A stretch of 64,000 bases of DNA from an uncultured virus (IMG/VR IMGVR_UViG_3300029305_011567) (Duplodnaviria; Heunggongvirae; Uroviricota; Caudoviricetes): the IMG/VR virus record IMGVR_UViG_3300029305_011567; one strand, given 5' to 3'. Position 1 is the stretch's first letter; the number at the start of each line of letters is the position of its first letter. Shown piece by piece: positions 1 through 64,000 of this stretch. Below the pieces are notes generated by a model. The model did not search any database. It worked only from the letters and a program-made list of their open reading frames with translations, and was not told the DNA's origin. Both the position numbers and the translations under genes were made by a program.

Positions 1-612
1 ATGGATGGTAGCACATCAACCAGAAGCGCAGAGCTTTTGGAAGTATTATCGCGCGTATCTTATACGCGAGGTGAAAAAGTGGACTGGCATAACACGGATA
101 CGGTTAAATGGGCAACAGAATACCGAGAAGCGGTACTTTGCTTTGTTAATTCCTACGGTGTAAATACAGACGAGTTATTTGGCTGTATGAAAGCTGGTTC
201 AAAATTTTTCATGGAGTTTTGTATTGCTTTTGTTACCTTTATGGGCAGATGCAAGCCGGCAGGCGAAGGAAACTTCATACCGCCCGATGCGCGGTGTATG
301 GCAAGCCAGAATTGTTGCGAACATTTGGTAATGCATATGCTTGAGAAAAAGCCGGATTATATTCATGCAGGTGCATGGAGAGAAATTAATCCGGAAGAAT
401 CACAGGATTGGCGTGATCCAACATGGTCACATGACCTTGCATGGTATGTGGCAGCAGGCGTTGGTAGTAAAGGTCATAAGACTTTACTCCAGACGCTTAC
501 AGGTGTATGTTTAAAGTACCTGTATTGCAGCTGTAAATGGACAAAGCCACTGATTGATAATTGTATCAACAGGAATCTTGTTCCATCAAATCTGAAATTT
601 TTTATGATTTAG
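1..612 (+). CDS. Hypothetical protein, possibly 5'-truncated by the window edge
   Basis: Open frame from position 1 to TAG at 612; no recognisable motif. Confidence 0.6.
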   Translation: MDGSTSTRSAELLEVLSRVSYTRGEKVDWHNTDTVKWATEYREAVLCFVNSYGVNTDELFGCMKAGSKFFMEFCIAFVTFMGRCKPAGEGNFIPPDARCMASQNCCEHLVMHMLEKKPDYIHAGAWREINPEESQDWRDPTWSHDLAWYVAAGVGSKGHKTLLQTLTGVCLKYLYCSCKWTKPLIDNCINRNLVPSNLKFFMI

Positions 613-649
613 AGAAAGGGCGGTAAGTTACCGCGAGAGGTAAAAGAGT

Positions 650-1090
650 ATGAACAAAGTTATTCTTATGGGACGTTTAACCAGAGATCCGGAGGTAAGA
701 TATTCTCAGGGTGAAAATGCAATGGCAATCGCAAGATATACACTTGCAGTGGATCGCAGATATAACCGCAATGAGGAGAATACGGCAGATTTTATCAACG
801 GTGTTTCTTTCGGAAAAACAGCTGAATTTGCAGAGAAGTATTACCATAAGGGAACCAAGATTGCCATTACCGGCCGTATCCAGACTGGTAGTTATACCAA
901 TAAGGACGGGGTAAAGGTATATACGACTGAGGTTGTTGTAGAGGAGCAGGAATTTGCGGAAAGTAAAAATGCTTCTCAGGGTGGAACAACTGGTAATGCG
1001 CAGGCAACCAGAACGGCTGCACCGACAACGGGCAGTGATGGTTTCATGAACATTCCAGATGGAATCGACGAGGAACTTCCCTTTAACTAA
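650..1090 (+). CDS. ssb: Single-stranded DNA-binding protein
   Basis: MNKVILMGRLTRDPE OB-fold start and acidic C-terminal tail DEELPFN; RBS GAGG. Confidence 0.97.
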   Translation: MNKVILMGRLTRDPEVRYSQGENAMAIARYTLAVDRRYNRNEENTADFINGVSFGKTAEFAEKYYHKGTKIAITGRIQTGSYTNKDGVKVYTTEVVVEEQEFAESKNASQGGTTGNAQATRTAAPTTGSDGFMNIPDGIDEELPFN

Positions 1091-1140
1091 ACAAGGGACT
1101 GCTCTAAAAATGGAAAATTGAATATGGAGTGAAAGGCATG

Positions 1141-1175
1141 ATAGCAGACGCAGAATAAGCGGTCTGCTATTTTTT
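1141..1175 (+). terminator. Probable intrinsic terminator after ssb
   Basis: ATAGCAGAC...GTCTGCTAT stem followed by a T run. Confidence 0.75.
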
Positions 1176-1220
1176 GTGCCTAAAAGTATGAAAATGATTG
1201 ATTAAAAGGAGGGTACCATT

Positions 1221-2144
1221 ATGATGAGTACAACATTTTGCGAAGCAGTAGTAAACGAGGTAAGAGCTATTTTAGGTGAGGGCTATACCGTAGTGTATGG
1301 AGAAGTTCCTAAAAACAACTGTGTTCTTTCCGGAATTTCTATTATAAGAGAAGGGGAGTCGGTTTCACCTACCATTTATCTTGAAAGCTTTCATGAGAAT
1401 GATAATGTAGTCCATGTAGCGAATAAAGTGATTAAGGTGTATAGAGCAAACGTAGATAGTCCGGAAGCAGTCGAAGCGCGTAAGGCAGCAGATGCACTTA
1501 ACCATCTGAACAGCTGGCAGTATGTCAAGGATAAACTGCGTGTCCGTCTGTTTAACAGAAAGACCAATGATAAGTTCTTTGAAAACCTTGTGTGCAGAGA
1601 GTGGCTTGACCTTATGGCAGTTTTGTATATCCAGCTTAATATTGGAACTGCCAATGTGAATACCGTTCTTTTCAGCAAATGGAATGTTTCCGAAGAGGAA
1701 GTATTTGCGGTTGCGTATGAAAACATGAAAAATGATTGCGAGATTGCGGATATGTCTGATCCGTACGCACTGCTTTGTGGTGACGAGGAAGCGCTTGAAA
1801 CATTTTCTCTTTTCGATGCGAATGTGGAATTGCCAACAAAACCTGGTATGTACGCACTTTCAAATAAGAAAAAAAATTTCGGGGCGGGCTGTATTTTACT
1901 GCCGGATGCCTTGCACCGGTTTGGTAGAGGAAAAGATGTGGTTATTTTACCGTCCAGTGTGCATGAGTGTCTGTTGTTCCGCGCAGATGATGTCCAGAAT
2001 GGAGCCTTGGGCGATATGAGTTATTCTGACTTAAGTGAAATGATTACGGCCATCAATGCGACAAAGGTTGCTCCGAAAGATATTTTGTCTGACCACCCGT
2101 ATTTGTATGTGGCGGCTGAAGGCAAAATCATGTGTGTATCGTAA
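1221..2144 (+). CDS. DUF5688-like protein
   Basis: KNN..L.GI, SPTIYL, FGAGCIL, ILPSSVHE and LSDHPYLY motifs recalled for this Lachnospiraceae ICE family. Confidence 0.8.
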   Translation: MMSTTFCEAVVNEVRAILGEGYTVVYGEVPKNNCVLSGISIIREGESVSPTIYLESFHENDNVVHVANKVIKVYRANVDSPEAVEARKAADALNHLNSWQYVKDKLRVRLFNRKTNDKFFENLVCREWLDLMAVLYIQLNIGTANVNTVLFSKWNVSEEEVFAVAYENMKNDCEIADMSDPYALLCGDEEALETFSLFDANVELPTKPGMYALSNKKKNFGAGCILLPDALHRFGRGKDVVILPSSVHECLLFRADDVQNGALGDMSYSDLSEMITAINATKVAPKDILSDHPYLYVAAEGKIMCVS

Positions 2145-2199
2145 AAAATTTGTAGCGGGTAGGAAACTGCCCGCTACAACAATGAAGAGAGGTGTAACA

Positions 2200-2604
2200 A
2201 TGAGTAAAAGAGCTTGTTTACTTACAAAAGACGATGTTCCTGTGTATATAAGGGCTATTGTTAAGAGAATGCGTCCTACTCTTATGGAGTATAAGGATGA
2301 TACCGGTGACTGGTGGGGATATACGTTCCGTCTGGATGCAAAGTGGAAATGTGGTTATGAATCACAGTTAAGAAATGATGTGGAGAAATTGCTGAAATGG
2401 TGTGAAAGCTGGTATGCTCATGCAGTTTTGATTCGCATTGTGTGGTGGTATGAGGCGGTGCCTACTACTACTGAACACGAGTGGCGTGGAACTCGCTGGC
2501 ATAAACGTAAAGCGTTACGTGAGGGCTTTAGAAATCATGCATATCTGGCAATATCTGATCCGGTGGCACAGCGTTTTGAAAAGGATGGATTTTACAGAAC
2601 TTGA
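2200..2604 (+). CDS. Hypothetical protein
   Basis: RBS GAGGTG before ATG 2200; follows a hairpin at ~2150-2180. Confidence 0.7.
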   Translation: MSKRACLLTKDDVPVYIRAIVKRMRPTLMEYKDDTGDWWGYTFRLDAKWKCGYESQLRNDVEKLLKWCESWYAHAVLIRIVWWYEAVPTTTEHEWRGTRWHKRKALREGFRNHAYLAISDPVAQRFEKDGFYRT

Positions 2605-2764
2605 AAATGTATGTGAATTTGGGAAAAGGAGGAATTTGTATGTTTAAGTATATGAAGAATGAGGTTGTTGTAGACACAGTAAAGGGTATTGCACATCTGA
2701 TCCTTGCCGTTGTAATTACAATGGCGATGGTGTAAGACGTGTAATAAAAAATGGAGGTGATTGT

Positions 2765-3061
2765 ATGTCACGGAATACGGACCGCTATGATTGGATTGTC
2801 GGAATTAGCAGTTCTGAGGTAAATGGTGTCCGAATCCTTCGGTTTCGCGGAAGCATAGAGGAAATGAAAGCCAAGCTGCTTAGTCTGATTGAAGCAGATA
2901 GAAACAGAGATAGCGATAACTGGGAACATGGTAGTGAGAACATCGAGGAGATTGATGACTTATCGAATGGTCTTGGTTATGAGCTGTATGGCTATGGAAA
3001 CTACGTGGACTATCATATTGATTATATGGCTAAGGAATTAGCTCATGTAGCAATGATTTAG
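2765..3061 (+). CDS. Hypothetical protein
   Basis: RBS GGAGGTG; 98 aa. Confidence 0.75.
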   Translation: MSRNTDRYDWIVGISSSEVNGVRILRFRGSIEEMKAKLLSLIEADRNRDSDNWEHGSENIEEIDDLSNGLGYELYGYGNYVDYHIDYMAKELAHVAMI

Positions 3062-3092
3062 CATGTATTCAGGGACAGAAGGAGGAATGAGC

Positions 3093-3347
3093 ATGGGACA
3101 GATGCGCTATAACAAAGAAGCCTATGTTGGCAAAAAGATTCAGTTATACCCCGAAGATACTTATGCTAAGTGGGGTGAAATACTGGATGTGGATGATTTG
3201 GGCTGGACGATAAAGATTACGGATGTGAAAGTATGGAAAGGTGACCATTACTACGATATCGGTGATATTGTATTTATTTCCCATACCACGCCGTTTTCGT
3301 TTAAGTTTGGCACAAAAAAGAAGGAGGTGCTTGGGTATGAAGTATGA
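3093..3347 (+). CDS. Hypothetical small beta-rich protein
   Basis: RBS AAGGAGG; overlaps the next gene. Confidence 0.65.
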   Translation: MGQMRYNKEAYVGKKIQLYPEDTYAKWGEILDVDDLGWTIKITDVKVWKGDHYYDIGDIVFISHTTPFSFKFGTKKKEVLGYEV

Positions 3348-3960
3348 GTTGATGGAAGTCAAGCATATTGACATGTATCACTTCCAGATGTATGAAGGAA
3401 AGTTTCGCGCCTTGGAACAGACAGAAAATGGACATGATGAAACGTTCATTTATGCAAATGTTTCAAACTATGATTCCCGTACTTTTGAAGAGAGTGCGGT
3501 TCGGATTTATGCGCACTCATATGAGAACTTATACTCCGCGGAAGATTATGAACTTGTGAACTTATATAGCGATGAGTTATGTGAGTATCTAAAGGCAGTG
3601 ATCTTGGAAAATATCGGTAACAAACCGCTTGCCGAAAAGCGTATGCTTACCATTAACGAGGAGTGTTTGGAGAGTATGCCACTAATGGAAAACCTGCTTA
3701 CCGTGCCGGATAAAACACCGGAGCAAATTGCTCATGAACTTGTTGAGGTTACGGGTAAGGAGCTGGCAGCAGGCTTAGTGGAATATAATGCTCTGGTGCA
3801 TCAGTTGGCAGAAAATTCTGCCATTGACCTTACAGACACTTCCCAGATTAAGGCGGAAATGAAAAAGGAACTGCCTGCATGGGATGAGGATGACTGGGAA
3901 ATGTTACTTCATCTCGTGCGAGTGGTAAGAAACCGTCAAAGTTCAGACATTCCCCAATAA
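3337..3960 (+). CDS. Hypothetical acidic protein
   Basis: RBS AAGGAGGT before ATG 3337. Confidence 0.7.
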   Translation: MKYELMEVKHIDMYHFQMYEGKFRALEQTENGHDETFIYANVSNYDSRTFEESAVRIYAHSYENLYSAEDYELVNLYSDELCEYLKAVILENIGNKPLAEKRMLTINEECLESMPLMENLLTVPDKTPEQIAHELVEVTGKELAAGLVEYNALVHQLAENSAIDLTDTSQIKAEMKKELPAWDEDDWEMLLHLVRVVRNRQSSDIPQ

Positions 3961-4220
3961 GCCGGGTTTTGGGTAAGGGTGGTATATACCCCAAATAAAA
4001 TCCGGCATATTAGCGTGAAATCGTTGAGTTGCGTACTCTGAGTAATTCTGTATGTACCTATAAAGCGTAGGATTCTATATGAATGGAACGTGGGATAACT
4101 CACAGACAGCGTGTGCTGTGCGGTATTTAGTGTTACATGGTGTAGGCAATGAGAAAGTAGCATGGGAAGCCAGCCGGGTTGCCCTTTTCAATTTATTACA
4201 AATTGGAAAGGGTGAATGGT

Positions 4221-4985
4221 ATGAAAAGACGGAGGCATGTATTATCCATATCGTTTGGTAAAGATTCACTTGCTATGCTGCTATATGTACTGGAGAATGG
4301 ATTGCCTTTGGATGAGGTGGTCTTTTTTAATACCAGTATGGAGTTTGAGTGTATCTACCGTATCCGCGACCGCGTGATAATCATGCTTAGGGAACGTGGA
4401 ATACCGTTTCGTGAGATTATGATTGACAAGCCTTTTACATGGTATATGTTTGAAAAGGAAGTTAAGGAAAGAGATACGGGTGCCATTCATTATGGATATT
4501 CGTGGTGTGGCGGCAGTTGCCGATGGTGCACCACATTAAAACTGAATGCTTTGGAAAAGTATTGTTGTGGCTGTATTGAGTATGTGGGGCTGGCAGCAGA
4601 TGAAACGGAACGAATTGAAAAAGAACGTAACGGCTTTAAGGAGTTTCCGCTTGCAGACGCAGGGATGACCGAAAAGGACTGCTTAAAATATTGCCATGAC
4701 AGAGGATTTTACTGGATGGAAGAAGGAATAGAACTCTATGATATTCTGGACCGTGTTTCCTGTTTTTGTTGCGCAAACAAAAACCTAAAGGAACTGAAAA
4801 ATATCTGGTATTACCTTCCGAAGTATTGGGAACGCCTGAAAGAGTTGCAGGCAAAAACAACGTGGCCAATGAAAGGTGAAAGCGGCTCGGTATTTGAGCT
4901 GGAGAAGAGATTTATGCGTGAAGGACATCAGGTAAATCTCTATGACGTAGCCACAACATTTGGCATCACAATGAGTGTATGTTAA
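4221..4985 (+). CDS. PAPS-reductase-like (PP-loop/adenine nucleotide alpha-hydrolase) protein, copy 1
   Basis: SISFGKDS PP-loop, CRWCT..LK, and R.SCFCC Cys motif. Confidence 0.88.
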   Translation: MKRRRHVLSISFGKDSLAMLLYVLENGLPLDEVVFFNTSMEFECIYRIRDRVIIMLRERGIPFREIMIDKPFTWYMFEKEVKERDTGAIHYGYSWCGGSCRWCTTLKLNALEKYCCGCIEYVGLAADETERIEKERNGFKEFPLADAGMTEKDCLKYCHDRGFYWMEEGIELYDILDRVSCFCCANKNLKELKNIWYYLPKYWERLKELQAKTTWPMKGESGSVFELEKRFMREGHQVNLYDVATTFGITMSVC

Positions 4986-5087
4986 GCACGCCGATATGTA
5001 GTGTGTTAAAATACAACTGGTGGCATATGGTGTGTCTTGACGTGTTTTGTTAGTAACATTATAATAAATTTAGAAGGAGTGATTACT

Positions 5088-5456
5088 ATGTTGGATAAAG
5101 AATCTTTACAAGCAATAGAGACTCTAATGGAGTCCGTTATGGATAAAAAACTAAATTCTGCGTTGAAACCGATTAAAAAAGATATTGGTGAGTTGAAAAG
5201 TGACGTGTCAGGTCTGAAAAGTGACGTGTCAAGTCTGAAAAGTGACGTGTCAGATATGAAAGTCAGAGTCAAGAAGATTGAGTTGACGCAGGAGAATGTA
5301 ATTATTCCTTGCTTGAACGACCTTGCCAGTGCTTACAAAGATACATATGAGAGGTATCAGAAAGATGCCGACCGGTTTGAGGATGCATTGGATAGGATTG
5401 ATAATCTTGAAAAGGTTGTGGAAGAACATAGTGAGCTATTAAAGAAAATTTCATAA
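5088..5456 (+). CDS. Coiled-coil protein with heptad repeats
   Basis: LKSDVS(G/S) heptads encoded by 21-bp repeats at ~5194-5252; RBS AAGGAG. Confidence 0.75.
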   Translation: MLDKESLQAIETLMESVMDKKLNSALKPIKKDIGELKSDVSGLKSDVSSLKSDVSDMKVRVKKIELTQENVIIPCLNDLASAYKDTYERYQKDADRFEDALDRIDNLEKVVEEHSELLKKIS

Positions 5457-5462
5457 ACTAGT

Positions 5463-5500
5463 TAAGAAGGTGTAAGTATTGCTTACACCTTCTTATTTTT
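5463..5500 (+). terminator. Probable intrinsic terminator
   Basis: TAAGAAGGTGTAAG...CTTACACCTTCTTA stem then T run. Confidence 0.75.
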
Positions 5501-5519
5501 AAGCAGGAGGTATAATAAG

Positions 5520-5918
5520 ATGGTATATAAAGATATTGACAGCATCTACGATAAAGTAGTGGCAGATTATGAGAATGATGATGTGGAACTCAACGGTGCG
5601 CACTTTGACCTTGAAGTGGAAAATATTAAGGGGATTGAACTGCTTGGGTTGTACGCAGAGATTCAGCTTGTATTAAACGGCGATCATGTTGTCCGTATTG
5701 AAAATCCGGTTGCGATACAGAATGCTAAGGGCTATACGGAAATTACCGGTGGTAAGCTGGTAGAGCTGGATAACGGCACGCTTAATGAAGCGTATACCGG
5801 AAATATGAGGACGTTTTTACGTTCTCTTGAAGATACAGGCGTGTATCGGTTTACGGAACTCATGGCGACGGATGAGGATGTGGTCTTTGGCGGTGAACCA
5901 TTATGCTTTATATCATAG
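5520..5918 (+). CDS. Hypothetical protein
   Basis: RBS AGGAGG; 132 aa. Confidence 0.7.
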   Translation: MVYKDIDSIYDKVVADYENDDVELNGAHFDLEVENIKGIELLGLYAEIQLVLNGDHVVRIENPVAIQNAKGYTEITGGKLVELDNGTLNEAYTGNMRTFLRSLEDTGVYRFTELMATDEDVVFGGEPLCFIS

Positions 5919-5978
5919 GCAGGAATGCGTGTGGTTGACTGGTGCCGGAATGGATATATAATAAAAGGAGGAAAGCCT

Positions 5979-6410
5979 ATGGATAGGGTATTTGATAGTT
6001 ACATAGAAATGGAAAAAGCGCATCAGGAGGATGTGAATAAGTTTCCGATTGTATGGATGTTTGGTACAAAATCAGATGAGGAGCTTAATGAGCGTTTATC
6101 TCAGATAGGTGCCAAGCATATCCATGAGTGCGTTGGTATCCCCGGAGGCGGTGTGATCCGTAAGGCAGATGCAAAGAGCTTGCTGGAAATGCTTAATAAG
6201 CATGAACGTGAGCGCAAGGCGTTTGCTAAAGCAGAAAAAAATCTGTATGATATGATTCTTACGGAAATGAAGAATCATGAGTATGGCTACACCTTAGAGC
6301 CGGAGGATACTCTTTTAGCCCTTGGAAAGACCAAGGATGATTTAACAGGGGATTCGGCATTTGGCAAGGCTTGGAAGAAAGCAGAAAAGGCTTGTTTGCC
6401 GGTATCTTGA
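5979..6410 (+). CDS. Hypothetical protein (phage/ICE-type)
   Basis: RBS AAGGAGG; conserved-looking EM.NHEYGYT motif. Confidence 0.7.
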   Translation: MDRVFDSYIEMEKAHQEDVNKFPIVWMFGTKSDEELNERLSQIGAKHIHECVGIPGGGVIRKADAKSLLEMLNKHERERKAFAKAEKNLYDMILTEMKNHEYGYTLEPEDTLLALGKTKDDLTGDSAFGKAWKKAEKACLPVS

Positions 6411-6488
6411 CGGTTATATTTGCGTAAAGTAAAATAGAATCAGATGGAATAGTTTGCTTTGTTATGTAGCAGGAGAAGGAGGGATTGT

Positions 6489-6995
6489 ATGGATGCATAT
6501 AGAATCGTGGATATGAGTAATACGATGATTGAGCACTCTTTCATTATCAATAACTTTGTTATAAAAATAGGCAGTCAGATTAAAGACAGCTTATGCCGTG
6601 TTTTTGGTGATAGTGTTCAATATCAGTGGAGAGAAAATGACGACAAGTATGTGATTCCGGATGTTACTATTAACTGCAACACAAGGGATAGAAAGAATGT
6701 CGCATTTACGGGTGTACCACGTTTCGTTATGGAAGTGCTTTCGGATTCTACGGAACAGTATGACCGGAACGAAAAAATGGAGCTGTATCGAAAAGTCGGC
6801 GTTTCCGAATATTGGATTGTCGATTGGAAAAAAAGATGTGTGGAGATTTACCTGTTTGATGGACTGGAAAACGGTACTACGTATGGGTACTTGTATAAAA
6901 CCGTTACGGAAGTAAACAAAGAGGAATTACAAATCGTCATGTTTCCGAATTTAAAAATTACTTTCGAGGAACTGTTTCAGTTAGAAGAATTTTAA
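6489..6995 (+). CDS. Uma2-family putative endonuclease
   Basis: PDVTI, P.FVMEVLS.ST..YD..EK..LY...GVSEYWIVD motifs. Confidence 0.88.
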   Translation: MDAYRIVDMSNTMIEHSFIINNFVIKIGSQIKDSLCRVFGDSVQYQWRENDDKYVIPDVTINCNTRDRKNVAFTGVPRFVMEVLSDSTEQYDRNEKMELYRKVGVSEYWIVDWKKRCVEIYLFDGLENGTTYGYLYKTVTEVNKEELQIVMFPNLKITFEELFQLEEF

Positions 6996-7015
6996 CAGGG
7001 GATTTCCTTACATGT

Positions 7016-7060
7016 AAAATAGACCGAGTATCAGATTGATGGTACTCGGTCTATTTTTTT
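7016..7060 (+). terminator. Intrinsic terminator (possibly bidirectional)
   Basis: AAAATAGACCGAGTA...TACTCGGTCTATTTTTTT. Confidence 0.85.
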
Positions 7061-7071
7061 GTTTTTTTTCT

Positions 7072-7111
7072 TTTTTTATGTTGAATGTGAACCTTGAACC
7101 GACCAACAATG
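7072..7111 (+). promoter_or_regulatory. 40-bp upstream motif, copy 1 (adhesin operon)
   Basis: Identical to 51743-51782; contains TGAACC-TTGAACC tandem. Confidence 0.75.
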
Positions 7112-7141
7112 ATTATAGAATAGTTTTTTTGGGAGGTTTTT

Positions 7142-8347
7142 ATGGGTAACGAAAGAGTGATTAACATTTTGATGGCGATTGAAGCCGGAGAGGATACAAA
7201 GAGAAAAAATGAAGTGATTGCAGCGGCGCTGCGCAAATTAAAGGATGTACGCGTAAATAAGGTAGACGTATGCCTTGAGCGTGATGAAATCCAAAGAAAG
7301 ATTGAAGAACGTATCTATGACGTATTTATCTGTACGGAAATATTACGTGGGGAAACCCTCGGTGGTGGTTCGATTAAGCGCTGGAAAACGGTTCATCCGC
7401 ATTTACAGGTTATCTTGTTGGTTGATCCGAACAAGCGGAGTGCAAAAAAGCTGGCAAGGCTTTTTAGTGAACATGAGTATTATGATGCGCTATATCAGGA
7501 TAGCTCCGTTACCATTCAGAGCTTCCATGACTTAATCGTGCATCCACGTACCAGAGAAGAAGCATTTGAGTATTATGGACTCCGTGAATATATGGAACAA
7601 AGTGAAGCACAGCAGGCGGCAGCAGGTATGACATATCAGCAGATGCCACAGACACCGCCTATGTCTGAGACGGAACCGATGTTTGAGGTACCGCCCATGT
7701 CAAATGGCGGATATGTACCGCCACAGCAGATGAACGTAGCGCCACAGCAGGGTATGAGTTTTGCGGATATGGCAAAAGAAGCACCTACTGAGCCGATGTA
7801 TTCCCAGAACTTGTTTATGGAACAGCCACCCGTGGCACCGCCACCGATGCAGCCGACTTACCAGACTCCACCGCCTGTTATGCCACAGACTCCGCCTATG
7901 ACACCACCGCCCATGCCGGTACCGCCAAAGGCAGAAAACGCACCGATACCGGATGTGGTAGAACAGATTCGGATGTTTGAAAACCAGCTGATGAATGAGG
8001 AAGCCCCCGTGATTGATGAAGCATTCAGCCAAAACATGGGCGCACCCGTTTCAAACAGCTGGATAGAAGAACCGGTAACGGAAGAACCAAAAGAACCGCC
8101 TATGGCAGATGCGTTTTCCGATTCTTATTTTGAGGAAGAAAATACACAGGCAGAGGTTATGGAAGAAGCCGGTGAGCAGACAGAAAATGCGGCACTTGCA
8201 ACGAACATGGCAAAAAGCGCGATTACCGCTGTACGCGGAAGGGTAGCCACTGTCATTAACGATAACACATTGATTTTAGACCACCCGGACGGTGGATGTT
8301 TGAAAATCGCACCAAACACAAAGGTAATTCTTCTGATTGAAGAATAA
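7142..8347 (+). CDS. Receiver-like N-terminal domain plus Pro/Gln/Met-rich linker protein
   Basis: Alternating beta/alpha N-terminal ~145 aa ending LIVHPRTREEAFEYYGL, shared with 60879-61979. Confidence 0.7.
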   Translation: MGNERVINILMAIEAGEDTKRKNEVIAAALRKLKDVRVNKVDVCLERDEIQRKIEERIYDVFICTEILRGETLGGGSIKRWKTVHPHLQVILLVDPNKRSAKKLARLFSEHEYYDALYQDSSVTIQSFHDLIVHPRTREEAFEYYGLREYMEQSEAQQAAAGMTYQQMPQTPPMSETEPMFEVPPMSNGGYVPPQQMNVAPQQGMSFADMAKEAPTEPMYSQNLFMEQPPVAPPPMQPTYQTPPPVMPQTPPMTPPPMPVPPKAENAPIPDVVEQIRMFENQLMNEEAPVIDEAFSQNMGAPVSNSWIEEPVTEEPKEPPMADAFSDSYFEEENTQAEVMEEAGEQTENAALATNMAKSAITAVRGRVATVINDNTLILDHPDGGCLKIAPNTKVILLIEE

Positions 8348-8358
8348 CGGAGGAAACC

Positions 8359-11300
8359 ATGAGAAAGAAATGGAAACGAATAATCGCTCTTGTCCTTTGC
8401 GCATGTATGTTTGTATCCATGAATGGATTTGCGGAAGTAAAGGCACAAGGAGAGGTTACGATTGAAGTAACACCTACACTTGAGGTAACGCCGAGTACGG
8501 AACCTACTGTTACAATAACGGACACACCGACAGAAACTGCTGCACAGGTGTCACCGACACAGGAAGCGGTAACGCAGGAACCGGCACAGAGTACACAAAA
8601 CCCGTCCCCTACGCAGGGAGAAACAGACGAAACGGTTTCAACGGTTCCAAGTGAAAGCCCTTCTGTAACAGACAGCGTAAGCGCGACACCATCCGAGGAA
8701 GAAACGGAAGAAACCGGGGATATCACTCAGGAACCGGATGCAGAGGTCACCTTAGAACCCGTACCGACACCGGACATCATGGATGGCGTACATGAGGAAA
8801 GTGTTACAGTATCATTCCTTACGATGGATGCAGATGAAGTGTATACGGTAACGGCGGAAATGGAAATTGCGTTTGGGGGAACCATTGAGGTATTCCCCGA
8901 TGCCAATACACCGGATGGGTTTACCTTCCTTTACTGGGATGATGAATACCACAATGTTATTTCCTATGACACCATGTTTACCAAAGATACCTATGTCTGG
9001 GCGGAGTATGCCATGGCACCGACCTTTGAGGAGGAACTGACCGAAGAAGAACGCGCCATGCGCAGTTATTCCTCGATTGCAACCATGACCGAAGAAGAGG
9101 TGTATGAGCTATTCTATACCGGTGAGTCACCCAAAGAGATTTTGGGTTACTTACAGGGTGTGGAAGAATATTATGGCTATGATTGTGCAGAGTGGTGGCC
9201 GATGTCGTTTTTCAGGGCAACCATCTTTGACTTTATCTTAAAAGAACATCTGGTGTGGCTGGATGCAAATAATCTGACACTGGACGATGTGTATAACGTC
9301 CTTTACGGCGGTGATCCGAATAACATCATGCAGAACTACCCGGATATGCAGGACCTTCTTGACTACCGCGAAATGTATCTGATGTTTAAGCCCATGCCGC
9401 TGGCGGGGGATTATGAATTATCCACCGTGGATTTTCATGTATCGGCGGTTAATTTAACGGGAAGTCTTTATTTTGAAGATACCACGATGGCGCTTGGTGT
9501 AGGTATCCGCGGGGATGGTTCCCATGGCTCCATCTACCGTCTGACATTAAGTGACGGGACAAACACCTACCCGCGGACGTTTTGTGCCAGATATGGTTAT
9601 CCGATTTCCTCCGGCATGAGCTTTAACGAAGTGGAAGCATCCTCCCTTGGTGTTGATACGGCGGAACGCCAGCTCATTTATAAGATTGTGAAGTGGTATG
9701 CAAACCGTGTGGCAAATGTACCGTCCGCAGGCAGAAAGAATGACTACTATCTGGAATCGCAGATTGCCGTGTGGTTGGTGCTTAATAATAACTTCCCGAC
9801 AAAGGCAGCATATGATGGAAGCACTAAGGAAGCGGCACAGTATATTTTGCACCACTGTCCGATTTCCAGCTACATGGAGAACCCGGATAACCTGCTGCCG
9901 GATTTGATTTCCTTGGTCGGTTCCGTATGGAATCTTGGCAATGCCACCGTGGATGAGATTGATGTAAACCTTCATTTTTTATCCAACGGCCTTGCGGACA
10001 ACCAGTGGGTGTTGACGTACGATGAAATAAGCCCTGATGTTCAAACTCCCACCCCCACGGAAACGGTGACACCGCCTCCGGCACAGGATGAGGATAATCC
10101 GGAGTATTACGGAAGAATACAGATTTGTAAAAAAGACTCGGTTTCTGACCGGGTTATTGTGCATGATACGGAATTTACGATTTATGAGTGGAACGGCAGC
10201 GCATATGTCGCATCCGACACCTATCAGATGCGCCGTGACGGGGATTATTACGTGTCGGACTACTTATTATATACGGACGAAAACGAAGGGCGTTTTTATG
10301 TCAAGGAAACCGAGCGTCCGTATGATGCTGTTTTTTCAGGCTATATCCCGGATAATAATAACTACTACTTTGTGATGGAAGTGGATGAAGCCTTACAGAC
10401 CGTGACGATAAAGGGAGATACCACGGCAAGTGCCAATGCGGAACGCTATGTTATTGAGGATGAGGGCGATTTAACGGATTTTGCGCTTGCCACGATTGAA
10501 AATACGGGAGATACGTCAAAGCCGTATTTCTATAACACGGCATCTACGGGTAGGGTAACGCTTACAAAGATTGATTTGGAAGCCAATGCCAATACCACGC
10601 AGGGTGATGCAGTAAGCCTTGACGGGGCAAGCTATACGCTGTATGCCGCGGAAAACATTCTGTACCCGGACGGACATGGTGTAGTGATTGCCGAGGGAAC
10701 GGCAGTGGATACCAAGACCATCCAAAACGGTACGCTTACCTTTGATGATTTATACCTTGGATGTTATTACATTAAGGAAAATGTCAGCCATACCACAGCA
10801 GACGGTAAAAAAATGAGTTATGTAACGGGCTATCTGGTGGATGAAAACACCTATTATGTGTCCCTTTACTATAACTATGACGACCCCGCAAGTGTGGTAA
10901 CAGATTCTGCGCAGAGTGCGGAGCAGGTGGTAAAGGCAAAGTTTTCCTTTGAAAAGGAATCCGTCAATGAGGAAGCCACCAACCCGCTTTCCGATGCGGG
11001 ATTTACCATCTACCGTATTGAAGCTCTATCCAAGTATACGGACTCATGGAAAAATGCGGATGGCACTTATAACATACAGGCGATCCGTGCCGCGTATTTA
11101 AACCGTGGCGCAGGTAATATCATGCAAAACGGTGTGCTGGTGCATACGGATGTGTATGATTTTACCGGCGAGGAAAATGCGATTCCTGTTGTGTATGCGA
11201 GAAATACGGCAACTACCGCGACTTCCTTTAGCGGGGTAACGGAATATTATTACAATCAGACGCAGGCAGACGTAAATGCGGGACGGCTGATTGCGATTGG

Positions 11301-14300
11301 TGGAAATGCCTACCGCGTGGCAGAACTTTTCAGTGATGATAAGGGTATTGTGACAAGCCCCTATCTGCCGTATGGCGATTATCTGATCGTGGAAACCACC
11401 ACACCGCTTGACCATAACCAGACAGAGCCGTTTATCTTAAATTTCTACTCCGGACTGACACATATCGGTACGGGTGTAACGGACAGTATTCCGTTTGGCT
11501 ATTCCATTACAAGCGGATATAACTTAATGGCAGAGAATGTATCGGCTACTGAGCCGTATGCGGCATGGTACCGTGCGTGTGAAAGTGTTACCGTACCGGA
11601 CCATGTAACCACGCAGATGCTTAAAATCTATAAGTACGATGCGGATACCAAGAAAGATGTACTGGCACCGGGCGCGGAGTTTGCCCTTTATAAAAGGGAA
11701 ATGCTGACCTTAAACGGCACACCGGTAACCACACAGAGCCAGTTTAATGATTACAAGTATTTAATCGGTGTCGGTAAGTTTTCACAAAATGACACGATTC
11801 TTACCACCACGGATGGTACGGGAGAGGAAGTCGTATACGAAATCCGTATCATGGATGGTACGTATTACCGCTTTAAGCGCATTAAGTCCGTATCAAGTGA
11901 CTGGATAGAGTATGACACCTATACCACAAAGGTAACTTCCGATGGCGACGACTGTTATGTTACGGTTCCCAAAAACCTGCCAATCGGAGAGTATCTGTTA
12001 GAAGAGATACAGGCACCGGAAGGATATTATAACGACCACGGGTATTATCTGTTATTTAAGGTTACCACAAACAGAGAATATACCTTTGTCGGTTTTGGAA
12101 ATGATAACTCCCAAAACTTCCTTATAGAAGAACATTATCAGGATGATGAAACAAGGGCAACCCTTACCATTTATAAGCGTGGTGAGGTCTTAACGGATAT
12201 TACACAGACACCGGTTACTAATCCAAACGTCCTTGATGCGCTTGGTGTGGCAAATGCAGATACCGTTTCTTTTGAGTATACGGAAGAGTATCTTGCAGGT
12301 GCCGAATATACCATTTATGCTGCTGCCGATATCCACACACCGGATTATCAGTATGAGAGAAATGCGGACGGAACATATGTCCTTGATGCTGATGGAAAAA
12401 AAATCCGTACCACATGGTTTAAGGAAGGCGATGTGGTATGTGTGGTAAGAACCGGTGAAGCAGGACAAAGTACCAGTGCCTATGTAACCTATGATGGAAC
12501 TTCGCCGCGGGTGGAAACGACGTATGATGCCGGTGGCAATGTAACGGGAACAGCTTATTATGGTACGTCAAGCGGCACCTATTCCACACATGCATCCCAT
12601 CCGATTGTAAAGGTTACTGTGGACGCAGAGGGAAAAGTAACCGTGGAATTACCGCTTGGTGACTACATGGTGGCAGAAACCAAGGCGCCCGCAGGCTTTA
12701 CGAAAAGCGCAGATACTTATTTAGTATCATTTGAATGGGAAGGACAGGACGTTCAGCCCGTACATAACTGCCATGCGACGCAGGAGTGTGATGATGTAAG
12801 TTATGACCGTGACAGAAGCGGAGAAAGTGGTGCGTACACAGAAGAAGGTCTTGTATGGGTAAATGAACCTATGACACCTGCATTAACCGTGAATAAACGT
12901 GCCGTGGAGAACGGACAGCTGTTAAGCGGACTTACTTACGGACTGGTTTCATTTGAACCGATTTATGATTACCGCGGAAATCTGCTTTTGTCTGCGGACA
13001 TTGATGCACCGGCGCTGATTGCATATGGTACTACCGATGCATCCGGTAATCTGATTTTTACAGAGCGTTTACCGGTTGGTGTTTATATGGAAAATGCTAC
13101 GGGTTCGTATCAGATAGCCGGAACAGCAGACGAAACCACACTGGATGGAAATATGACAAACCATGTGCTGACAGGCTTTGTGCAGAATACGGGTTATCTG
13201 GTGCGCGGCGGTGTTTCGCAGCGTACTGTAACACGTACTTATGAACAGCTGACAGGAGAAACACTGGGAGCGGGTGAAACATACCCGACAACGCTTGTTT
13301 ATAAGGGTTATACCTTTACCTTTGACGGAGTGGCATATAGTTGCGACGTCGCAACTAATCAGTCGTCCAACACCGGTAATTACGCCCTGCTTGAGATGTA
13401 TACACCGTATGGTATTTATCTGGAAGATACTGCTTATGGCGTATCCTACCACGCATACTATACCAATGACGGTATTTATAAAGGTCAGTTTATTGGCGAC
13501 ACCGCCGTAACAGACATGAAAGCCGATATGTCGGATCTGGTAACCATTACAAACCGTACCACAAGGGTACTGGTGAATAAAAAAGATGCTACATCCGTCG
13601 TTATGCTTTCCGGTGCCACACTTGCGGTTCTGGATAATGCGGATGGTATGACTGTGGATAAATGGGTGACAAACGGAAGCACCCATGTCATTCACGGACT
13701 TCGGTTAAATGATACGGTACCGCTTACGAAAAATGCCGTTGGCACATATACGCTCCGCGAGCTTCAGGCACCGGGCGGATATGCTGTTTCCGAGGATATC
13801 TGCTTTGCACTGGTAAAACGGCCCATGCTTGACGCAGACGGAAATCCGATTATGGATGCACTTGGCAATCCTGTATATGATGCCTATGAAAACGATGTGT
13901 ATGCATGGGTAGAAACCTATGCCGAAGCCGAAGCATCTACTGTGGTTGCCAGTGGTGAAACCGCGCAGTATACATGGAAAATCAATGAATACGGCGTACT
14001 GTATTTGGCACTGAAAGAGGGCGTTGCTTCTTATGAACTTCCGATACGTCTGTATCATACACAGACCATCGACGGGGAAGAAGTGCTTGTGCCGGATGTC
14101 CTTATGCCGTGGGAAGATGATCTCTTTGATACAGATGGAAATCCGATTACTTATCAGGTGACGGATGTACTGATTAAGGAAGAAACCTTTACTTATCAGG
14201 ACGGATACTTCGAGGATTATCATATTCTGCCTGCGGAAACGGAATTTTTGGATACCAAAGTGGTGCAGATACTTACTTCAAGCGGTTTTTATAAGGTAGA

Positions 14301-15060
14301 TAACCAGACCATCAATATGTATGATGCACTGGTAAATCCGAACCCGCCAAAACCGCAACCACAGACACCACAACCGACACCGACACCTACGCCGATACCC
14401 ACGCCACTGGCAAGAGTATGTGTTTCAAAACAGATACTTACGGGTAATACGGAGCTCCCCGGTGCGAAACTTGTGATTTTGGATGCGCAGGGTAATGTGA
14501 TGGAGTCATGGATATCCTCAAATGAACCACACTATACGGACAAGCTAAAGGCAGGGGAAGCGTATATCCTTCGTGAACTGTATGCACCCGCCGGTTATGC
14601 CGTAAGTGAAGATATTGCATTTTTGGTATATGAAGGAAAATTAACCCATGTCACCATGAAAGATGGATATACAAGGGTATCGGTTTCCAAACTGTCAACC
14701 TACGCAGACACGCCGGTTGTAGGTGCAACATTAAGGCTTAGTGATGAGCAGGGAAATGTTGTTGAGGAATGGGTGTCTAACGGAGAACCGTATGTATTTA
14801 CGGCAAGACTGTGCGGAGGCATGAACTACGTGTTGGAAGAACTGGAAGCACCGGACGGCTACCGCCTTGCCGCGCCGATTTCCTTTACCGTCAACAGGCA
14901 TAATGAAATTACCTATGTGTCGATGTATGATGCACCAAACGCCGTAACGGGCGATGGTACACCGATTACGATTTACATTGTGATACTGGTAGTGCTTGTT
15001 GTGTGTGCGTTAGCTGTGACGGGTATCTTACTATTTAACAATAAGAAAAAGAAAAAGTAA
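8359..15060 (+). CDS. Giant sortase-anchored adhesin with putative thioester domain and SpaA/CnaB-type repeats
   Basis: Signal peptide; TFC...SQIAVW motif pair; repeated K.D...L.GA.F / Y.L.E..AP.GY units; C-terminal NAVTGD + TM helix + KKKKK. Confidence 0.9.
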   Translation: MRKKWKRIIALVLCACMFVSMNGFAEVKAQGEVTIEVTPTLEVTPSTEPTVTITDTPTETAAQVSPTQEAVTQEPAQSTQNPSPTQGETDETVSTVPSESPSVTDSVSATPSEEETEETGDITQEPDAEVTLEPVPTPDIMDGVHEESVTVSFLTMDADEVYTVTAEMEIAFGGTIEVFPDANTPDGFTFLYWDDEYHNVISYDTMFTKDTYVWAEYAMAPTFEEELTEEERAMRSYSSIATMTEEEVYELFYTGESPKEILGYLQGVEEYYGYDCAEWWPMSFFRATIFDFILKEHLVWLDANNLTLDDVYNVLYGGDPNNIMQNYPDMQDLLDYREMYLMFKPMPLAGDYELSTVDFHVSAVNLTGSLYFEDTTMALGVGIRGDGSHGSIYRLTLSDGTNTYPRTFCARYGYPISSGMSFNEVEASSLGVDTAERQLIYKIVKWYANRVANVPSAGRKNDYYLESQIAVWLVLNNNFPTKAAYDGSTKEAAQYILHHCPISSYMENPDNLLPDLISLVGSVWNLGNATVDEIDVNLHFLSNGLADNQWVLTYDEISPDVQTPTPTETVTPPPAQDEDNPEYYGRIQICKKDSVSDRVIVHDTEFTIYEWNGSAYVASDTYQMRRDGDYYVSDYLLYTDENEGRFYVKETERPYDAVFSGYIPDNNNYYFVMEVDEALQTVTIKGDTTASANAERYVIEDEGDLTDFALATIENTGDTSKPYFYNTASTGRVTLTKIDLEANANTTQGDAVSLDGASYTLYAAENILYPDGHGVVIAEGTAVDTKTIQNGTLTFDDLYLGCYYIKENVSHTTADGKKMSYVTGYLVDENTYYVSLYYNYDDPASVVTDSAQSAEQVVKAKFSFEKESVNEEATNPLSDAGFTIYRIEALSKYTDSWKNADGTYNIQAIRAAYLNRGAGNIMQNGVLVHTDVYDFTGEENAIPVVYARNTATTATSFSGVTEYYYNQTQADVNAGRLIAIGGNAYRVAELFSDDKGIVTSPYLPYGDYLIVETTTPLDHNQTEPFILNFYSGLTHIGTGVTDSIPFGYSITSGYNLMAENVSATEPYAAWYRACESVTVPDHVTTQMLKIYKYDADTKKDVLAPGAEFALYKREMLTLNGTPVTTQSQFNDYKYLIGVGKFSQNDTILTTTDGTGEEVVYEIRIMDGTYYRFKRIKSVSSDWIEYDTYTTKVTSDGDDCYVTVPKNLPIGEYLLEEIQAPEGYYNDHGYYLLFKVTTNREYTFVGFGNDNSQNFLIEEHYQDDETRATLTIYKRGEVLTDITQTPVTNPNVLDALGVANADTVSFEYTEEYLAGAEYTIYAAADIHTPDYQYERNADGTYVLDADGKKIRTTWFKEGDVVCVVRTGEAGQSTSAYVTYDGTSPRVETTYDAGGNVTGTAYYGTSSGTYSTHASHPIVKVTVDAEGKVTVELPLGDYMVAETKAPAGFTKSADTYLVSFEWEGQDVQPVHNCHATQECDDVSYDRDRSGESGAYTEEGLVWVNEPMTPALTVNKRAVENGQLLSGLTYGLVSFEPIYDYRGNLLLSADIDAPALIAYGTTDASGNLIFTERLPVGVYMENATGSYQIAGTADETTLDGNMTNHVLTGFVQNTGYLVRGGVSQRTVTRTYEQLTGETLGAGETYPTTLVYKGYTFTFDGVAYSCDVATNQSSNTGNYALLEMYTPYGIYLEDTAYGVSYHAYYTNDGIYKGQFIGDTAVTDMKADMSDLVTITNRTTRVLVNKKDATSVVMLSGATLAVLDNADGMTVDKWVTNGSTHVIHGLRLNDTVPLTKNAVGTYTLRELQAPGGYAVSEDICFALVKRPMLDADGNPIMDALGNPVYDAYENDVYAWVETYAEAEASTVVASGETAQYTWKINEYGVLYLALKEGVASYELPIRLYHTQTIDGEEVLVPDVLMPWEDDLFDTDGNPITYQVTDVLIKEETFTYQDGYFEDYHILPAETEFLDTKVVQILTSSGFYKVDNQTINMYDALVNPNPPKPQPQTPQPTPTPTPIPTPLARVCVSKQILTGNTELPGAKLVILDAQGNVMESWISSNEPHYTDKLKAGEAYILRELYAPAGYAVSEDIAFLVYEGKLTHVTMKDGYTRVSVSKLSTYADTPVVGATLRLSDEQGNVVEEWVSNGEPYVFTARLCGGMNYVLEELEAPDGYRLAAPISFTVNRHNEITYVSMYDAPNAVTGDGTPITIYIVILVVLVVCALAVTGILLFNNKKKKK

Positions 15061-15129
15061 TGAAGTAAAGCCATGCAGGGTGTCATAGCCCTGTGTGGCA
15101 TTTGCCAGTATTGGCAGAATGGAGAAACT

Positions 15130-18100
15130 ATGAAGAAAAGAGTTATATCCATACTAACTGTATTATTTTTAATCGCGGGGCTTTTGTGGCATGAAAACTA
15201 TGCCACGGCTTCTCAGCGTATAACCATTACTTACGTTATGGACGGTAATACTGTTGTGACACAAGAAGTTGAGATTGGTTCTACGGCATCTACACCAACG
15301 GTAACTGCACCGGACGGATACTTTATCAGCGGTTATCAGTTATCCGATGGTAGTGCTGTAAGTGCGGATATGGTATATACGTCTGATACGACAGTGTATA
15401 TCCAACTGGAACCGTATTCCCAGACTGTTGCGCAGGATGCGGCGACACCGACACCGGTGGAAATGCTTGTATTAACGGATACTCCGATTCCTACCATTGC
15501 AGAGACAGAGAATACAGAGGATGAGAATACCGATACGGAAAATGGGAATGATATTGCACCCGCAGGTATAAACATTTCCGTGTTCTTTGTGCCGGAAACT
15601 TTTTCTAGTGGACTGCTGCCAACATTAACTGATTATACAGAAAGTGTTGTAGTAACTGCGAATGAACAGGGCACGATTACCATGCCCGTGATTGTAGTGC
15701 CACAAGGTTTGAATTTTACAGGCTATGTGGATGCAGAAGGTAATGCGGTAAATGGGGAAACGGTATTCTTATCAGATACAGCGATCTACGCGCAGTATGC
15801 ACTGGTGCCAATAACCGATGTACCGACTGCCACACCAACGGTTATAGAAACGCCCACGGAATCACCGCTTGTTACAGATGTGCCTGAAATGGTGGAAGAG
15901 GGACAAATACCCACAGAAATTGTGTTAGAACCGGAACTGATTCTTCACTATGTAACGATTCACTATGCGGGACTGGTTACAAGGGACGGGTATACCTATT
16001 ACGATTATGACGATTCTTATGTGTATGTATGCGAAGTAAAAGAAAACGGCACGATTGATATACCGCCACTTTCTTCTTATGCGGGCATGACATATGTTGG
16101 TCTGATGGATGATTATGGCAACTTTGTATCCACAGACACTGTGTTTACCGGTGAGGCAACCCTTTATGCCGTGTACGATTATGGTTACAGTCTGATGTCA
16201 CTTTCCGTAGATGGAGAAGAAGTAACAGAAAGTGCAACTTTGTCTCATGTTCACGGCGGAAGCTCTACCACGGGTGGAACGTGCTACAAAGCGGTGTATC
16301 ATGTCCATGAGGATGCTTGTTATACCACGGGTAAACTGACGGCGTATAGTCACGGTTCAGGTGGACATGCAGATGCGGCCGTAAATGGATGCAACGCAAA
16401 TAAAACATGTCGGTGGATTAGTGGAGGAACGTGTTCCGTGTGCGGAAACGTAACGTATTATTTTCCGTGTAATCAGTCCAAGGCAGCCCCCAAGGTTGGT
16501 GACGTACACTGTAACAAACTAACTTGTACCACAAGTACCACTGAGGTAATCGGCTATAACTTAAATTGTGCACATACCGATTGTGGAACAGTAACCATGG
16601 CAAGCTCCAATACGCAGGATAATGCGCCTAATACAACACTTTCCATTAACCTTGCTTCAAGTGGAGCGGGAGCGACGATTACCGCATATAACTGGTCTAC
16701 GGGTGCTACCACAGATAGCATCTTGGTTGCGAATAACGGAGATTATACCTGTGAGGTAACGTATACCGATAGTGTAACAGGTGCCAGCTCAACCGTAACG
16801 GTTGGGATGACCGTATCAAATATTGATTTCGTTCCACCGACAGTAACAGTAATCGCTGATACGGATACCGCCACAAAGGGGAATGTTAATCTGACCGTCA
16901 GTGCCACAGACAATGTTGGTGTGGCATCTTATTCAATTGACGGCGTAACTTACAGCAGTGCCACCACCTATGAAGTAACCGCAAACGGAACATACACCCT
17001 GTATGCGAAAGACCTTGCGGGAAATGTAGGCACGGCACAGTATACCGTGACAAATATTGATAAAGTGGCACCGGATGTTACGGTAACATTTACCGACGAA
17101 CCGACAAATGGTGCGGTAACTGTAACCATAAGTGCAACAGACCTGCATTCTGCGGGCTATGATACAGCGCATGGTAATAATATTTCCTATTCATTCAATG
17201 GTGCTGCGTATGGTACAAAAACGCAGTATAGCGTAGCACAGAACGGCACCTATATCGTGTCGGTCTGTGATGTTGCAGGAAACGTAACCGAGAAAAGCAT
17301 TACGGTAAACGGGATTGATACGAAGGCACCTGTAATCAGCGGTGTAAACAGCTCTGATACGGCTATGACAAATCAGAACATTACACTTACTGTTTTAGCA
17401 ACGGATACGCAGGACAGTGGCTATGGAAAGAATACACGGCTTACATATTCCATGAATGGCTCCGCAGCTCAGACCTCAAATCAGTTTACCGTCACAACGA
17501 ACGGCACGTATAACTTTGCGGTTACCGATCCAGCAGGAAATAAAGACACCTTTTCTTTTGCCGTGTCAAATATTGATAAAGATGCACCGGAACTGACATA
17601 TAGCCTGTTATCGGATATCGGGACGAGCGGTGTTGTGGATGTACGTATCACGGCTGCGGATAATAACAGTGTGACGCTGATTACAGACGGAACTACGGAT
17701 AAGACGGTATCGGGAACAGATACTACGGCAACCTTTACCTATACGCAGAACGGCACGTATACGTTTACGGCAAGGGATGTTGCAGGAAATGAAAAGTCGG
17801 TAAGCGTGGTGGTGGCAAATATTGATACGCTGGCTCCGTCCATCAACGTACTGGAGATTGCCGATACTGCCCCGCAGAACCGTTTTGTAACGATATGCGC
17901 CGAGGTATCGGAGCAGTACAGTAGTGGCTATGATTCCGCTTCTTATGGAACGGATATCTTTTATAGCTGGAACGGCGGGGAGTTTACAAAAAATGCAACA
18001 TATACCGTTACAGCAAATGGAACTTATACTCTGACGGTTAAAGACCTTTTGGGAAATGAAGCAACTGCCAGTGTGACCGTTTCCAATTTTGATAACATAA

Positions 18101-21036
18101 GTCCGGTAATTACCCAAACTGTCTATTCTCCGGACGGACCGGTACGGACACAGGTATGGGTGGATATATTTGCACAGGACGAATACCCGGACGGATATAC
18201 GGGCGCGGTAGGGCTTGAATACAGTAAAGACGGTATTACCTATCAGAATGACAATTACTTCACGTACTCCGAAAATGGTGTGTATACCGTTTATGTGCGC
18301 GATAAGGCAGGAAACGTATCACAGTGTACTCATGAGGTAACAACGATTGACCGAACACCGCCTGCGCTTACGGTTTCCATGTCGCCGGATAAGGCAACAC
18401 GGGGAGAAGTAACTCTTACCGTTACCGCCACGGATGCGGCCGGTATCGGACGGATAGAAAGCGTTTTTGGTAACAAATACGGAACGCTCTCCATGAAAAC
18501 TCTTTCCATGGACGTAACCGTAACCGAAAACGGAAGCTATACCTTTACTTCGAGTGATCAGGCTGGCAATGAAGCAGTTGTTACCTATACGGTTAGTAAC
18601 ATAGATACGGAAAATCCAATCATTACGGCGCTTAGTGCGGATAATACCAGTCCGACAAACGGCAGTGTTACTCTGACAGTATCAGCGGAGGATGCATTTA
18701 GTACGGGATATGACGAATCTGCCTTTGGCAGTAGTCTTTTCTACCGCTTTGATGAAAACGCCTACGGCACAGGCACTTCGTATACAGTAACCGAGAATGG
18801 AACGTATACTGCATGGGTAAAAGACCTTGTTGGAAATGAAAGCTCACAGAACATTGTGGTTGGTAATATCGACACCATTGCACCGACGATTGCGGGGCTT
18901 GTACCGGATATCACGGAGCCGACTACGGAAAACATTGTCATTACCGTGTCGGCAAGCGATACACAGTCAGATGGTTATGCGGGTGTGGTTGAACGTACAT
19001 ATAGCGCCGATGGCGTTACTTATACGGGTAACAATACCTTTGATGTAACGGAGAATGGCACGTATACCTACTACGTAAAGGATGTGGCAGGTAATGTTAC
19101 AAGTGAGAGTATTACCATTTCAAATATTGACCGTGAGGCACCCGTGGTAACCCATACCCTGAGTACGAGTGGTGCGACACCGTTCGTTGAAATCAAGATT
19201 CATGTATCCGATATATCCGGTGTTGCGAAAATTGTGTCAGAAACCGATACCGTTCAGGGTGAAACAAGCGATACGGTACTTATGTATACATTAACGGCAA
19301 ACGAAAACAAAGTTTACACCTTTACGGTTACGGATCATGCCGGTAACAGTACGGATCATGACGTAACAATTAACAACATAGATATCGAGGAACCCGTGAT
19401 AGATGAAGTGCGCGTGTCAAACGGCACACCCGCAAAAGAGGTTACGGTAGAAGTTGTAGCAACCGATTTTCAGACCGTTGGTTTTGATTCACAGCTTGGT
19501 TCGGCATTGTCCTACAAGCTGAATGACGGGGGATACCAGAGCGAACCGGCTTTTCGTGTTAAGGAAAACGGCACTTACACACTGTACGTAAAGGACAGTG
19601 CCGGAAACGTGGTGACACATACATTTGATGTAACGTGTATTGATTCTACACCGCCAAGCCTGAGTGTGACAATGGAGCCTGACCGCTGGACAAATAAGCC
19701 TGTGGTAATAAAGGCAAGCGCAACAGATACCGTATCGGACGGATTTAGTGGTAACGCAGATTTGAGATGCGAGTTTAGCTTTGATGGTGTGACTTACTCA
19801 GGCACAAATTCATGGACGGTGCAGCGTAACGGTACATACACGGTATATTGCCGTGATTCCGTTGGGAATGTATCAACTTGTAAGGTAAATGTTACACAGA
19901 TAAAAATGGAACCCATACCAAGTGATACTATTTCAGTATCACCCAGCACCGATGGCTGGTCTAAGGATGAGATTGTGGTTACCATTGAGGTAAAGGATAG
20001 TTCACTGGCAAAGGAAAACGCATACTCATTTGACGGTGGTAATACATGGCAGAACGATAATTCGTTTGTAATAAAAGAAAACGGTACGTATACCTTCTGT
20101 GTCCGCGATGTAGCGGGTAATGTTACAAAAATATCGTATACCATGGAACAGATTGATAAAGAACTTCCACAGGCACAGGTGCGTATGGAAGGAGCATATG
20201 AGAGCGCAAACATTACGCTGACTGTAGATGCGCAAGATAGTGTGTCCGGACTGGCTGATGAAGCATACAGCTTCGATGGTGGTAATACATGGCAGAGCGA
20301 TAATACGTTTATTAAAAACGGTGAGGGCTGGTATATCATTCTTGTGCGCGACAAGGCCGGCAATGAGCATACGTTAGAAGTGGTATTAACTTCGGATATG
20401 TTTGTCGTTCCGACCGCAGCTCTGACAAGAAAAGCCACGGCTACACCGTCGCCTACGGAAACACCGATACCCACACCTACGCCGGAACCGGTAAGTGAAG
20501 TATTACCAACAGTAACAGCACCTACACCGGTTATCATGCCGAGCATTGTGCCGGATATTTTAGAACAGTCTACGACACCATCTGTTGTAGAAGAAACACA
20601 GACGATTACGGTGGAGATTGAGGACCAGTTATCGCCAAAGGCTGATCGCTTTAACATTTTCCGTATCTTTACGGATTATGAAAACATGACACCGACAGAA
20701 AGGGCGGTTGCGATTTCTGCTTATGGTGTATTTATAAGTCTGCTGGTGGTAGTAGGTGTGATGATGTTGTTACTGCGTATGCGGAATATAACCGTATACT
20801 ACCATGATGGTATAGGAACCTTTGTGAAATGCAAAAAAGCGTCTTTGAAACAGCGGGAAGGTATGCATGTGGTAACGTTAAACGATAAAAGTACAGAACG
20901 TAGTGTATACCGTTTCGTGCCGCGCACCAGATACCTTGATAAACATAGATGGGAACCGGTTTTGATTATGTTGAATGGCAAAGAATACAAGCGTATTCTG
21001 GAACCGGATATGACGGTGGATACAAGCAAAGGATAA
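15130..21036 (+). CDS. Giant surface protein with 14 Ig-like repeats, Cys/His-rich domain and C-terminal TM anchor
   Basis: Signal peptide; 14 NG.Y....D..GN...V..ID-type units; TM helix near the end followed by a basic cytoplasmic domain. Confidence 0.88.
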   Translation: MKKRVISILTVLFLIAGLLWHENYATASQRITITYVMDGNTVVTQEVEIGSTASTPTVTAPDGYFISGYQLSDGSAVSADMVYTSDTTVYIQLEPYSQTVAQDAATPTPVEMLVLTDTPIPTIAETENTEDENTDTENGNDIAPAGINISVFFVPETFSSGLLPTLTDYTESVVVTANEQGTITMPVIVVPQGLNFTGYVDAEGNAVNGETVFLSDTAIYAQYALVPITDVPTATPTVIETPTESPLVTDVPEMVEEGQIPTEIVLEPELILHYVTIHYAGLVTRDGYTYYDYDDSYVYVCEVKENGTIDIPPLSSYAGMTYVGLMDDYGNFVSTDTVFTGEATLYAVYDYGYSLMSLSVDGEEVTESATLSHVHGGSSTTGGTCYKAVYHVHEDACYTTGKLTAYSHGSGGHADAAVNGCNANKTCRWISGGTCSVCGNVTYYFPCNQSKAAPKVGDVHCNKLTCTTSTTEVIGYNLNCAHTDCGTVTMASSNTQDNAPNTTLSINLASSGAGATITAYNWSTGATTDSILVANNGDYTCEVTYTDSVTGASSTVTVGMTVSNIDFVPPTVTVIADTDTATKGNVNLTVSATDNVGVASYSIDGVTYSSATTYEVTANGTYTLYAKDLAGNVGTAQYTVTNIDKVAPDVTVTFTDEPTNGAVTVTISATDLHSAGYDTAHGNNISYSFNGAAYGTKTQYSVAQNGTYIVSVCDVAGNVTEKSITVNGIDTKAPVISGVNSSDTAMTNQNITLTVLATDTQDSGYGKNTRLTYSMNGSAAQTSNQFTVTTNGTYNFAVTDPAGNKDTFSFAVSNIDKDAPELTYSLLSDIGTSGVVDVRITAADNNSVTLITDGTTDKTVSGTDTTATFTYTQNGTYTFTARDVAGNEKSVSVVVANIDTLAPSINVLEIADTAPQNRFVTICAEVSEQYSSGYDSASYGTDIFYSWNGGEFTKNATYTVTANGTYTLTVKDLLGNEATASVTVSNFDNISPVITQTVYSPDGPVRTQVWVDIFAQDEYPDGYTGAVGLEYSKDGITYQNDNYFTYSENGVYTVYVRDKAGNVSQCTHEVTTIDRTPPALTVSMSPDKATRGEVTLTVTATDAAGIGRIESVFGNKYGTLSMKTLSMDVTVTENGSYTFTSSDQAGNEAVVTYTVSNIDTENPIITALSADNTSPTNGSVTLTVSAEDAFSTGYDESAFGSSLFYRFDENAYGTGTSYTVTENGTYTAWVKDLVGNESSQNIVVGNIDTIAPTIAGLVPDITEPTTENIVITVSASDTQSDGYAGVVERTYSADGVTYTGNNTFDVTENGTYTYYVKDVAGNVTSESITISNIDREAPVVTHTLSTSGATPFVEIKIHVSDISGVAKIVSETDTVQGETSDTVLMYTLTANENKVYTFTVTDHAGNSTDHDVTINNIDIEEPVIDEVRVSNGTPAKEVTVEVVATDFQTVGFDSQLGSALSYKLNDGGYQSEPAFRVKENGTYTLYVKDSAGNVVTHTFDVTCIDSTPPSLSVTMEPDRWTNKPVVIKASATDTVSDGFSGNADLRCEFSFDGVTYSGTNSWTVQRNGTYTVYCRDSVGNVSTCKVNVTQIKMEPIPSDTISVSPSTDGWSKDEIVVTIEVKDSSLAKENAYSFDGGNTWQNDNSFVIKENGTYTFCVRDVAGNVTKISYTMEQIDKELPQAQVRMEGAYESANITLTVDAQDSVSGLADEAYSFDGGNTWQSDNTFIKNGEGWYIILVRDKAGNEHTLEVVLTSDMFVVPTAALTRKATATPSPTETPIPTPTPEPVSEVLPTVTAPTPVIMPSIVPDILEQSTTPSVVEETQTITVEIEDQLSPKADRFNIFRIFTDYENMTPTERAVAISAYGVFISLLVVVGVMMLLLRMRNITVYYHDGIGTFVKCKKASLKQREGMHVVTLNDKSTERSVYRFVPRTRYLDKHRWEPVLIMLNGKEYKRILEPDMTVDTSKG

Positions 21037-21281
21037 GGGGACCTTACATTTTCCTATATTCACATATAGAAAAGATGAAATGGGAAAATGATATTTATTA
21101 AAATCATTTTACTAATAGTTATACGTATTGCTATTGACCAAGCAACGTGTGAATGTGTAGCGATATTACCAGTTGCAATAGAAATAGTAATTATAAGTGG
21201 TCTTATATATATCTATGTTTGAGCATCAAAGGACAGGGATTATTTTGTAACATTAAGAATTCAATTTTAGGAGGAGAAAAA

Positions 21282-22124
21282 ATGGATTATTTTATTAAAG
21301 TTTGGGAACTGGTTGACAAACCTTTAGCTATCGGATTATCTGTATTGTTTGTATTGACTGTAACTAGCAGTCTTCTGGTGTGGAGGGATAAGTGCAAAGA
21401 CGCAGAAAAACGAAAATTTTTGACAGCTGTATTTTTCACATGTGGAGTCATGGGTGCCTATGTTTCTGCTTCTGTCATTACAATTTTGCATGATATACTA
21501 TTAACATTTGGAATTTTATCGTTTCTTACATACAATCTGTTTCGACAGCTTGGTGTGGACAGCAAAATGACATTCCGTAGAGCGTTATCGGTATTAGGAA
21601 GTGTCATAGGTATGTATTTCTCGTTTGTTGTATTATTTGGTGCTTTCATTTCGTGTAACTTCTACGGCATTGCAGGTGTTAATGGAGTTGTAAATAATGA
21701 TGTATTATCTGTCACAGGGCTTGCAAAATATATCGCAGAACGGGGCAACTATCTAGTGTGTGGTTTAGTTGCTACCTATCTGGTTATGGCAATCGTAATT
21801 ACGAAGCCGTGGCAGATGACAGATAAAAGGGATATGGTAACTTGCTTTGCCAAGTGGTTTGTGAGTGCCGCACTTATTTCGCTGACAACTACGGTAATTG
21901 GTAAAACGAATCTGCTGTATCATGCAATGCTGTTATTGAAAGATGGTTATACGGTTCTTGCGGAAAGAGTAGTAGAGGGTAAGCATTTCAATTATACAGT
22001 AGTTAATTTTGTACTTGTTTACGGTTTAGGTGTATATGCTTGCATGATTGCAGGAACATTACGAAATCTTCTTTGGTGTTTTTCAAGCAAGGGAACAATA
22101 ACCGAAGGTAACAGATGTGAATAA
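21282..22124 (+). CDS. Multi-pass membrane protein
   Basis: About 7 hydrophobic segments; RBS AGGAGG; visibly AT-rich context. Confidence 0.75.
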   Translation: MDYFIKVWELVDKPLAIGLSVLFVLTVTSSLLVWRDKCKDAEKRKFLTAVFFTCGVMGAYVSASVITILHDILLTFGILSFLTYNLFRQLGVDSKMTFRRALSVLGSVIGMYFSFVVLFGAFISCNFYGIAGVNGVVNNDVLSVTGLAKYIAERGNYLVCGLVATYLVMAIVITKPWQMTDKRDMVTCFAKWFVSAALISLTTTVIGKTNLLYHAMLLLKDGYTVLAERVVEGKHFNYTVVNFVLVYGLGVYACMIAGTLRNLLWCFSSKGTITEGNRCE

Positions 22125-22325
22125 ACCACATGGTTGTTTGAAATAGTTCACTTTTATCATTGTATATATCCGTTATGAATCTAATGCAGTAATATCATGC
22201 TTATCGTTTTTAGGGCAAGTGCAACACCTCTGTTGCACTTGCCTTGAAAATCTTGCTTTGTGAAGAACTATTTGTAATAACTGCTGATTTGCGTTAAAAT
22301 ATAATATACAGAAGGGAGTGCTGTT

Positions 22326-22793
22326 ATGGGTAAAAAACTGGAAGAAATCATGAATGAGGCATCGGAACTGAATGTAAGGATAAAGCAGTTATTGTATCAC
22401 GCTGAGTATGAAAACGATAACGAGTTGTCGTATCTGACTTATGACAAAACCGATCCGCAGCAGCTATTTATATTGGATGAATTACGGATGATTCTTGACA
22501 GGTTGGATGATGTATCACATACCATGAATTATCTGGATAGGGCAGTTAAGGATGTAGGGGAGCTTCATAAAAACAGCAATGGAAGAATGGAACTGAATGG
22601 TCATGAATTTCGTAGCGGTGATGGGATTGAATATCTTTCCTGTGACGAGCGCCATTGCACATACAATACAGAGAATGAATATGTGCCGGTTGCATACTGG
22701 AAAAGTGGCACCGTGGAACATAATGGTAGTGATTATTACATTGCAGGGGCATCGGATTTGACGTTGGAGGGGCTTGTCGTCCGTTATCGGTAA
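22326..22793 (+). CDS. DUF5348-like domain protein
   Basis: C-terminal G.L.KN.NGR...GHEF.SGD.IE...W..G.VEH...YY...L.GL.VR pattern. Confidence 0.7.
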   Translation: MGKKLEEIMNEASELNVRIKQLLYHAEYENDNELSYLTYDKTDPQQLFILDELRMILDRLDDVSHTMNYLDRAVKDVGELHKNSNGRMELNGHEFRSGDGIEYLSCDERHCTYNTENEYVPVAYWKSGTVEHNGSDYYIAGASDLTLEGLVVRYR

Positions 22794-22828
22794 TGAATGG
22801 AATGATGGTAATTGGAGGAGAAGATGTT

Positions 22829-23125
22829 ATGGAGTATATGGTTATTTTAATATATGTTGTAGTAATGATGCAGTTTATAAACAGCAAGCCACTTGTTAAG
22901 GAAAGAAGTAAATGTAGGGGATATTCCTTTTATAAAAGAAGTGCTATTATCAATATGATAATCGGATATGGCGGGATGATTGCTGTAAATTTGTTACTGC
23001 GAGATAAAGGAATTATTCCACAGTCTTTTGTATGGATGGCCTTGATTGGATTTGCGTTGGTGGTAATTTATAGTATGTATTGTATTTACCGAATGATGAC
23101 CACAGCATATTCTGGTAGATATTGA
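22829..23125 (+). CDS. Small membrane protein (3 TM)
   Basis: RBS GGAGGAG; three hydrophobic segments. Confidence 0.65.
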   Translation: MEYMVILIYVVVMMQFINSKPLVKERSKCRGYSFYKRSAIINMIIGYGGMIAVNLLLRDKGIIPQSFVWMALIGFALVVIYSMYCIYRMMTTAYSGRY

Positions 23126-23244
23126 TATATTCTGTTATACATATAGGGATAGAAGCGGTTGGTGTTTTCATGGTTTCGCTTTGATTTGTCTTTTGTTGGA
23201 ATGTTTCCTCTTTTGTTGGAACTGTAATTTTTTGTGAATAACAC

Positions 23245-23450
23245 TTGATTTTCCAGTGTATTTCGTGCATAATATAGTTATCTTCTATTTGTGTATTATG
23301 ACTACGCCGCCTCATAAGGCGCAATTTTGTGAATTCCTACTGGTTAGGTGGTGTTGGATAATGGAGGATAATTATAGTTTCACGGTTTGAATGATTTTAA
23401 GCACATGCATATGTATGTGCTTTTTTTATGCCCTGAAACTGGATTATAAA
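23245..23450 (+). promoter_or_regulatory. Repeated promoter/structured leader element, copy 1
   Basis: TTGATT-17-CATAAT; 23279-23450 identical to 43339-43510; ends in a terminator-like hairpin with T run. Confidence 0.88.
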
Positions 23451-23481
23451 AGAGAAAAACTTAGAAAAGGAGGTTGGTAGT

Positions 23482-25995
23482 GTGAAAGCAACACTAACAA
23501 CATGCCAGTTTTACGACTCGGTGTGTAAACAAAAAGGTGCCTATGAAAAGGCATTCTACAAGGAAAACCGTTACTCGGTTTTTAATGAGAAGCTGGCGTT
23601 GGTGTATGAACAGTTATTAAACGGTACATCAAAGCAGGACATTTTGAGTTCGTTTCGCGATGCAATCACCCGTTCTTATCAGGACGAGTGGTTTCCTTTT
23701 TATTGGGAAAAGGATGTTGCGGTTGAGGATGATGTCTTTTGCGTTGAACGGCTTCTTGAGTGGATAGGTTACCATTCCTATCAGATATTACGGGTGCATG
23801 TGCCCGTGCAGGCGATTCTTTGCGATACGCTTGTAAAAAGTGAGGTCAGCTTATTATTGCAGGAAGAAACAGGCAGATATGTTGCGGTAGTTGTCAGTAA
23901 CAAAAAGACCGATCGTTCCATTATGGGGAAATCGGTTCATACAGCCATTCTTTCTGACCTTGACTGCATGATTGCAAAACACTTTCTGGAGAGCCAGTAT
24001 GAGGATATCCAGATTGTAAAGGTGTATTTGCGTTGTGCGGACGAAACACAGGGTAATTTATTACCGTCCCTGATACGTGGCGCCACAAAAAAGCATCATG
24101 TGTTCTTTGCGGATTACGCTTCTTATTATGCCAATGGTGCATTTGATAAGGAGCGTTTTTTAGCAATGATGGAATCTGTGTTTGAAACACCACTTCCAAT
24201 GCCATGCTTTGAATGTAAGTATGGTGCGCTGTGTCATGTGATACAGGATGAGGAGGAAGTTGTTTCACAGGAGAAAGAAACTGCATATGTACTGCCACAG
24301 TACACAAAAGAACAGTTGCAGGCGGTAAATCACTTAAAAGGAGCTATGCGTGTATGCGCAGGTCCCGGCAGTGGAAAAACTGCAACGCTTGTGGGACGTA
24401 TTAAGCATTTGATAGACAGTGGCGTTGAGCCGGAGTTTATCTTGTGCATTACGTTTGCCAAGGAAGCGGCAAATGAACTGTTGTACCGTGTATCATCTTT
24501 TTGCTCAGAGGAGTCCATGCCGTATATCGCAACGCTTAATGCGCTTGGGTATGATATTATCCGGCAAAATGAGGATATCTTTGGTAAGCGGTCGTTGTTT
24601 ACCGAAGCAATGAAAATTGAACTCATTAAGAACCTGCATACGGTATACGACCAGCTTTCCGGCTTTAATTATGCCATGAAAGATGGTAAGAACGGTTTAT
24701 ACCGAATGATTAGCACAAGGCTGGATGCGTACTTTGCCGACGAAGAACATTTCTTTGAAAAATATCCGCAGCACTCCTCGGATTTTGTCGAGTTTGCAAA
24801 CGAATATGCGGACATTGTACGCGCAAGGGGGCTGATTACTTTTGACGAGCAGATTTCGCTTTGTAACCAGTTGTTTGCGGAATACCCGGAGATTGCAGAC
24901 GTATACAGCAGACGTTTTCAGTATGTCATGGTAGACGAATATCAGGATGTAAATGAACAACAGGCTTTGCTGTGTGATACGATTGCATCCCATGGTAATC
25001 TGATGGTTGTAGGCGATGATGACCAGTCAATTTATAAGTTCCGTGGTGGCAATAACCGTTTTTTGCTTGATTTTGAGAAACGATTTCCTGATGCTAAGTC
25101 AGTGATTCTTTCTAAAAATTTCCGATCCAGTAGTGGAATCGTGAAAGAAGCAGAAAAGGTAATTGCACAGAACGAACAGCGGATATTAAAAGATATCACT
25201 TGTGATAATGAAGGAAATGAACCGATCTATGTGCAGGGAACGGATGCGCGTGTCATTGATGGGCTGATTACCCAATGTATCAATGACGGTTGTTGCTTTG
25301 GTGACATTGCCATCCTGACAAGGAAAAATTCTACGTTGGAAGAACTTCATAAAAAACTGAACCATCCAACGGTGCTTGCAAAAAGATTTTTACGCTCGGA
25401 ACCACTGTTTCTGATTTTGAAATGTGTTCTGGGACTTTTTTTTAGCCAGTGCCGGGATGATGCAAGCTGGTATGTATTAGGTCAGCTTTTTAAGTTGCCT
25501 ATACCGGAAACAAATGTGTACGAGAACCTGTTGCGACAGGGTTATGCAGATTTGCTTGATTATGACTTCTACCAGAACTTATCTTTGGATGAGCCACTTG
25601 GGGAACTGTTGTCAAAACTCAGCAATATCTATGAACACATCGAACGTCTTGATTGTGTTACCTTAAACAATATGGTTGCCTGCATGTTTGGACATGAAGA
25701 AAGTAAAGCACTTGAGGTGCTTAACGAGCTTGTGTTAAAACAGCAGCTTCGTGGAATGAAGTTATATCGTGACTATCTGGATTATACCTATGAGTACGAT
25801 GACCAGACGAAAGTCCCTGTTGTGCAGGGAAACCGTGTGTTGCTTATTACATCACACGAAAGTAAGGGCAAAGAATATCCGGTAGTGATACTGGTAGAGC
25901 CTGATATGAACAAAAACACAGATGATGAGGACAGAAGAGTGCTTTACGTGTCCATGACACGGGCAAAGCAGACACTCTATATCTGTTCTGATTAG
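23482..25995 (+). CDS. UvrD/PcrA-like SF1 helicase with an N-terminal nuclease-like extension
   Basis: AGPGSGKT, VDEYQD, VGDDDQSIYKFRG, NFRS, TSHESKGKEY, YVSMTRAK motifs. Confidence 0.92.
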   Translation: MKATLTTCQFYDSVCKQKGAYEKAFYKENRYSVFNEKLALVYEQLLNGTSKQDILSSFRDAITRSYQDEWFPFYWEKDVAVEDDVFCVERLLEWIGYHSYQILRVHVPVQAILCDTLVKSEVSLLLQEETGRYVAVVVSNKKTDRSIMGKSVHTAILSDLDCMIAKHFLESQYEDIQIVKVYLRCADETQGNLLPSLIRGATKKHHVFFADYASYYANGAFDKERFLAMMESVFETPLPMPCFECKYGALCHVIQDEEEVVSQEKETAYVLPQYTKEQLQAVNHLKGAMRVCAGPGSGKTATLVGRIKHLIDSGVEPEFILCITFAKEAANELLYRVSSFCSEESMPYIATLNALGYDIIRQNEDIFGKRSLFTEAMKIELIKNLHTVYDQLSGFNYAMKDGKNGLYRMISTRLDAYFADEEHFFEKYPQHSSDFVEFANEYADIVRARGLITFDEQISLCNQLFAEYPEIADVYSRRFQYVMVDEYQDVNEQQALLCDTIASHGNLMVVGDDDQSIYKFRGGNNRFLLDFEKRFPDAKSVILSKNFRSSSGIVKEAEKVIAQNEQRILKDITCDNEGNEPIYVQGTDARVIDGLITQCINDGCCFGDIAILTRKNSTLEELHKKLNHPTVLAKRFLRSEPLFLILKCVLGLFFSQCRDDASWYVLGQLFKLPIPETNVYENLLRQGYADLLDYDFYQNLSLDEPLGELLSKLSNIYEHIERLDCVTLNNMVACMFGHEESKALEVLNELVLKQQLRGMKLYRDYLDYTYEYDDQTKVPVVQGNRVLLITSHESKGKEYPVVILVEPDMNKNTDDEDRRVLYVSMTRAKQTLYICSD

Positions 25996-26008
25996 AAGGA
26001 GGGGTTAT

Positions 26009-26917
26009 ATGATTCAGTTGCTTTATGGAAACGAACCCTACTGCATAGATTACCAGAAAAACAAAATGCTTAGTCAGATTGAGAATCAGGACGTGAATGT
26101 AAAACGTGGCGATTCCTTTACAGAAGATGTGATGAATTTTTTACATGCATCTTCTTTTTTTGGCGGTAAAAAGCTGGTGATACTTACAGTGGAGGAGTTA
26201 AAGGAATCTTGTATATCCAAGCTGTATCTTGATTATCTGGAAAATATCTCGCCGGTAAATGACCTTCTTATCATTGCTCGTAAGGTGGATGAAAGAAGCA
26301 CGTATTTTAAGGCGACAAAGAATGCCGGTATTGTCACAAAATGTGACAAACTGGAAGATATGAGTTTAGTTGACAAGATTCTGCTTCGTGAAGTTGGAAG
26401 ACTAAATGCCAACATTACGGCGGATGCGTTTGCGGAGTTTAAAAGGCGTATGAGCTATATGGATAATGAGGATGTAAACCTCTGCATGATGGTAAATACG
26501 TTAAAAAATCTTGCAGATGCTTCAAAAACGATTACGCCCCAGCTGGTAATAGCGATTGTTCCGGAGTGTTCCACAGAAAATATATTTGCGTTAGCGGCGC
26601 TGATCCGTAAGGGTGATTATAAAACAGCCCGCAAGCAGGTAAATCTTCTGATTGATGCTGATAAAGTAATGGGGACACTTGCAGCGGTACTTCGCGAGTT
26701 TCGTATTGCGTATAAGGCTTCGATGTTTGAGTTTAAGGACATCGGCATACGCTTTTTGGCATTCCGTAACCTTTCGCAAGACCAGACCTACGCGGGGCTT
26801 TGTATTTGTCAGAAAGGCATGGATGATATTAAGGCCGGCGTAATGACCGAGGATAATGCACTTGTCTATGTTGTGGAACAGCTGTGTGAGTTACTTGGCG
26901 CAGCAGACACAGAATAG
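26009..26917 (+). CDS. DNA polymerase III delta (HolA)-like protein
   Basis: LLYGNEPY.ID start, S.FFGGKKLVI, ENIFAL, D.DIKAG C-terminal motif. Confidence 0.8.
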   Translation: MIQLLYGNEPYCIDYQKNKMLSQIENQDVNVKRGDSFTEDVMNFLHASSFFGGKKLVILTVEELKESCISKLYLDYLENISPVNDLLIIARKVDERSTYFKATKNAGIVTKCDKLEDMSLVDKILLREVGRLNANITADAFAEFKRRMSYMDNEDVNLCMMVNTLKNLADASKTITPQLVIAIVPECSTENIFALAALIRKGDYKTARKQVNLLIDADKVMGTLAAVLREFRIAYKASMFEFKDIGIRFLAFRNLSQDQTYAGLCICQKGMDDIKAGVMTEDNALVYVVEQLCELLGAADTE

Positions 26918-26930
26918 GGGGTGTTGTTTT

Positions 26931-27440
26931 ATGGAGCAGGATGTATGGTTGCAGAAAGCAGATTCCAATGAGTTTAATCTGGGATTTCACCCGCAGTATT
27001 CGTTCTACGTCCTTAATGGGGATGTGAGAATCGGACATGTGCATGTCAGTGAAATGAAGGATGGTTATTTTGTGGAGTGGATTATGTTTCATACAGCAGA
27101 ACGTAAAAAGGGTTTTCTTCGGAAAGCCCTTTTAGCTGTAATGGACCATTTTCATGTGAACAAATTAAGGTTGGAATCCGATGTTTTGCATAAGGCGATG
27201 TATGTTCACTTGGGCGCGGTAGAGGTTGATTACGACAGCGTTCGTGCTGTCTCTTCATTACTTCTTATGCGTGTTGCCCTAACAAAAACATACCGAACAA
27301 AAACAGAAATGATTGATTACTTCAAGAAGCTGGCATATGCCTTTGAGGTAGAAGCACACCGTACCGGTAATAAAGTGGCAAAGGGTAAGGCGGAAGCCTA
27401 TGAACTGGCTGCTTTTGAACTGGAGCATAATTTGAAGTAA
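26931..27440 (+). CDS. GNAT-like acetyltransferase with C-terminal helical extension
   Basis: ER.KG.LR and MY.HLG motifs resemble the acetyl-CoA binding fold. Confidence 0.55.
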   Translation: MEQDVWLQKADSNEFNLGFHPQYSFYVLNGDVRIGHVHVSEMKDGYFVEWIMFHTAERKKGFLRKALLAVMDHFHVNKLRLESDVLHKAMYVHLGAVEVDYDSVRAVSSLLLMRVALTKTYRTKTEMIDYFKKLAYAFEVEAHRTGNKVAKGKAEAYELAAFELEHNLK

Positions 27441-27458
27441 TGGCAGTTACAAACGGAG

Positions 27459-27728
27459 GTGGGTATCATGGTGAATTGGTACAAGTTTATCTGCGGTGAA
27501 GCACAGTTGGAATGTCAGACCGTGGAAGAAGCGGAGTTGTTGCTTAAAATGTGTAAGGACAACAACATTCAGTGTGAACACGTTAAACCGGAGTATTTCA
27601 AAGAAGAACCTTATTGGTATGTAAGAGATGGATGGATTTTAGAAATCACGAAATATTTTGGGGATTCTGAGCAAATCTGTTCCACTTGGACCGTACAGGA
27701 TTTCATTGAAAATCATACCGGGGAATAA
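27459..27728 (+). CDS. Hypothetical protein
   Basis: RBS GGAGG; start could be 27468. Confidence 0.65.
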   Translation: MGIMVNWYKFICGEAQLECQTVEEAELLLKMCKDNNIQCEHVKPEYFKEEPYWYVRDGWILEITKYFGDSEQICSTWTVQDFIENHTGE

Positions 27729-27794
27729 TGACGCTACTGGATAGAACAGATTGAATTATAGAAAAAGTAAATTAAAAAATGGAGGAAAAGAAAC

Positions 27795-29027
27795 ATGGGA
27801 AAAAAATTAACAAATCAGGAAATCATTGAAAGAATCAAGGCGGATGAACGTTATTTTAAAAAGTTGCCTGCTGAACGTAAAGCGGATAAAGAAATTGTTA
27901 TGGTAGCCGTAAGACAGAATGGCGATGCTTTGTACTATGCCAGTGAAAAGCTGTGTGGCGATAAGGAAGTGGTGCTGGAAGCTGTAAAGCAGAATGGCGA
28001 TGCTTTGTACTATGCCAGTGAAAAGCTGTGTGGCGATAAGGAAGTGGTGCTGGAAGCTGTAAAGCAGAATGGCGATGCTTTGTACTATGCCAGTGAGGAG
28101 CTGCGTGGTGATAAGGAAGTGATGCTGGAAGCTGTAAAGCAGAATAGCAAAGCGCTTGCTTATGCCAGTGAAAAGCTGTGTGGCGATAAGGAAGTGGTGC
28201 TGGAAGCTGTAAAGCAGAATGGCGATGCTTTGTACTATGCCAGTGAGGAGCTGCATGGTGATAAGGAAGTGGTGCTGGAAGCTGTAAAGCAGAATGGCGA
28301 TGCGCTTGCTTATGCCAGTGAAAAGCTGTGTGGCGATAAGGAAGTGGTGCTGGAAGCTGTAAAGCAGAATGGCGATGCTTTGTACTATGCCCGTGAAGAA
28401 CTGCGTGGTGATAAGGAAGTGGTGCTGGAAGCTGTAAAGCAGAATGGCGATGCGCTTGCTTATGCCAGTGAAAAGCTGTGTGGCGATAAGGAAGTGGTGC
28501 TGGAAGCTGTAAAGCAGAACGGTAACGCACTTCGTTATGCCAGTGTAAAGCTGTGTGGCGATAAGGAAGTGGTGCTGGAAGCTGTAAAGCAGAACGGTAA
28601 CGCACTTCGTTATGCCAGTGTAAAGCTGTGTGGCGATAAGGAAGTGGTGCTGGAAGCTGTAAAGCAGAACGGTAACGCACTTCGTTATGCCAGTGTAAAG
28701 CTGCGTGGTGATAAGGAAGTGGTGCTGGAAGCTGTAAAGCAGAACGGTAACGCACTTCGTTATGCCAGTGTAAAGCTGCGTAGTGATAAGGAAGTGGTGC
28801 TGGAAGCTGTAAAGCAGAACGGTAACGCACTTCGTTATGCCAGTGTAAAGCTGCGTGGTGATAAGGAAGTGGTGCTGGAAGCTGTAAAGCAGAATGGTAA
28901 GGCTTTGCGCTATGCCAGTGATGAATTGCGTGGCGATATGGAAGTTGCGTGTGCGGCTACCAGTCAGTGTGCTGACGCGATAGCGTTTGTTGACCGCGAA
29001 TTATTGCTTCGTCTGCTTCGTGCCTAA
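27795..29027 (+). CDS. DUF4116-like helical repeat protein
   Basis: 14 tandem 25-aa units of type DKEVVLEAVKQNGxALxYASxxLxG plus N- and C-terminal caps. Confidence 0.9.
   Translation: MGKKLTNQEIIERIKADERYFKKLPAERKADKEIVMVAVRQNGDALYYASEKLCGDKEVVLEAVKQNGDALYYASEKLCGDKEVVLEAVKQNGDALYYASEELRGDKEVMLEAVKQNSKALAYASEKLCGDKEVVLEAVKQNGDALYYASEELHGDKEVVLEAVKQNGDALAYASEKLCGDKEVVLEAVKQNGDALYYAREELRGDKEVVLEAVKQNGDALAYASEKLCGDKEVVLEAVKQNGNALRYASVKLCGDKEVVLEAVKQNGNALRYASVKLCGDKEVVLEAVKQNGNALRYASVKLRGDKEVVLEAVKQNGNALRYASVKLRSDKEVVLEAVKQNGNALRYASVKLRGDKEVVLEAVKQNGKALRYASDELRGDMEVACAATSQCADAIAFVDRELLLRLLRA
27885..28934 (+). repeat. Coding tandem repeat, 14 x 75 bp
   Basis: GATAAGGAAGTGGTGCTGGAAGCTGTAAAGCAGAA recurs every 75 bp. 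Confidence 0.97.
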
Positions 29028-29058
29028 CATATCAGTGATGTAAACGGAGGTGGTTTTT

Positions 29059-29757
29059 ATGCATTTAAGAACAGATGGATATTATAATGCCGACAAAGGT
29101 AAATACTTTGTTTTGACTGAGAAGGGTAAAGCAGAGTGCGCAAGCTACCGTTCCAAGACAGTCGGTTCCCCGGTTGATGAGTATGATACCGAAGCTGTCC
29201 AGTGGGCAGTAGAGAAAGGATATGTCGTGGAAGTGAATATCCCTGACTGGATTGTAAAGGAAGGGTACGAAGTTGTGTACGACCACAAAGGGACTGTTAT
29301 TCATGTCGGAAATTGTATTGTATTTTCGGAAAGAGAGATTGCACAGCGGTATTTGGAACATTATCAGAGCCGTCCGTGGCACAATCACGTATTGTATATA
29401 CGTGATACCGTGTATGAGGGCAGGAAACTCAAGGATTGCCGTTTCTTAGATGGCAAACGGGTTTTCAATAAAGACTGGTACTATGGGCTGAATGCCTTGC
29501 GTGTCGGTGATTATGTGGAGGAAGAAATTGTGTCCGACCTGATGAACTGTATCATGCCTGCGTGTATGAGGAGTGATTGTTCACAGCTTGGGGAACCGTC
29601 TTATCAGCGCGTGGATGAAAACGGTAAGATCAGGTCAACGTATGGAACCTTTAAGAAAGTGGCTGACAATACATGGGGTATTGTGGTGACTGTTTCAGAG
29701 GGGAAAATACCATGCGTGGCGCGGAACTTCCTTATGTATAAAACCAAATGTAATTGA
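29059..29757 (+). CDS. Hypothetical protein, probably frameshifted near the 3' end
   Basis: Alternative frame from 29679 reads YCGDCFRGENTMRGAELPYV* and stops at 29741. Confidence 0.65.
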   Translation: MHLRTDGYYNADKGKYFVLTEKGKAECASYRSKTVGSPVDEYDTEAVQWAVEKGYVVEVNIPDWIVKEGYEVVYDHKGTVIHVGNCIVFSEREIAQRYLEHYQSRPWHNHVLYIRDTVYEGRKLKDCRFLDGKRVFNKDWYYGLNALRVGDYVEEEIVSDLMNCIMPACMRSDCSQLGEPSYQRVDENGKIRSTYGTFKKVADNTWGIVVTVSEGKIPCVARNFLMYKTKCN

Positions 29758-29762
29758 TGTTA

Positions 29763-29795
29763 ACAAAGAGCATGGCTACTTGCCATGCTCTTTGT
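29763..29795 (+). terminator. Hairpin, possible terminator
   Basis: ACAAAGAGCATGGC-TACTT-GCCATGCTCTTTGT. Confidence 0.55.
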
Positions 29796-29818
29796 AGAAG
29801 TGGAGGAAAAGAAAAGTG

Positions 29819-30244
29819 ATGCAGATTCAGGTTGGTGATACTGTGTGTTTTCAGTTGTCCCAGAGTGAGCGCAGGATTAGCGGAACGGTTGCAGAAGTGA
29901 ATAATTTGACGTTGAGAGTGGAGTATGAAGGACCCTCTTTTAATGGCTGGTCACATATCACAAGGGAATCTATTATTTCCGTCAATGGCAAAGAAGTGAA
30001 ACAGAAGGCTAACCGTAAGCCGGTACAGACGCAGTTGCAGAATGTAAACTGTTACTGTTATGAAGCGTCGGACCAGTGGCATTGGAGTACACGCAGAATA
30101 CTCATTGTTACAACGGATGAAAGTAAAGCCATTGCTTATATGGATGATTTTTGTAAAAGACACAGTGATGAAACGGAAACGTGGTCATATTGTGCATCTG
30201 ATGTACGAAATTCACAGGGATTAATGGCAAAAGTGATTTTATAA
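29819..30244 (+). CDS. Hypothetical protein (SH3-like N-terminus)
   Basis: IQVGDTV.F pattern; RBS GGAGG. Confidence 0.65.
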   Translation: MQIQVGDTVCFQLSQSERRISGTVAEVNNLTLRVEYEGPSFNGWSHITRESIISVNGKEVKQKANRKPVQTQLQNVNCYCYEASDQWHWSTRRILIVTTDESKAIAYMDDFCKRHSDETETWSYCASDVRNSQGLMAKVIL

Positions 30245-30261
30245 GAAGGAGGAATAGGCAT

Positions 30262-31317
30262 ATGATTATACATAAAACCTATGATTATTTATCGAATACA
30301 GACCGTATTCTTATCTCACAGGACTTGGCAGAAGTATCGGTTCATAGCATACGCTTTGACAGATATTATACAGAGAGTGAGAAACAGGTAAACTTGCAGG
30401 CGGCAGAAATGATGAGCAAGGAGGAATACTCTGCTCATTGCAAAGGCGTATCAGAACTGTATAAAGGAAAGATGGAAACCATTCTGAAAGAATTTGTTGG
30501 CAAGTACAACATTCATCAGGTGTCAGAAGAAACATCAACCATGGTGCATTATCACAGTGATTGGGATTTGTTCTACGGCACCAATGAAGCAGGTGATTTC
30601 TTTACACTTACTTTTAATAAGAAAAGAACGCCTGCTGCCAATTTGAAACTTCTGGATGAGCTTCTTGATATTGTTTCCAATCTGCATGTGAAGAATGTGC
30701 AGTGTATTGTTCAGTATACAAGCATAGATCATGTAGAAGAAATCAATCAGCGTGCAAAAGAAATATATCTGACGCTGGAAAACAAATGGGTGTCGTATCG
30801 TGGAGACACGGGCCGCATCCGTATTGTTGACAGTAAAGATGGTTGCGATTTGTATGGTTTCTCTAAAAAAGGTGCGCATAAAAATTACATAACAGTGCCA
30901 CCTTCCGCACTTGTAGTAATGGGGATGTCAAAAACAGAACGCCCCGGTGTGATTGTCTTAAAGAAATCCGGATGGCAGGAGATTCATTACCAAAGACGTG
31001 AGTTTAAGCATGTCAGCGGAAGTAGCGGACTGAGTTTTGTCATGAAAGACGGAGAACCTGTTTTTCAGTGTGATAAGGCAAAGGAAAACTATGAGTACGC
31101 ACTTGCACATCCGGAAGAGTATAAGGATGTTGGTGTGAAACCCCATATTGAGAAATATTGGGAAAACACAACCATTCTTTGCAAATGCGGGAATGAGCTT
31201 GAGTTGCGTAACGAACTGCATGGTGCGTGTAGATGCCCGAACTGCGGTAAGTGGTATAACATGTCCGGACAGGAATTATTACCGCCCGATGAGTGGATTG
31301 AGGAGGTGGGTGTATGA
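30262..31317 (+). CDS. Hypothetical protein with C-terminal Zn ribbon
   Basis: CKCG...CPNCG.WYN.SGQ.L motif. Confidence 0.75.
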   Translation: MIIHKTYDYLSNTDRILISQDLAEVSVHSIRFDRYYTESEKQVNLQAAEMMSKEEYSAHCKGVSELYKGKMETILKEFVGKYNIHQVSEETSTMVHYHSDWDLFYGTNEAGDFFTLTFNKKRTPAANLKLLDELLDIVSNLHVKNVQCIVQYTSIDHVEEINQRAKEIYLTLENKWVSYRGDTGRIRIVDSKDGCDLYGFSKKGAHKNYITVPPSALVVMGMSKTERPGVIVLKKSGWQEIHYQRREFKHVSGSSGLSFVMKDGEPVFQCDKAKENYEYALAHPEEYKDVGVKPHIEKYWENTTILCKCGNELELRNELHGACRCPNCGKWYNMSGQELLPPDEWIEEVGV

Positions 31318-32108
31318 AACTGAAATGGAATATCGTGCATGATTGTGACATGGAAGATGGGACACCTACGCAATGGTCATTAAAGCTTGCAGACGGTATC
31401 TTCTTGTGGATCGACCTGACCGCGGATGGCAAATACGACGTGATTGATTCTGATGCAAAGAGTGTTTTAAAGGGTGACTTAAAGACGCTTGGAGCCGCGA
31501 AGCGGTGGGTAACGGTAAATTATCCCATGCTGACACAAAACACAACCGACATGAGGATTCTTGAATGTGTCATGACGGTTGATGAACAGAAACGTTATTT
31601 TTGCTTTACGGGAAAGGTTATACCGGATGGTGATACACTGGAATTTGAAGACTTGCACATTACAGAACGGACAGCGGAAGGCACATATGTTTTTGTGCCA
31701 CATGGTACTACATGGGCTGGAGCTAAGATAGATGAGGAGTATGCTATCTGTGATGTACTTGCACGGTTTACACGTAAGGAACAGGGCTTTGAAATGCCGT
31801 ATCGGAATGATGTGGTCCGGAAGTTTACGGATAAGTTTTGTGATACGGTAAACGCGGGTGCTTATGAGTTACCTGAAAAGATTGTATATGGCTCATTATT
31901 GAATGAATATACCTTATTTCTGGTAACGGATAAGTATACGTATTATAGCTCTGAGGACCAGTTTCTTATGCTGGTAACGGATAGCAGGGAAGTTATCGCG
32001 GATAACTACTTTGCCGAGGTTGGCTATTTGGACAGTGTGGCTGCGATTCGTGAGGGTAGTGAAAAAATGTTGTGGTACTGGGACGGCAAAGCTGAGTACC
32101 CAGAATAA
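31314..32108 (+). CDS. Hypothetical multi-domain protein
   Basis: RBS GGAGGTG; ATGA overlap with the upstream gene. Confidence 0.75.
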   Translation: MKLKWNIVHDCDMEDGTPTQWSLKLADGIFLWIDLTADGKYDVIDSDAKSVLKGDLKTLGAAKRWVTVNYPMLTQNTTDMRILECVMTVDEQKRYFCFTGKVIPDGDTLEFEDLHITERTAEGTYVFVPHGTTWAGAKIDEEYAICDVLARFTRKEQGFEMPYRNDVVRKFTDKFCDTVNAGAYELPEKIVYGSLLNEYTLFLVTDKYTYYSSEDQFLMLVTDSREVIADNYFAEVGYLDSVAAIREGSEKMLWYWDGKAEYPE

Positions 32109-32170
32109 CAAGGGGAAATGGGTATGAAAATACAGAAAGCCTATGGTTATTTAGAGAAGGAGGTGACAGC

Positions 32171-32365
32171 GTGACAATCAGAGAAGCAGGTAAAGGTGTA
32201 GTTGTTGGTGATACAGGTTCTCAGACTTACCGTATCGGATTTAACGGTAACGATGAAACCGAACTTATTGCAAGGAACGCTGGTGAACTAGAGAAGTTAT
32301 GGAAGTCGTTGTGTCCGGAGTTTGGTTGCAAAACAAACAGTGTAGATTATGTTGAAAGGGTATAG
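32171..32365 (+). CDS. Small hypothetical protein
   Basis: RBS AAGGAGGTG before GTG. Confidence 0.65.
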   Translation: MTIREAGKGVVVGDTGSQTYRIGFNGNDETELIARNAGELEKLWKSLCPEFGCKTNSVDYVERV

Positions 32366-32372
32366 GTTGTGA

Positions 32373-32618
32373 GATGAGCTACCAAAAGAGATAGTATATG
32401 GCGCTTTTTAAACGGTATATGAACTCTATCTGGTAACTGATCAGTCCACGTACAATTTGAATGACGATCTGATTGTTATGTTGGAAACGGATACAAGAGC
32501 CGTTATGGCGGATAACTACTTTGCCTAAGTTGGCTAAGCAGACAGTGTGGATGCGATTCGTGGTGGTAGTGAAAAGATGTTGTGGTACTGGGACAGTGAT
32601 GCTGAGTACCCGGAATAA
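32373..32618 (+). pseudogene. Degenerate copy of the last 81 codons of 31314-32108
   Basis: Colinear with 31863-32108; three in-frame TAA at 32409, 32526 and 32535. Confidence 0.85.
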
Positions 32619-32627
32619 CAAAGAGGA

Positions 32628-33029
32628 ATGAGCATGGATAAGAAAATGGATTTATTAAAAGTTGAGTTTCAGGTGGCTGTTACAAAACAGGACATTGACG
32701 ATATTATGTGCGGTGCGCTGGAAGGTGGTATCACTTACTGGTGTGATAGCGCAGTAGTTGTCGGTGAAACGTACTTAGGAGAATATGCAAGTGAGCAGAT
32801 CTCCCGTGGCGGACAGCTTGCGTTGCATGACTGTGAAGACGATGAGGAACACATTCTTACCAAAGAAATGTTTCTGGAAGGATTAAAGAAGTATCTCGAA
32901 AATCCGCATCCCTATGATATTACAGAAGCGACAAAGGAAGGCTTGAAACTTGATACATGTCAGGCAGATGCAGAGGTATGCGATATGATTATCCAGTATG
33001 CCATTTTTGGCGATGTGATTTATGGATGA
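32628..33029 (+). CDS. Phage/ICE-type conserved hypothetical protein
   Basis: ALEGGITYWC and D.IIQYAIFGDVIYG motifs. Confidence 0.75.
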   Translation: MSMDKKMDLLKVEFQVAVTKQDIDDIMCGALEGGITYWCDSAVVVGETYLGEYASEQISRGGQLALHDCEDDEEHILTKEMFLEGLKKYLENPHPYDITEATKEGLKLDTCQADAEVCDMIIQYAIFGDVIYG

Positions 33030-33125
33030 GAATACCATATCAATCATGCAGTTACAAGAAATCGGATGTGGTCTGTGAAATGCTTCATAGACCACATCCA
33101 TACAAATAAGATGGAGGAAACGCTT

Positions 33126-33494
33126 ATGAGATATGAAGTGATTTTAGAAAAAAATAATTATGCGCTGATTATGCGCAAGAACGAACTGGACGAGTATGCC
33201 GTTGTCTATGGACTGAATAAGGAAAGAGGCGACTGGGCGCATACGGTTGGTTACTATAACTTTAGTGAGTATTCATCAATGGATAAGACGCGGGCACTTA
33301 CCTGTGCGCTTGAGATTTTCCGTGAACGCACGGAAGAAAATTACATTGTCCGGGCAAGACTTGAGGAATTGGCGACATTATTCAAGGATGGACTCATTGA
33401 GGATGGTGAAGACGAAGCCATGGAGTATTTCAATGATACTTGCGAAATGAGTGCATCTGAAAAGGAATGGTTTGGAATTGGTGTAGGCGAATAG
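33126..33494 (+). CDS. Hypothetical protein
   Basis: RBS GGAGG before ATG 33126. Confidence 0.7.
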   Translation: MRYEVILEKNNYALIMRKNELDEYAVVYGLNKERGDWAHTVGYYNFSEYSSMDKTRALTCALEIFRERTEENYIVRARLEELATLFKDGLIEDGEDEAMEYFNDTCEMSASEKEWFGIGVGE

Positions 33495-33532
33495 CCTGCA
33501 CCTTTTCTTTGCCATAAGAAGGAGGTGTTTTT

Positions 33533-34006
33533 ATGCAGTTACCGGAATATCTGGTATATCTGGACAAACAAAAGAAGCCGTATTTAATGCAGAAATGCTC
33601 GTATACGGTAGAGGATGAACAGACCGTGTTTAACAGTCCGCGTAACGCTTATCAAAAGCTGTGTGAACTGACAAACATGGATGTAGCTGCGGAAGAATAT
33701 GTGTATGTACTTGCAATGGATACAAAAAGTCGTCCTTTAGGACTTTTTGAACTGGCGCATGGTACGGCAACGTGTACGGTAAGCAATCCGAGAGAGTTGT
33801 TTATCCGACTGTTACTTTGTGGTGCAACAGGGTTTGTGATAGCGCACAATCACCCATCGGGGGATATTGCGCCATCCAAGGCGGACCATGATAATTACAA
33901 AGGGATTCAGCAGTTGGCTTCTATGATGGGGATATGCATGAATGATTATCTGATTGTTGGAAGCAATGATTACTATTCATTCAGAGAACATGGTTTGATG
34001 AATTAG
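33533..34006 (+). CDS. radC: RadC-like JAB domain protein
   Basis: EE.V.V..., PRE.F, AHNHPSGD..PS.AD motifs. Confidence 0.9.
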   Translation: MQLPEYLVYLDKQKKPYLMQKCSYTVEDEQTVFNSPRNAYQKLCELTNMDVAAEEYVYVLAMDTKSRPLGLFELAHGTATCTVSNPRELFIRLLLCGATGFVIAHNHPSGDIAPSKADHDNYKGIQQLASMMGICMNDYLIVGSNDYYSFREHGLMN

Positions 34007-34021
34007 AAGGAGGAATGGAAT

Positions 34022-34519
34022 ATGAAAACCATCTATGTTGCCAAGGATGGCAAGCCGTTTGATTTCCAATGGGAATGCGAGAAGTATGAGAAGCAGTTAG
34101 AAAAACAGGAGGAAGAAAAACGGAAACAGGAGATAAAGCGTCTAAGCGACGCTTTTTTGTTAAGTGTCGGCTTTGATGTAAGCAAGTACCATACGGAATT
34201 AGAAAAGAATCAGGCATTGGGTATGACCTGACTGATTTTTGATAAGTATGGAAATGTGAAAGGTTTGAAAACCTGTGGTGGTGGTTTGCTTGAGCGGCAT
34301 GGTGTTACGTGTGATTTTCGGTATGTGTCGGGTGATGAGAACGACAATGATCCGGAAATTATGGATAACTGGCTGAGAGAAAACAAGCTGTATGGTCATG
34401 TGCTGACGAGTTTTGATGAGCGACCGTATGCGGAGTTCTATCAGTGGGATTTACTTGGAAAGCTCAAGAACCTTTGCTGGGAAGTCAAAGGCGGACAACT
34501 GGTAAATACAGCGTGGTAG
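34022..34519 (+). pseudogene. Single reading frame interrupted by one in-frame TGA (34229-34231)
   Basis: ORFs 34022-34231 and 34256-34519 are in the same frame with no other stop between them; the second has no clear RBS. Confidence 0.65.
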
Positions 34520-34563
34520 TTGTAAATGCGCTAAAAATGCTTAATAAATAGGAGGATAAAAGC

Positions 34564-35043
34564 ATGGCAGATGATATCTATGGAGTAATCGTAAAACATG
34601 AGGAGGATGTGTATTCTCTGGCAACGGAGATACCGTTTTCGGATGCGGAAAATCAGATTATTAACCGTTTGCTTGCAGAGCATGAAACAGAGGGCGGTTC
34701 CGTTTGTGGTACCCTTTATGATGTAAAAGAAGCAATACGGGCAAATAAGCCGCATAATTGTGGCGAGCGCAGAAAAGTCTTGGTTGTATATGGCAAGGAA
34801 GGATATCAGATTTTATTTGTAACGGATGCACCAAAAGCAGAGATTCTGAATTGGGGCAGACGTTTTATGTCTGAATGGGAACGTGTTAATATCACCGGCT
34901 TTGACAGCTTAAAAGCCATGTACTATGTAAAGGTATTGCATGATACCTTTATTGAAGAAAACAAGGCGTTGATTGATATTATCGGGTATGACGAAATGTA
35001 CGACTTAAATGATATTGTCACAACGAATGAACAGGAGGGGTAA
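34564..35043 (+). CDS. Hypothetical protein
   Basis: RBS AGGAGG. Confidence 0.7.
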   Translation: MADDIYGVIVKHEEDVYSLATEIPFSDAENQIINRLLAEHETEGGSVCGTLYDVKEAIRANKPHNCGERRKVLVVYGKEGYQILFVTDAPKAEILNWGRRFMSEWERVNITGFDSLKAMYYVKVLHDTFIEENKALIDIIGYDEMYDLNDIVTTNEQEG

Positions 35044-35045
35044 GC

Positions 35046-35456
35046 ATGGATTTTTCGATGAGTATAAATATCCGATTTAACAGAGCAGTAGATGCCCGGG
35101 TAGATATTGTGTGGCCCGGTGGTTATACCATGGTGATGAATAATGAAGAGATTCATTTTGATTTTTGTCAGTTTGGCAGTTATGTGGATGAAAATGATAA
35201 GGCACTTGTGCATGTATTCCATGAGGCGCCGGACGTTGAAGAATATCCGATTATGGAGAACTTGACAAAAGAGCATCTGTTAAGTGTAACCAAGATTCCG
35301 GAAGTTTTTGTTTTTACCGGGGAGAAAGGAGAAACAGACTTAAAACCAGTTGCGGTGGAAATGCTCAGTTTTTTAATTGAGGATGGAACCGGAAAGGTGA
35401 TTATGGTGCCTGAGCAGATTGCCAAGGCAGCAGTGGTTTGTTGCAATATCGAATAG
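35046..35456 (+). CDS. Hypothetical protein
   Basis: RBS AGGAGG. Confidence 0.7.
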   Translation: MDFSMSINIRFNRAVDARVDIVWPGGYTMVMNNEEIHFDFCQFGSYVDENDKALVHVFHEAPDVEEYPIMENLTKEHLLSVTKIPEVFVFTGEKGETDLKPVAVEMLSFLIEDGTGKVIMVPEQIAKAAVVCCNIE

Positions 35457-35467
35457 GAGGGCTGCTT

Positions 35468-35866
35468 ATGAAAGTGGTATATGTAAACACGGAAAGTGAA
35501 AAGGATAGTAGAGGAAGTGTAGAGGTTATGGATATTGAGATGGAGCTGGAGGTATACTATGACCTGCTTCATTGCTCTACCATTGACATTGTGGTGCGGA
35601 AAATTGATGGTAAATCGTATGCTATTATCTGTGACGATGAAGCCACGTTTGTTCCGATGCCAAAGGTGTCGGCTGTAAGTAGAAGTATGGATATGCAGAT
35701 GTATGGCAGTTTGATTGTCTGTGCGTTGAATGAACGTCGGTATACGGATGAGGGGGACGATTATCGTGACCTGACCGACTCCGAAGTGATGTCGATACTT
35801 CGTCGTGGTGCAGTTGGAACTACACGTTCCTATCCGCAGGGCTTACGTATGATTGTAATGGATTAG
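35468..35866 (+). CDS. DUF3846-like protein
   Basis: L.C.TID.V...I.G..Y.IICDDE ... G.LIV pattern. Confidence 0.65.
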   Translation: MKVVYVNTESEKDSRGSVEVMDIEMELEVYYDLLHCSTIDIVVRKIDGKSYAIICDDEATFVPMPKVSAVSRSMDMQMYGSLIVCALNERRYTDEGDDYRDLTDSEVMSILRRGAVGTTRSYPQGLRMIVMD

Positions 35867-35875
35867 CATTACAGG

Positions 35876-35925
35876 AAGTGTGTGGGGTGGTTATCTTAGG
35901 ATAATCATTCCCACACACTTTTTTT
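35876..35925 (+). terminator. Intrinsic terminator ending operon A
   Basis: AAGTGTGTGGG...CCCACACACTT + T run. Confidence 0.85.
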
Positions 35926-36082
35926 GCTTTATAGGAAAGACCTTGTCACACTAACGTGTGAAAGGCTTTCCCATAAAGCAAAACGCTCCGCGGGATGCGC
36001 ACTCGCGCGTACAAGGTAATTGTCGCTAACGCGCCCGCGCTCGGTGCGAGAGTCCGTAAACGGACTCTTTGTTCTTTTATAC

Positions 36083-36276
36083 TTGCATTTTTTTGGGATA
36101 TCGTGCATAATATAAGTATCTTCTATTTGTGTATTATGACTACGCCGCCCCATAAGGCGCAATTTTGAAAATTCCTACTGGTTAGGTGGTGTTGGATAAT
36201 GGAGGGTAATGATAGTTTCACGGTTTGAATGGTTGCGCATACATACGTATGTGCTTTTTTTGTGCCCTGAAACTAT
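36083..36276 (+). promoter_or_regulatory. Repeated promoter/structured leader element, copy 2 (diverged)
   Basis: TTGCAT-17-CATAAT; near-identical core; altered terminator stem that still pairs. Confidence 0.88.
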
Positions 36277-36353
36277 TTTTATATATACAAAATAAAATAA
36301 TAAAAGGAGGTGTAGCGTATGAAAGGTACGCAAACAAAGGAAGTGATGTGCGT

Positions 36354-36623
36354 ATGACAGTCACTTGTAACAAAGGCTTAGATATGGTGTATAAGGGAAA
36401 GATGCCTTATGCGGAGTTTCTAAGTAAACTGGTGGGGTTATACAGCCAGTACACGGATATGTCTTTGGAAGAGTTTCTGCGCACAGTCTGCGTTATGGAT
36501 CTGCCGATTGGGCAGCAGGCAAGACTCTGTGCGGATATCAAAAAGCGTATTGAGGGAGGAAACACGATATACTTTAACGAAGGAAAAAGATATCCTGTTT
36601 TCTCAGAAAGGAGCGACTTATGA
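36354..36623 (+). CDS. Hypothetical protein
   Basis: ATG 36354 overlaps the stop of a 12-codon upstream ORF. Confidence 0.6.
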   Translation: MTVTCNKGLDMVYKGKMPYAEFLSKLVGLYSQYTDMSLEEFLRTVCVMDLPIGQQARLCADIKKRIEGGNTIYFNEGKRYPVFSERSDL

Positions 36624-36928
36624 AAGATGCTCTCAATGTAAGAACTTTTCTAAAGGGGCTTGATAAAGCAAGGGCGTGTAGTGAACAGGATTCGATTCAT
36701 ATTGACAGCAAGCAGATGGCAATGCTGTATGAACTGATATCGAATAAAGAAATCCCGTCGTGTACCAGTGATGAGATTCTGGAAATGACACACTACGTTG
36801 GTGCTTTATGCGGCTCCATCCATACGCATGAGGAAAAATGGACGAGTGAAACGTGGGGATATGGAAACATGGCGTTTTACAAAGAACTCAGAGATATTCC
36901 TTCTGCCACAAAGAGAAGATTGTTTTAA
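36620..36928 (+). CDS. Hypothetical protein
   Basis: RBS AAGGAG; ATGA overlap. Confidence 0.7.
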   Translation: MKDALNVRTFLKGLDKARACSEQDSIHIDSKQMAMLYELISNKEIPSCTSDEILEMTHYVGALCGSIHTHEEKWTSETWGYGNMAFYKELRDIPSATKRRLF

Positions 36929-36943
36929 AAGGAGGTATGTATC

Positions 36944-37639
36944 ATGGCAAGAGCTGTGAAAAAAGAAAAAGCGCCCCTGTTTTCATGTGATTTCATGCCG
37001 GATAAGGTAGGAAATACCCTTGTAAATATCAATTACATGGGAAAGCAAAGACAGCTGCGTAAAACCGTGACTTTAGATGCATTTATGAAGCTTCTGGTTC
37101 AGTCACATCAGAAAACACCGGTTTATCACAAAATCGGACAGCTACCAAAAGGATTTGTAAACGGAGCATACGGGACAGATGGCAGTTTTAAAGCCGTCAT
37201 TCATGTGCCGGGAAAAAGACGATGCCTGAATTTTTTTAATTCAAGGCATTTTTTTATTCCCTTTCCGGATTTATATTTCTATTTCGAGGTAAGCAAGGAA
37301 GGTAATGTAATAAAAAAGAAGTGCTATGCGCATGATGGTATAAGTGAAACCTTATTTCATTATCCTTTTGGAAATGTTGATAATGGTGGAAGTATTTGCA
37401 TGGGTAATATTTTGTGTAAGGCACATACCATGCTGGAACTGGAACGGATTGTGGATGATTTCTTTATGTCGGTTACGAATAACGACTATGCAAATCAACA
37501 TTTACCGAAACAGTTTGAGAATCAGTTACAGCTGCTTGAAGCACTGGAAAAGCGCAAAGGTAACACATTTCCAAAAGCGTATCTGATTGATAATGGAGAG
37601 TCGGTTAAATCCCTTGTGGAAGAACTGAGATTTTTCTAA
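36944..37639 (+). CDS. Prokaryotic E2-like protein (PRTRC protein B-like)
   Basis: IPFP.L.F and LFHYPFGNV...G.ICMGN with the putative catalytic Cys. Confidence 0.85.
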   Translation: MARAVKKEKAPLFSCDFMPDKVGNTLVNINYMGKQRQLRKTVTLDAFMKLLVQSHQKTPVYHKIGQLPKGFVNGAYGTDGSFKAVIHVPGKRRCLNFFNSRHFFIPFPDLYFYFEVSKEGNVIKKKCYAHDGISETLFHYPFGNVDNGGSICMGNILCKAHTMLELERIVDDFFMSVTNNDYANQHLPKQFENQLQLLEALEKRKGNTFPKAYLIDNGESVKSLVEELRFF

Positions 37640-37681
37640 AGAACAATAATAACTAATAACAAGAAAATGGAGGAAAGAATT

Positions 37682-39349
37682 ATGAGTAATGTAAATGGAC
37701 AGGTATCAATGTTTGGACTTTTTGGAGATTTATTTGACGGATATAATCCGGAAGATGAAAAGAAAGAACAGAAGAAGGAAAAGGCAAAAAAGCCCGCAGC
37801 AAAGAAAGAGCAGAAAGACAAGACGGTGAATGTAACTCTGCCGGTGACAGTCTATGGCAAGAGCTTTATCATTGAAAGCTTTGGTGAAGGTACCATGACT
37901 CTTGATGAGCTCAAAGTAAAACTGGCTACCGAGCGGTACGCAGAAATCGGTACAGATGCAATGGTATTGCAGTATCAGGCGGATAAGGCGAGAGTCTATG
38001 TCGGCATGAAGCGCGGATTAAAGCCGACTGATTTTGGCGATGAGGAAGAAGCCTATGCGGTTGATGCAGCTTGGAAGATTTGTGATGGTGGAAAGGTGTA
38101 TCAGGTAGAACAGGAAGAGGATGAGTCTTTGATGTGTCTTGATAATGTCTGGAAACGCTTTACAGAGTGCTTCCCTGAGTATGCAACCTATCTTCCGTAC
38201 TGCGATGAAACAGCTTGTGTAATTGTGCCGATTCCGGATGAAAGTAAACTGTTGAAGATTCAGAATGCGGCACCGGGACAGTGCTGCGTATTTAATGCCT
38301 TTGGCAAGAGCATTACCGTGGAAAACGGAATTGATGCCGGTGTAATGCGCGGACTTGACGGCATGGATGGAAAACCGCTTGAGGTGCAGTATTCCGTTTA
38401 TGAAAACGGTGTGCATGATTATGAACTGTGTATCTATTCCACAGCCGGAAGTGCTTCTTCATCCGTTCATGCTGGAAGTGGTGCAAAGAAAGAAACAAAA
38501 GAGAAGTATAAACTTCCTCTGACCTGTTTCATGGCAACATGGGGTGCTACCTATGAACTGACAAGCAGTGACTTCGATGGTAAGGAAGAAGTGACGCAGG
38601 ATGATATCAAGAAGCACTTTACACCGATGTATTCCATCTTTGCGGATGAAAAGCGTAAGGCTTCTTATATCTATGTGAAAGAAACCAATACGCTTAGTAT
38701 TGCGTTCTTTTCCGGAACAAAGGGTAGTGCTTGTACGCTGGCGGAATATGAGGAAGAAGCAGAAAAAGCACTTTCTTATGGCCCGTTTGAACTGATCCGC
38801 TCTGAAAAAGAGTTGCAGAAAGTGTCACAGCTTGATAATTACCTTGGCATTTATGTGCCGGAGGATGTAAAGGAACCGAGCCAGCGGGTAGATGTGCTTC
38901 CGCTTGGCGTGTTTCGTAGCATTCTTGGTGACAGAATGAAAGCCGTGTGCGTTGCTTTTGACAGCAAGGTGCCGAAAATGAGTAAGGCGATGTTTGAAAA
39001 CATCGTCTCTTTTTTTCGCAACAACATGCCGTATGAAGCGATTGTTCAGGTGTGGTATGATAGAAAGCAGCAGAGCTTTCATATGTGTACGCCGTCCAGT
39101 GAATTAAAGAGCCGAAGTGTCATTTCCTACGAAATGCCCGTACTGTTAAATTCCATACTTGTGATTACGATTCATAGTCACAATTCAATGCCGGCATTCT
39201 TTTCATCAACGGACAACCGTGATGAATGTTATCCCGGACTGTTTGGTGTGATTGGTAATCTGGATAGGGAAGAACCGACGATGGCGTTTCGTTGTGGCAA
39301 TGAGGGTGTCTTTGGCACTTTGCAGTACACGGACCTGTTTGAAGCGTAA
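37682..39349 (+). CDS. JAB/MPN metalloprotease (PRTRC protein A-like) with a long N-terminal region containing putative ubiquitin-like domains
   Basis: E...IHSHNSMPAFFSSTDNRDE JAB motif; internal GTKG at 38714-38725. Confidence 0.85.
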   Translation: MSNVNGQVSMFGLFGDLFDGYNPEDEKKEQKKEKAKKPAAKKEQKDKTVNVTLPVTVYGKSFIIESFGEGTMTLDELKVKLATERYAEIGTDAMVLQYQADKARVYVGMKRGLKPTDFGDEEEAYAVDAAWKICDGGKVYQVEQEEDESLMCLDNVWKRFTECFPEYATYLPYCDETACVIVPIPDESKLLKIQNAAPGQCCVFNAFGKSITVENGIDAGVMRGLDGMDGKPLEVQYSVYENGVHDYELCIYSTAGSASSSVHAGSGAKKETKEKYKLPLTCFMATWGATYELTSSDFDGKEEVTQDDIKKHFTPMYSIFADEKRKASYIYVKETNTLSIAFFSGTKGSACTLAEYEEEAEKALSYGPFELIRSEKELQKVSQLDNYLGIYVPEDVKEPSQRVDVLPLGVFRSILGDRMKAVCVAFDSKVPKMSKAMFENIVSFFRNNMPYEAIVQVWYDRKQQSFHMCTPSSELKSRSVISYEMPVLLNSILVITIHSHNSMPAFFSSTDNRDECYPGLFGVIGNLDREEPTMAFRCGNEGVFGTLQYTDLFEA

Positions 39350-39364
39350 ATGGAGGTGGTTTTT

Positions 39365-40144
39365 ATGGCAACCATTAACGGTAAGACCGTCAAAGAGTGC
39401 TGTAAGCAGCTTGCGCGGTACAAGATGCCACAGAAAAAGCTGTACGGGAAATATCCATACTACCGTATCTCGGAGTATCGGGAGCGTCTGGATGAGGTGC
39501 TTGGTGTAGACCACTATCATGTGACCTACTCACCACCGCAGATTATTCAGCTTGGTAGTGGACAGGAAATGCTTTGCGTGAACTGTCGGATTACGGTGCT
39601 GGATGATGAATACAACCCTATTTTTTATAAAGAGGGTTGTGGTTCTAAGGAACTCCAGTATACGAAAGAAACCGGAAGGCTTGATGGGATTAGTAATGTT
39701 GCATATTCAGCGTCTACATCCGCATTTAAAAATGCATGTAAGAACTTCTTTATGTTTGGGGATAAGTCCAATGATGATATATATGATGAAGAAGGTGTCA
39801 TACCTTTTTCGGAAACGCATCAGACCATGGATAAAACAAACAGACAGCCGGATAATAAGGCTGTGGCCGAACGTATTTGTTTTGTGCTGACGGATAAACC
39901 GGAAATCGTGCGAGAAGATGCGCATACCCAAAAGCCGGTTTATAAAGCCGTGGCACAGATCGCAGAAGGCGATGTGATGCACATTGAAAAATGTGATATT
40001 ATCTTTTATCCGAACCAGTATAAAAACCATGTAGCATTGATTAACGAACTGTGCAGTATGGAAAAACCTAAGAAACGTGTATTTATGGTAACAGCAACCG
40101 CATCAAAAAATGAACGAATGCAGTACATTTTTAAGGGTGTGTAA
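39365..40144 (+). CDS. Rad52/Rad22 (Sak)-like single-strand annealing protein
   Basis: Y.....RERLDEVLG...Y, V.CRITV, KEG.G, A.SA.TSAFK.AC..F.MFG motifs. Confidence 0.75.
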   Translation: MATINGKTVKECCKQLARYKMPQKKLYGKYPYYRISEYRERLDEVLGVDHYHVTYSPPQIIQLGSGQEMLCVNCRITVLDDEYNPIFYKEGCGSKELQYTKETGRLDGISNVAYSASTSAFKNACKNFFMFGDKSNDDIYDEEGVIPFSETHQTMDKTNRQPDNKAVAERICFVLTDKPEIVREDAHTQKPVYKAVAQIAEGDVMHIEKCDIIFYPNQYKNHVALINELCSMEKPKKRVFMVTATASKNERMQYIFKGV

Positions 40145-40157
40145 GGGGGTGTGTTAT

Positions 40158-40553
40158 ATGGAAGATAATAACGCGCTTTTGGCTGATTATCAGGCAATCG
40201 TAAGCCATTTTTGTGTACTGCTTGCGCAGCTTGCCGCTGTTACTAAGCAGATAAAAGATGGAAAAACCGTTGAGCCTGCCTACTTGGATGCACTGACCGA
40301 TAAGGTACTTAGGTATCAGGATGCATTGTTGGTCGTGAAAGACCGTCTGGAGTATTCCGACGGTCTTTCTTTTTTGGAAGACTGTAAATTCCGTGGTTTT
40401 GTATTACAGGATGGTCAGATTGAAGGGGATACCGATAATCTGATTCGTTTTGTAACGCCATGGGTAATGGAATTTCCGAATGATTCAACCAACAATTATA
40501 AATTTGAAGTAGGTTCGTTACTGATTGCACTTGCTCATGAGCAGGTATTGTAG
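40158..40553 (+). CDS. Hypothetical protein
   Basis: RBS AAGGGGG; within the operon. Confidence 0.7.
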   Translation: MEDNNALLADYQAIVSHFCVLLAQLAAVTKQIKDGKTVEPAYLDALTDKVLRYQDALLVVKDRLEYSDGLSFLEDCKFRGFVLQDGQIEGDTDNLIRFVTPWVMEFPNDSTNNYKFEVGSLLIALAHEQVL

Positions 40554-40570
40554 ATAGAAGGAGGTAAAAC

Positions 40571-41326
40571 ATGAAATACCAGAAAGGTGATGTTTTTTTT
40601 GATGTGATTGTAATAGGTGCTGGAGGAACCGGCACCTATTTCATAAAAGAAGCAGGACGGTTTATCTCGTCCTTAAAAAATAAAAAGGTTGTACGTTCTT
40701 TTGCAATCGTGGATGCAGATACGGTTGAAAAAAAGAACCTGACAAGGCAGTGTTTCATGGAGGAAGACATCGGCGCGTACAAGGCTGACGTGATGGCAAA
40801 TGCTTTGCATGAGCTGTTTGAATTGGATGCCGTTGCTATAACGCGCTTTATTGATTCCGTAAAGGATATCAAGCAGATTCTTCCTGCGGATGAAAAAGAG
40901 AAGCTGTGTATCCCCGTGATTATCGGTTGTGTGGATAATCATGCTTGCCGTTTGGTATGCGAGAGATTCTTTCATGAGAGCGCAAATTGCATTTATTACG
41001 ATTCTGCAAATGAATTTGATAACGGGGAAGTGGTATATGCGGTGAAGTTGAATAATTCCGTTATTGCACCGCCAAGAAGCCATTATTTTCCTGAAATCAA
41101 GAAGGCTAAAAAGAAGCGTAGTGAAATGTCTTGCACGGAGCTGAATGCGGTTGCACCACAACATATTTTAACGAATATGTGTGCGGGTATGGCTCTGCTT
41201 TCCGGTTTTATACCTCTTTTGGAAAAGTTTCAATTAAAAAGGGGGATGTGTATGTTTAATCCGTTTCTAAATCAGATGCAGTTTATTCCATACATGTCAG
41301 ATAAACAGGGAGGTGAGGAGTCATGA
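40571..41326 (+). CDS. ThiF/E1-like adenylyltransferase (PRTRC ThiF-like)
   Basis: IGAGGTG, D.DTVE.KNL.RQ.F, IGCVDN and SC motifs. Confidence 0.92.
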   Translation: MKYQKGDVFFDVIVIGAGGTGTYFIKEAGRFISSLKNKKVVRSFAIVDADTVEKKNLTRQCFMEEDIGAYKADVMANALHELFELDAVAITRFIDSVKDIKQILPADEKEKLCIPVIIGCVDNHACRLVCERFFHESANCIYYDSANEFDNGEVVYAVKLNNSVIAPPRSHYFPEIKKAKKKRSEMSCTELNAVAPQHILTNMCAGMALLSGFIPLLEKFQLKRGMCMFNPFLNQMQFIPYMSDKQGGEES

Positions 41327-42369
41327 ATGCAAAAGAAAAGCGGCTTTTGGAAATCAATGATAAAGCCGTAGCATACGGCAGGTTTTCAACGGATGTTTCC
41401 CGCTGGCTTCATGATATGGTTGAGATTGATTATTCCTTTGAACATTGTTTTAGTGGTGATATGTGTGGTGTTTTGGCAAGGTTAAACCTTGCATTCCTAC
41501 ACGCTATGGCAAAGGAGTATGGACTTGACTATGCTGTTGATATGAGAACGGATTCATACTTTGCAAAGGGAAAGTGGAAAGAGACGATTACTGGTAAGAA
41601 ACTCCTTATGGGAGATGATATGGAATCGTTTGGCCCATGGAATTTTGATAACGAGTACAACAACTACCAGACAGAAATCGAATATCTTATGTATTCCTTT
41701 TCGCCTTTTGCAGCATGTAAAACGTTCCCGCTTTTTATGGAATATAGTGAGGCTGTTGAACTGTGTTGTGTTGAACAGGGTATGGATGAAGAGGATTTCA
41801 ACGAAGACTTACCGGAGCATCAGGAATTGGTAAAGCGGTATGCCTACGAAGCATTGACAGAAAACTTCTTTGATGAAGAACTTTCAGCAGAACACATGAT
41901 TATGGAAAGCATTGATATGACCGGGGACTGGTATGTTGATGTGGTGTGCAGCAAAAACACACTGATTCCGTACTTTAAAAAGTGGTACCAGAAACAGAAA
42001 AAGGTGGATGTATTTTCAGCCAAGTTGAATTTCATTATAGGGTCTGAAATTATTCATCCGAACAATCTGGAACTTTATGGTAAAAACATTTCTGAACAAA
42101 CAACTTTTGCTCATTATTGTGGTGGCATTGTTGGTTCAAATTGTGATACCGGTGATTGCCTTTGTTGCGAAAACTATAATCCGGCGTATATTGTTCAGCA
42201 GTCGATGATCTGTGAGAGTATTTTGTATCTGGATGAAAAGTATCATTTTTTGCCTGATAAAAAGACTCTCCGGGTTGCACATTCTGACTGGAAGCCGGCT
42301 GAAATGCGTAAACCGTTAATGGTACCGAATAATGCTTCGGATTCTTTATTAAAAGAACTGGGAATATAA
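41323..42369 (+). CDS. Acidic hypothetical protein with a Cys-rich C-terminal segment
   Basis: ATGA overlap with the E1 gene; HYCGG...NCDTGDCLCC. Confidence 0.75.
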   Translation: MNAKEKRLLEINDKAVAYGRFSTDVSRWLHDMVEIDYSFEHCFSGDMCGVLARLNLAFLHAMAKEYGLDYAVDMRTDSYFAKGKWKETITGKKLLMGDDMESFGPWNFDNEYNNYQTEIEYLMYSFSPFAACKTFPLFMEYSEAVELCCVEQGMDEEDFNEDLPEHQELVKRYAYEALTENFFDEELSAEHMIMESIDMTGDWYVDVVCSKNTLIPYFKKWYQKQKKVDVFSAKLNFIIGSEIIHPNNLELYGKNISEQTTFAHYCGGIVGSNCDTGDCLCCENYNPAYIVQQSMICESILYLDEKYHFLPDKKTLRVAHSDWKPAEMRKPLMVPNNASDSLLKELGI

Positions 42370-42389
42370 TATTTGTAAAACGGAATGTG

Positions 42390-42427
42390 AGAGATGGGTA
42401 CAGTGGAAGCTGTACCCATCTCTTTTT
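42390..42427 (+). terminator. Intrinsic terminator ending operon B
   Basis: AGAGATGGGTACAG...CTGTACCCATCTCT + T run. Confidence 0.85.
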
Positions 42428-42445
42428 GTATAGCAATCTTTTAAT

Positions 42446-43164
42446 AAACCACCTGCTATGCAGGTGTGTCCGCGGACAGCTTTAGCTTCAAGCAAAAACC
42501 TCCTTTGCTATAATAAGTGTAGGTTCGCCAACCGCACAAAAATAGCAAAGGAGGTTGTCCCCAATGGACATGAATAGTTTATCACATTCAAAATGGGAGT
42601 GTAAATATCATGTGGTGTTTGCACCAAAGTTTCGACGAAAGGTTATATATGGGAAGTTGAAACAGGATATAGCGAATATTTTAAGTATGCTATGCAAAAG
42701 GAAAGGAGTGGAAATTATTGAAGCCGAAGTGTGTCCAGACCATGTGCACATGCTGGTAAGAATTCCACCGAGTATGAGTGTCTCGAGTTTTATGGGGTAT
42801 TTGAAAGGGAAAAGTACGCTTATGATATTCGAAAGACATGCCAATCTGAAATACAAGTATGGAAACCGCCATTTCTGGTGTAGAGGATATTATGTGGATA
42901 CAGTAGGTAAAAATGCGAAGAAAACCCAAGAGTATATCCAAAACCAACTAAAAGAAGATTGGGAATACGATCAAATGACACTAAAAGAGTATATTGACCC
43001 GTTTACGGGTGAGCCAGTAAAGCAAAGCAAGTAAAAAGAGCCCTTTAGGGCTCTGCAAGAAAATGATGTTGCGGCTGGCGAGCCTTTCGATGAGTCTTTA
43101 GACTCCAGTGCCGGAAACAGACCCTTATAGGGTCAGAGCAAACCACCGGCTGAGCCGGTGGTGC
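42446..43164 (+). mobile_element. IS200-group element (IS200/IS605 family, tnpA only); ends approximate
   Basis: Related subterminal hairpins AAACCACCTGCTATGCAGGTG and AAACCACCGGCTGAGCCGGTGG flank tnpA. Confidence 0.88.
42564..43034 (+). CDS. tnpA: IS200/IS605 Y1 (HUH) transposase
   Basis: CKYHVVFAPKFRRK, DHVHML (HUH), FWCRGYYVDTVG, EYIQNQ (catalytic Tyr). Confidence 0.97.
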   Translation: MDMNSLSHSKWECKYHVVFAPKFRRKVIYGKLKQDIANILSMLCKRKGVEIIEAEVCPDHVHMLVRIPPSMSVSSFMGYLKGKSTLMIFERHANLKYKYGNRHFWCRGYYVDTVGKNAKKTQEYIQNQLKEDWEYDQMTLKEYIDPFTGEPVKQSK

Positions 43165-43304
43165 TGATTTGCGATGCCATCATTACAGTTGGTTTTGCGC
43201 GTAGGGTTTTCGGTGTGGCCAGTGCCGGATATAAATACATATACTACGCAAATGACGAACCTATACACAAATACGGGAAAATACGCCAACGGAGCAAAAA
43301 ATGC

Positions 43305-43510
43305 TTGCAAATTATTGAATTATAGGTCATAATATAAGTATCTTCTATTTGTGTATTATGACTACGCCGCCTCATAAGGCGCAATTTTGTGAATTCCTAC
43401 TGGTTAGGTGGTGTTGGATAATGGAGGATAATTATAGTTTCACGGTTTGAATGATTTTAAGCACATGCATATGTATGTGCTTTTTTTATGCCCTGAAACT
43501 GGATTATAAA
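43305..43510 (+). promoter_or_regulatory. Repeated promoter/structured leader element, copy 3
   Basis: TTGCAA-17-CATAAT; 43339-43510 identical to 23279-23450. Confidence 0.88.
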
Positions 43511-43535
43511 TTATATTTAAAAATGGAGGTTGTAT

Positions 43536-44627
43536 ATGGTAAGACAACAGAATAGTTTTAGTCGTGTTATGGCTAATACTGCAAAAATGGGTGCTTATTA
43601 CACCGACCTTTCGCATTGCAGGGATATTGCTAAAATGTTCCGCTTTCCGAAAGGAAAAGAAGTTTCTGTAATTGAACCGTCCATTGGTGACGCTTCGGCG
43701 GTCATTGCGTGTACGGGAGCTGACAGAAACGAAAACATTAAAATCTTTGGTGTGGAACTGAATGATGTGGTTTCCAGAAAGACAAAAGAAAATCCATATG
43801 TTGAAGAATGTTTATCCGCTGATTTTATCAGCGGTGTTTTTATTTCCAACAATGTTTTTTCATTTTGTTTTGGAAATCCGCCCTATCTGGAGGATGACCT
43901 TGATAATCCGGGCGCAAGGGATGAGCGTGTTTTCCTTGAGAAAGTCACAAACTATCTTTCGCGTGATGGTATTATCGTTTGGGTAATTCCGTATGCTCAG
44001 TATGTGGAGCCGAGCTTTGTGCGTTACTGGCTTGGTCACTATGACGAGCTTGCGGTGTACCGTTTCCGTCCGGAAGAGTATGCAAAGTGGCATCAGGTAG
44101 TTCTTATTGGAAGAAAGGCGAAAGGAACCTTTGTTTTAAAACCGGCGGTGGATGCGTTTTTTGAAACGCATAAGCTGGAGAACATTAAGGAACTTCCATC
44201 TTCCTTCTCCGAAGAAGAAATGATTGATGTGCCGGAGAGTCCGAGCAGTCTTGTAAAGTCATTTACCACAAAGGTATTTGATTTTGAGAGTGCTTATAAT
44301 TCTATTGCTACCGGTCGTGTACTTACGGACATTAACCGTATTGCAGACGAAGCAATGACCGTGCCGCGCTATGTGATTGGTGAGCTGGGACAGCCGCCAA
44401 CCGAGCTGAAAAAAGACAGCAAGTATTTGCTTGCAACGTCCGGTGCGGGTCAGGGACTTACAGGTACGGATGGTGTGGATTTGCACTTGCAACGAGGAGT
44501 TGCAGAAGTAATTGAGGAAGTGAATTTAGAGGATGGTACGACGACAGATGAAGCCGTTGTTACTACCCGAACTTCTATTACAATGACAGTTGTTGAAAAT
44601 GATGGAACGATTACGGTTCTGTCATAA
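43536..44627 (+). CDS. Amino-(N6-adenine-type) DNA methyltransferase, DUF6094-like
   Basis: YYT, EPSIGD (motif I), GVEL, GNPPY (motif IV). Confidence 0.85.
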   Translation: MVRQQNSFSRVMANTAKMGAYYTDLSHCRDIAKMFRFPKGKEVSVIEPSIGDASAVIACTGADRNENIKIFGVELNDVVSRKTKENPYVEECLSADFISGVFISNNVFSFCFGNPPYLEDDLDNPGARDERVFLEKVTNYLSRDGIIVWVIPYAQYVEPSFVRYWLGHYDELAVYRFRPEEYAKWHQVVLIGRKAKGTFVLKPAVDAFFETHKLENIKELPSSFSEEEMIDVPESPSSLVKSFTTKVFDFESAYNSIATGRVLTDINRIADEAMTVPRYVIGELGQPPTELKKDSKYLLATSGAGQGLTGTDGVDLHLQRGVAEVIEEVNLEDGTTTDEAVVTTRTSITMTVVENDGTITVLS

Positions 44628-44645
44628 AGAAGGAGGTTGTGTGAA

Positions 44646-47600
44646 GTGAAAAGCACAAATTTAAGAGTTGGCGATTATTCATTATTTGCCGACTATGTGA
44701 TTGCCTGCGATAGCATTTGCTTGATCGCGGGCTTTTTTGATTCTACAAGAACCAAAACAAAAGCTGTGGGCTGTCACTTCGGTTCTTCTGCTGTGTTTGA
44801 TGCGACTAGATGGGACCATCCATACAGTGAAGAAAAGGGTGTAAGTCGTCCCGTGTGGAACGGTAATTACCGTTTTTATGCAAAGGAACACTCCTATAAG
44901 GTGGTTTATAAGCCGATTATGCTTGGCAGAAGTCGTTTCTTTTACGGTCTGGCAGTGAATAATGACCTTGGCAAAGATTACATGATCACGACTAAGGAAT
45001 CCTTGTACGAAGATTTTTATAATCTGTGCATGAATAATTATAAGCTGCCGTTGTTAAAAGAGTGGATGGAACCAATTTTCGATACTGCGATTAAGCGTCG
45101 TATGGTGAATACCAGTAGCAAGTCTACTAGCTTCTCAAATGATATGGACAAGCGCATTGTGCTTCATGGAAAGGAAGTATCGTTGTCGGAGATATTGGTC
45201 TATTCCAATTCATTGACGAATGAAACTCTTACGGAAATCGTTAGGGAGTTGCTTTCATCCGGTGTTATCTGTATCAGTAAGAACAAGCAGGAGCGGTTGG
45301 AGTTCAAAAACTTTGATGATTACATTACTAAGTATGGTAGTGCCATCGTTAAGAAGTTGGATGAATATATCGTACCGCTTGTACCGCTTACAGGAGAATG
45401 CGAAGGTGTTGCACTGAAGCATAAACGATTATATCCTCAGCAGGCTGCGTGTGTAAACGGAATTGAAGCATTGATTCGTTCCGGAGAAAACTATGGCTTT
45501 TTAAATGAGGGTATGGGTGTTGGTAAGACGATCCAGGCCGCATCTATTATCGAGCAGTATTTTAATCGGAAGTTCATGCGTACGCATAAGGGGGCTACTT
45601 TAAAGGATGTATTTGAATCCGGCGAGGTAGCGTACCGTAATGTTATTATGGCACCCGGACACTTGGTTGATAAATGGGCAGAGGAAATCCATAAGGAAAT
45701 CCCTTACGCCAAAGCGATAGTTATTCGCGATTTATCACAGTTAATTGAACTCCGGGAACATGGTAAAAAGCGTGACGCAAAGGAGTTTTACATTATCTCT
45801 AAGGACTTTGCAAAACTTGGTACCACCAGTTCTCCGATACCGACAAAGGTAAAGTATATGCATCCGCGCCTGAATATCTGTAAGGATTGCAGAGATACAC
45901 TTGGACAGCATATTTATCAGGTGGGAATCGGTGCCGATGCGCATTGCCCTAGTTGTAATGGTAAAAACTTTGTTTCGCATCCCATTATCAGTCATGGCAA
46001 AGAGTATGGCATGATATGTCCGCATTGTGACAACCTGCTTATCCGTTACAGTAAAAAGGTAGAACGCGGGGTCTTGAGTAATGGTGATGATGAGAAAGAG
46101 AATGTATCGCCGGTGTTGAAACCCGATGATTTTGCAAAGCACAATAAGCAGAATGCGATTTGTTATAACTGTGGCGGTCAGCTGTGGGGTACTGATAGTA
46201 GACCTGTTGACTGTGGCGGGCATTTTACAAAGCTGGCAAGACGTGAACCGAAGTGGTACAAAATCAGCCACTTTAAAAACTTCCGTGAAAAAGACACACA
46301 GACAGCGTTTGTATTGAAGAAGTATGAGTATGAGTACATCTCAAACAGTATGGCAAGTCAGGGATATAAAGTATGTGCCAGAGAATATGGCCCGCGTAAG
46401 GTCGCTCCGGCTGCGTATATCAAGAAGTATCTGAAAGGATATTTCGATTTCTGTATTCTGGATGAATGCCATAAGTATGAAAGTGGTGAATCCGCGCAGA
46501 CCAATGCAGCGTATTCCCTTGTGAAAGCAAGTAAGTTTACACTCGGTCTTACCGGTACCATCAGTAACGGTACAGCGGCATCGTTTTTCTTTCTGTTGTT
46601 TATGCTTGACAGTGAACGTATGGTTAAGAAAGGCTATACATGTAGCTCTGGCGAACTTATGCGTTTCTGTGAAAAGTATGGATGTGTCGAAACAGTGTAC
46701 GAGTACAATGGTAAGGCGGACTTGGAGTACAAGGAAACTTCGCGTGGACGTGTCATTAAGCAACCCCACGTAAAACCTGGTATTTCTCCTCTTCTTTATG
46801 CAGAGTTTTTGATGGACCATGCCGTTATGCTGGACATTACCGATTTGTCGAAGTATCTGCCAAAGCTGTATGAAAAGATTGAGATTTGTCCGATGCCAAA
46901 CGAGGTATCAATGGAATATCATAAGTGCATTGATGTACTGAAAGATATTTCCCGCGATGGATATGGACAGAAACTTATGAGTACGATTTTACAGTTTGGT
47001 TTGTCCTATCAGGATAAACCTTATGGCAGAAGTGAAATTAAGTCTCCTATTGTTAAGGGCGAGATTTTGTATCGTCCGAAGAACTTTGAGGAGTATGAAA
47101 ACGGTAAACTGCTCCCCAAAGAAGAACGGCTGATTGAAATTGTGAACAGTGAAATTGCCGAGGGTAGAAACTGCTTTGTATATGCTGCATATACGGGTGA
47201 GCCGGAAACGAACGTTACCGAGCGGTTAAAGATGCTGATTGAAAAGCACTGTAACTTAAAAAACCGTGTGCAGATTTTAAAGGCAAGTTCCCCGAAGGCA
47301 GCAAAGCGTGAGTTATGGATTAAGAAGAAAGCAAATGAAGGAATTAAGGTATTCATTACCAATCCGAAGTGCGTGGAAACGGGCTTGGATTTCTGTTTTG
47401 AATACGGAATGAAGAAATTCAATTATCCGACGATTGTTTTCTATCAGGTAACTTACGAACTGGCAACATTGTGGCAGGCTTCAAGACGGCATTATCGTCT
47501 GAACCAGACGGAAGAATGTCGTACCTACTGGTTGGCATGTGAGGGAACTCTCCAGACAGCGGCGCTTGAAATCATGGCTGAAAAGCAGGTGGCAACCGCA

Positions 47601-48122
47601 GCCATTCAGGGTAAATTCTCCGCGGAGGGTCTATCTTCTATGGCAAAGGGTGTTGATCCGAGAGTGAAACTTGCACAGGCATTATCCAATAATGACATGT
47701 CGAGTGGTGAAAAGCTACTGGATATGTTTGACGCTCTGAACAAGACCAATAACGAATCAGAGGATGATGGAGTGGAATATGTTCCGCCTAAGACATTCTA
47801 TGAGGTTATGGGTATTTCTGAGCAGGATGGCATCGGTGTGGATGAACAGTTGAGCTTCTTTACAATGGCACAGACGGTTGTTACTTCTACGGATGATGAA
47901 GAAACGCCGAAAGTAGCAGTAAAGACGAAGACCACAAGCACTGTGAAGAAAACGAAGTCAAATCGCACGGATTCGATGAGCTTGATGGATATGTTTGCAG
48001 ATGTATTTTCAGAGGAGAATACAATCGTATTCAATGAAGAAATGGTCTGCGTAACACATAAGAAAAAAGCGGCAAAGCCGATGGACGGACAGTGTTCGTT
48101 CATGGATTTGTTGGCAATGTAA
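44646..48122 (+). CDS. SF2 (SNF2/DEAD-like) helicase with Zn-ribbon inserts
   Basis: MGVGKT, DECH, LTGT, ETGLD, QASRRHYRLNQ motifs; four CxxC pairs. Confidence 0.9.
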   Translation: MKSTNLRVGDYSLFADYVIACDSICLIAGFFDSTRTKTKAVGCHFGSSAVFDATRWDHPYSEEKGVSRPVWNGNYRFYAKEHSYKVVYKPIMLGRSRFFYGLAVNNDLGKDYMITTKESLYEDFYNLCMNNYKLPLLKEWMEPIFDTAIKRRMVNTSSKSTSFSNDMDKRIVLHGKEVSLSEILVYSNSLTNETLTEIVRELLSSGVICISKNKQERLEFKNFDDYITKYGSAIVKKLDEYIVPLVPLTGECEGVALKHKRLYPQQAACVNGIEALIRSGENYGFLNEGMGVGKTIQAASIIEQYFNRKFMRTHKGATLKDVFESGEVAYRNVIMAPGHLVDKWAEEIHKEIPYAKAIVIRDLSQLIELREHGKKRDAKEFYIISKDFAKLGTTSSPIPTKVKYMHPRLNICKDCRDTLGQHIYQVGIGADAHCPSCNGKNFVSHPIISHGKEYGMICPHCDNLLIRYSKKVERGVLSNGDDEKENVSPVLKPDDFAKHNKQNAICYNCGGQLWGTDSRPVDCGGHFTKLARREPKWYKISHFKNFREKDTQTAFVLKKYEYEYISNSMASQGYKVCAREYGPRKVAPAAYIKKYLKGYFDFCILDECHKYESGESAQTNAAYSLVKASKFTLGLTGTISNGTAASFFFLLFMLDSERMVKKGYTCSSGELMRFCEKYGCVETVYEYNGKADLEYKETSRGRVIKQPHVKPGISPLLYAEFLMDHAVMLDITDLSKYLPKLYEKIEICPMPNEVSMEYHKCIDVLKDISRDGYGQKLMSTILQFGLSYQDKPYGRSEIKSPIVKGEILYRPKNFEEYENGKLLPKEERLIEIVNSEIAEGRNCFVYAAYTGEPETNVTERLKMLIEKHCNLKNRVQILKASSPKAAKRELWIKKKANEGIKVFITNPKCVETGLDFCFEYGMKKFNYPTIVFYQVTYELATLWQASRRHYRLNQTEECRTYWLACEGTLQTAALEIMAEKQVATAAIQGKFSAEGLSSMAKGVDPRVKLAQALSNNDMSSGEKLLDMFDALNKTNNESEDDGVEYVPPKTFYEVMGISEQDGIGVDEQLSFFTMAQTVVTSTDDEETPKVAVKTKTTSTVKKTKSNRTDSMSLMDMFADVFSEENTIVFNEEMVCVTHKKKAAKPMDGQCSFMDLLAM

Positions 48123-48168
48123 CTTTGTAGTAATCAAAATTAAATTATATGAAAAGGAGGTACTTGTT

Positions 48169-49431
48169 ATGAGTACAATTACAGTAAAACATGATTCTAT
48201 GGTATCAGTAATCGCGGCTATCAGACCGCTTGTGAAAAAAGGTGTTAAAGCTACTTTCGCGTTGGGATGTGCCCTCGCAGGTGAAAATGTAACCTGTACA
48301 GCACGTATCATTTCAGATAATGGGACGGAACAGATTGACAAGGGCTTTTATGCAGTAAAGCCCGCAGACTATAAGCAGGGCGAACTGTATATGCGTGTCA
48401 ATGTTCCGGCAGACACATTTTTAAACGTAGCTGATAAGCTTCTTGCATTTGAAGATGGTATTACCTTTTGCCAGAATGAAACAGGACTTACCTTAGCTGT
48501 AAAGGGTGTTTCGGAAGTGGCTGTGCCGTTAGTTCCGGATGATGAATTGTCGCCGGTAATAGCGATGGAAGAGTCAAGCGTTTTGTTTTCATTTTCTGGG
48601 GATGCAGTAAAGGTTGCAGCTGCTATTAAGAAAGGTTCATGTTTGAGCGAGGATTGCGCTGACCATGTAGTTAATACCGTACCATTTTTGTTTAGCGGAA
48701 ATGACTTAGACAAGCTTACGGTGCTTTCAACATACAGTGGTACAAGTGCAATTGCATCTTCTTCTGTTGAGATTTCATCAAAAAGATTTAAAACAGAACA
48801 GGCTGATGCGCAGGTAGACTGCTTGAATGCATTTATGAAAGAAAAGGGTATGAGCAAAGCTATGTTTCCAATTCCTGTGGCGACCATATCTACGATTATT
48901 AGCGTGATTCGTGGTACATCGAAGTTTGAGATGTTTGTTGGGAAAAAGCATATCAAGGTAAAAACTCCGGGTATCGTCTATACCTTTACTATGGGTATAA
49001 GTTGTCTTGTAGGTATGCTTACGGTTCTTCAGCAGTTTGAAGCTGTTTCACCAGAAAATACAATTACGGTAGACAATGACGGTGTATTACGTGCAATCGG
49101 AGTTTGTATGTTAGCTGAAATTGAAAGAGCAAATGTAACCTTGCAGTGTAGCGAAAAGAAAGTCTTATTTGAGAATGAAAAGACGAGAACTACTGTTCCT
49201 GCAACAGAAAGTAAAGGTTTTGACCGCGGAGTGCGGATAAATCTTACAATTTTGAAGAAAGTGGCAAGTGTATATCCGAAAGGAAATTTGACATTTTCTC
49301 AGATTGCAAATGAGAACTCATATATTACAGCAGTACGTTCAGATGATGCATCAGATTGTGCATATATCCTTCCAATCAATGTGAAAGATGAAAAAGCTGA
49401 GACGACTGATAATGAAACCGTAGAAGAATAA
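48169..49431 (+). CDS. Putative divergent sliding-clamp (DnaN-like) protein
   Basis: Three-fold beta/alpha repeat pattern; C-terminal IN..ILK.V ... AYILPI resembles clamp domain III. Confidence 0.55.
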   Translation: MSTITVKHDSMVSVIAAIRPLVKKGVKATFALGCALAGENVTCTARIISDNGTEQIDKGFYAVKPADYKQGELYMRVNVPADTFLNVADKLLAFEDGITFCQNETGLTLAVKGVSEVAVPLVPDDELSPVIAMEESSVLFSFSGDAVKVAAAIKKGSCLSEDCADHVVNTVPFLFSGNDLDKLTVLSTYSGTSAIASSSVEISSKRFKTEQADAQVDCLNAFMKEKGMSKAMFPIPVATISTIISVIRGTSKFEMFVGKKHIKVKTPGIVYTFTMGISCLVGMLTVLQQFEAVSPENTITVDNDGVLRAIGVCMLAEIERANVTLQCSEKKVLFENEKTRTTVPATESKGFDRGVRINLTILKKVASVYPKGNLTFSQIANENSYITAVRSDDASDCAYILPINVKDEKAETTDNETVEE

Positions 49432-49448
49432 CAGGAGGTTTGTAAACG

Positions 49449-49483
49449 GAGAGTCCATTCACTCAAGTAAATGGACTCTTTTG
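49449..49483 (+). terminator. Probable terminator
   Basis: AGAGTCCATT...AATGGACTCT + T run. Confidence 0.7.
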
Positions 49484-49533
49484 TTTATTTAAGGAAATCC
49501 GAGGACTATATTTTATAAAAGGAGTGATGGCCG

Positions 49534-49677
49534 ATGGAAGATATCGAAAGAGAAATAGTAGAAGCCAATATGATGATAGACCATTTTATTGTGTTGGGTA
49601 ATAAGGTAGAGATTAGGTACTGGCGAGGGGTACTTCAAAACCTTAAAATTATGAAAAGGAGAATGAAAAACTCATAA
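49534..49677 (+). CDS. Small hypothetical protein (47 aa)
   Basis: AAGGAGTG upstream; open frame MEDIERE...MKNS*. Confidence 0.45.
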   Translation: MEDIEREIVEANMMIDHFIVLGNKVEIRYWRGVLQNLKIMKRRMKNS

Positions 49678-49784
49678 ATCTGTTATGATAGCGAGTTGCG
49701 ATTAACTTTAATGCTGAAGCACTTGGGGGATTTAATGTCCTAAACGTAGTCGAGAAGCAAGAGTTACGGGTTTTGTAACTCTCC

Positions 49785-50507
49785 TTGAAGTATATTTGTA
49801 GCTGGTCCGGTGGAAAAGATTCTACCGCGTCCATTATCCTCGCACACGAAAATAATGAACCACTGGATATTATCGTATTTTCAGAAGTGAAGTATGATAA
49901 AAAGATAAGTGGTGAAAACCCGGAGCATATTGATTTCGTGAAAAATAAAGCGAAACCATTATTTGAATCATGGGGATATAAGGTTGTTATTTTGAACTCA
50001 GAAAAAACTTACATGGACATATTTAACCACATCATGGTGCGGCCACGAAAACATATGCATCATAAGGGACAAAAATATGGGTTTGTATTAGCGCACCAAT
50101 GTTCTGCAAAAAGAGATTTGAAGCTGAGACCGTTGGCAGACTTCTATAAAACGCTGAAAGAGTCCTATGAAGAATATGTGGGAATTGCCGTTGATGAACC
50201 AACACGCCTTATGTCTTTGCACAAAGATGCACATAAGGTAAGTTTATTGGAAAAATACAATTACACGACGGATATGGCAAAAGAACTGTGCGCTAAGCAC
50301 GGGCTTCTGAGTCCGGCATATAATTATTCAAAACGCGGTGGCTGCTGGTTTTGTCCTTATGCCAAACTGGAAGAACATCAAATGATTAAGAAGCGATATC
50401 CTAAAACATGGAAACGGTTTGTGAAGCTAGAATCCCAACCTAATGTTGCACATAACCGTTGGAATGTATTTGGAGAAAGGCTAGAGGAGCGCGATAAAAA
50501 ATTGTAA
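49785..50507 (+). CDS. PAPS-reductase-like (PP-loop) protein, copy 2
   Basis: SWSGGKDS PP-loop, C..KRDLK, YVGIA.DE..R, RGGCWFCP; TTG start with no clear RBS. Confidence 0.85.
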   Translation: MKYICSWSGGKDSTASIILAHENNEPLDIIVFSEVKYDKKISGENPEHIDFVKNKAKPLFESWGYKVVILNSEKTYMDIFNHIMVRPRKHMHHKGQKYGFVLAHQCSAKRDLKLRPLADFYKTLKESYEEYVGIAVDEPTRLMSLHKDAHKVSLLEKYNYTTDMAKELCAKHGLLSPAYNYSKRGGCWFCPYAKLEEHQMIKKRYPKTWKRFVKLESQPNVAHNRWNVFGERLEERDKKL

Positions 50508-50584
50508 TATCCGTATATTGTATATAGGTGAGCTTTGATTGAGCTTAGTAGCATTTTGGGTATCACAGATACGGAGGTGGAAAA

Positions 50585-50791
50585 GTGATTACCATTACAC
50601 AGGAAAAATGGGATTCCATTTGTGCTGATTATAAGGGCGAGTGGATGAACTATTACAATGACCATCCGGAATGGATTGGAAGAAAAACGGTTATGAGTAC
50701 ATGTATAACAAATAATCCCAATGAACCATGCACACTGTTGATTGAGGGTGTGCATTTTGAAATTGGAGATAATAATTTGAAGAGGGGGTGA
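50585..50791 (+). CDS. Small hypothetical protein
   Basis: RBS GGAGGTG; LLIEG.HFEI motif. Confidence 0.65.
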   Translation: MITITQEKWDSICADYKGEWMNYYNDHPEWIGRKTVMSTCITNNPNEPCTLLIEGVHFEIGDNNLKRG

Positions 50792-50797
50792 ACTAGA

Positions 50798-51097
50798 ATG
50801 AATAAAGCCATTAAGGTGCAGTCTTATGATGGGGCTGTTACAAAAGCATTCAAAGTCTATGGTGCTGATGGACATAGACAGCGGGAAAGTTTTAATGAGT
50901 CTTACAGATATGACTTTTCCGAGGGAAACAACATTCGCATTATTGAAGTAGAGAATAGCGATAAAACAGGTACGAACGAGTATTCCATAGTGAGAATCAC
51001 TTGTAATACTGCGGAGGACTGTTACAGTGAGATGGACGGCCAGTTATCAGATGGGATTTTTGAAAATTCCAGATATGGCAAAGTTGTTGAAATCTAA
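50798..51097 (+). CDS. Hypothetical protein
   Basis: VYGADGHRQRESF and GQLSDGIFEN conserved-looking motifs. Confidence 0.7.
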   Translation: MNKAIKVQSYDGAVTKAFKVYGADGHRQRESFNESYRYDFSEGNNIRIIEVENSDKTGTNEYSIVRITCNTAEDCYSEMDGQLSDGIFENSRYGKVVEI

Positions 51098-51113
51098 AAT
51101 GGTGGTGAGTTGA

Positions 51114-51281
51114 ATGGACAGGTGGATATTTAGCAGTAAGTTTGTAAATGAACCGACCTTTAAACACAATGGGGAAGAAGTAAAACTCTTGAGTGTAGAT
51201 GGTATTTTCGCAACTGTTGAATTTAATGATGGTACACAGGAAGAAGTGTATGCAGTAGAAGTACAAAGAATGCCTGTGTAG
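51114..51281 (+). CDS. Small hypothetical protein (55 aa)
   Basis: Open frame fills the gap between neighbouring genes; GGTGGTG upstream. Confidence 0.5.
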   Translation: MDRWIFSSKFVNEPTFKHNGEEVKLLSVDGIFATVEFNDGTQEEVYAVEVQRMPV

Positions 51282-51296
51282 CTGTAAGAAGGAGGT

Positions 51297-51683
51297 GTGC
51301 GTATGAACGATTGTTCTATGCTCAAAGTTGTTGGAGCGGTTGATGAAAAAGCAGTGGAATTGGCTTTTCGCATTGGAAACCGCTTCTTATGTATTTCGGA
51401 ATGCGATGATGGCTTTGATTACACAGTCTATGACGAATCTTATTCATTGCTTGATGGCGGGGTAGATGAGTCGGATGGGTGTATTATTGATATTGCCAAA
51501 CAGATTGTTTATTTTGACCTTGTGAAGTGCCACAAGGATGAAAATGGAAATGAATATCGCACTCCATATCAGGGGAATGTCACAATCGACACTCCGATGG
51601 AGCTGGTTGACATTGAAGAAGTGTTATCATTGGTAGAGGATGCTTATATCAATGAGGTGGCAAAATCAAAGTTAACTGCTTAA
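51297..51683 (+). CDS. LPD16-like (polyvalent-protein-associated) domain protein
   Basis: L.I.ECDDGFDYT.YD....LLDGG motif. Confidence 0.65.
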   Translation: MRMNDCSMLKVVGAVDEKAVELAFRIGNRFLCISECDDGFDYTVYDESYSLLDGGVDESDGCIIDIAKQIVYFDLVKCHKDENGNEYRTPYQGNVTIDTPMELVDIEEVLSLVEDAYINEVAKSKLTA

Positions 51684-51731
51684 AAATAGGTCGTAATGTG
51701 GGTAAAACCGCATTACGACCTATTTTTTTTT
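51683..51731 (+). terminator. Intrinsic terminator ending operon C
   Basis: AAATAGGTCGTAATG...CATTACGACCTATTTTTTTTT. Confidence 0.88.
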
Positions 51732-51742
51732 ATTTTTCCCGA

Positions 51743-51782
51743 TTTTTTATGTTGAATGTGAACCTTGAACCGACCAACAATG
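51743..51782 (+). promoter_or_regulatory. 40-bp upstream motif, copy 2 (T4SS operon)
   Basis: Identical to 7072-7111. Confidence 0.75.
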
Positions 51783-51815
51783 GTATTAGAAGGGTTTGTT
51801 TTTGGAGGGTTTTAT

Positions 51816-52121
51816 ATGGGTTATGAACAATTTTATACCCAGTCAAATAGTACGCAGTTTCAGGCAGAACAGCAAATGATGTTGGAGGGTACTGCTTCCT
51901 TCTATCACTTGCTTATGAAAATAGCAACATGGGGAATTATTTTTTGCCTATTACTCATGGCAGGGACGCTTAGTTGGGCAAATAAGGACAGTACAGCACG
52001 TAATGAATGGAAAAAGAGAATCACTCGTATAGTTGTGGTGGCGCTTATTATTTTTGGATTGATTGATATATTCTCACTGATTCAGCTGATCGGTGAGGGT
52101 TTATCCAATAGAAGAATATAA
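51816..52121 (+). CDS. Two-TM pilin (VirB2/TrbC)-like protein 1
   Basis: Two hydrophobic helices separated by a charged linker; first gene of the T4SS cluster. Confidence 0.55.
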   Translation: MGYEQFYTQSNSTQFQAEQQMMLEGTASFYHLLMKIATWGIIFCLLLMAGTLSWANKDSTARNEWKKRITRIVVVALIIFGLIDIFSLIQLIGEGLSNRRI

Positions 52122-52135
52122 GGGAGGAAATAAAA

Positions 52136-52528
52136 ATGTTAAAACTAAGAGCATTACTTGGTTCGGGCGTAGATGATATTATTACAGCTCCGGATGCGGG
52201 TACATCAAGTGCAACAAACTCATTGTCGGTAGAGAATATTACGAATGTGGATTCTGTGAGCGATGGTGGAAAATTAAACCCGTTTTCTAAACTTGTGGAT
52301 GAGTATGGAGGCGGTGCCTATAATATCTTATTTAAGATTATTATATGGGTGGTTATTTTAGCTTTGCTTGTAGCGGCTGGAAAGTTAGCTTTTTCAAGTT
52401 CGGACAACCGTAAGTTTATTAAAAATGATATTGTTGCCAGAATACTTGCAGTTTTGTTGGCGTGTGGAACTTTAGGTGGTGTTGCTTATCTGCAATCCAT
52501 CGGAATTAGCTTGTTTAATTTGATATAA
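52136..52528 (+). CDS. Two-TM pilin-like protein 2
   Basis: Same architecture as its neighbours. Confidence 0.55.
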   Translation: MLKLRALLGSGVDDIITAPDAGTSSATNSLSVENITNVDSVSDGGKLNPFSKLVDEYGGGAYNILFKIIIWVVILALLVAAGKLAFSSSDNRKFIKNDIVARILAVLLACGTLGGVAYLQSIGISLFNLI

Positions 52529-52579
52529 GCATGTAAAGCGGTAGTGGTGTATGCTGCTGCCGCTTTTTGTGGAGGTTTT

Positions 52580-53005
52580 ATGAAATTAACGTTTTCTTCT
52601 ATACAGGAGAATGCAGGGAATAGTGGAAGGTTTGACCTATTTTTTGATACCGACGGCTGGGCGGAGCGATGGTTTGGTGACCCGGAGGAATTTCTGCTTG
52701 GCGATATTAACACGGAACCACTGGATATAATTTACGATTCCTCATTCAATGTTGTTGAAGCCATGTCAGAATATGTGAACACTTATGGAATCATTGCACT
52801 TATCCAACAAATCATTGTATATGGAGCATTGATAAGTGTTCTGATGTCACTCATTGTTTTACTGTTTACGAAAAAGTCAGATATGTTAACGGAAAAGAAG
52901 CAGGATATTGCTCATAAGGTGGGGATTGTGCTTGCCGGTTCTGCTGCTGTGTTTATTTTTAGTGTGGTTAAGAGCTTTTTTGACAATCTTTTCGGAATGA
53001 TTTAG
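52580..53005 (+). CDS. Two-TM pilin-like protein 3
   Basis: Same architecture; RBS GGAGG before ATG 52580. Confidence 0.55.
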   Translation: MKLTFSSIQENAGNSGRFDLFFDTDGWAERWFGDPEEFLLGDINTEPLDIIYDSSFNVVEAMSEYVNTYGIIALIQQIIVYGALISVLMSLIVLLFTKKSDMLTEKKQDIAHKVGIVLAGSAAVFIFSVVKSFFDNLFGMI

Positions 53006-53015
53006 GAGCATTTTT

Positions 53016-53363
53016 ATGAATAGGAAAATAGGTACTTATAATATTCCCAGTGAATTTAAGGATGAAGATAAATGGTTTAAGTGGTTTACAATTACACAGT
53101 TACTTGCACTTGGCGGAAGTGTCTTACTGTGCGTGATTGTGTATAAGGTGCTTGCAGGGATGCACCTGTCCTTTGTTGGCGCGTGTCTTGATATTGTTAT
53201 TTTGGTGGTGGCAGCATTATGTATTTTTGCACCGATACCAAATGATAAATACTTAATGGGCGGAGGTCAGCCGTTTCGCGTGATATTGATACGTATGGTA
53301 CGTAAACGTATACCGAAAAATAAGAATATTTATGTGAAAAACTATGATAAGGAGATGGACTAA
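53016..53363 (+). CDS. PrgI/VirB3-like T4SS membrane protein
   Basis: Y.IP.E...E.K.F..FT..QL start, two TM segments, position upstream of VirB4. Confidence 0.7.
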   Translation: MNRKIGTYNIPSEFKDEDKWFKWFTITQLLALGGSVLLCVIVYKVLAGMHLSFVGACLDIVILVVAALCIFAPIPNDKYLMGGGQPFRVILIRMVRKRIPKNKNIYVKNYDKEMD

Positions 53364-53366
53364 AGA

Positions 53367-54506
53367 ATGAATCCAATCGAAAAGATTTCCGGTTTATTAG
53401 ATACATTTTTGACTGCGACGATTCTGGTAGGTGCGGTGTTTGGATTATTGGCCTATTACTTTATTAAAGTAAAGAAAATTGCCAGTAAAGAAGAACGCAT
53501 AGATTATTCTGCCTTTAACCGTCGTGACAGTTTGGATTATGTAAAATTTGATGATATTACATCTGAGGGTGAATCGGATGCGATTAACGGTGCCGGTGTT
53601 ATTGTGCTTGAAGATGGCAAAACATTTGTGGCTGGTCTTAATATTTCCGGCTATCCATTTGGTTCGGCAGCGGCAGAAGAAAGACAGGCAACGATGATTC
53701 ATAGTGTTTCCGTGTTTAATTTGGTAGAACAAGGAATACAGCTTCGTCAGTCGGTTACCAGTGTGGAATTGACACATAATATCGAAGATGCAAAACAGAT
53801 AATCAAGAATCTGACTATTGAGCTGTTGGATTTGAATGCCGCATATGAACACGCACTTGAAGAAGCGGAAGATCATATCGACGATATGGAACCGGAACAG
53901 TCGGAAATGTATTTGGAACAGGTAAAAGACCTAAAACGGCAGATTGATGCAAAAACATGGATGATTTCCGAAGAACAGGCACAGATTGATTACATGAATC
54001 AAATTACTATGGGTGAAAAGGATTCGCAGAAAGTCAACCAGTTTATGTTCTCCTATGAATTTAATCCGAATGATTTTACCGAGGAACAGACAAAGAGTGC
54101 TATTTATTTGAGAGCAATGACGGAACTTAATAATAAAGGTAATGCGTATAAGGCGGCTTTGGAACGATGTGGTTACTCCTGCCAACGACTTACTTCCGGG
54201 GAACTTACCGACCTTATGAGAAAGCACTGCCATCCGTTAACTGCGGAAGATGTGCGGCTCGATGAGTTGTTCCACTCGTCCTACAATTCCTTATATATCA
54301 CAAGCGATTCTTTGCTGGAGTTAGAAAAAGAACGATTAACGGAAGCTGCTTATCAAGAGCTTGTTAGTAATTATTATAACAATAACCAGCAAGAGGTTGA
54401 TACGCTTATGCTGGAAGCACAGAGAAATGAGCGTATTATGATGGAATCCATTGCGGATGAACTTAAAGAACAGGAATTTGACCCGTATATAGCACTAAAT
54501 ATGTAG
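53367..54506 (+). CDS. T4SS-associated protein (N-terminal TM, coiled coil)
   Basis: TM helix at the N-terminus; lies between the PrgI-like gene and VirB4. Confidence 0.65.
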   Translation: MNPIEKISGLLDTFLTATILVGAVFGLLAYYFIKVKKIASKEERIDYSAFNRRDSLDYVKFDDITSEGESDAINGAGVIVLEDGKTFVAGLNISGYPFGSAAAEERQATMIHSVSVFNLVEQGIQLRQSVTSVELTHNIEDAKQIIKNLTIELLDLNAAYEHALEEAEDHIDDMEPEQSEMYLEQVKDLKRQIDAKTWMISEEQAQIDYMNQITMGEKDSQKVNQFMFSYEFNPNDFTEEQTKSAIYLRAMTELNNKGNAYKAALERCGYSCQRLTSGELTDLMRKHCHPLTAEDVRLDELFHSSYNSLYITSDSLLELEKERLTEAAYQELVSNYYNNNQQEVDTLMLEAQRNERIMMESIADELKEQEFDPYIALNM

Positions 54507-54516
54507 GAGATAGAGT

Positions 54517-56865
54517 ATGTCAAAAACCGAATTTCAAAATACAATGAAAATGATATCAGAATACCGCGTGCTATTTTTATTTGCCTTAATGGTGGTTGCA
54601 CTTATCATTGCTATTATCTTAATCAAGGTGGTTATCAATAAATTAACTTCGATTGCAGAAGAAAAGAAGGCACCGGAAAATAAGGAATACTTAAAAAATA
54701 CCGATTACAGTAAGCTCAAGACTAAGAAGAGAAGTTCTGTTATTCGGAAAATCATAGCACCGGATGGCGTTGATCCTGCACCGAACGGATATATGACGAT
54801 TCAGGATGGCGGTAGGGATGTGTACCTTCGTTCATTTACGATTGTTGGAATGCCAAGACGCACGACATTTGCCTCCACGTTTGCTGAGCTTTTTGATTTT
54901 CAGAACTGTATTTCTTCTATATTTATAGAACCGATTGCTGATTCTACAATGATAAGAAAAATGGACCGACATTTGGTGGTATTAGAATCTGAGCATGATT
55001 CTACCGGAGATTCCAACCGTAGACGTAAACTGGGACATCAGTATGCAGAAACAGAAGGATGGGTGTCAGAAGTTGAAAATGGCGACAATTCGTTCTTTGA
55101 TGTTAGCTTTTTATTTACGATTTATGCTGAATCTTTAAAGGAATTAAACGATATGTCGGATGCGCTTAGAGCGGTGGCTCTTAATAAGCAGATTTATATT
55201 TCAAGCTGCTATGGAGTACAGGCAGAAGCGTATGCTACAAATGCACCTTTAAACCGTAAGGTGAATATCCGTTCAAAGTTCATTAAATCAGATACGCTCA
55301 TGACGTTTCAAATGGATAAATATTCCGTATCTACGCTGTTTAATTACACACAGGGTAGCTTTGGACATCATAACGGCATTCCGCTTGGCAGGGATTTACA
55401 TACTGGAAAGCCGTATGTATTTGATATTTATGACAGTGCGCTTGACGGACACACAATTTGTATTGCCGGTAAAACACGTTCCGGTAAATCCGCAACTATT
55501 AAGATGATTGCAGGGCGGTATATTCCGCATGGTTACCGTTTTGTTGCAGTTGATTCGCAGTCACCGCAGGGACTTAACGAAGGTGAATTTTCAGCAATCG
55601 CGCGTACATCTGGTGGTGTAAGTTATCAGCTTAAACCAAACTCAGATTGTGTTCTGAATATCTTTGATGTAACAGAAACTACCAAGTACGCCAAAAAGAA
55701 GCGCAGAGATATCCGTACCCTTGATTTAAGTGATAAGATCGCTCAGGTTATCAATGCATTGCTTACGATGGTACAGGGTGGCTCTGAGATTAAGAATTTT
55801 GAGCAGTTTACATTTATCAACGATATCTTAACTGATACTGTGAAAGAGTTGTACGCAGATAAAGGGATTGCGGATGGGGTTCCGGATTCTTTATATGAGC
55901 GTGATGGAACATCAAAAGGCGGTTTATTGTCGGCGGGTAAGATGCCAAAGAAATTGCCTACAATGACAGAATGCTATATGAAACTCTTGCAGAAAGAACG
56001 CGCTAATGCAGAAAAGGAAAAAGAACTGGCATATAAAGCCTGTTTAGCGGCGCTGAAAGAGTATGTAAGGGATTTATACTATACAGAATCCACACTTTTG
56101 TTCTTAAAGAAAGAACAGGTAATTAAGGCAAAGCAAAATGATGCTCATGTTCTTGGATATCGGCATTCAGACGGACGAATTGAAAAGGTAATACATATTC
56201 ATGGTATCCGTAACTATTTCGATGGTCAGTCAACCATTACGGTAAGTAAGAACTCACCATTTACCAATATTGATATTTCACAGTTGCCGGATAATGAAAA
56301 ACTGGTGGCTCGACAGATTGCCATTGATTATGTAACAGAAAACTTCATTAAGAAAAATTCAGAGTCGCTTGGCTCTGCAAACAAACTGCTGGCTATTTTT
56401 GACGAAGCGCATGAGAATTTTGTTGTAGAGTATGCACGTATTTCGATTGCTGCAAGTGTGAGTACCGCAGCAAAACGTCATGTTGGTATTATTTTATCCA
56501 CGCAGACGATTAAAGAGTACACGTTGTACCCGGAAACAGACAAAATTTTGGGACAGGCTGCTATCAAAATGGTGTTCAAACAGGATTATAAAGATAGGGA
56601 TTTGCTTTTAAAAACACTTCCAATCACAGAATCGCAGGCTGATATTATTGTAAATCGGCTTGGTGGTAATGATACCAATGCGAAAACGGCATCTGAAAAG
56701 AGAAAGCATAAAGGTGAGATGTGCGTGATTGAGGACAGAAAGGTTTGCTTTGTGAAAGTAGATTATTTGAAAGCTGCTGAGGAAGCATTTGTGGAAACAG
56801 ATCCGGAAGAATTGGAACGTATTTATGGTCGCAGACAGGGAGGAGCCTATGCGTCAGGGATGTAG
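54517..56865 (+). CDS. virB4: VirB4-like conjugative transfer ATPase
   Basis: GIPLG.D..TG, Walker A AGKTRSGKS, Walker B IFDEAH, AKR..G..LSTQ. Confidence 0.92.
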   Translation: MSKTEFQNTMKMISEYRVLFLFALMVVALIIAIILIKVVINKLTSIAEEKKAPENKEYLKNTDYSKLKTKKRSSVIRKIIAPDGVDPAPNGYMTIQDGGRDVYLRSFTIVGMPRRTTFASTFAELFDFQNCISSIFIEPIADSTMIRKMDRHLVVLESEHDSTGDSNRRRKLGHQYAETEGWVSEVENGDNSFFDVSFLFTIYAESLKELNDMSDALRAVALNKQIYISSCYGVQAEAYATNAPLNRKVNIRSKFIKSDTLMTFQMDKYSVSTLFNYTQGSFGHHNGIPLGRDLHTGKPYVFDIYDSALDGHTICIAGKTRSGKSATIKMIAGRYIPHGYRFVAVDSQSPQGLNEGEFSAIARTSGGVSYQLKPNSDCVLNIFDVTETTKYAKKKRRDIRTLDLSDKIAQVINALLTMVQGGSEIKNFEQFTFINDILTDTVKELYADKGIADGVPDSLYERDGTSKGGLLSAGKMPKKLPTMTECYMKLLQKERANAEKEKELAYKACLAALKEYVRDLYYTESTLLFLKKEQVIKAKQNDAHVLGYRHSDGRIEKVIHIHGIRNYFDGQSTITVSKNSPFTNIDISQLPDNEKLVARQIAIDYVTENFIKKNSESLGSANKLLAIFDEAHENFVVEYARISIAASVSTAAKRHVGIILSTQTIKEYTLYPETDKILGQAAIKMVFKQDYKDRDLLLKTLPITESQADIIVNRLGGNDTNAKTASEKRKHKGEMCVIEDRKVCFVKVDYLKAAEEAFVETDPEELERIYGRRQGGAYASGM

Positions 56866-59752
56866 GAAATTACTTTTATTTTCCTTGGTTTTACTGATAA
56901 GTATATCATCAAACGTACTTGATGCGTTCGCATCAAGCCATAGCTGGGTGCAACAATCGCAGGAATATCAAGACCTCTATTCACAGGGGATGGATGGCGT
57001 ATTTGACTCGGAAAGCCCGTTTGAATTTGAAACTGGTGATGAACAGATTGATGCGATTGCTGTAAAAATGTCAAAGGGACAACCGCTTACCGAAGAAGAA
57101 CAGTCCTATTTTGATGTATGGGCGGTAGAAAATTGGGTAGAAGCAGGACGGTTAACCTTATATACCTCATTGTTTAGTGGCGATATTTTTGACGATGTTG
57201 GTTGGGTGGAAAGTGCTATTTCCGGTCTGGTTTTTTCCGTAGGTAATGGAGCATACCTTTTATTAAATAGAGGTGCGTATCCATTTACGATTAACAATCT
57301 GATTTTCGGAAGGTTGTGTGATGAGAACTATGTAGGTATCAATTTACTACAATTTGAACTCACATCCTATAACCCTTATGGTGTTGTTTCGGCATATTTA
57401 TACCGCATTCTTCGTGGTATTGTATATAGCTTATTCTTGTTTGTGTTTCTGGCGGAATTGGTACGTCAAGTATATTCGCGGGATAAGAAGAGTCGGAGTG
57501 AACTTAAAAATACGTGTAAAATGATTCTTTTTATGTTCCTTTTGATTTATATTTTCCCTAAAGCGGCTGACTTTGTGCTGTATTTAAAAGATGCTTGCAT
57601 GAAAATGATTTATGATGAGTTCAGCTCTTTGAGTAGGTTGGGGAATGATATTGTTGCCACATTCCGTGGACAATATCAAAATCACAATAGCCTGCTTAAT
57701 GCTTTTATGTTTGTCGCCGCTGTATTTTGTGTAATTCCGTTTGCGTTTTCTTATATCAAAATTGCCTTGATGCAGTTACTTCTCTTTGGCGGAGCGCCGG
57801 TAATTTTTGTTCTTTCGATAAAGAATCCGAAGCTACTTTCTTCATGGGCTTCCACTTTCTTTTCAAACATTTTTATACCGGTGATTGATATGGTGCTGAT
57901 CCTGCTGCCGGTATTATTGAATACCATAAAATTTGCGATTCCATTACATGTAGCAGGAGTTGAGGTGGATGATATTTCATTTATTTTTTCGTTGATTCAG
58001 CTTACCTGTATTTTTTCGGTTACGCCCATGAGAAATGCAGTTCTGCGTTTGGTTGGTAATTTAACCGGTATGCAGATGGGTGGTTCTCTTGGTGGTCTTA
58101 GCATGGTTGCAATAATGGCTGCCAGAACAATGAGCAGTATGAGGCATAAGGGTGGCGCGGATTATCATAAGAAGGGCGGTAATGCAAGCCAAGGAACAGA
58201 TAAAGACCTTGCAAACCATTTGGGTGCCGTGAATGATAATTTCTTTGATGGCCACCAGAATGCTTTCCGTGATTTGAATGACTTTGAGTTTGGTAACACC
58301 AACGATAACAAAGTCGCGACGTCGCAACCGAACCCGTTTGCAGGAAACGATGCAGACGCTACGGATGATTTGACTTCTATGCCGACTATGGCGCAGACAT
58401 TTGGCGGTGGTGGTATTAGTACAGGCACGGGGCCGATGGATGATACTGATATAGCGAAGCCGGAAAGTGTCGCAGAATTGTCCGGTACGGGCACGAAAGA
58501 TTTGAATGAGGTTGGTGTAGGAGCTTCCGTTGATAGTGGAGAGTTAGGAACGACACCTGATGTTTCATTGTCATCCGCAAGTAATAATGGGGAGGATATG
58601 GGTGCTTCGGTTGATGCAGCTATTCCACAAATTAGTGATACCGTTCCTAGTAACATACCTACGATAAACAGTGGCACAATGCCTTCTGATACGGTTGATG
58701 GCTCAGACCAAGCAGTACCCGTGGGATATGGCGGTATTGAATCGGTATCACAGAACCGAATGGAAAATCTTCAAAAAATGGATACTTATTCCGCAGAAAT
58801 GTCGCGTATTGCGGATAGCAATTATCAGTTGCAAAGCAATATGGATACAGCTGTTGCGAAAAAGAAACAGGTTGATGCAATACTGGCAAGCGGTATGGAT
58901 AAGGATGGTGTAACACCACTTAGTAGGGAGCGCCGTGCGGAGTTAAATCATGAATCACTCAGCTTATCTGCGGTGGAAGAAAAGTGCCAGAATCAAATAA
59001 AAGCAAATAATAATCGCATGGCGGTTATGAGAACTTCTTATGACAATGCATCCCGCGCTGAAAAATCATACGCTGAAATGTATGCACAGGCAGGTATGTC
59101 GAAACAAACTTATACTTCGGCTTCTGCATTTAAAAGGCAAATGCGTATTGATAATGCAAAAAGAGAACTTGCTACCTATAAGAATTTTGATACAAAACAA
59201 TTTGAAGGTGTCTTAACGCCCGCAGAACGTGAAAAGTATTACCGACAGAGAGTTACACATGATGCAAGAATGAGCGTTGCAAGGGCTGGTTTAAAAGTAG
59301 CATATGGTACGGCTGTTGCGACACGTGCAATCGTGGGCGCGGCAGCAGGCGCATATGGCGGTCCGTCAAGTGCCGGTACAGGTGCAATGCTTGGCGCAAG
59401 TTTGCCTGGTATGTCGGTAGGATTGGCTAAAAAGGTAGGGAATACGGGTAAAAGTATTGCGAATACGATTCCTAATCTTCGTACACCACAAACGAATCGT
59501 ATATATTCATTCCCGTATGGTCCGGCTCAATCAACGCAGAATACGGCAATGCCACAACCTATGGGCGGTACAAGGATGGGTACAACACAGCCGGTATCAC
59601 AGCCATCAAGCACGATACAGACCTCAAGTGTGGGTGGTAGCGGAACTGGTAAGCCACAACAGACAGTGGTGGATGTTTTTAAGAAACGTGCAGAACAGGG
59701 TGCAAACCTTGATTTATCAAAATATTTAGATAGTAACGGTAATGACGAATGA
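56849..59752 (+). CDS. VirB6/TrbL-like polytopic membrane protein with a long hydrophilic C-terminal extension
   Basis: Several TM helices in the first ~450 aa; low-complexity and coiled-coil tail; follows VirB4. Confidence 0.75.
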   Translation: MRQGCRKLLLFSLVLLISISSNVLDAFASSHSWVQQSQEYQDLYSQGMDGVFDSESPFEFETGDEQIDAIAVKMSKGQPLTEEEQSYFDVWAVENWVEAGRLTLYTSLFSGDIFDDVGWVESAISGLVFSVGNGAYLLLNRGAYPFTINNLIFGRLCDENYVGINLLQFELTSYNPYGVVSAYLYRILRGIVYSLFLFVFLAELVRQVYSRDKKSRSELKNTCKMILFMFLLIYIFPKAADFVLYLKDACMKMIYDEFSSLSRLGNDIVATFRGQYQNHNSLLNAFMFVAAVFCVIPFAFSYIKIALMQLLLFGGAPVIFVLSIKNPKLLSSWASTFFSNIFIPVIDMVLILLPVLLNTIKFAIPLHVAGVEVDDISFIFSLIQLTCIFSVTPMRNAVLRLVGNLTGMQMGGSLGGLSMVAIMAARTMSSMRHKGGADYHKKGGNASQGTDKDLANHLGAVNDNFFDGHQNAFRDLNDFEFGNTNDNKVATSQPNPFAGNDADATDDLTSMPTMAQTFGGGGISTGTGPMDDTDIAKPESVAELSGTGTKDLNEVGVGASVDSGELGTTPDVSLSSASNNGEDMGASVDAAIPQISDTVPSNIPTINSGTMPSDTVDGSDQAVPVGYGGIESVSQNRMENLQKMDTYSAEMSRIADSNYQLQSNMDTAVAKKKQVDAILASGMDKDGVTPLSRERRAELNHESLSLSAVEEKCQNQIKANNNRMAVMRTSYDNASRAEKSYAEMYAQAGMSKQTYTSASAFKRQMRIDNAKRELATYKNFDTKQFEGVLTPAEREKYYRQRVTHDARMSVARAGLKVAYGTAVATRAIVGAAAGAYGGPSSAGTGAMLGASLPGMSVGLAKKVGNTGKSIANTIPNLRTPQTNRIYSFPYGPAQSTQNTAMPQPMGGTRMGTTQPVSQPSSTIQTSSVGGSGTGKPQQTVVDVFKKRAEQGANLDLSKYLDSNGNDE

Positions 59753-60867
59753 AAAAAAGACTTCCGAAAATAGCATTACTTATCACGATGTTGCTTTTTG
59801 CGACATTTTACCTCCTTTCTTTTCTAGGTAATAATTCACTTTCCCTTAAAGGGAAAGTGGTTATTACTGTTGTAGAAAAACAGGATGATACATACGGGAC
59901 AGAGAATAGTACGGATAAAAACACATCTGATTCCATTTTTTCCTCTTTTACATCTGCATTGGGAAATTTTGCAGATACGCAAACATCACAGTTTACGGAA
60001 ATGTTAAATGGAAATCTAGCTTCAAAAGATAGTGTGACACCCGTTAACGATCCGTACCGTGAATATGAAATAGCCCTATACTGTTTGGATATCGGGCAAG
60101 GTAGCAGCATGGTATTCCGAGTCGGTAATGAATATATGCTCTTTGATGGTGGCGACTGGGAGAGTTCGGAGGTTTTATTGCAAAAACTGGACTCTTTGGG
60201 TATAACCGAATTTCAATATGTGTTTGTATCACATTACGATTCTGACCATGTGGCAGGAATTATTTCTGTTCTTGAAAAATATACAGTCCGTAATCTTGTG
60301 GCACCGGATTATGTGTCTGATACGGAAACTTACCGTAATTTCATGTATATAGTGCAGGAGTGTGGTTTTGATATTATCTATCCATATCCGGAGCAGAAAT
60401 TTGTATTGGGCGATGCGGTTTTAACATGCGTTGCGCCGTGTGACGATTCTTATATGAATGAAAATGATTACTCCATTGGGCTGCGTATTGTATATGAGAA
60501 TTTTTCTGTGCTTGTATGTGGGGATGCAACCTCAGTGAGTGAGGAAGAAATGCTTGCGTATGGCCAGAATTTGCAGTCTACCGTTTACATTGTCAATCAT
60601 CATGGTTCGACTTCATCAACATCACAGGCGTTTATCGAACGTGTTGCCCCTGAAATCAGTATCATTTCATGCGGTGCGCAAAATGATTATGGTCACCCTA
60701 CATTGACGGTGCTTGAACGAATTAGAAATGTTGGCTCGTTGCTATTGCGTACAGACCAGCATGGGGATGTTGTAATTACATCGGACGGAGCAACTTTTCA
60801 CGCATATGCGGAAAAACCTTATATTGAAGATATTTTGTGGGAGCCGGGTGTTCCTGCAAATGGATAG
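59749..60867 (+). CDS. ComEC/Rec2-type metallo-beta-lactamase-fold nuclease, exported or membrane-anchored
   Basis: DIGQG, SHYDSDHVAG, GDA, HHGS, YGHP, RTD.HG motifs. Confidence 0.9.
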   Translation: MKKRLPKIALLITMLLFATFYLLSFLGNNSLSLKGKVVITVVEKQDDTYGTENSTDKNTSDSIFSSFTSALGNFADTQTSQFTEMLNGNLASKDSVTPVNDPYREYEIALYCLDIGQGSSMVFRVGNEYMLFDGGDWESSEVLLQKLDSLGITEFQYVFVSHYDSDHVAGIISVLEKYTVRNLVAPDYVSDTETYRNFMYIVQECGFDIIYPYPEQKFVLGDAVLTCVAPCDDSYMNENDYSIGLRIVYENFSVLVCGDATSVSEEEMLAYGQNLQSTVYIVNHHGSTSSTSQAFIERVAPEISIISCGAQNDYGHPTLTVLERIRNVGSLLLRTDQHGDVVITSDGATFHAYAEKPYIEDILWEPGVPANG

Positions 60868-60878
60868 GAGAGGATATT

Positions 60879-61979
60879 ATGACAAATTCAATGCATATCC
60901 TATTTGGTTTTAATGATTTGGAATTAACTGGTAAACTTTGTGATTATTTAGCTGAAAAAGGTTATGTTGCAACCATAGAAGAAAAATATACAAAGTATTC
61001 CATTAAAGAATATATTAACACGCATCCGGAGTGTAATACCGTTATTTTGAAGGAAGCGTGGGGAGAGCTAGTTTATAAAGCAGAAGAAGTGGCGGAACTG
61101 GCGGATCTTAGAGATATTAACATTATTATTGTCGTAGGTGCAGAACATAAAGGAACTCAGTATATGCATACGCTCTATGCCGCCGGGATTACAAGTGCAT
61201 TGTTTCATGTGGGAAGAAAGGGCGGTATTAAACTTGGAACGATTGCAGACCTTATCATAAAGAAAAGGCCGCGAAAGGAAGCCAGAGTATACTATGGTAT
61301 TGCGGATGAGCAGATTGAGCTTGGGTATCTTGCGTTTGATGCATATATTGAATATGCGGATGCTTTAAACAATAAGGAATATGGACGCACTCTGATTGAG
61401 CGTTTTATGACAGTTGCAGGCAAACTTACACCAAAACAGCTGGAGGATTATATAAGGCGACTTCCAGTAGAAGTGGTCGAAGAATTACAGCAGTATGAAG
61501 CCTACTATAAGATTACGATTACACTCAAACAGTATGGAATTGATATGCGCTATAAAAAGCCGAAAAAGTTTAAAGAACCGCCTTTTGTACCAACGGTAGA
61601 TAAAATCTGTATTGAGAATAACTCTGAGGATAACAGTAAGGATTCCATACAAAGCAATGTACCTTCCTTGCCGTTGTTTGATTTTGATGATGATGAGGAT
61701 GATGACACCTTTTCATCCGCGTTCTATGAAGAATTAGCACACGAATCAAGCACATCCAAGAAAAGGGAGTCAAAGAAGAAAACGGGCACGAAAACCACAA
61801 ACAGTAACAAAGGCTTTATTGTTCTGTTGTCGGTTTTAGTAACGGCGATAGTTGTACTATTGATTGTGCTGTGCCTGTTAATTATTAAGAAAGATTCTCA
61901 ACGTGATAGTGCCAGTGGCAATATTGAATCATGTTATATGGAGGAAATGAATTATGAAGAAGAATCAGTCTCTATTTGA
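60879..61979 (+). CDS. Receiver-like N-terminal domain protein with C-terminal TM helix
   Basis: N-terminal domain ends LIIKKRPRKEARVYYGI; paralogous to 7142-8347. Confidence 0.7.
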   Translation: MTNSMHILFGFNDLELTGKLCDYLAEKGYVATIEEKYTKYSIKEYINTHPECNTVILKEAWGELVYKAEEVAELADLRDINIIIVVGAEHKGTQYMHTLYAAGITSALFHVGRKGGIKLGTIADLIIKKRPRKEARVYYGIADEQIELGYLAFDAYIEYADALNNKEYGRTLIERFMTVAGKLTPKQLEDYIRRLPVEVVEELQQYEAYYKITITLKQYGIDMRYKKPKKFKEPPFVPTVDKICIENNSEDNSKDSIQSNVPSLPLFDFDDDEDDDTFSSAFYEELAHESSTSKKRESKKKTGTKTTNSNKGFIVLLSVLVTAIVVLLIVLCLLIIKKDSQRDSASGNIESCYMEEMNYEEESVSI

Positions 61980-62676
61980 TGATAATGGGATGTTTGTTGC
62001 GGATGAAAAAACAGAAAAGAAAGTACAGTCCTTAAATACACCCTCACAAAACGGCTTAAAACTGGCGATGATTGCTGTTCCAATCGCAATTATCGTGATT
62101 ATTATTTTTATTGTTTTATTTCTGCTGGTCCGTAATGCGGGGAAGGATAAGGAAACACCAGAAGTAACGCCTGTTCCGGAGGATGTGGTATTGGTTCAGA
62201 ATGATACTCCTACACCGAGCCCTACGCCAGCACCAGTAGCGACGTTGCCACCGCAGCCAATTATCAATGTTTCGATAGCGACGGCTACACCAACGCCAAC
62301 AGAAGAACCTGTTATTACCGTGGCACCGGCTGTAACGGTAAAACCACAGCAAGGAACAACGACGAACGACTTAGAACAGCCGGCAACGCAGCCACCCACA
62401 CCAACACCTATGCAGTATGATTTTTCCTATGTGCCGGATACGCTTGTGAGCAGTTATACGGGAGTCGCACTGACAGATGGTTCTGTTATAGATGGCATTA
62501 CGGTTGTAAATTACATCAATGCCAATCCGGACAAAACCTTTTCTGTATACAACGTATACAGCAACGAGAGTATTACATATGTGAACGGCGGTGCTTCTGT
62601 AGGAGACATCCCGGTGTCAGCAACGTATAAAGTAACAATTATGCAGGATTCCTATGCATTTACTCAGGTGTACTAA
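61954..62676 (+). CDS. Single-TM protein with Pro/Thr-rich stalk
   Basis: TM helix at about aa 37-59; PTP repeats. Confidence 0.75.
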   Translation: MKKNQSLFDDNGMFVADEKTEKKVQSLNTPSQNGLKLAMIAVPIAIIVIIIFIVLFLLVRNAGKDKETPEVTPVPEDVVLVQNDTPTPSPTPAPVATLPPQPIINVSIATATPTPTEEPVITVAPAVTVKPQQGTTTNDLEQPATQPPTPTPMQYDFSYVPDTLVSSYTGVALTDGSVIDGITVVNYINANPDKTFSVYNVYSNESITYVNGGASVGDIPVSATYKVTIMQDSYAFTQVY

Positions 62677-62679
62677 TTT

Positions 62680-63471
62680 ATGAAAAAAGTATTTTTAGGT
62701 GTTTTTTTAGGATTGCTTATATCGGGTATTCTTTTTTGCGGATGCCAATTATTTGCGATATCCAAAGGCTATGAGGAAAGCCGACAAATCTATTCAAATA
62801 TGAACGAACAGTATGTGGAACAGCCGCAATCACAAGGATATGCTTTTCAGATGGCAGAGCAAGAAACGCCTTCTGATAAAGAAGAAATCATGGTTCCTTT
62901 TGAAGTGGATTTTGATAATCTGATGCTGGTTAACAGCGATATCATCGGTTGGATTTATATTCCGAATACCGTAGTGAATTATCCGATTGTTAAGAGTAAA
63001 GATAATGTTGACTATCTGAACCGTGCCGCAGATGGCAGTTATGCGGTTGCAGGTGCTATCTTTGTGGATTGTAATAACCAGTCCGATTTTTCAGATCAGA
63101 ATACGATTATCTATGGTCACAATATGAAAGATGGTTCGATGTTTCATTGTTTGTCTTCATATGGAAAGCAGGACTTTTACGCTGTGCATGATGAGGTTTG
63201 GATCATGGTGGACGGGTGTAGCAGGAAATACCGCATTGTAGCTGCGTACCAAACTACTTTTGATTCAAATGCTTATTTTACCAATTATCCCGGCAAGACC
63301 TTTAGTATCTATGCAGAGCAATGTATCCAACAGTCTTTAATCAGTCCGATTACACCTTTTGATGCCGGTAAACCGATTATTACGCTGTCAACCTGCATGA
63401 AACACGGAACGCCGAAACGATTTGTCGTGATTTTACAGCTTGTGGAGGAAATCTATGAAACAACTGAGTAG
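62680..63471 (+). CDS. srtB: Class B sortase
   Basis: N.DIIGWI.IP...NYP, IYGHNM.DGSMF, ITLSTC, RFVV. Confidence 0.93.
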   Translation: MKKVFLGVFLGLLISGILFCGCQLFAISKGYEESRQIYSNMNEQYVEQPQSQGYAFQMAEQETPSDKEEIMVPFEVDFDNLMLVNSDIIGWIYIPNTVVNYPIVKSKDNVDYLNRAADGSYAVAGAIFVDCNNQSDFSDQNTIIYGHNMKDGSMFHCLSSYGKQDFYAVHDEVWIMVDGCSRKYRIVAAYQTTFDSNAYFTNYPGKTFSIYAEQCIQQSLISPITPFDAGKPIITLSTCMKHGTPKRFVVILQLVEEIYETTE

Positions 63472-64000
63472 CAAGAAAAAACAGGAACGTTTGACTACTA
63501 TTTTGCTATGTGTTCTCGTTGTATTATTGTTTTTATGTGTGTTGACGGTGCTTTCTGATGCAAATAAGAATAATGACGATGTAGTAGCAGAAAAGCCAAA
63601 TCCCTACGCAGATCGCGTTCAAGTACGCGAACCGCTTGGAGGAGAACGAAGGTTGGATAATGGGACGGACGATTATTTGAACTCCCTTTTTTATGCGCAA
63701 ATGTATATGGGTGAAGCCTATTCGCGCGAACATTTTCCGGAAGCATTTCACGAAGGCAGCATAGAGCATGGACACTCGCATATTCCCGTAAATACAGGTA
63801 ATGCTACCATAGATACATATATGGAAGAACATCATATAGAAAAAGATACTACTTCTATTATTACATTTAATATATGTTCGACGCTGAATACCGGGCGACC
63901 GGACATATTGGTAAAACATCCATTTCTTGAAAAGAGCCAAGTTTTATACTATGCGAATTTGCAAGACCAAGAGCTTAATGAAAACTATGATATCTGGTGT
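63455..64000 (+). CDS. Membrane-anchored hypothetical protein, runs off the window end
   Basis: RBS GGAGG before ATG 63455; N-terminal TM; open to the end of the window. Confidence 0.7.
   Translation, partial: MKQLSSKKKQERLTTILLCVLVVLLFLCVLTVLSDANKNNDDVVAEKPNPYADRVQVREPLGGERRLDNGTDDYLNSLFYAQMYMGEAYSREHFPEAFHEGSIEHGHSHIPVNTGNATIDTYMEEHHIEKDTTSIITFNICSTLNTGRPDILVKHPFLEKSQVLYYANLQDQELNENYDIWC

Follow-up and report, generated by a model that had tools for sequence, protein, structure and literature searches.

The closest known concepts for the repeated cassette described here are the EGeRS sequences of the pLS20 family and leader attenuators, and membership of each fails on defining features. 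EGeRS1 and EGeRS2 are described as establishment-gene regulatory sequences of Bacillus pLS20-family plasmids, each one conserved non-coding sequence present in 4–5 copies per conjugative element and sharing over 60% sequence similarity across the Bacillus examples (Val-Calvo et al., 2018, PMC6294495; Val-Calvo et al., 2021, PMC8708921). According to the same reports, EGeRS1 blocks transcription arriving from upstream by no known mechanism, and EGeRS2 bears a strong promoter. The cassette found in the 64,000-nucleotide stretch of DNA analysed here (the window) resembles these descriptions in that each copy lies just 5′ of the RBS of a separate establishment or anti-restriction operon and the copies of one element cluster together.

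However, EGeRS1 is reported as 420–750 bp long, GC-rich (51% against 38% for the plasmid), rich in inverted repeats and without a sigma-A promoter, whereas the window unit is ~185 bp, has no GC enrichment (0.36–0.40 in the leaders, 0.42 in the window) and carries a sigma-A-like TTGxxx-17 bp-CATAAT in every copy. Unlike EGeRS as described, it also has an RNA-specific fold with a canonical terminator. EGeRS2 is said in these sources to act through Reg576, an RHH repressor that binds paired TTATCCC operators; dual TTATCCCnnTTATCCC operators occur nowhere in the window, and no RHH-family match (the Reg576 type of repressor) was found among the scanned window ORFs. Membership by sequence was also considered: the repeat had no blastn match among 72,556 plasmid records, a set in which pLS20 may not be included, and the leader had none in these or in the phage collections.

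Among leader attenuators, the nearest is cATT, the zipper-type attenuator of the pLS20 conjugation operon, whose type of terminator was predicted to precede conAn1 in 339 of 423 unique plasmid sequences (Gonzalez-Alvarez et al., 2026, PMC13401043). As described there, cATT is single-copy, stands before the conjugation operon and adopts an antiterminator by default, in which the 3′ strand of a weak upstream stem-loop pairs with the 5′ arm of the terminator, extending a long stem. The window cassette is multi-copy, and its leader has no upstream zipper partner because its 5′ helix (P1) starts at the predicted +1. Nor does it have a stable antiterminator fold; its extra helix encloses the terminator rather than competing with it. 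Tn916 canT and pLS20 conAn2 are cis-acting antiterminator RNAs, the latter working with the protein ConAn1 (PMC11658703, PMC8191782). Like the window leader in its proposed role, they are structured RNAs on conjugative elements of Gram-positive hosts and control whether intrinsic terminators within long operons are read through; unlike it, both are presented in those reports as single-copy and without a built-in terminator, with canT needing 341–452 nt and conAn2 260–600 nt.

Similar logic is found in phages. In lambda, the constitutive promoter PR′ makes a short terminated RNA, the 6S RNA ending at tR′, ahead of a long operon until Q opens it, and HK022 carries two copies of put, one behind each early promoter. 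PMC11658703 mentions both Q and put, and PMC8191782 mentions put. The window leader would likewise give a short terminated RNA before a long operon until antitermination is engaged. Unlike those systems, it belongs to a Gram-positive conjugative element, shares no sequence or Rfam similarity with them and is accompanied by no Q-like or N-like gene that could be found in the window. Antitermination by LoaP or another NusG paralogue was rejected as a candidate: none of the 61 window ORFs, which represent part of the element only, matched a NusG or KOW family. No window ORF matched any known antiterminator or RNA-binding family, and three relatives (see below) each have one NusG per genome, a housekeeping copy on a contig other than those bearing leaders.

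Three cassettes and the operons behind them

The first-pass annotation had placed three copies of a promoter and leader ahead of three operons, and a repeat search of the window located the family at those places, at 23268–23450 (copy 1, the reference copy), 36106–36288 (copy 2) and 43328–43510 (copy 3). Common to all are the −10 box, a leader of ~170 nt and an intrinsic terminator inside an outer helix. The borders of the repeat are sharp: the conserved block runs from the −10 box to just past the outer helix, and the −35 box, the spacer and the RBS region lie outside it. Copies 1 and 3 are identical, as claimed, over 172 nt (23279–23450 and 43339–43510), differing in the −35 box, the spacer and two bases directly past the −10 box. 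Copy 2 departs from copy 1 by 13 substitutions, one 4-nt deletion and a shorter aligned 3′ end; seven of the nine substitutions in paired columns keep the pair.

The promoters described earlier are all present on the + strand, with 17-bp spacers between CATAAT and TTGATT in copy 1 (23245–23273), TTGCAT in copy 2 (36083–36111) or TTGCAA in copy 3 (43305–43333). Those of copies 1 and 3 match at 9/12 positions; of the copy 1 promoter, only the −10 box falls inside the conserved block. Judged by consensus, the copy 2 promoter is weak, scoring under the threshold of a simple promoter scan. Two relatives have TTGCAA-17 bp-TATAAT, with 10/12 matches.

Behind copy 1, operon 1 (23482–35866, + strand) encodes a UvrD-like helicase, a HolA-like protein, a DUF4116 repeat protein, RadC/JAB, DUF3846 and unknowns; it contains terminator-like sites at 33480–33502 and 34135–34155 and ends at a terminator at 36048–36069. 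Operon 2 (36319–42369, + strand) comprises a 12-codon mini-ORF, two small unknown proteins, Prok-E2, JAB, ThiF/E1 and unknowns, and is followed by a terminator with a 16-bp stem (42389–42424). Operon 3 (43536–51683, + strand) encodes a DUF6094 methyltransferase, a SNF2/ResIII helicase, a 420-aa unknown, a PAPS-reductase-like protein and LPD16, and its terminator has a 20-bp stem (51682–51727). Such long-stem terminators (16–20 bp) close operons at these last two sites and at 7016–7057. The gene content given in the first-pass annotation was largely recovered (UvrD, HolA-like as DNA_pol3_delta, Prok-E2, JAB, ThiF/E1, DUF6094 methylase and SNF2/ResIII helicase), with the exception of the 'clamp', an ORF at 48169–49431 that matched no family in Pfam, PHROGs or NCBIfam. 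The three operons hold DNA-handling and probable anti-defence genes of a gut-bacterial conjugative element.

A sense-strand RNA fold with a nested terminator

In the 5′ domain of copy 1 (P1; 23279–23370, + strand), a 5′-terminal pyrimidine tract, UAUCUUCUAUU, pairs with an SD-like AAUGGAGGAUA and encloses an inner helix, CGCCGCC/GGUGGUG, with numerous G-U pairs. The CGCC..GGCG hairpin seen previously can be found, but the minimum-energy fold instead pairs CGCCGCC with GGUGGUG in the long 5′ helix. The 3′ domain (23375–23441, + strand) consists of the outer helix, AGUUUCACGG.../...CCCUGAAACU, around the terminator hairpin (23399–23422), with a U run at 23421–23427. The copy 2 leader (36116–36276, + strand; 180.8 bits) has P1, the outer helix, a terminator hairpin at 36235–36254 with 7 U and another U run 3′ of the outer helix. 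The copy 3 leader (43338–43506, + strand; 204 bits) equals copy 1 from 43339 on, with its terminator hairpin at 43459–43482. The terminator-like hairpin with a T run and the outer helix that had been proposed were both found, the hairpin with 7 U and the helix as AGUUUCA.GG/CC.UGAAACU. The terminator stem of copy 2 had been offered as a case of changed sequence with retained pairing. It does still pair, only via one-sided wobble changes (A-U to G-U and G-U to A-U), and compensatory double changes among the three window copies number zero. Because the changes are wobble only, the compensatory argument from copy 2 is weaker than was stated.

For the + strand RNA of copy 1 the folding energy is −54.3 kcal/mol (z −5.55), a value equalled by 0 of 200 shuffles, as against −31.2 kcal/mol for the − strand RNA and −18.4 and −18.5 kcal/mol for the two strands as DNA; the P1 domain forms in none of these other folds. 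Across 15 leaders of four elements, the mean advantage of the + strand is 18 kcal/mol, and in 12 of them it amounts to 12–38 kcal/mol, which bears out a structure in the sense-strand RNA. Each fold contains 2–18 G-U pairs, up to 30% of all pairs. The Butyrivibrio group showed no folding asymmetry between strands.

When an antiterminator was sought by blocking the 3′ arm of the terminator, the best alternative folds were 6.2–11.2 kcal/mol worse and none was conserved, for which reason termination is likely the default in these folding models. The 5′ domain is stable and does not depend on the terminator, and its 5′-terminal helix starts at the predicted +1.

Turnover and conservation in related elements

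Promoter, leader and terminator recur ahead of DUF6094 methylase homologues in three relatives (a Butyrivibrio genome, an Acetatifactor MAG and a Lachnospiraceae MAG), each of which has 3–5 copies of its leader in its own genome. For the related Lachnospiraceae elements, protein identity is 30–50%. A copy heads the methylase/SNF2 operon in all four elements, the UvrD-like operon in the window element and all three relatives (G1, G2 and G3), the E2 operon in the window element and G1, and the SSB operon in G2; throughout, copies stand 20–70 nt 5′ of the RBS of long operons. The same multi-copy architecture at orthologous operon heads supports the role at shared operon heads that had been suggested. 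Since the relatives carry their own versions, in several copies, at these positions, the structure is kept beyond what recent duplication would leave.

Leader identity is 63–100% within an element and 55–68% between elements, where the shuffled baseline is 58.4 ± 2.7%. Copies are thus alike within an element and barely alike between elements. This pattern indicates concerted evolution and is what one would expect were every copy bound to match a single co-evolving factor. Gene conversion among the repeats, with no selection involved, could also produce it.

Compensatory changes were found among the relatives. In the Butyrivibrio group both sides have changed at 8 of 25 pairs, with a covariation score of 0.40 (slid controls 0.03–0.14) that was reached by 0 of 500 shuffles; a second group has both-side changes at 4 of 45 pairs. 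One Acetatifactor copy has had its entire terminator hairpin swapped for a different sequence that again forms a perfect hairpin. A terminator is also usual at this position: a hairpin and T run occur 15–125 nt upstream of the start at 52 of 69 metagenomic methylase loci, compared with baselines of 100/696 ORFs and 81/417 ORFs with a 150-nt upstream gap. In the outer helix it is the structure that is conserved: among 41 distinct leaders, the flanks forming it pair at −9.7 kcal/mol when cognate and −5.7 kcal/mol when non-cognate (Mann-Whitney p = 5e-11, with 1640 control pairs).

The first-pass annotation recognised no named RNA family, and an Rfam 15 scan of the whole window concurred, with 0 matches at the gathering threshold, known antiterminator and leader RNAs among the families covered; the best sub-threshold match reached 19.3 bits (E 1.1). 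Exact 23- and 26-mers from the leader core matched nothing in viral, genome or metagenome contig collections. By these searches the window's own lineage appears to have few relatives.

A proposed terminator-gated leader and competing explanations

The reading towards which we lean is a terminator-gated leader that co-regulates an establishment regulon, stopping by default and opened by a putative element-specific factor. Each copy would be a promoter-proximal regulatory cassette acting as RNA. Its sigma-A-type promoter would give a leader of ~150–170 nt, the 5′ end of which would form the long imperfect helix P1, with the 5′ pyrimidine tract paired to the SD-like GGAGG, followed by an intrinsic terminator (8–10 bp stem and 7 U) within the outer helix, just 5′ of the RBS of the first gene. 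Most transcripts would end at this terminator by default. A putative element-specific factor, protein or RNA, would recognise the shared leader and allow RNA polymerase to read through, and the action of one factor on all copies would switch the three operons (~27 kb: UvrD/HolA, E2/JAB/E1 and methylase/SNF2) jointly as an establishment-type regulon. In this scheme we infer the trans factor and the timing, as well as the predicted transcript start, termination and read-through. The outer helix can form only in read-through RNA, which it probably shapes: it may act as a second long-stem stop in copies that have a U run behind it, or as a hairpin that serves processing or stabilisation. An attenuator and a ~150-nt sRNA had both been put forward previously, and the former fits the evidence better than a stand-alone sRNA.

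The alternative that survives best, although we think it unlikely, is an RNA antiterminator that works in cis, as HK022 put and Tn916 canT do. Nascent P1 would bind RNA polymerase and make it resistant to terminators with no element factor, so that the leader terminator would stop only unmodified polymerases, internal terminators would be bypassed and long-stem ones would end the operons. HK022 putL and putR sit directly behind the promoters of long operons, as the copies do here, and the stable, terminator-independent 5′ domain and the terminator-like sites inside operon 1 also suit such a device. The 16–20 bp stems at operon ends recall pLS20 TerR, described as a long-stem terminator resistant to antitermination (PMC10325885). 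However, a constitutive device just ahead of its own strong terminator would make that terminator nearly pointless, and polymerases from upstream would also transcribe P1, leaving no insulation. A diverging trans partner accounts better for homogenisation within elements than the conserved host RNA polymerase does, and no Rfam family is similar at E below 1.

It seems to us quite unlikely that the cassette is simply a strong promoter that was duplicated, equipped with a 5′ stabiliser hairpin and a leaky, damping terminator, having no switch or factor and kept alike by gene conversion. Repeats on one replicon do homogenise, the 5′-terminal helix begins at the predicted +1, and no regulator was found in the window ORFs or the three relatives. 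Yet the terminator and outer helix survive complete sequence turnover, with compensatory changes, and the layout is kept at orthologous heads despite the low protein identity, which is much constraint for a damper.

Distinctly improbable, in our view, is that the cassette exists to make the terminated ~150-nt leader, which would be an abundant sRNA acting in trans and made from three promoters, with downstream expression as leakage. All copies lie close to the RBS of long operons, at orthologous heads in four elements, and no other promoter is apparent for these operons, within which 35 + strand promoter-like sites were found against 43.6 expected from shuffles. The leader does have a classic sRNA outline (stable 5′ stem, a single-stranded middle provided by the 5′ arm of the outer helix, terminator and U tail), and three or more identical copies would raise its dose, but no partner turned up for the single-stranded arm other than the leader's own 3′ arm.

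The first-pass annotation had pointed to Frpo/ssi as a precedent; it is a poor one, because both promoter boxes, −35 and −10, are upstream of the hairpins rather than within a hairpin of the transferred single strand, and because the fold is RNA-specific. We regard an ssDNA element on the transferred strand, whether an Frpo-type ssDNA promoter or an ssi/sso priming site, as very unlikely, even though the copies precede genes of the sort that leading regions typically carry (methylase, helicases and, in a relative, SSB). The DNA-parameter fold is weak and equal between strands, and in DNA the G-U pairs would turn into mismatches, G-T or A-C. Copies 1 and 3 do contain a − strand promoter-like site (TTAAAA, 18 bp, TATAAT; 10/12) that would suit such an element, but it is missing in copy 2 and in 11 of 12 scanned copies of the relatives.

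Leader-peptide attenuation, with the SD-like GGAGG driving a mini-ORF across the terminator so that the ribosome melts the hairpin, is barely credible and largely refuted by starts and frames that are not kept: an SD-like motif does stand 30–35 nt 5′ of the terminator in all groups, followed in copy 2 by an AUG and a 28-codon frame across the terminator, but a canonical start codon is lacking there in copies 1 and 3, whose frames all stop ahead of the hairpin, all three frames of one Acetatifactor copy contain stops, a 30-codon ORF from the ATG at 23299 is interrupted by TGA in copy 2, and frames are not conserved (8 of 14 leaders examined).

The terminator-gated leader may have a wider meaning, which we put forward only tentatively: a third, RNA-based class of establishment-regulon control in a gut Clostridia lineage, in which each element has a private 'lock' and a co-evolving, element-encoded 'key'. 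The lock would be the leader with its nested double terminator at every early operon, and the key a putative antitermination protein or RNA. If so, the homogenised copies within an element and their full divergence between elements would both be accounted for. The outer helix would then belong to the mechanism too, for instance by providing a second stop that resists antitermination, or a site at which processing commits the message.

Leader copies and the operons behind them

A repeat search of the window returned one repeat family with three 183-nt members (23268-23450, 36106-36288 and 43328-43510), which, together with the aligned regions, confirms the three promoter-plus-leader copies described in the first-pass annotation. 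In the alignment, similarity runs from the -10 box (CATAAT) to just past the outer helix that surrounds the terminator hairpin; no conservation is seen in the -35 hexamers (TTGATT, TTGCAT and TTGCAA), the spacers of 17 bp or the RBS regions. Copy 1 (23279-23450) and copy 3 (43339-43510) are identical over 172 nt; relative to copy 1, taken as the reference, copy 2 carries 13 substitutions, has lost 4 nt and aligns over a shorter 3' end. On the + strand of the window, R1, a covariance model derived from the three copies, matched only at these places, with 181-204 bits. Copies 1 and 3 pass a consensus promoter scan (9/12 matches) and copy 2 does not. The contigs of four metagenome runs (three DNA and one guessed to be RNA) reveal neither transcript starts nor ends and simply break at the leader copies.

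All large ORFs of the window lie on the + strand, and with its SSB, giant SpaA-type surface proteins, PrgI, sortase and large ORFs of a T4SS region, it is clearly part of a Firmicute conjugative element. Copy 1 heads an operon at 23482-35866 (+ strand) that encodes a UvrD-like helicase, a HolA-like protein, RadC and others. No terminator was found between the end of the preceding adhesin operon (23125) and copy 1, so the leader terminator of this copy would also stop the adhesin operon. The operon behind copy 2 (+ strand, to 42369) comprises a 12-codon mini-ORF, two small unknown proteins, Prok-E2, JAB and ThiF/E1, while that behind copy 3 (43536-51683, + strand) encodes a DUF6094 methyltransferase (hereafter the methylase), an SNF2/ResIII helicase, a 420-aa unknown and a PAPS-reductase-like protein. 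The clamp that had been assigned to the latter operon found no match in family scans and is not supported.

Inside the UvrD operon, thirteen tandem 75-nt repeats (27810-29009; 71-91% identity) encode a DUF4116 repeat protein, and a 263-nt direct repeat with 76% identity occurs at 31864-32126 and 32374-32636, 510 nt apart. A GC-rich non-coding stretch just 5' of the operon 1 terminator (35950-36047) may be a widely repeated short element; in two DNA runs the bin that holds it (35900-36193) reached a contig depth of 104-122, with about 3-14 beside it. The mini-ORF behind copy 2 (36319-36357) has its own RBS and a stop that overlaps the next start codon (ATGA), an arrangement that suggests translational coupling to the next gene. 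The E2/JAB/E1 module (36944-41326), a ubiquitin-like conjugation system, is cargo of the conjugative element. Inserted between that operon and copy 3 is an IS200-like Y1 transposase (42555-43034; bins 42368-43249), which is probably a multi-copy IS common to many organisms, with a depth of 10-1900 against about 2-10 for its flanks and many rearranged joints in the four metagenome runs. A second repeated module of 77 nt (7054-7130 and 51725-51801; 84% identity) consists of a promoter (TTGAAC-16 bp-TAGAAT) and TGAAC-type direct repeats; each copy lies directly 3' of a long-stem terminator, one at the head of the giant adhesin operon and the other at that of the T4SS operon. Given two different repeated operon heads, the element seems to have two separate regulons.

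Fold of the leader RNA

The + strand RNA of copies 1 and 2 is predicted to fold into two domains. In the 5' domain (P1), the opening bases of the predicted transcript, UAUCUUCUAUU, pair with an SD-like AAUGGAGGAUA approximately 85 nt downstream and surround an inner helix, CGCCGCC/GGUGGUG. The second domain is a terminator hairpin of 8-10 bp followed by seven U, enclosed in the outer helix AGUUUCACGG.../...CCCUGAAACU that the first-pass annotation had already named. Against shuffled sequences the fold is significant: the MFE is -54.3 kcal/mol for copy 1 (z -5.55), with none of 200 shuffles as stable, and -50.3 kcal/mol for copy 2 (z -3.44). For the - strand RNA the value was -31.2 kcal/mol (z -2.66), DNA parameters gave -18.4 and -18.5 kcal/mol for the two strands, and P1 was mostly gone from the - strand folds. 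Because it contains many G-U pairs, the fold is specific to the strand and chemistry of the sense RNA. Of 15 leaders, 12 gave a + strand RNA fold 12-38 kcal/mol more stable than that of the - strand; the three Butyrivibrio leaders showed no strand asymmetry in folding.

The earlier observation that the copy 2 stem changes sequence and still pairs is correct as to pairing but weaker evidence than it sounds. Seven of the nine substitutions between copies 1 and 2 at paired columns preserve the pair through wobble only, the other two are adjacent and disrupt a small apical hairpin, and compensatory double changes are absent among the three window copies.

The cassette also proved to be uncatalogued. 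An Rfam 15 scan of the entire window gave no match at gathering thresholds, in line with the first-pass annotation, which had recognised no named RNA family in it, and relaxed thresholds on copy 1 gave six noise matches, all with E >= 1.1 and far under gathering scores. Two leader words, one a 23-mer and one a 26-mer, had no exact match in viral, genome and metagenome contig collections, blastn of the leader against plasmid and phage collections found nothing, and R1 did not match any of 15 related loci. In the literature on conjugative elements and leader attenuators, none of the matches listed mentions Lachnospiraceae; no description of this cassette was found in the library searched, and papers on DUF6094 came down to an unrelated Pseudomonas comparative-genomics study.

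Conservation across related elements

Homologues were reached through the methylase, which has 359 relatives at E <= 1e-10, two of them close (99% and 80% identity) and the remainder at or below 55%. Loci around these relatives were taken from genomes (17) and metagenomes (80). At the three best genome loci, in Butyrivibrio proteoclasticus, an Acetatifactor MAG and a Lachnospiraceae MAG, a promoter, leader and terminator again lie 5' of the methylase. The promoters are good (TTGCAA-17 bp-TATAAT in two of the three, 10/12), the leaders measure 140-190 nt and the terminator sits just 5' of the RBS. When each leader was searched for in the genome it came from, the cassette proved to be multi-copy there as well: four copies on one 105-kb contig and a 70% copy on another in the Acetatifactor MAG, four in the Lachnospiraceae MAG, and three clear plus two weaker copies in Butyrivibrio. 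Of the 69 metagenomic loci that extend 200 nt or more upstream, 9 had a further leader copy within 10 kb. A scan of 401 Lachnospiraceae genomes with the motif TTGC-N19-21-ATAAT-N5-TATCWTYT hit 36 sites in 30 genomes, and the reversed control hit 12; among 30 motif loci examined, leader architecture was present only at that of the seed genome, with a weak 5-bp hairpin and T run at one other, making the motif unusable as a family signature.

From element to element, corresponding genes follow the copies. A UvrD-like helicase follows a leader in the window and all three relatives (32-37% protein identity to that of the window), and the methylase with SNF2 does so in all four elements (46-50%). 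E2 lies behind copy 2 and behind one Acetatifactor copy (L020:2029-2688; 30% identity), and one copy in the Lachnospiraceae MAG precedes an SSB 78% identical to that of the window. This correspondence indicates that the multi-copy layout is older than the divergence of these elements. Leader identity is 63-100% within an element and 55-68% between elements at orthologous positions; the shuffled baseline is 58.4 +/- 2.7%. These figures amount to concerted evolution, as would be expected if every copy on an element had to match a single co-evolving partner; the homogenisation could also stem from gene conversion without selection.

All groups have a common architecture: a promoter, a 5' U/C-rich tract paired with an SD-like tract rich in purines, inner hairpins that vary, an AU-rich linker (in many cases UUAUAG or UAUAA), the outer helix, the terminator hairpin with its U run, and the RBS. 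In the Butyrivibrio group (five sequences, 67% mean column identity), both sides have changed at 8 of 25 consensus pairs, the paired share of cells is 88.8% and drops to 29.5-53.6% with partners slid, and the covariation score was reached by none of 500 shuffles. A second group has compensatory changes at 4 of 45 pairs. Relatives retain RNA structure beyond recent duplication, one of the points on which the first-pass annotation had made its proposal depend. The window leader and its nearest metagenomic look-alikes (L048-L051) are alignable in the terminator region only, with 1 of 23 pairs compensatory. In the Acetatifactor copy before the UvrD-like gene (L021), the inner terminator hairpin has given way to an unrelated sequence, itself a perfect 12-bp hairpin, with the outer helix and both U runs unchanged.

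A terminator-like hairpin with a T run lies 15-125 nt upstream of the methylase start in 52 of 69 metagenomic loci, compared with crude baselines, which include the methylase genes themselves and spurious ORFs, of 100/696 ORFs (>= 100 aa with an RBS) and 81/417 ORFs with a 150-nt upstream gap. The outer helix is characteristic of the family. Across 41 distinct leaders, not all independent, the mean pairing energy between the 22 nt preceding the hairpin and the 30 nt following it is -9.7 kcal/mol, against -5.7 kcal/mol for non-cognate flank combinations (n=1640; Mann-Whitney p 5e-11, with the same dependence among leaders), and -8 kcal/mol or better was reached by 59% of cognate and 20% of non-cognate pairs. 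The cassette is real, uncatalogued and conserved as an RNA structure across the element family.

Candidate mechanisms and significance

With the 3' arm of the terminator blocked, each of the 15 leaders lost 6.2-11.2 kcal/mol in its best alternative fold, and no antiterminator fold common to them was predicted. Because the terminator is also canonical, we infer that it would stop transcripts by default. The outer helix needs sequence 3' of the U run, so it would form in read-through RNA only; a further U run follows it in the Acetatifactor copies and window copy 2, pointing to a nested second stop with a long stem. On balance we favour, with modest confidence, a terminator-gated leader that a putative element-specific factor would open. 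Lambda PR'-6S-tR'/Q and HK022 put are functional analogies. Operon 1 contains terminator-like sites at 33480-33502 and 34135-34155, and other operons close with long stems of 18 bp (7016-7057), 16 bp (42389-42424) and 20 bp (51682-51727). These ends recall the antitermination-resistant TerR of pLS20, a long-stem terminator that halts processive antitermination according to PMC10325885; by this analogy, the internal sites and long-stem ends are compatible with processive antitermination stopped by long-stem terminators. No antiterminator-like family was present among 61 ORFs of the window, which is only part of the element, and PHROGs and NCBIfam scans of 27 unannotated window ORFs gave nothing relevant to regulation. 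A NusG paralogue was rejected as the factor: none was found among those 61 ORFs, and the three relatives have one NusG per genome, on other contigs.

Of the other readings, a cis-acting RNA antiterminator of the put/canT type is unlikely, in that the built-in terminator and the homogenisation of the leaders are hard to explain by it. The null reading, an unregulated promoter with a stabiliser and a damper, ranks below this. A stand-alone sRNA would suit the leader outline, but does not fit copies that lie strictly ahead of RBSs where orthologous operons begin, and is improbable. An ssDNA promoter or priming site is very improbable: it conflicts with where the promoter boxes lie, with the weak and symmetric DNA folds and with the G-U content, and the - strand promoter-like site of copies 1 and 3 is not conserved. 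That site recurs at the equivalent place in only 3 of 15 copies (1, 3 and one in Butyrivibrio), and antisense-RNA attenuation was rejected as a general mechanism. Control by a leader peptide deserves almost no credence and was rejected: frames starting after the SD-like motif are not conserved (8 of 14 leaders examined), and the 30-codon ORF from ATG 23299 is interrupted by TGA in copy 2.

The closest concept to the terminator-gated leader is EGeRS, the establishment-gene regulatory sequences of the pLS20 family, which likewise occur in several copies ahead of establishment operons and cluster by plasmid, as the leaders do by element; PMC8708921 reports this clustering for EGeRS1. The cassette departs from the size, GC content and absence of a promoter that define EGeRS1, and it lacks the dual TTATCCC operators of EGeRS2. 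It also resembles cATT, the zipper-type attenuator of the pLS20 conjugation operon, in having a long stem and a terminator before the first SD. However, cATT works via a default antiterminator (PMC13401043), for which there is neither room nor a predicted fold here.

The timing of establishment and anti-defence genes on Gram-positive gut conjugative elements is largely unknown, and even EGeRS1 of pLS20, the best-studied repeated control sequence, is still without a mechanism. The cassette is simply built and easy to read (promoter, folded leader, and canonical terminator within an outer helix), is multi-copy at orthologous operon heads across diverged Lachnospiraceae elements and is present in at least one version in a cultured Butyrivibrio isolate. 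Co-regulation of an early/establishment regulon by a putative gated terminator is, as a model, well motivated. The cassette is a practical marker for delimiting such regulons, including the E2/JAB/E1 module, on uncharacterised mobile elements, and makes testable a regulon-wide antitermination switch, the factor that would open it and a private lock-and-key code that may lie behind the concerted evolution.
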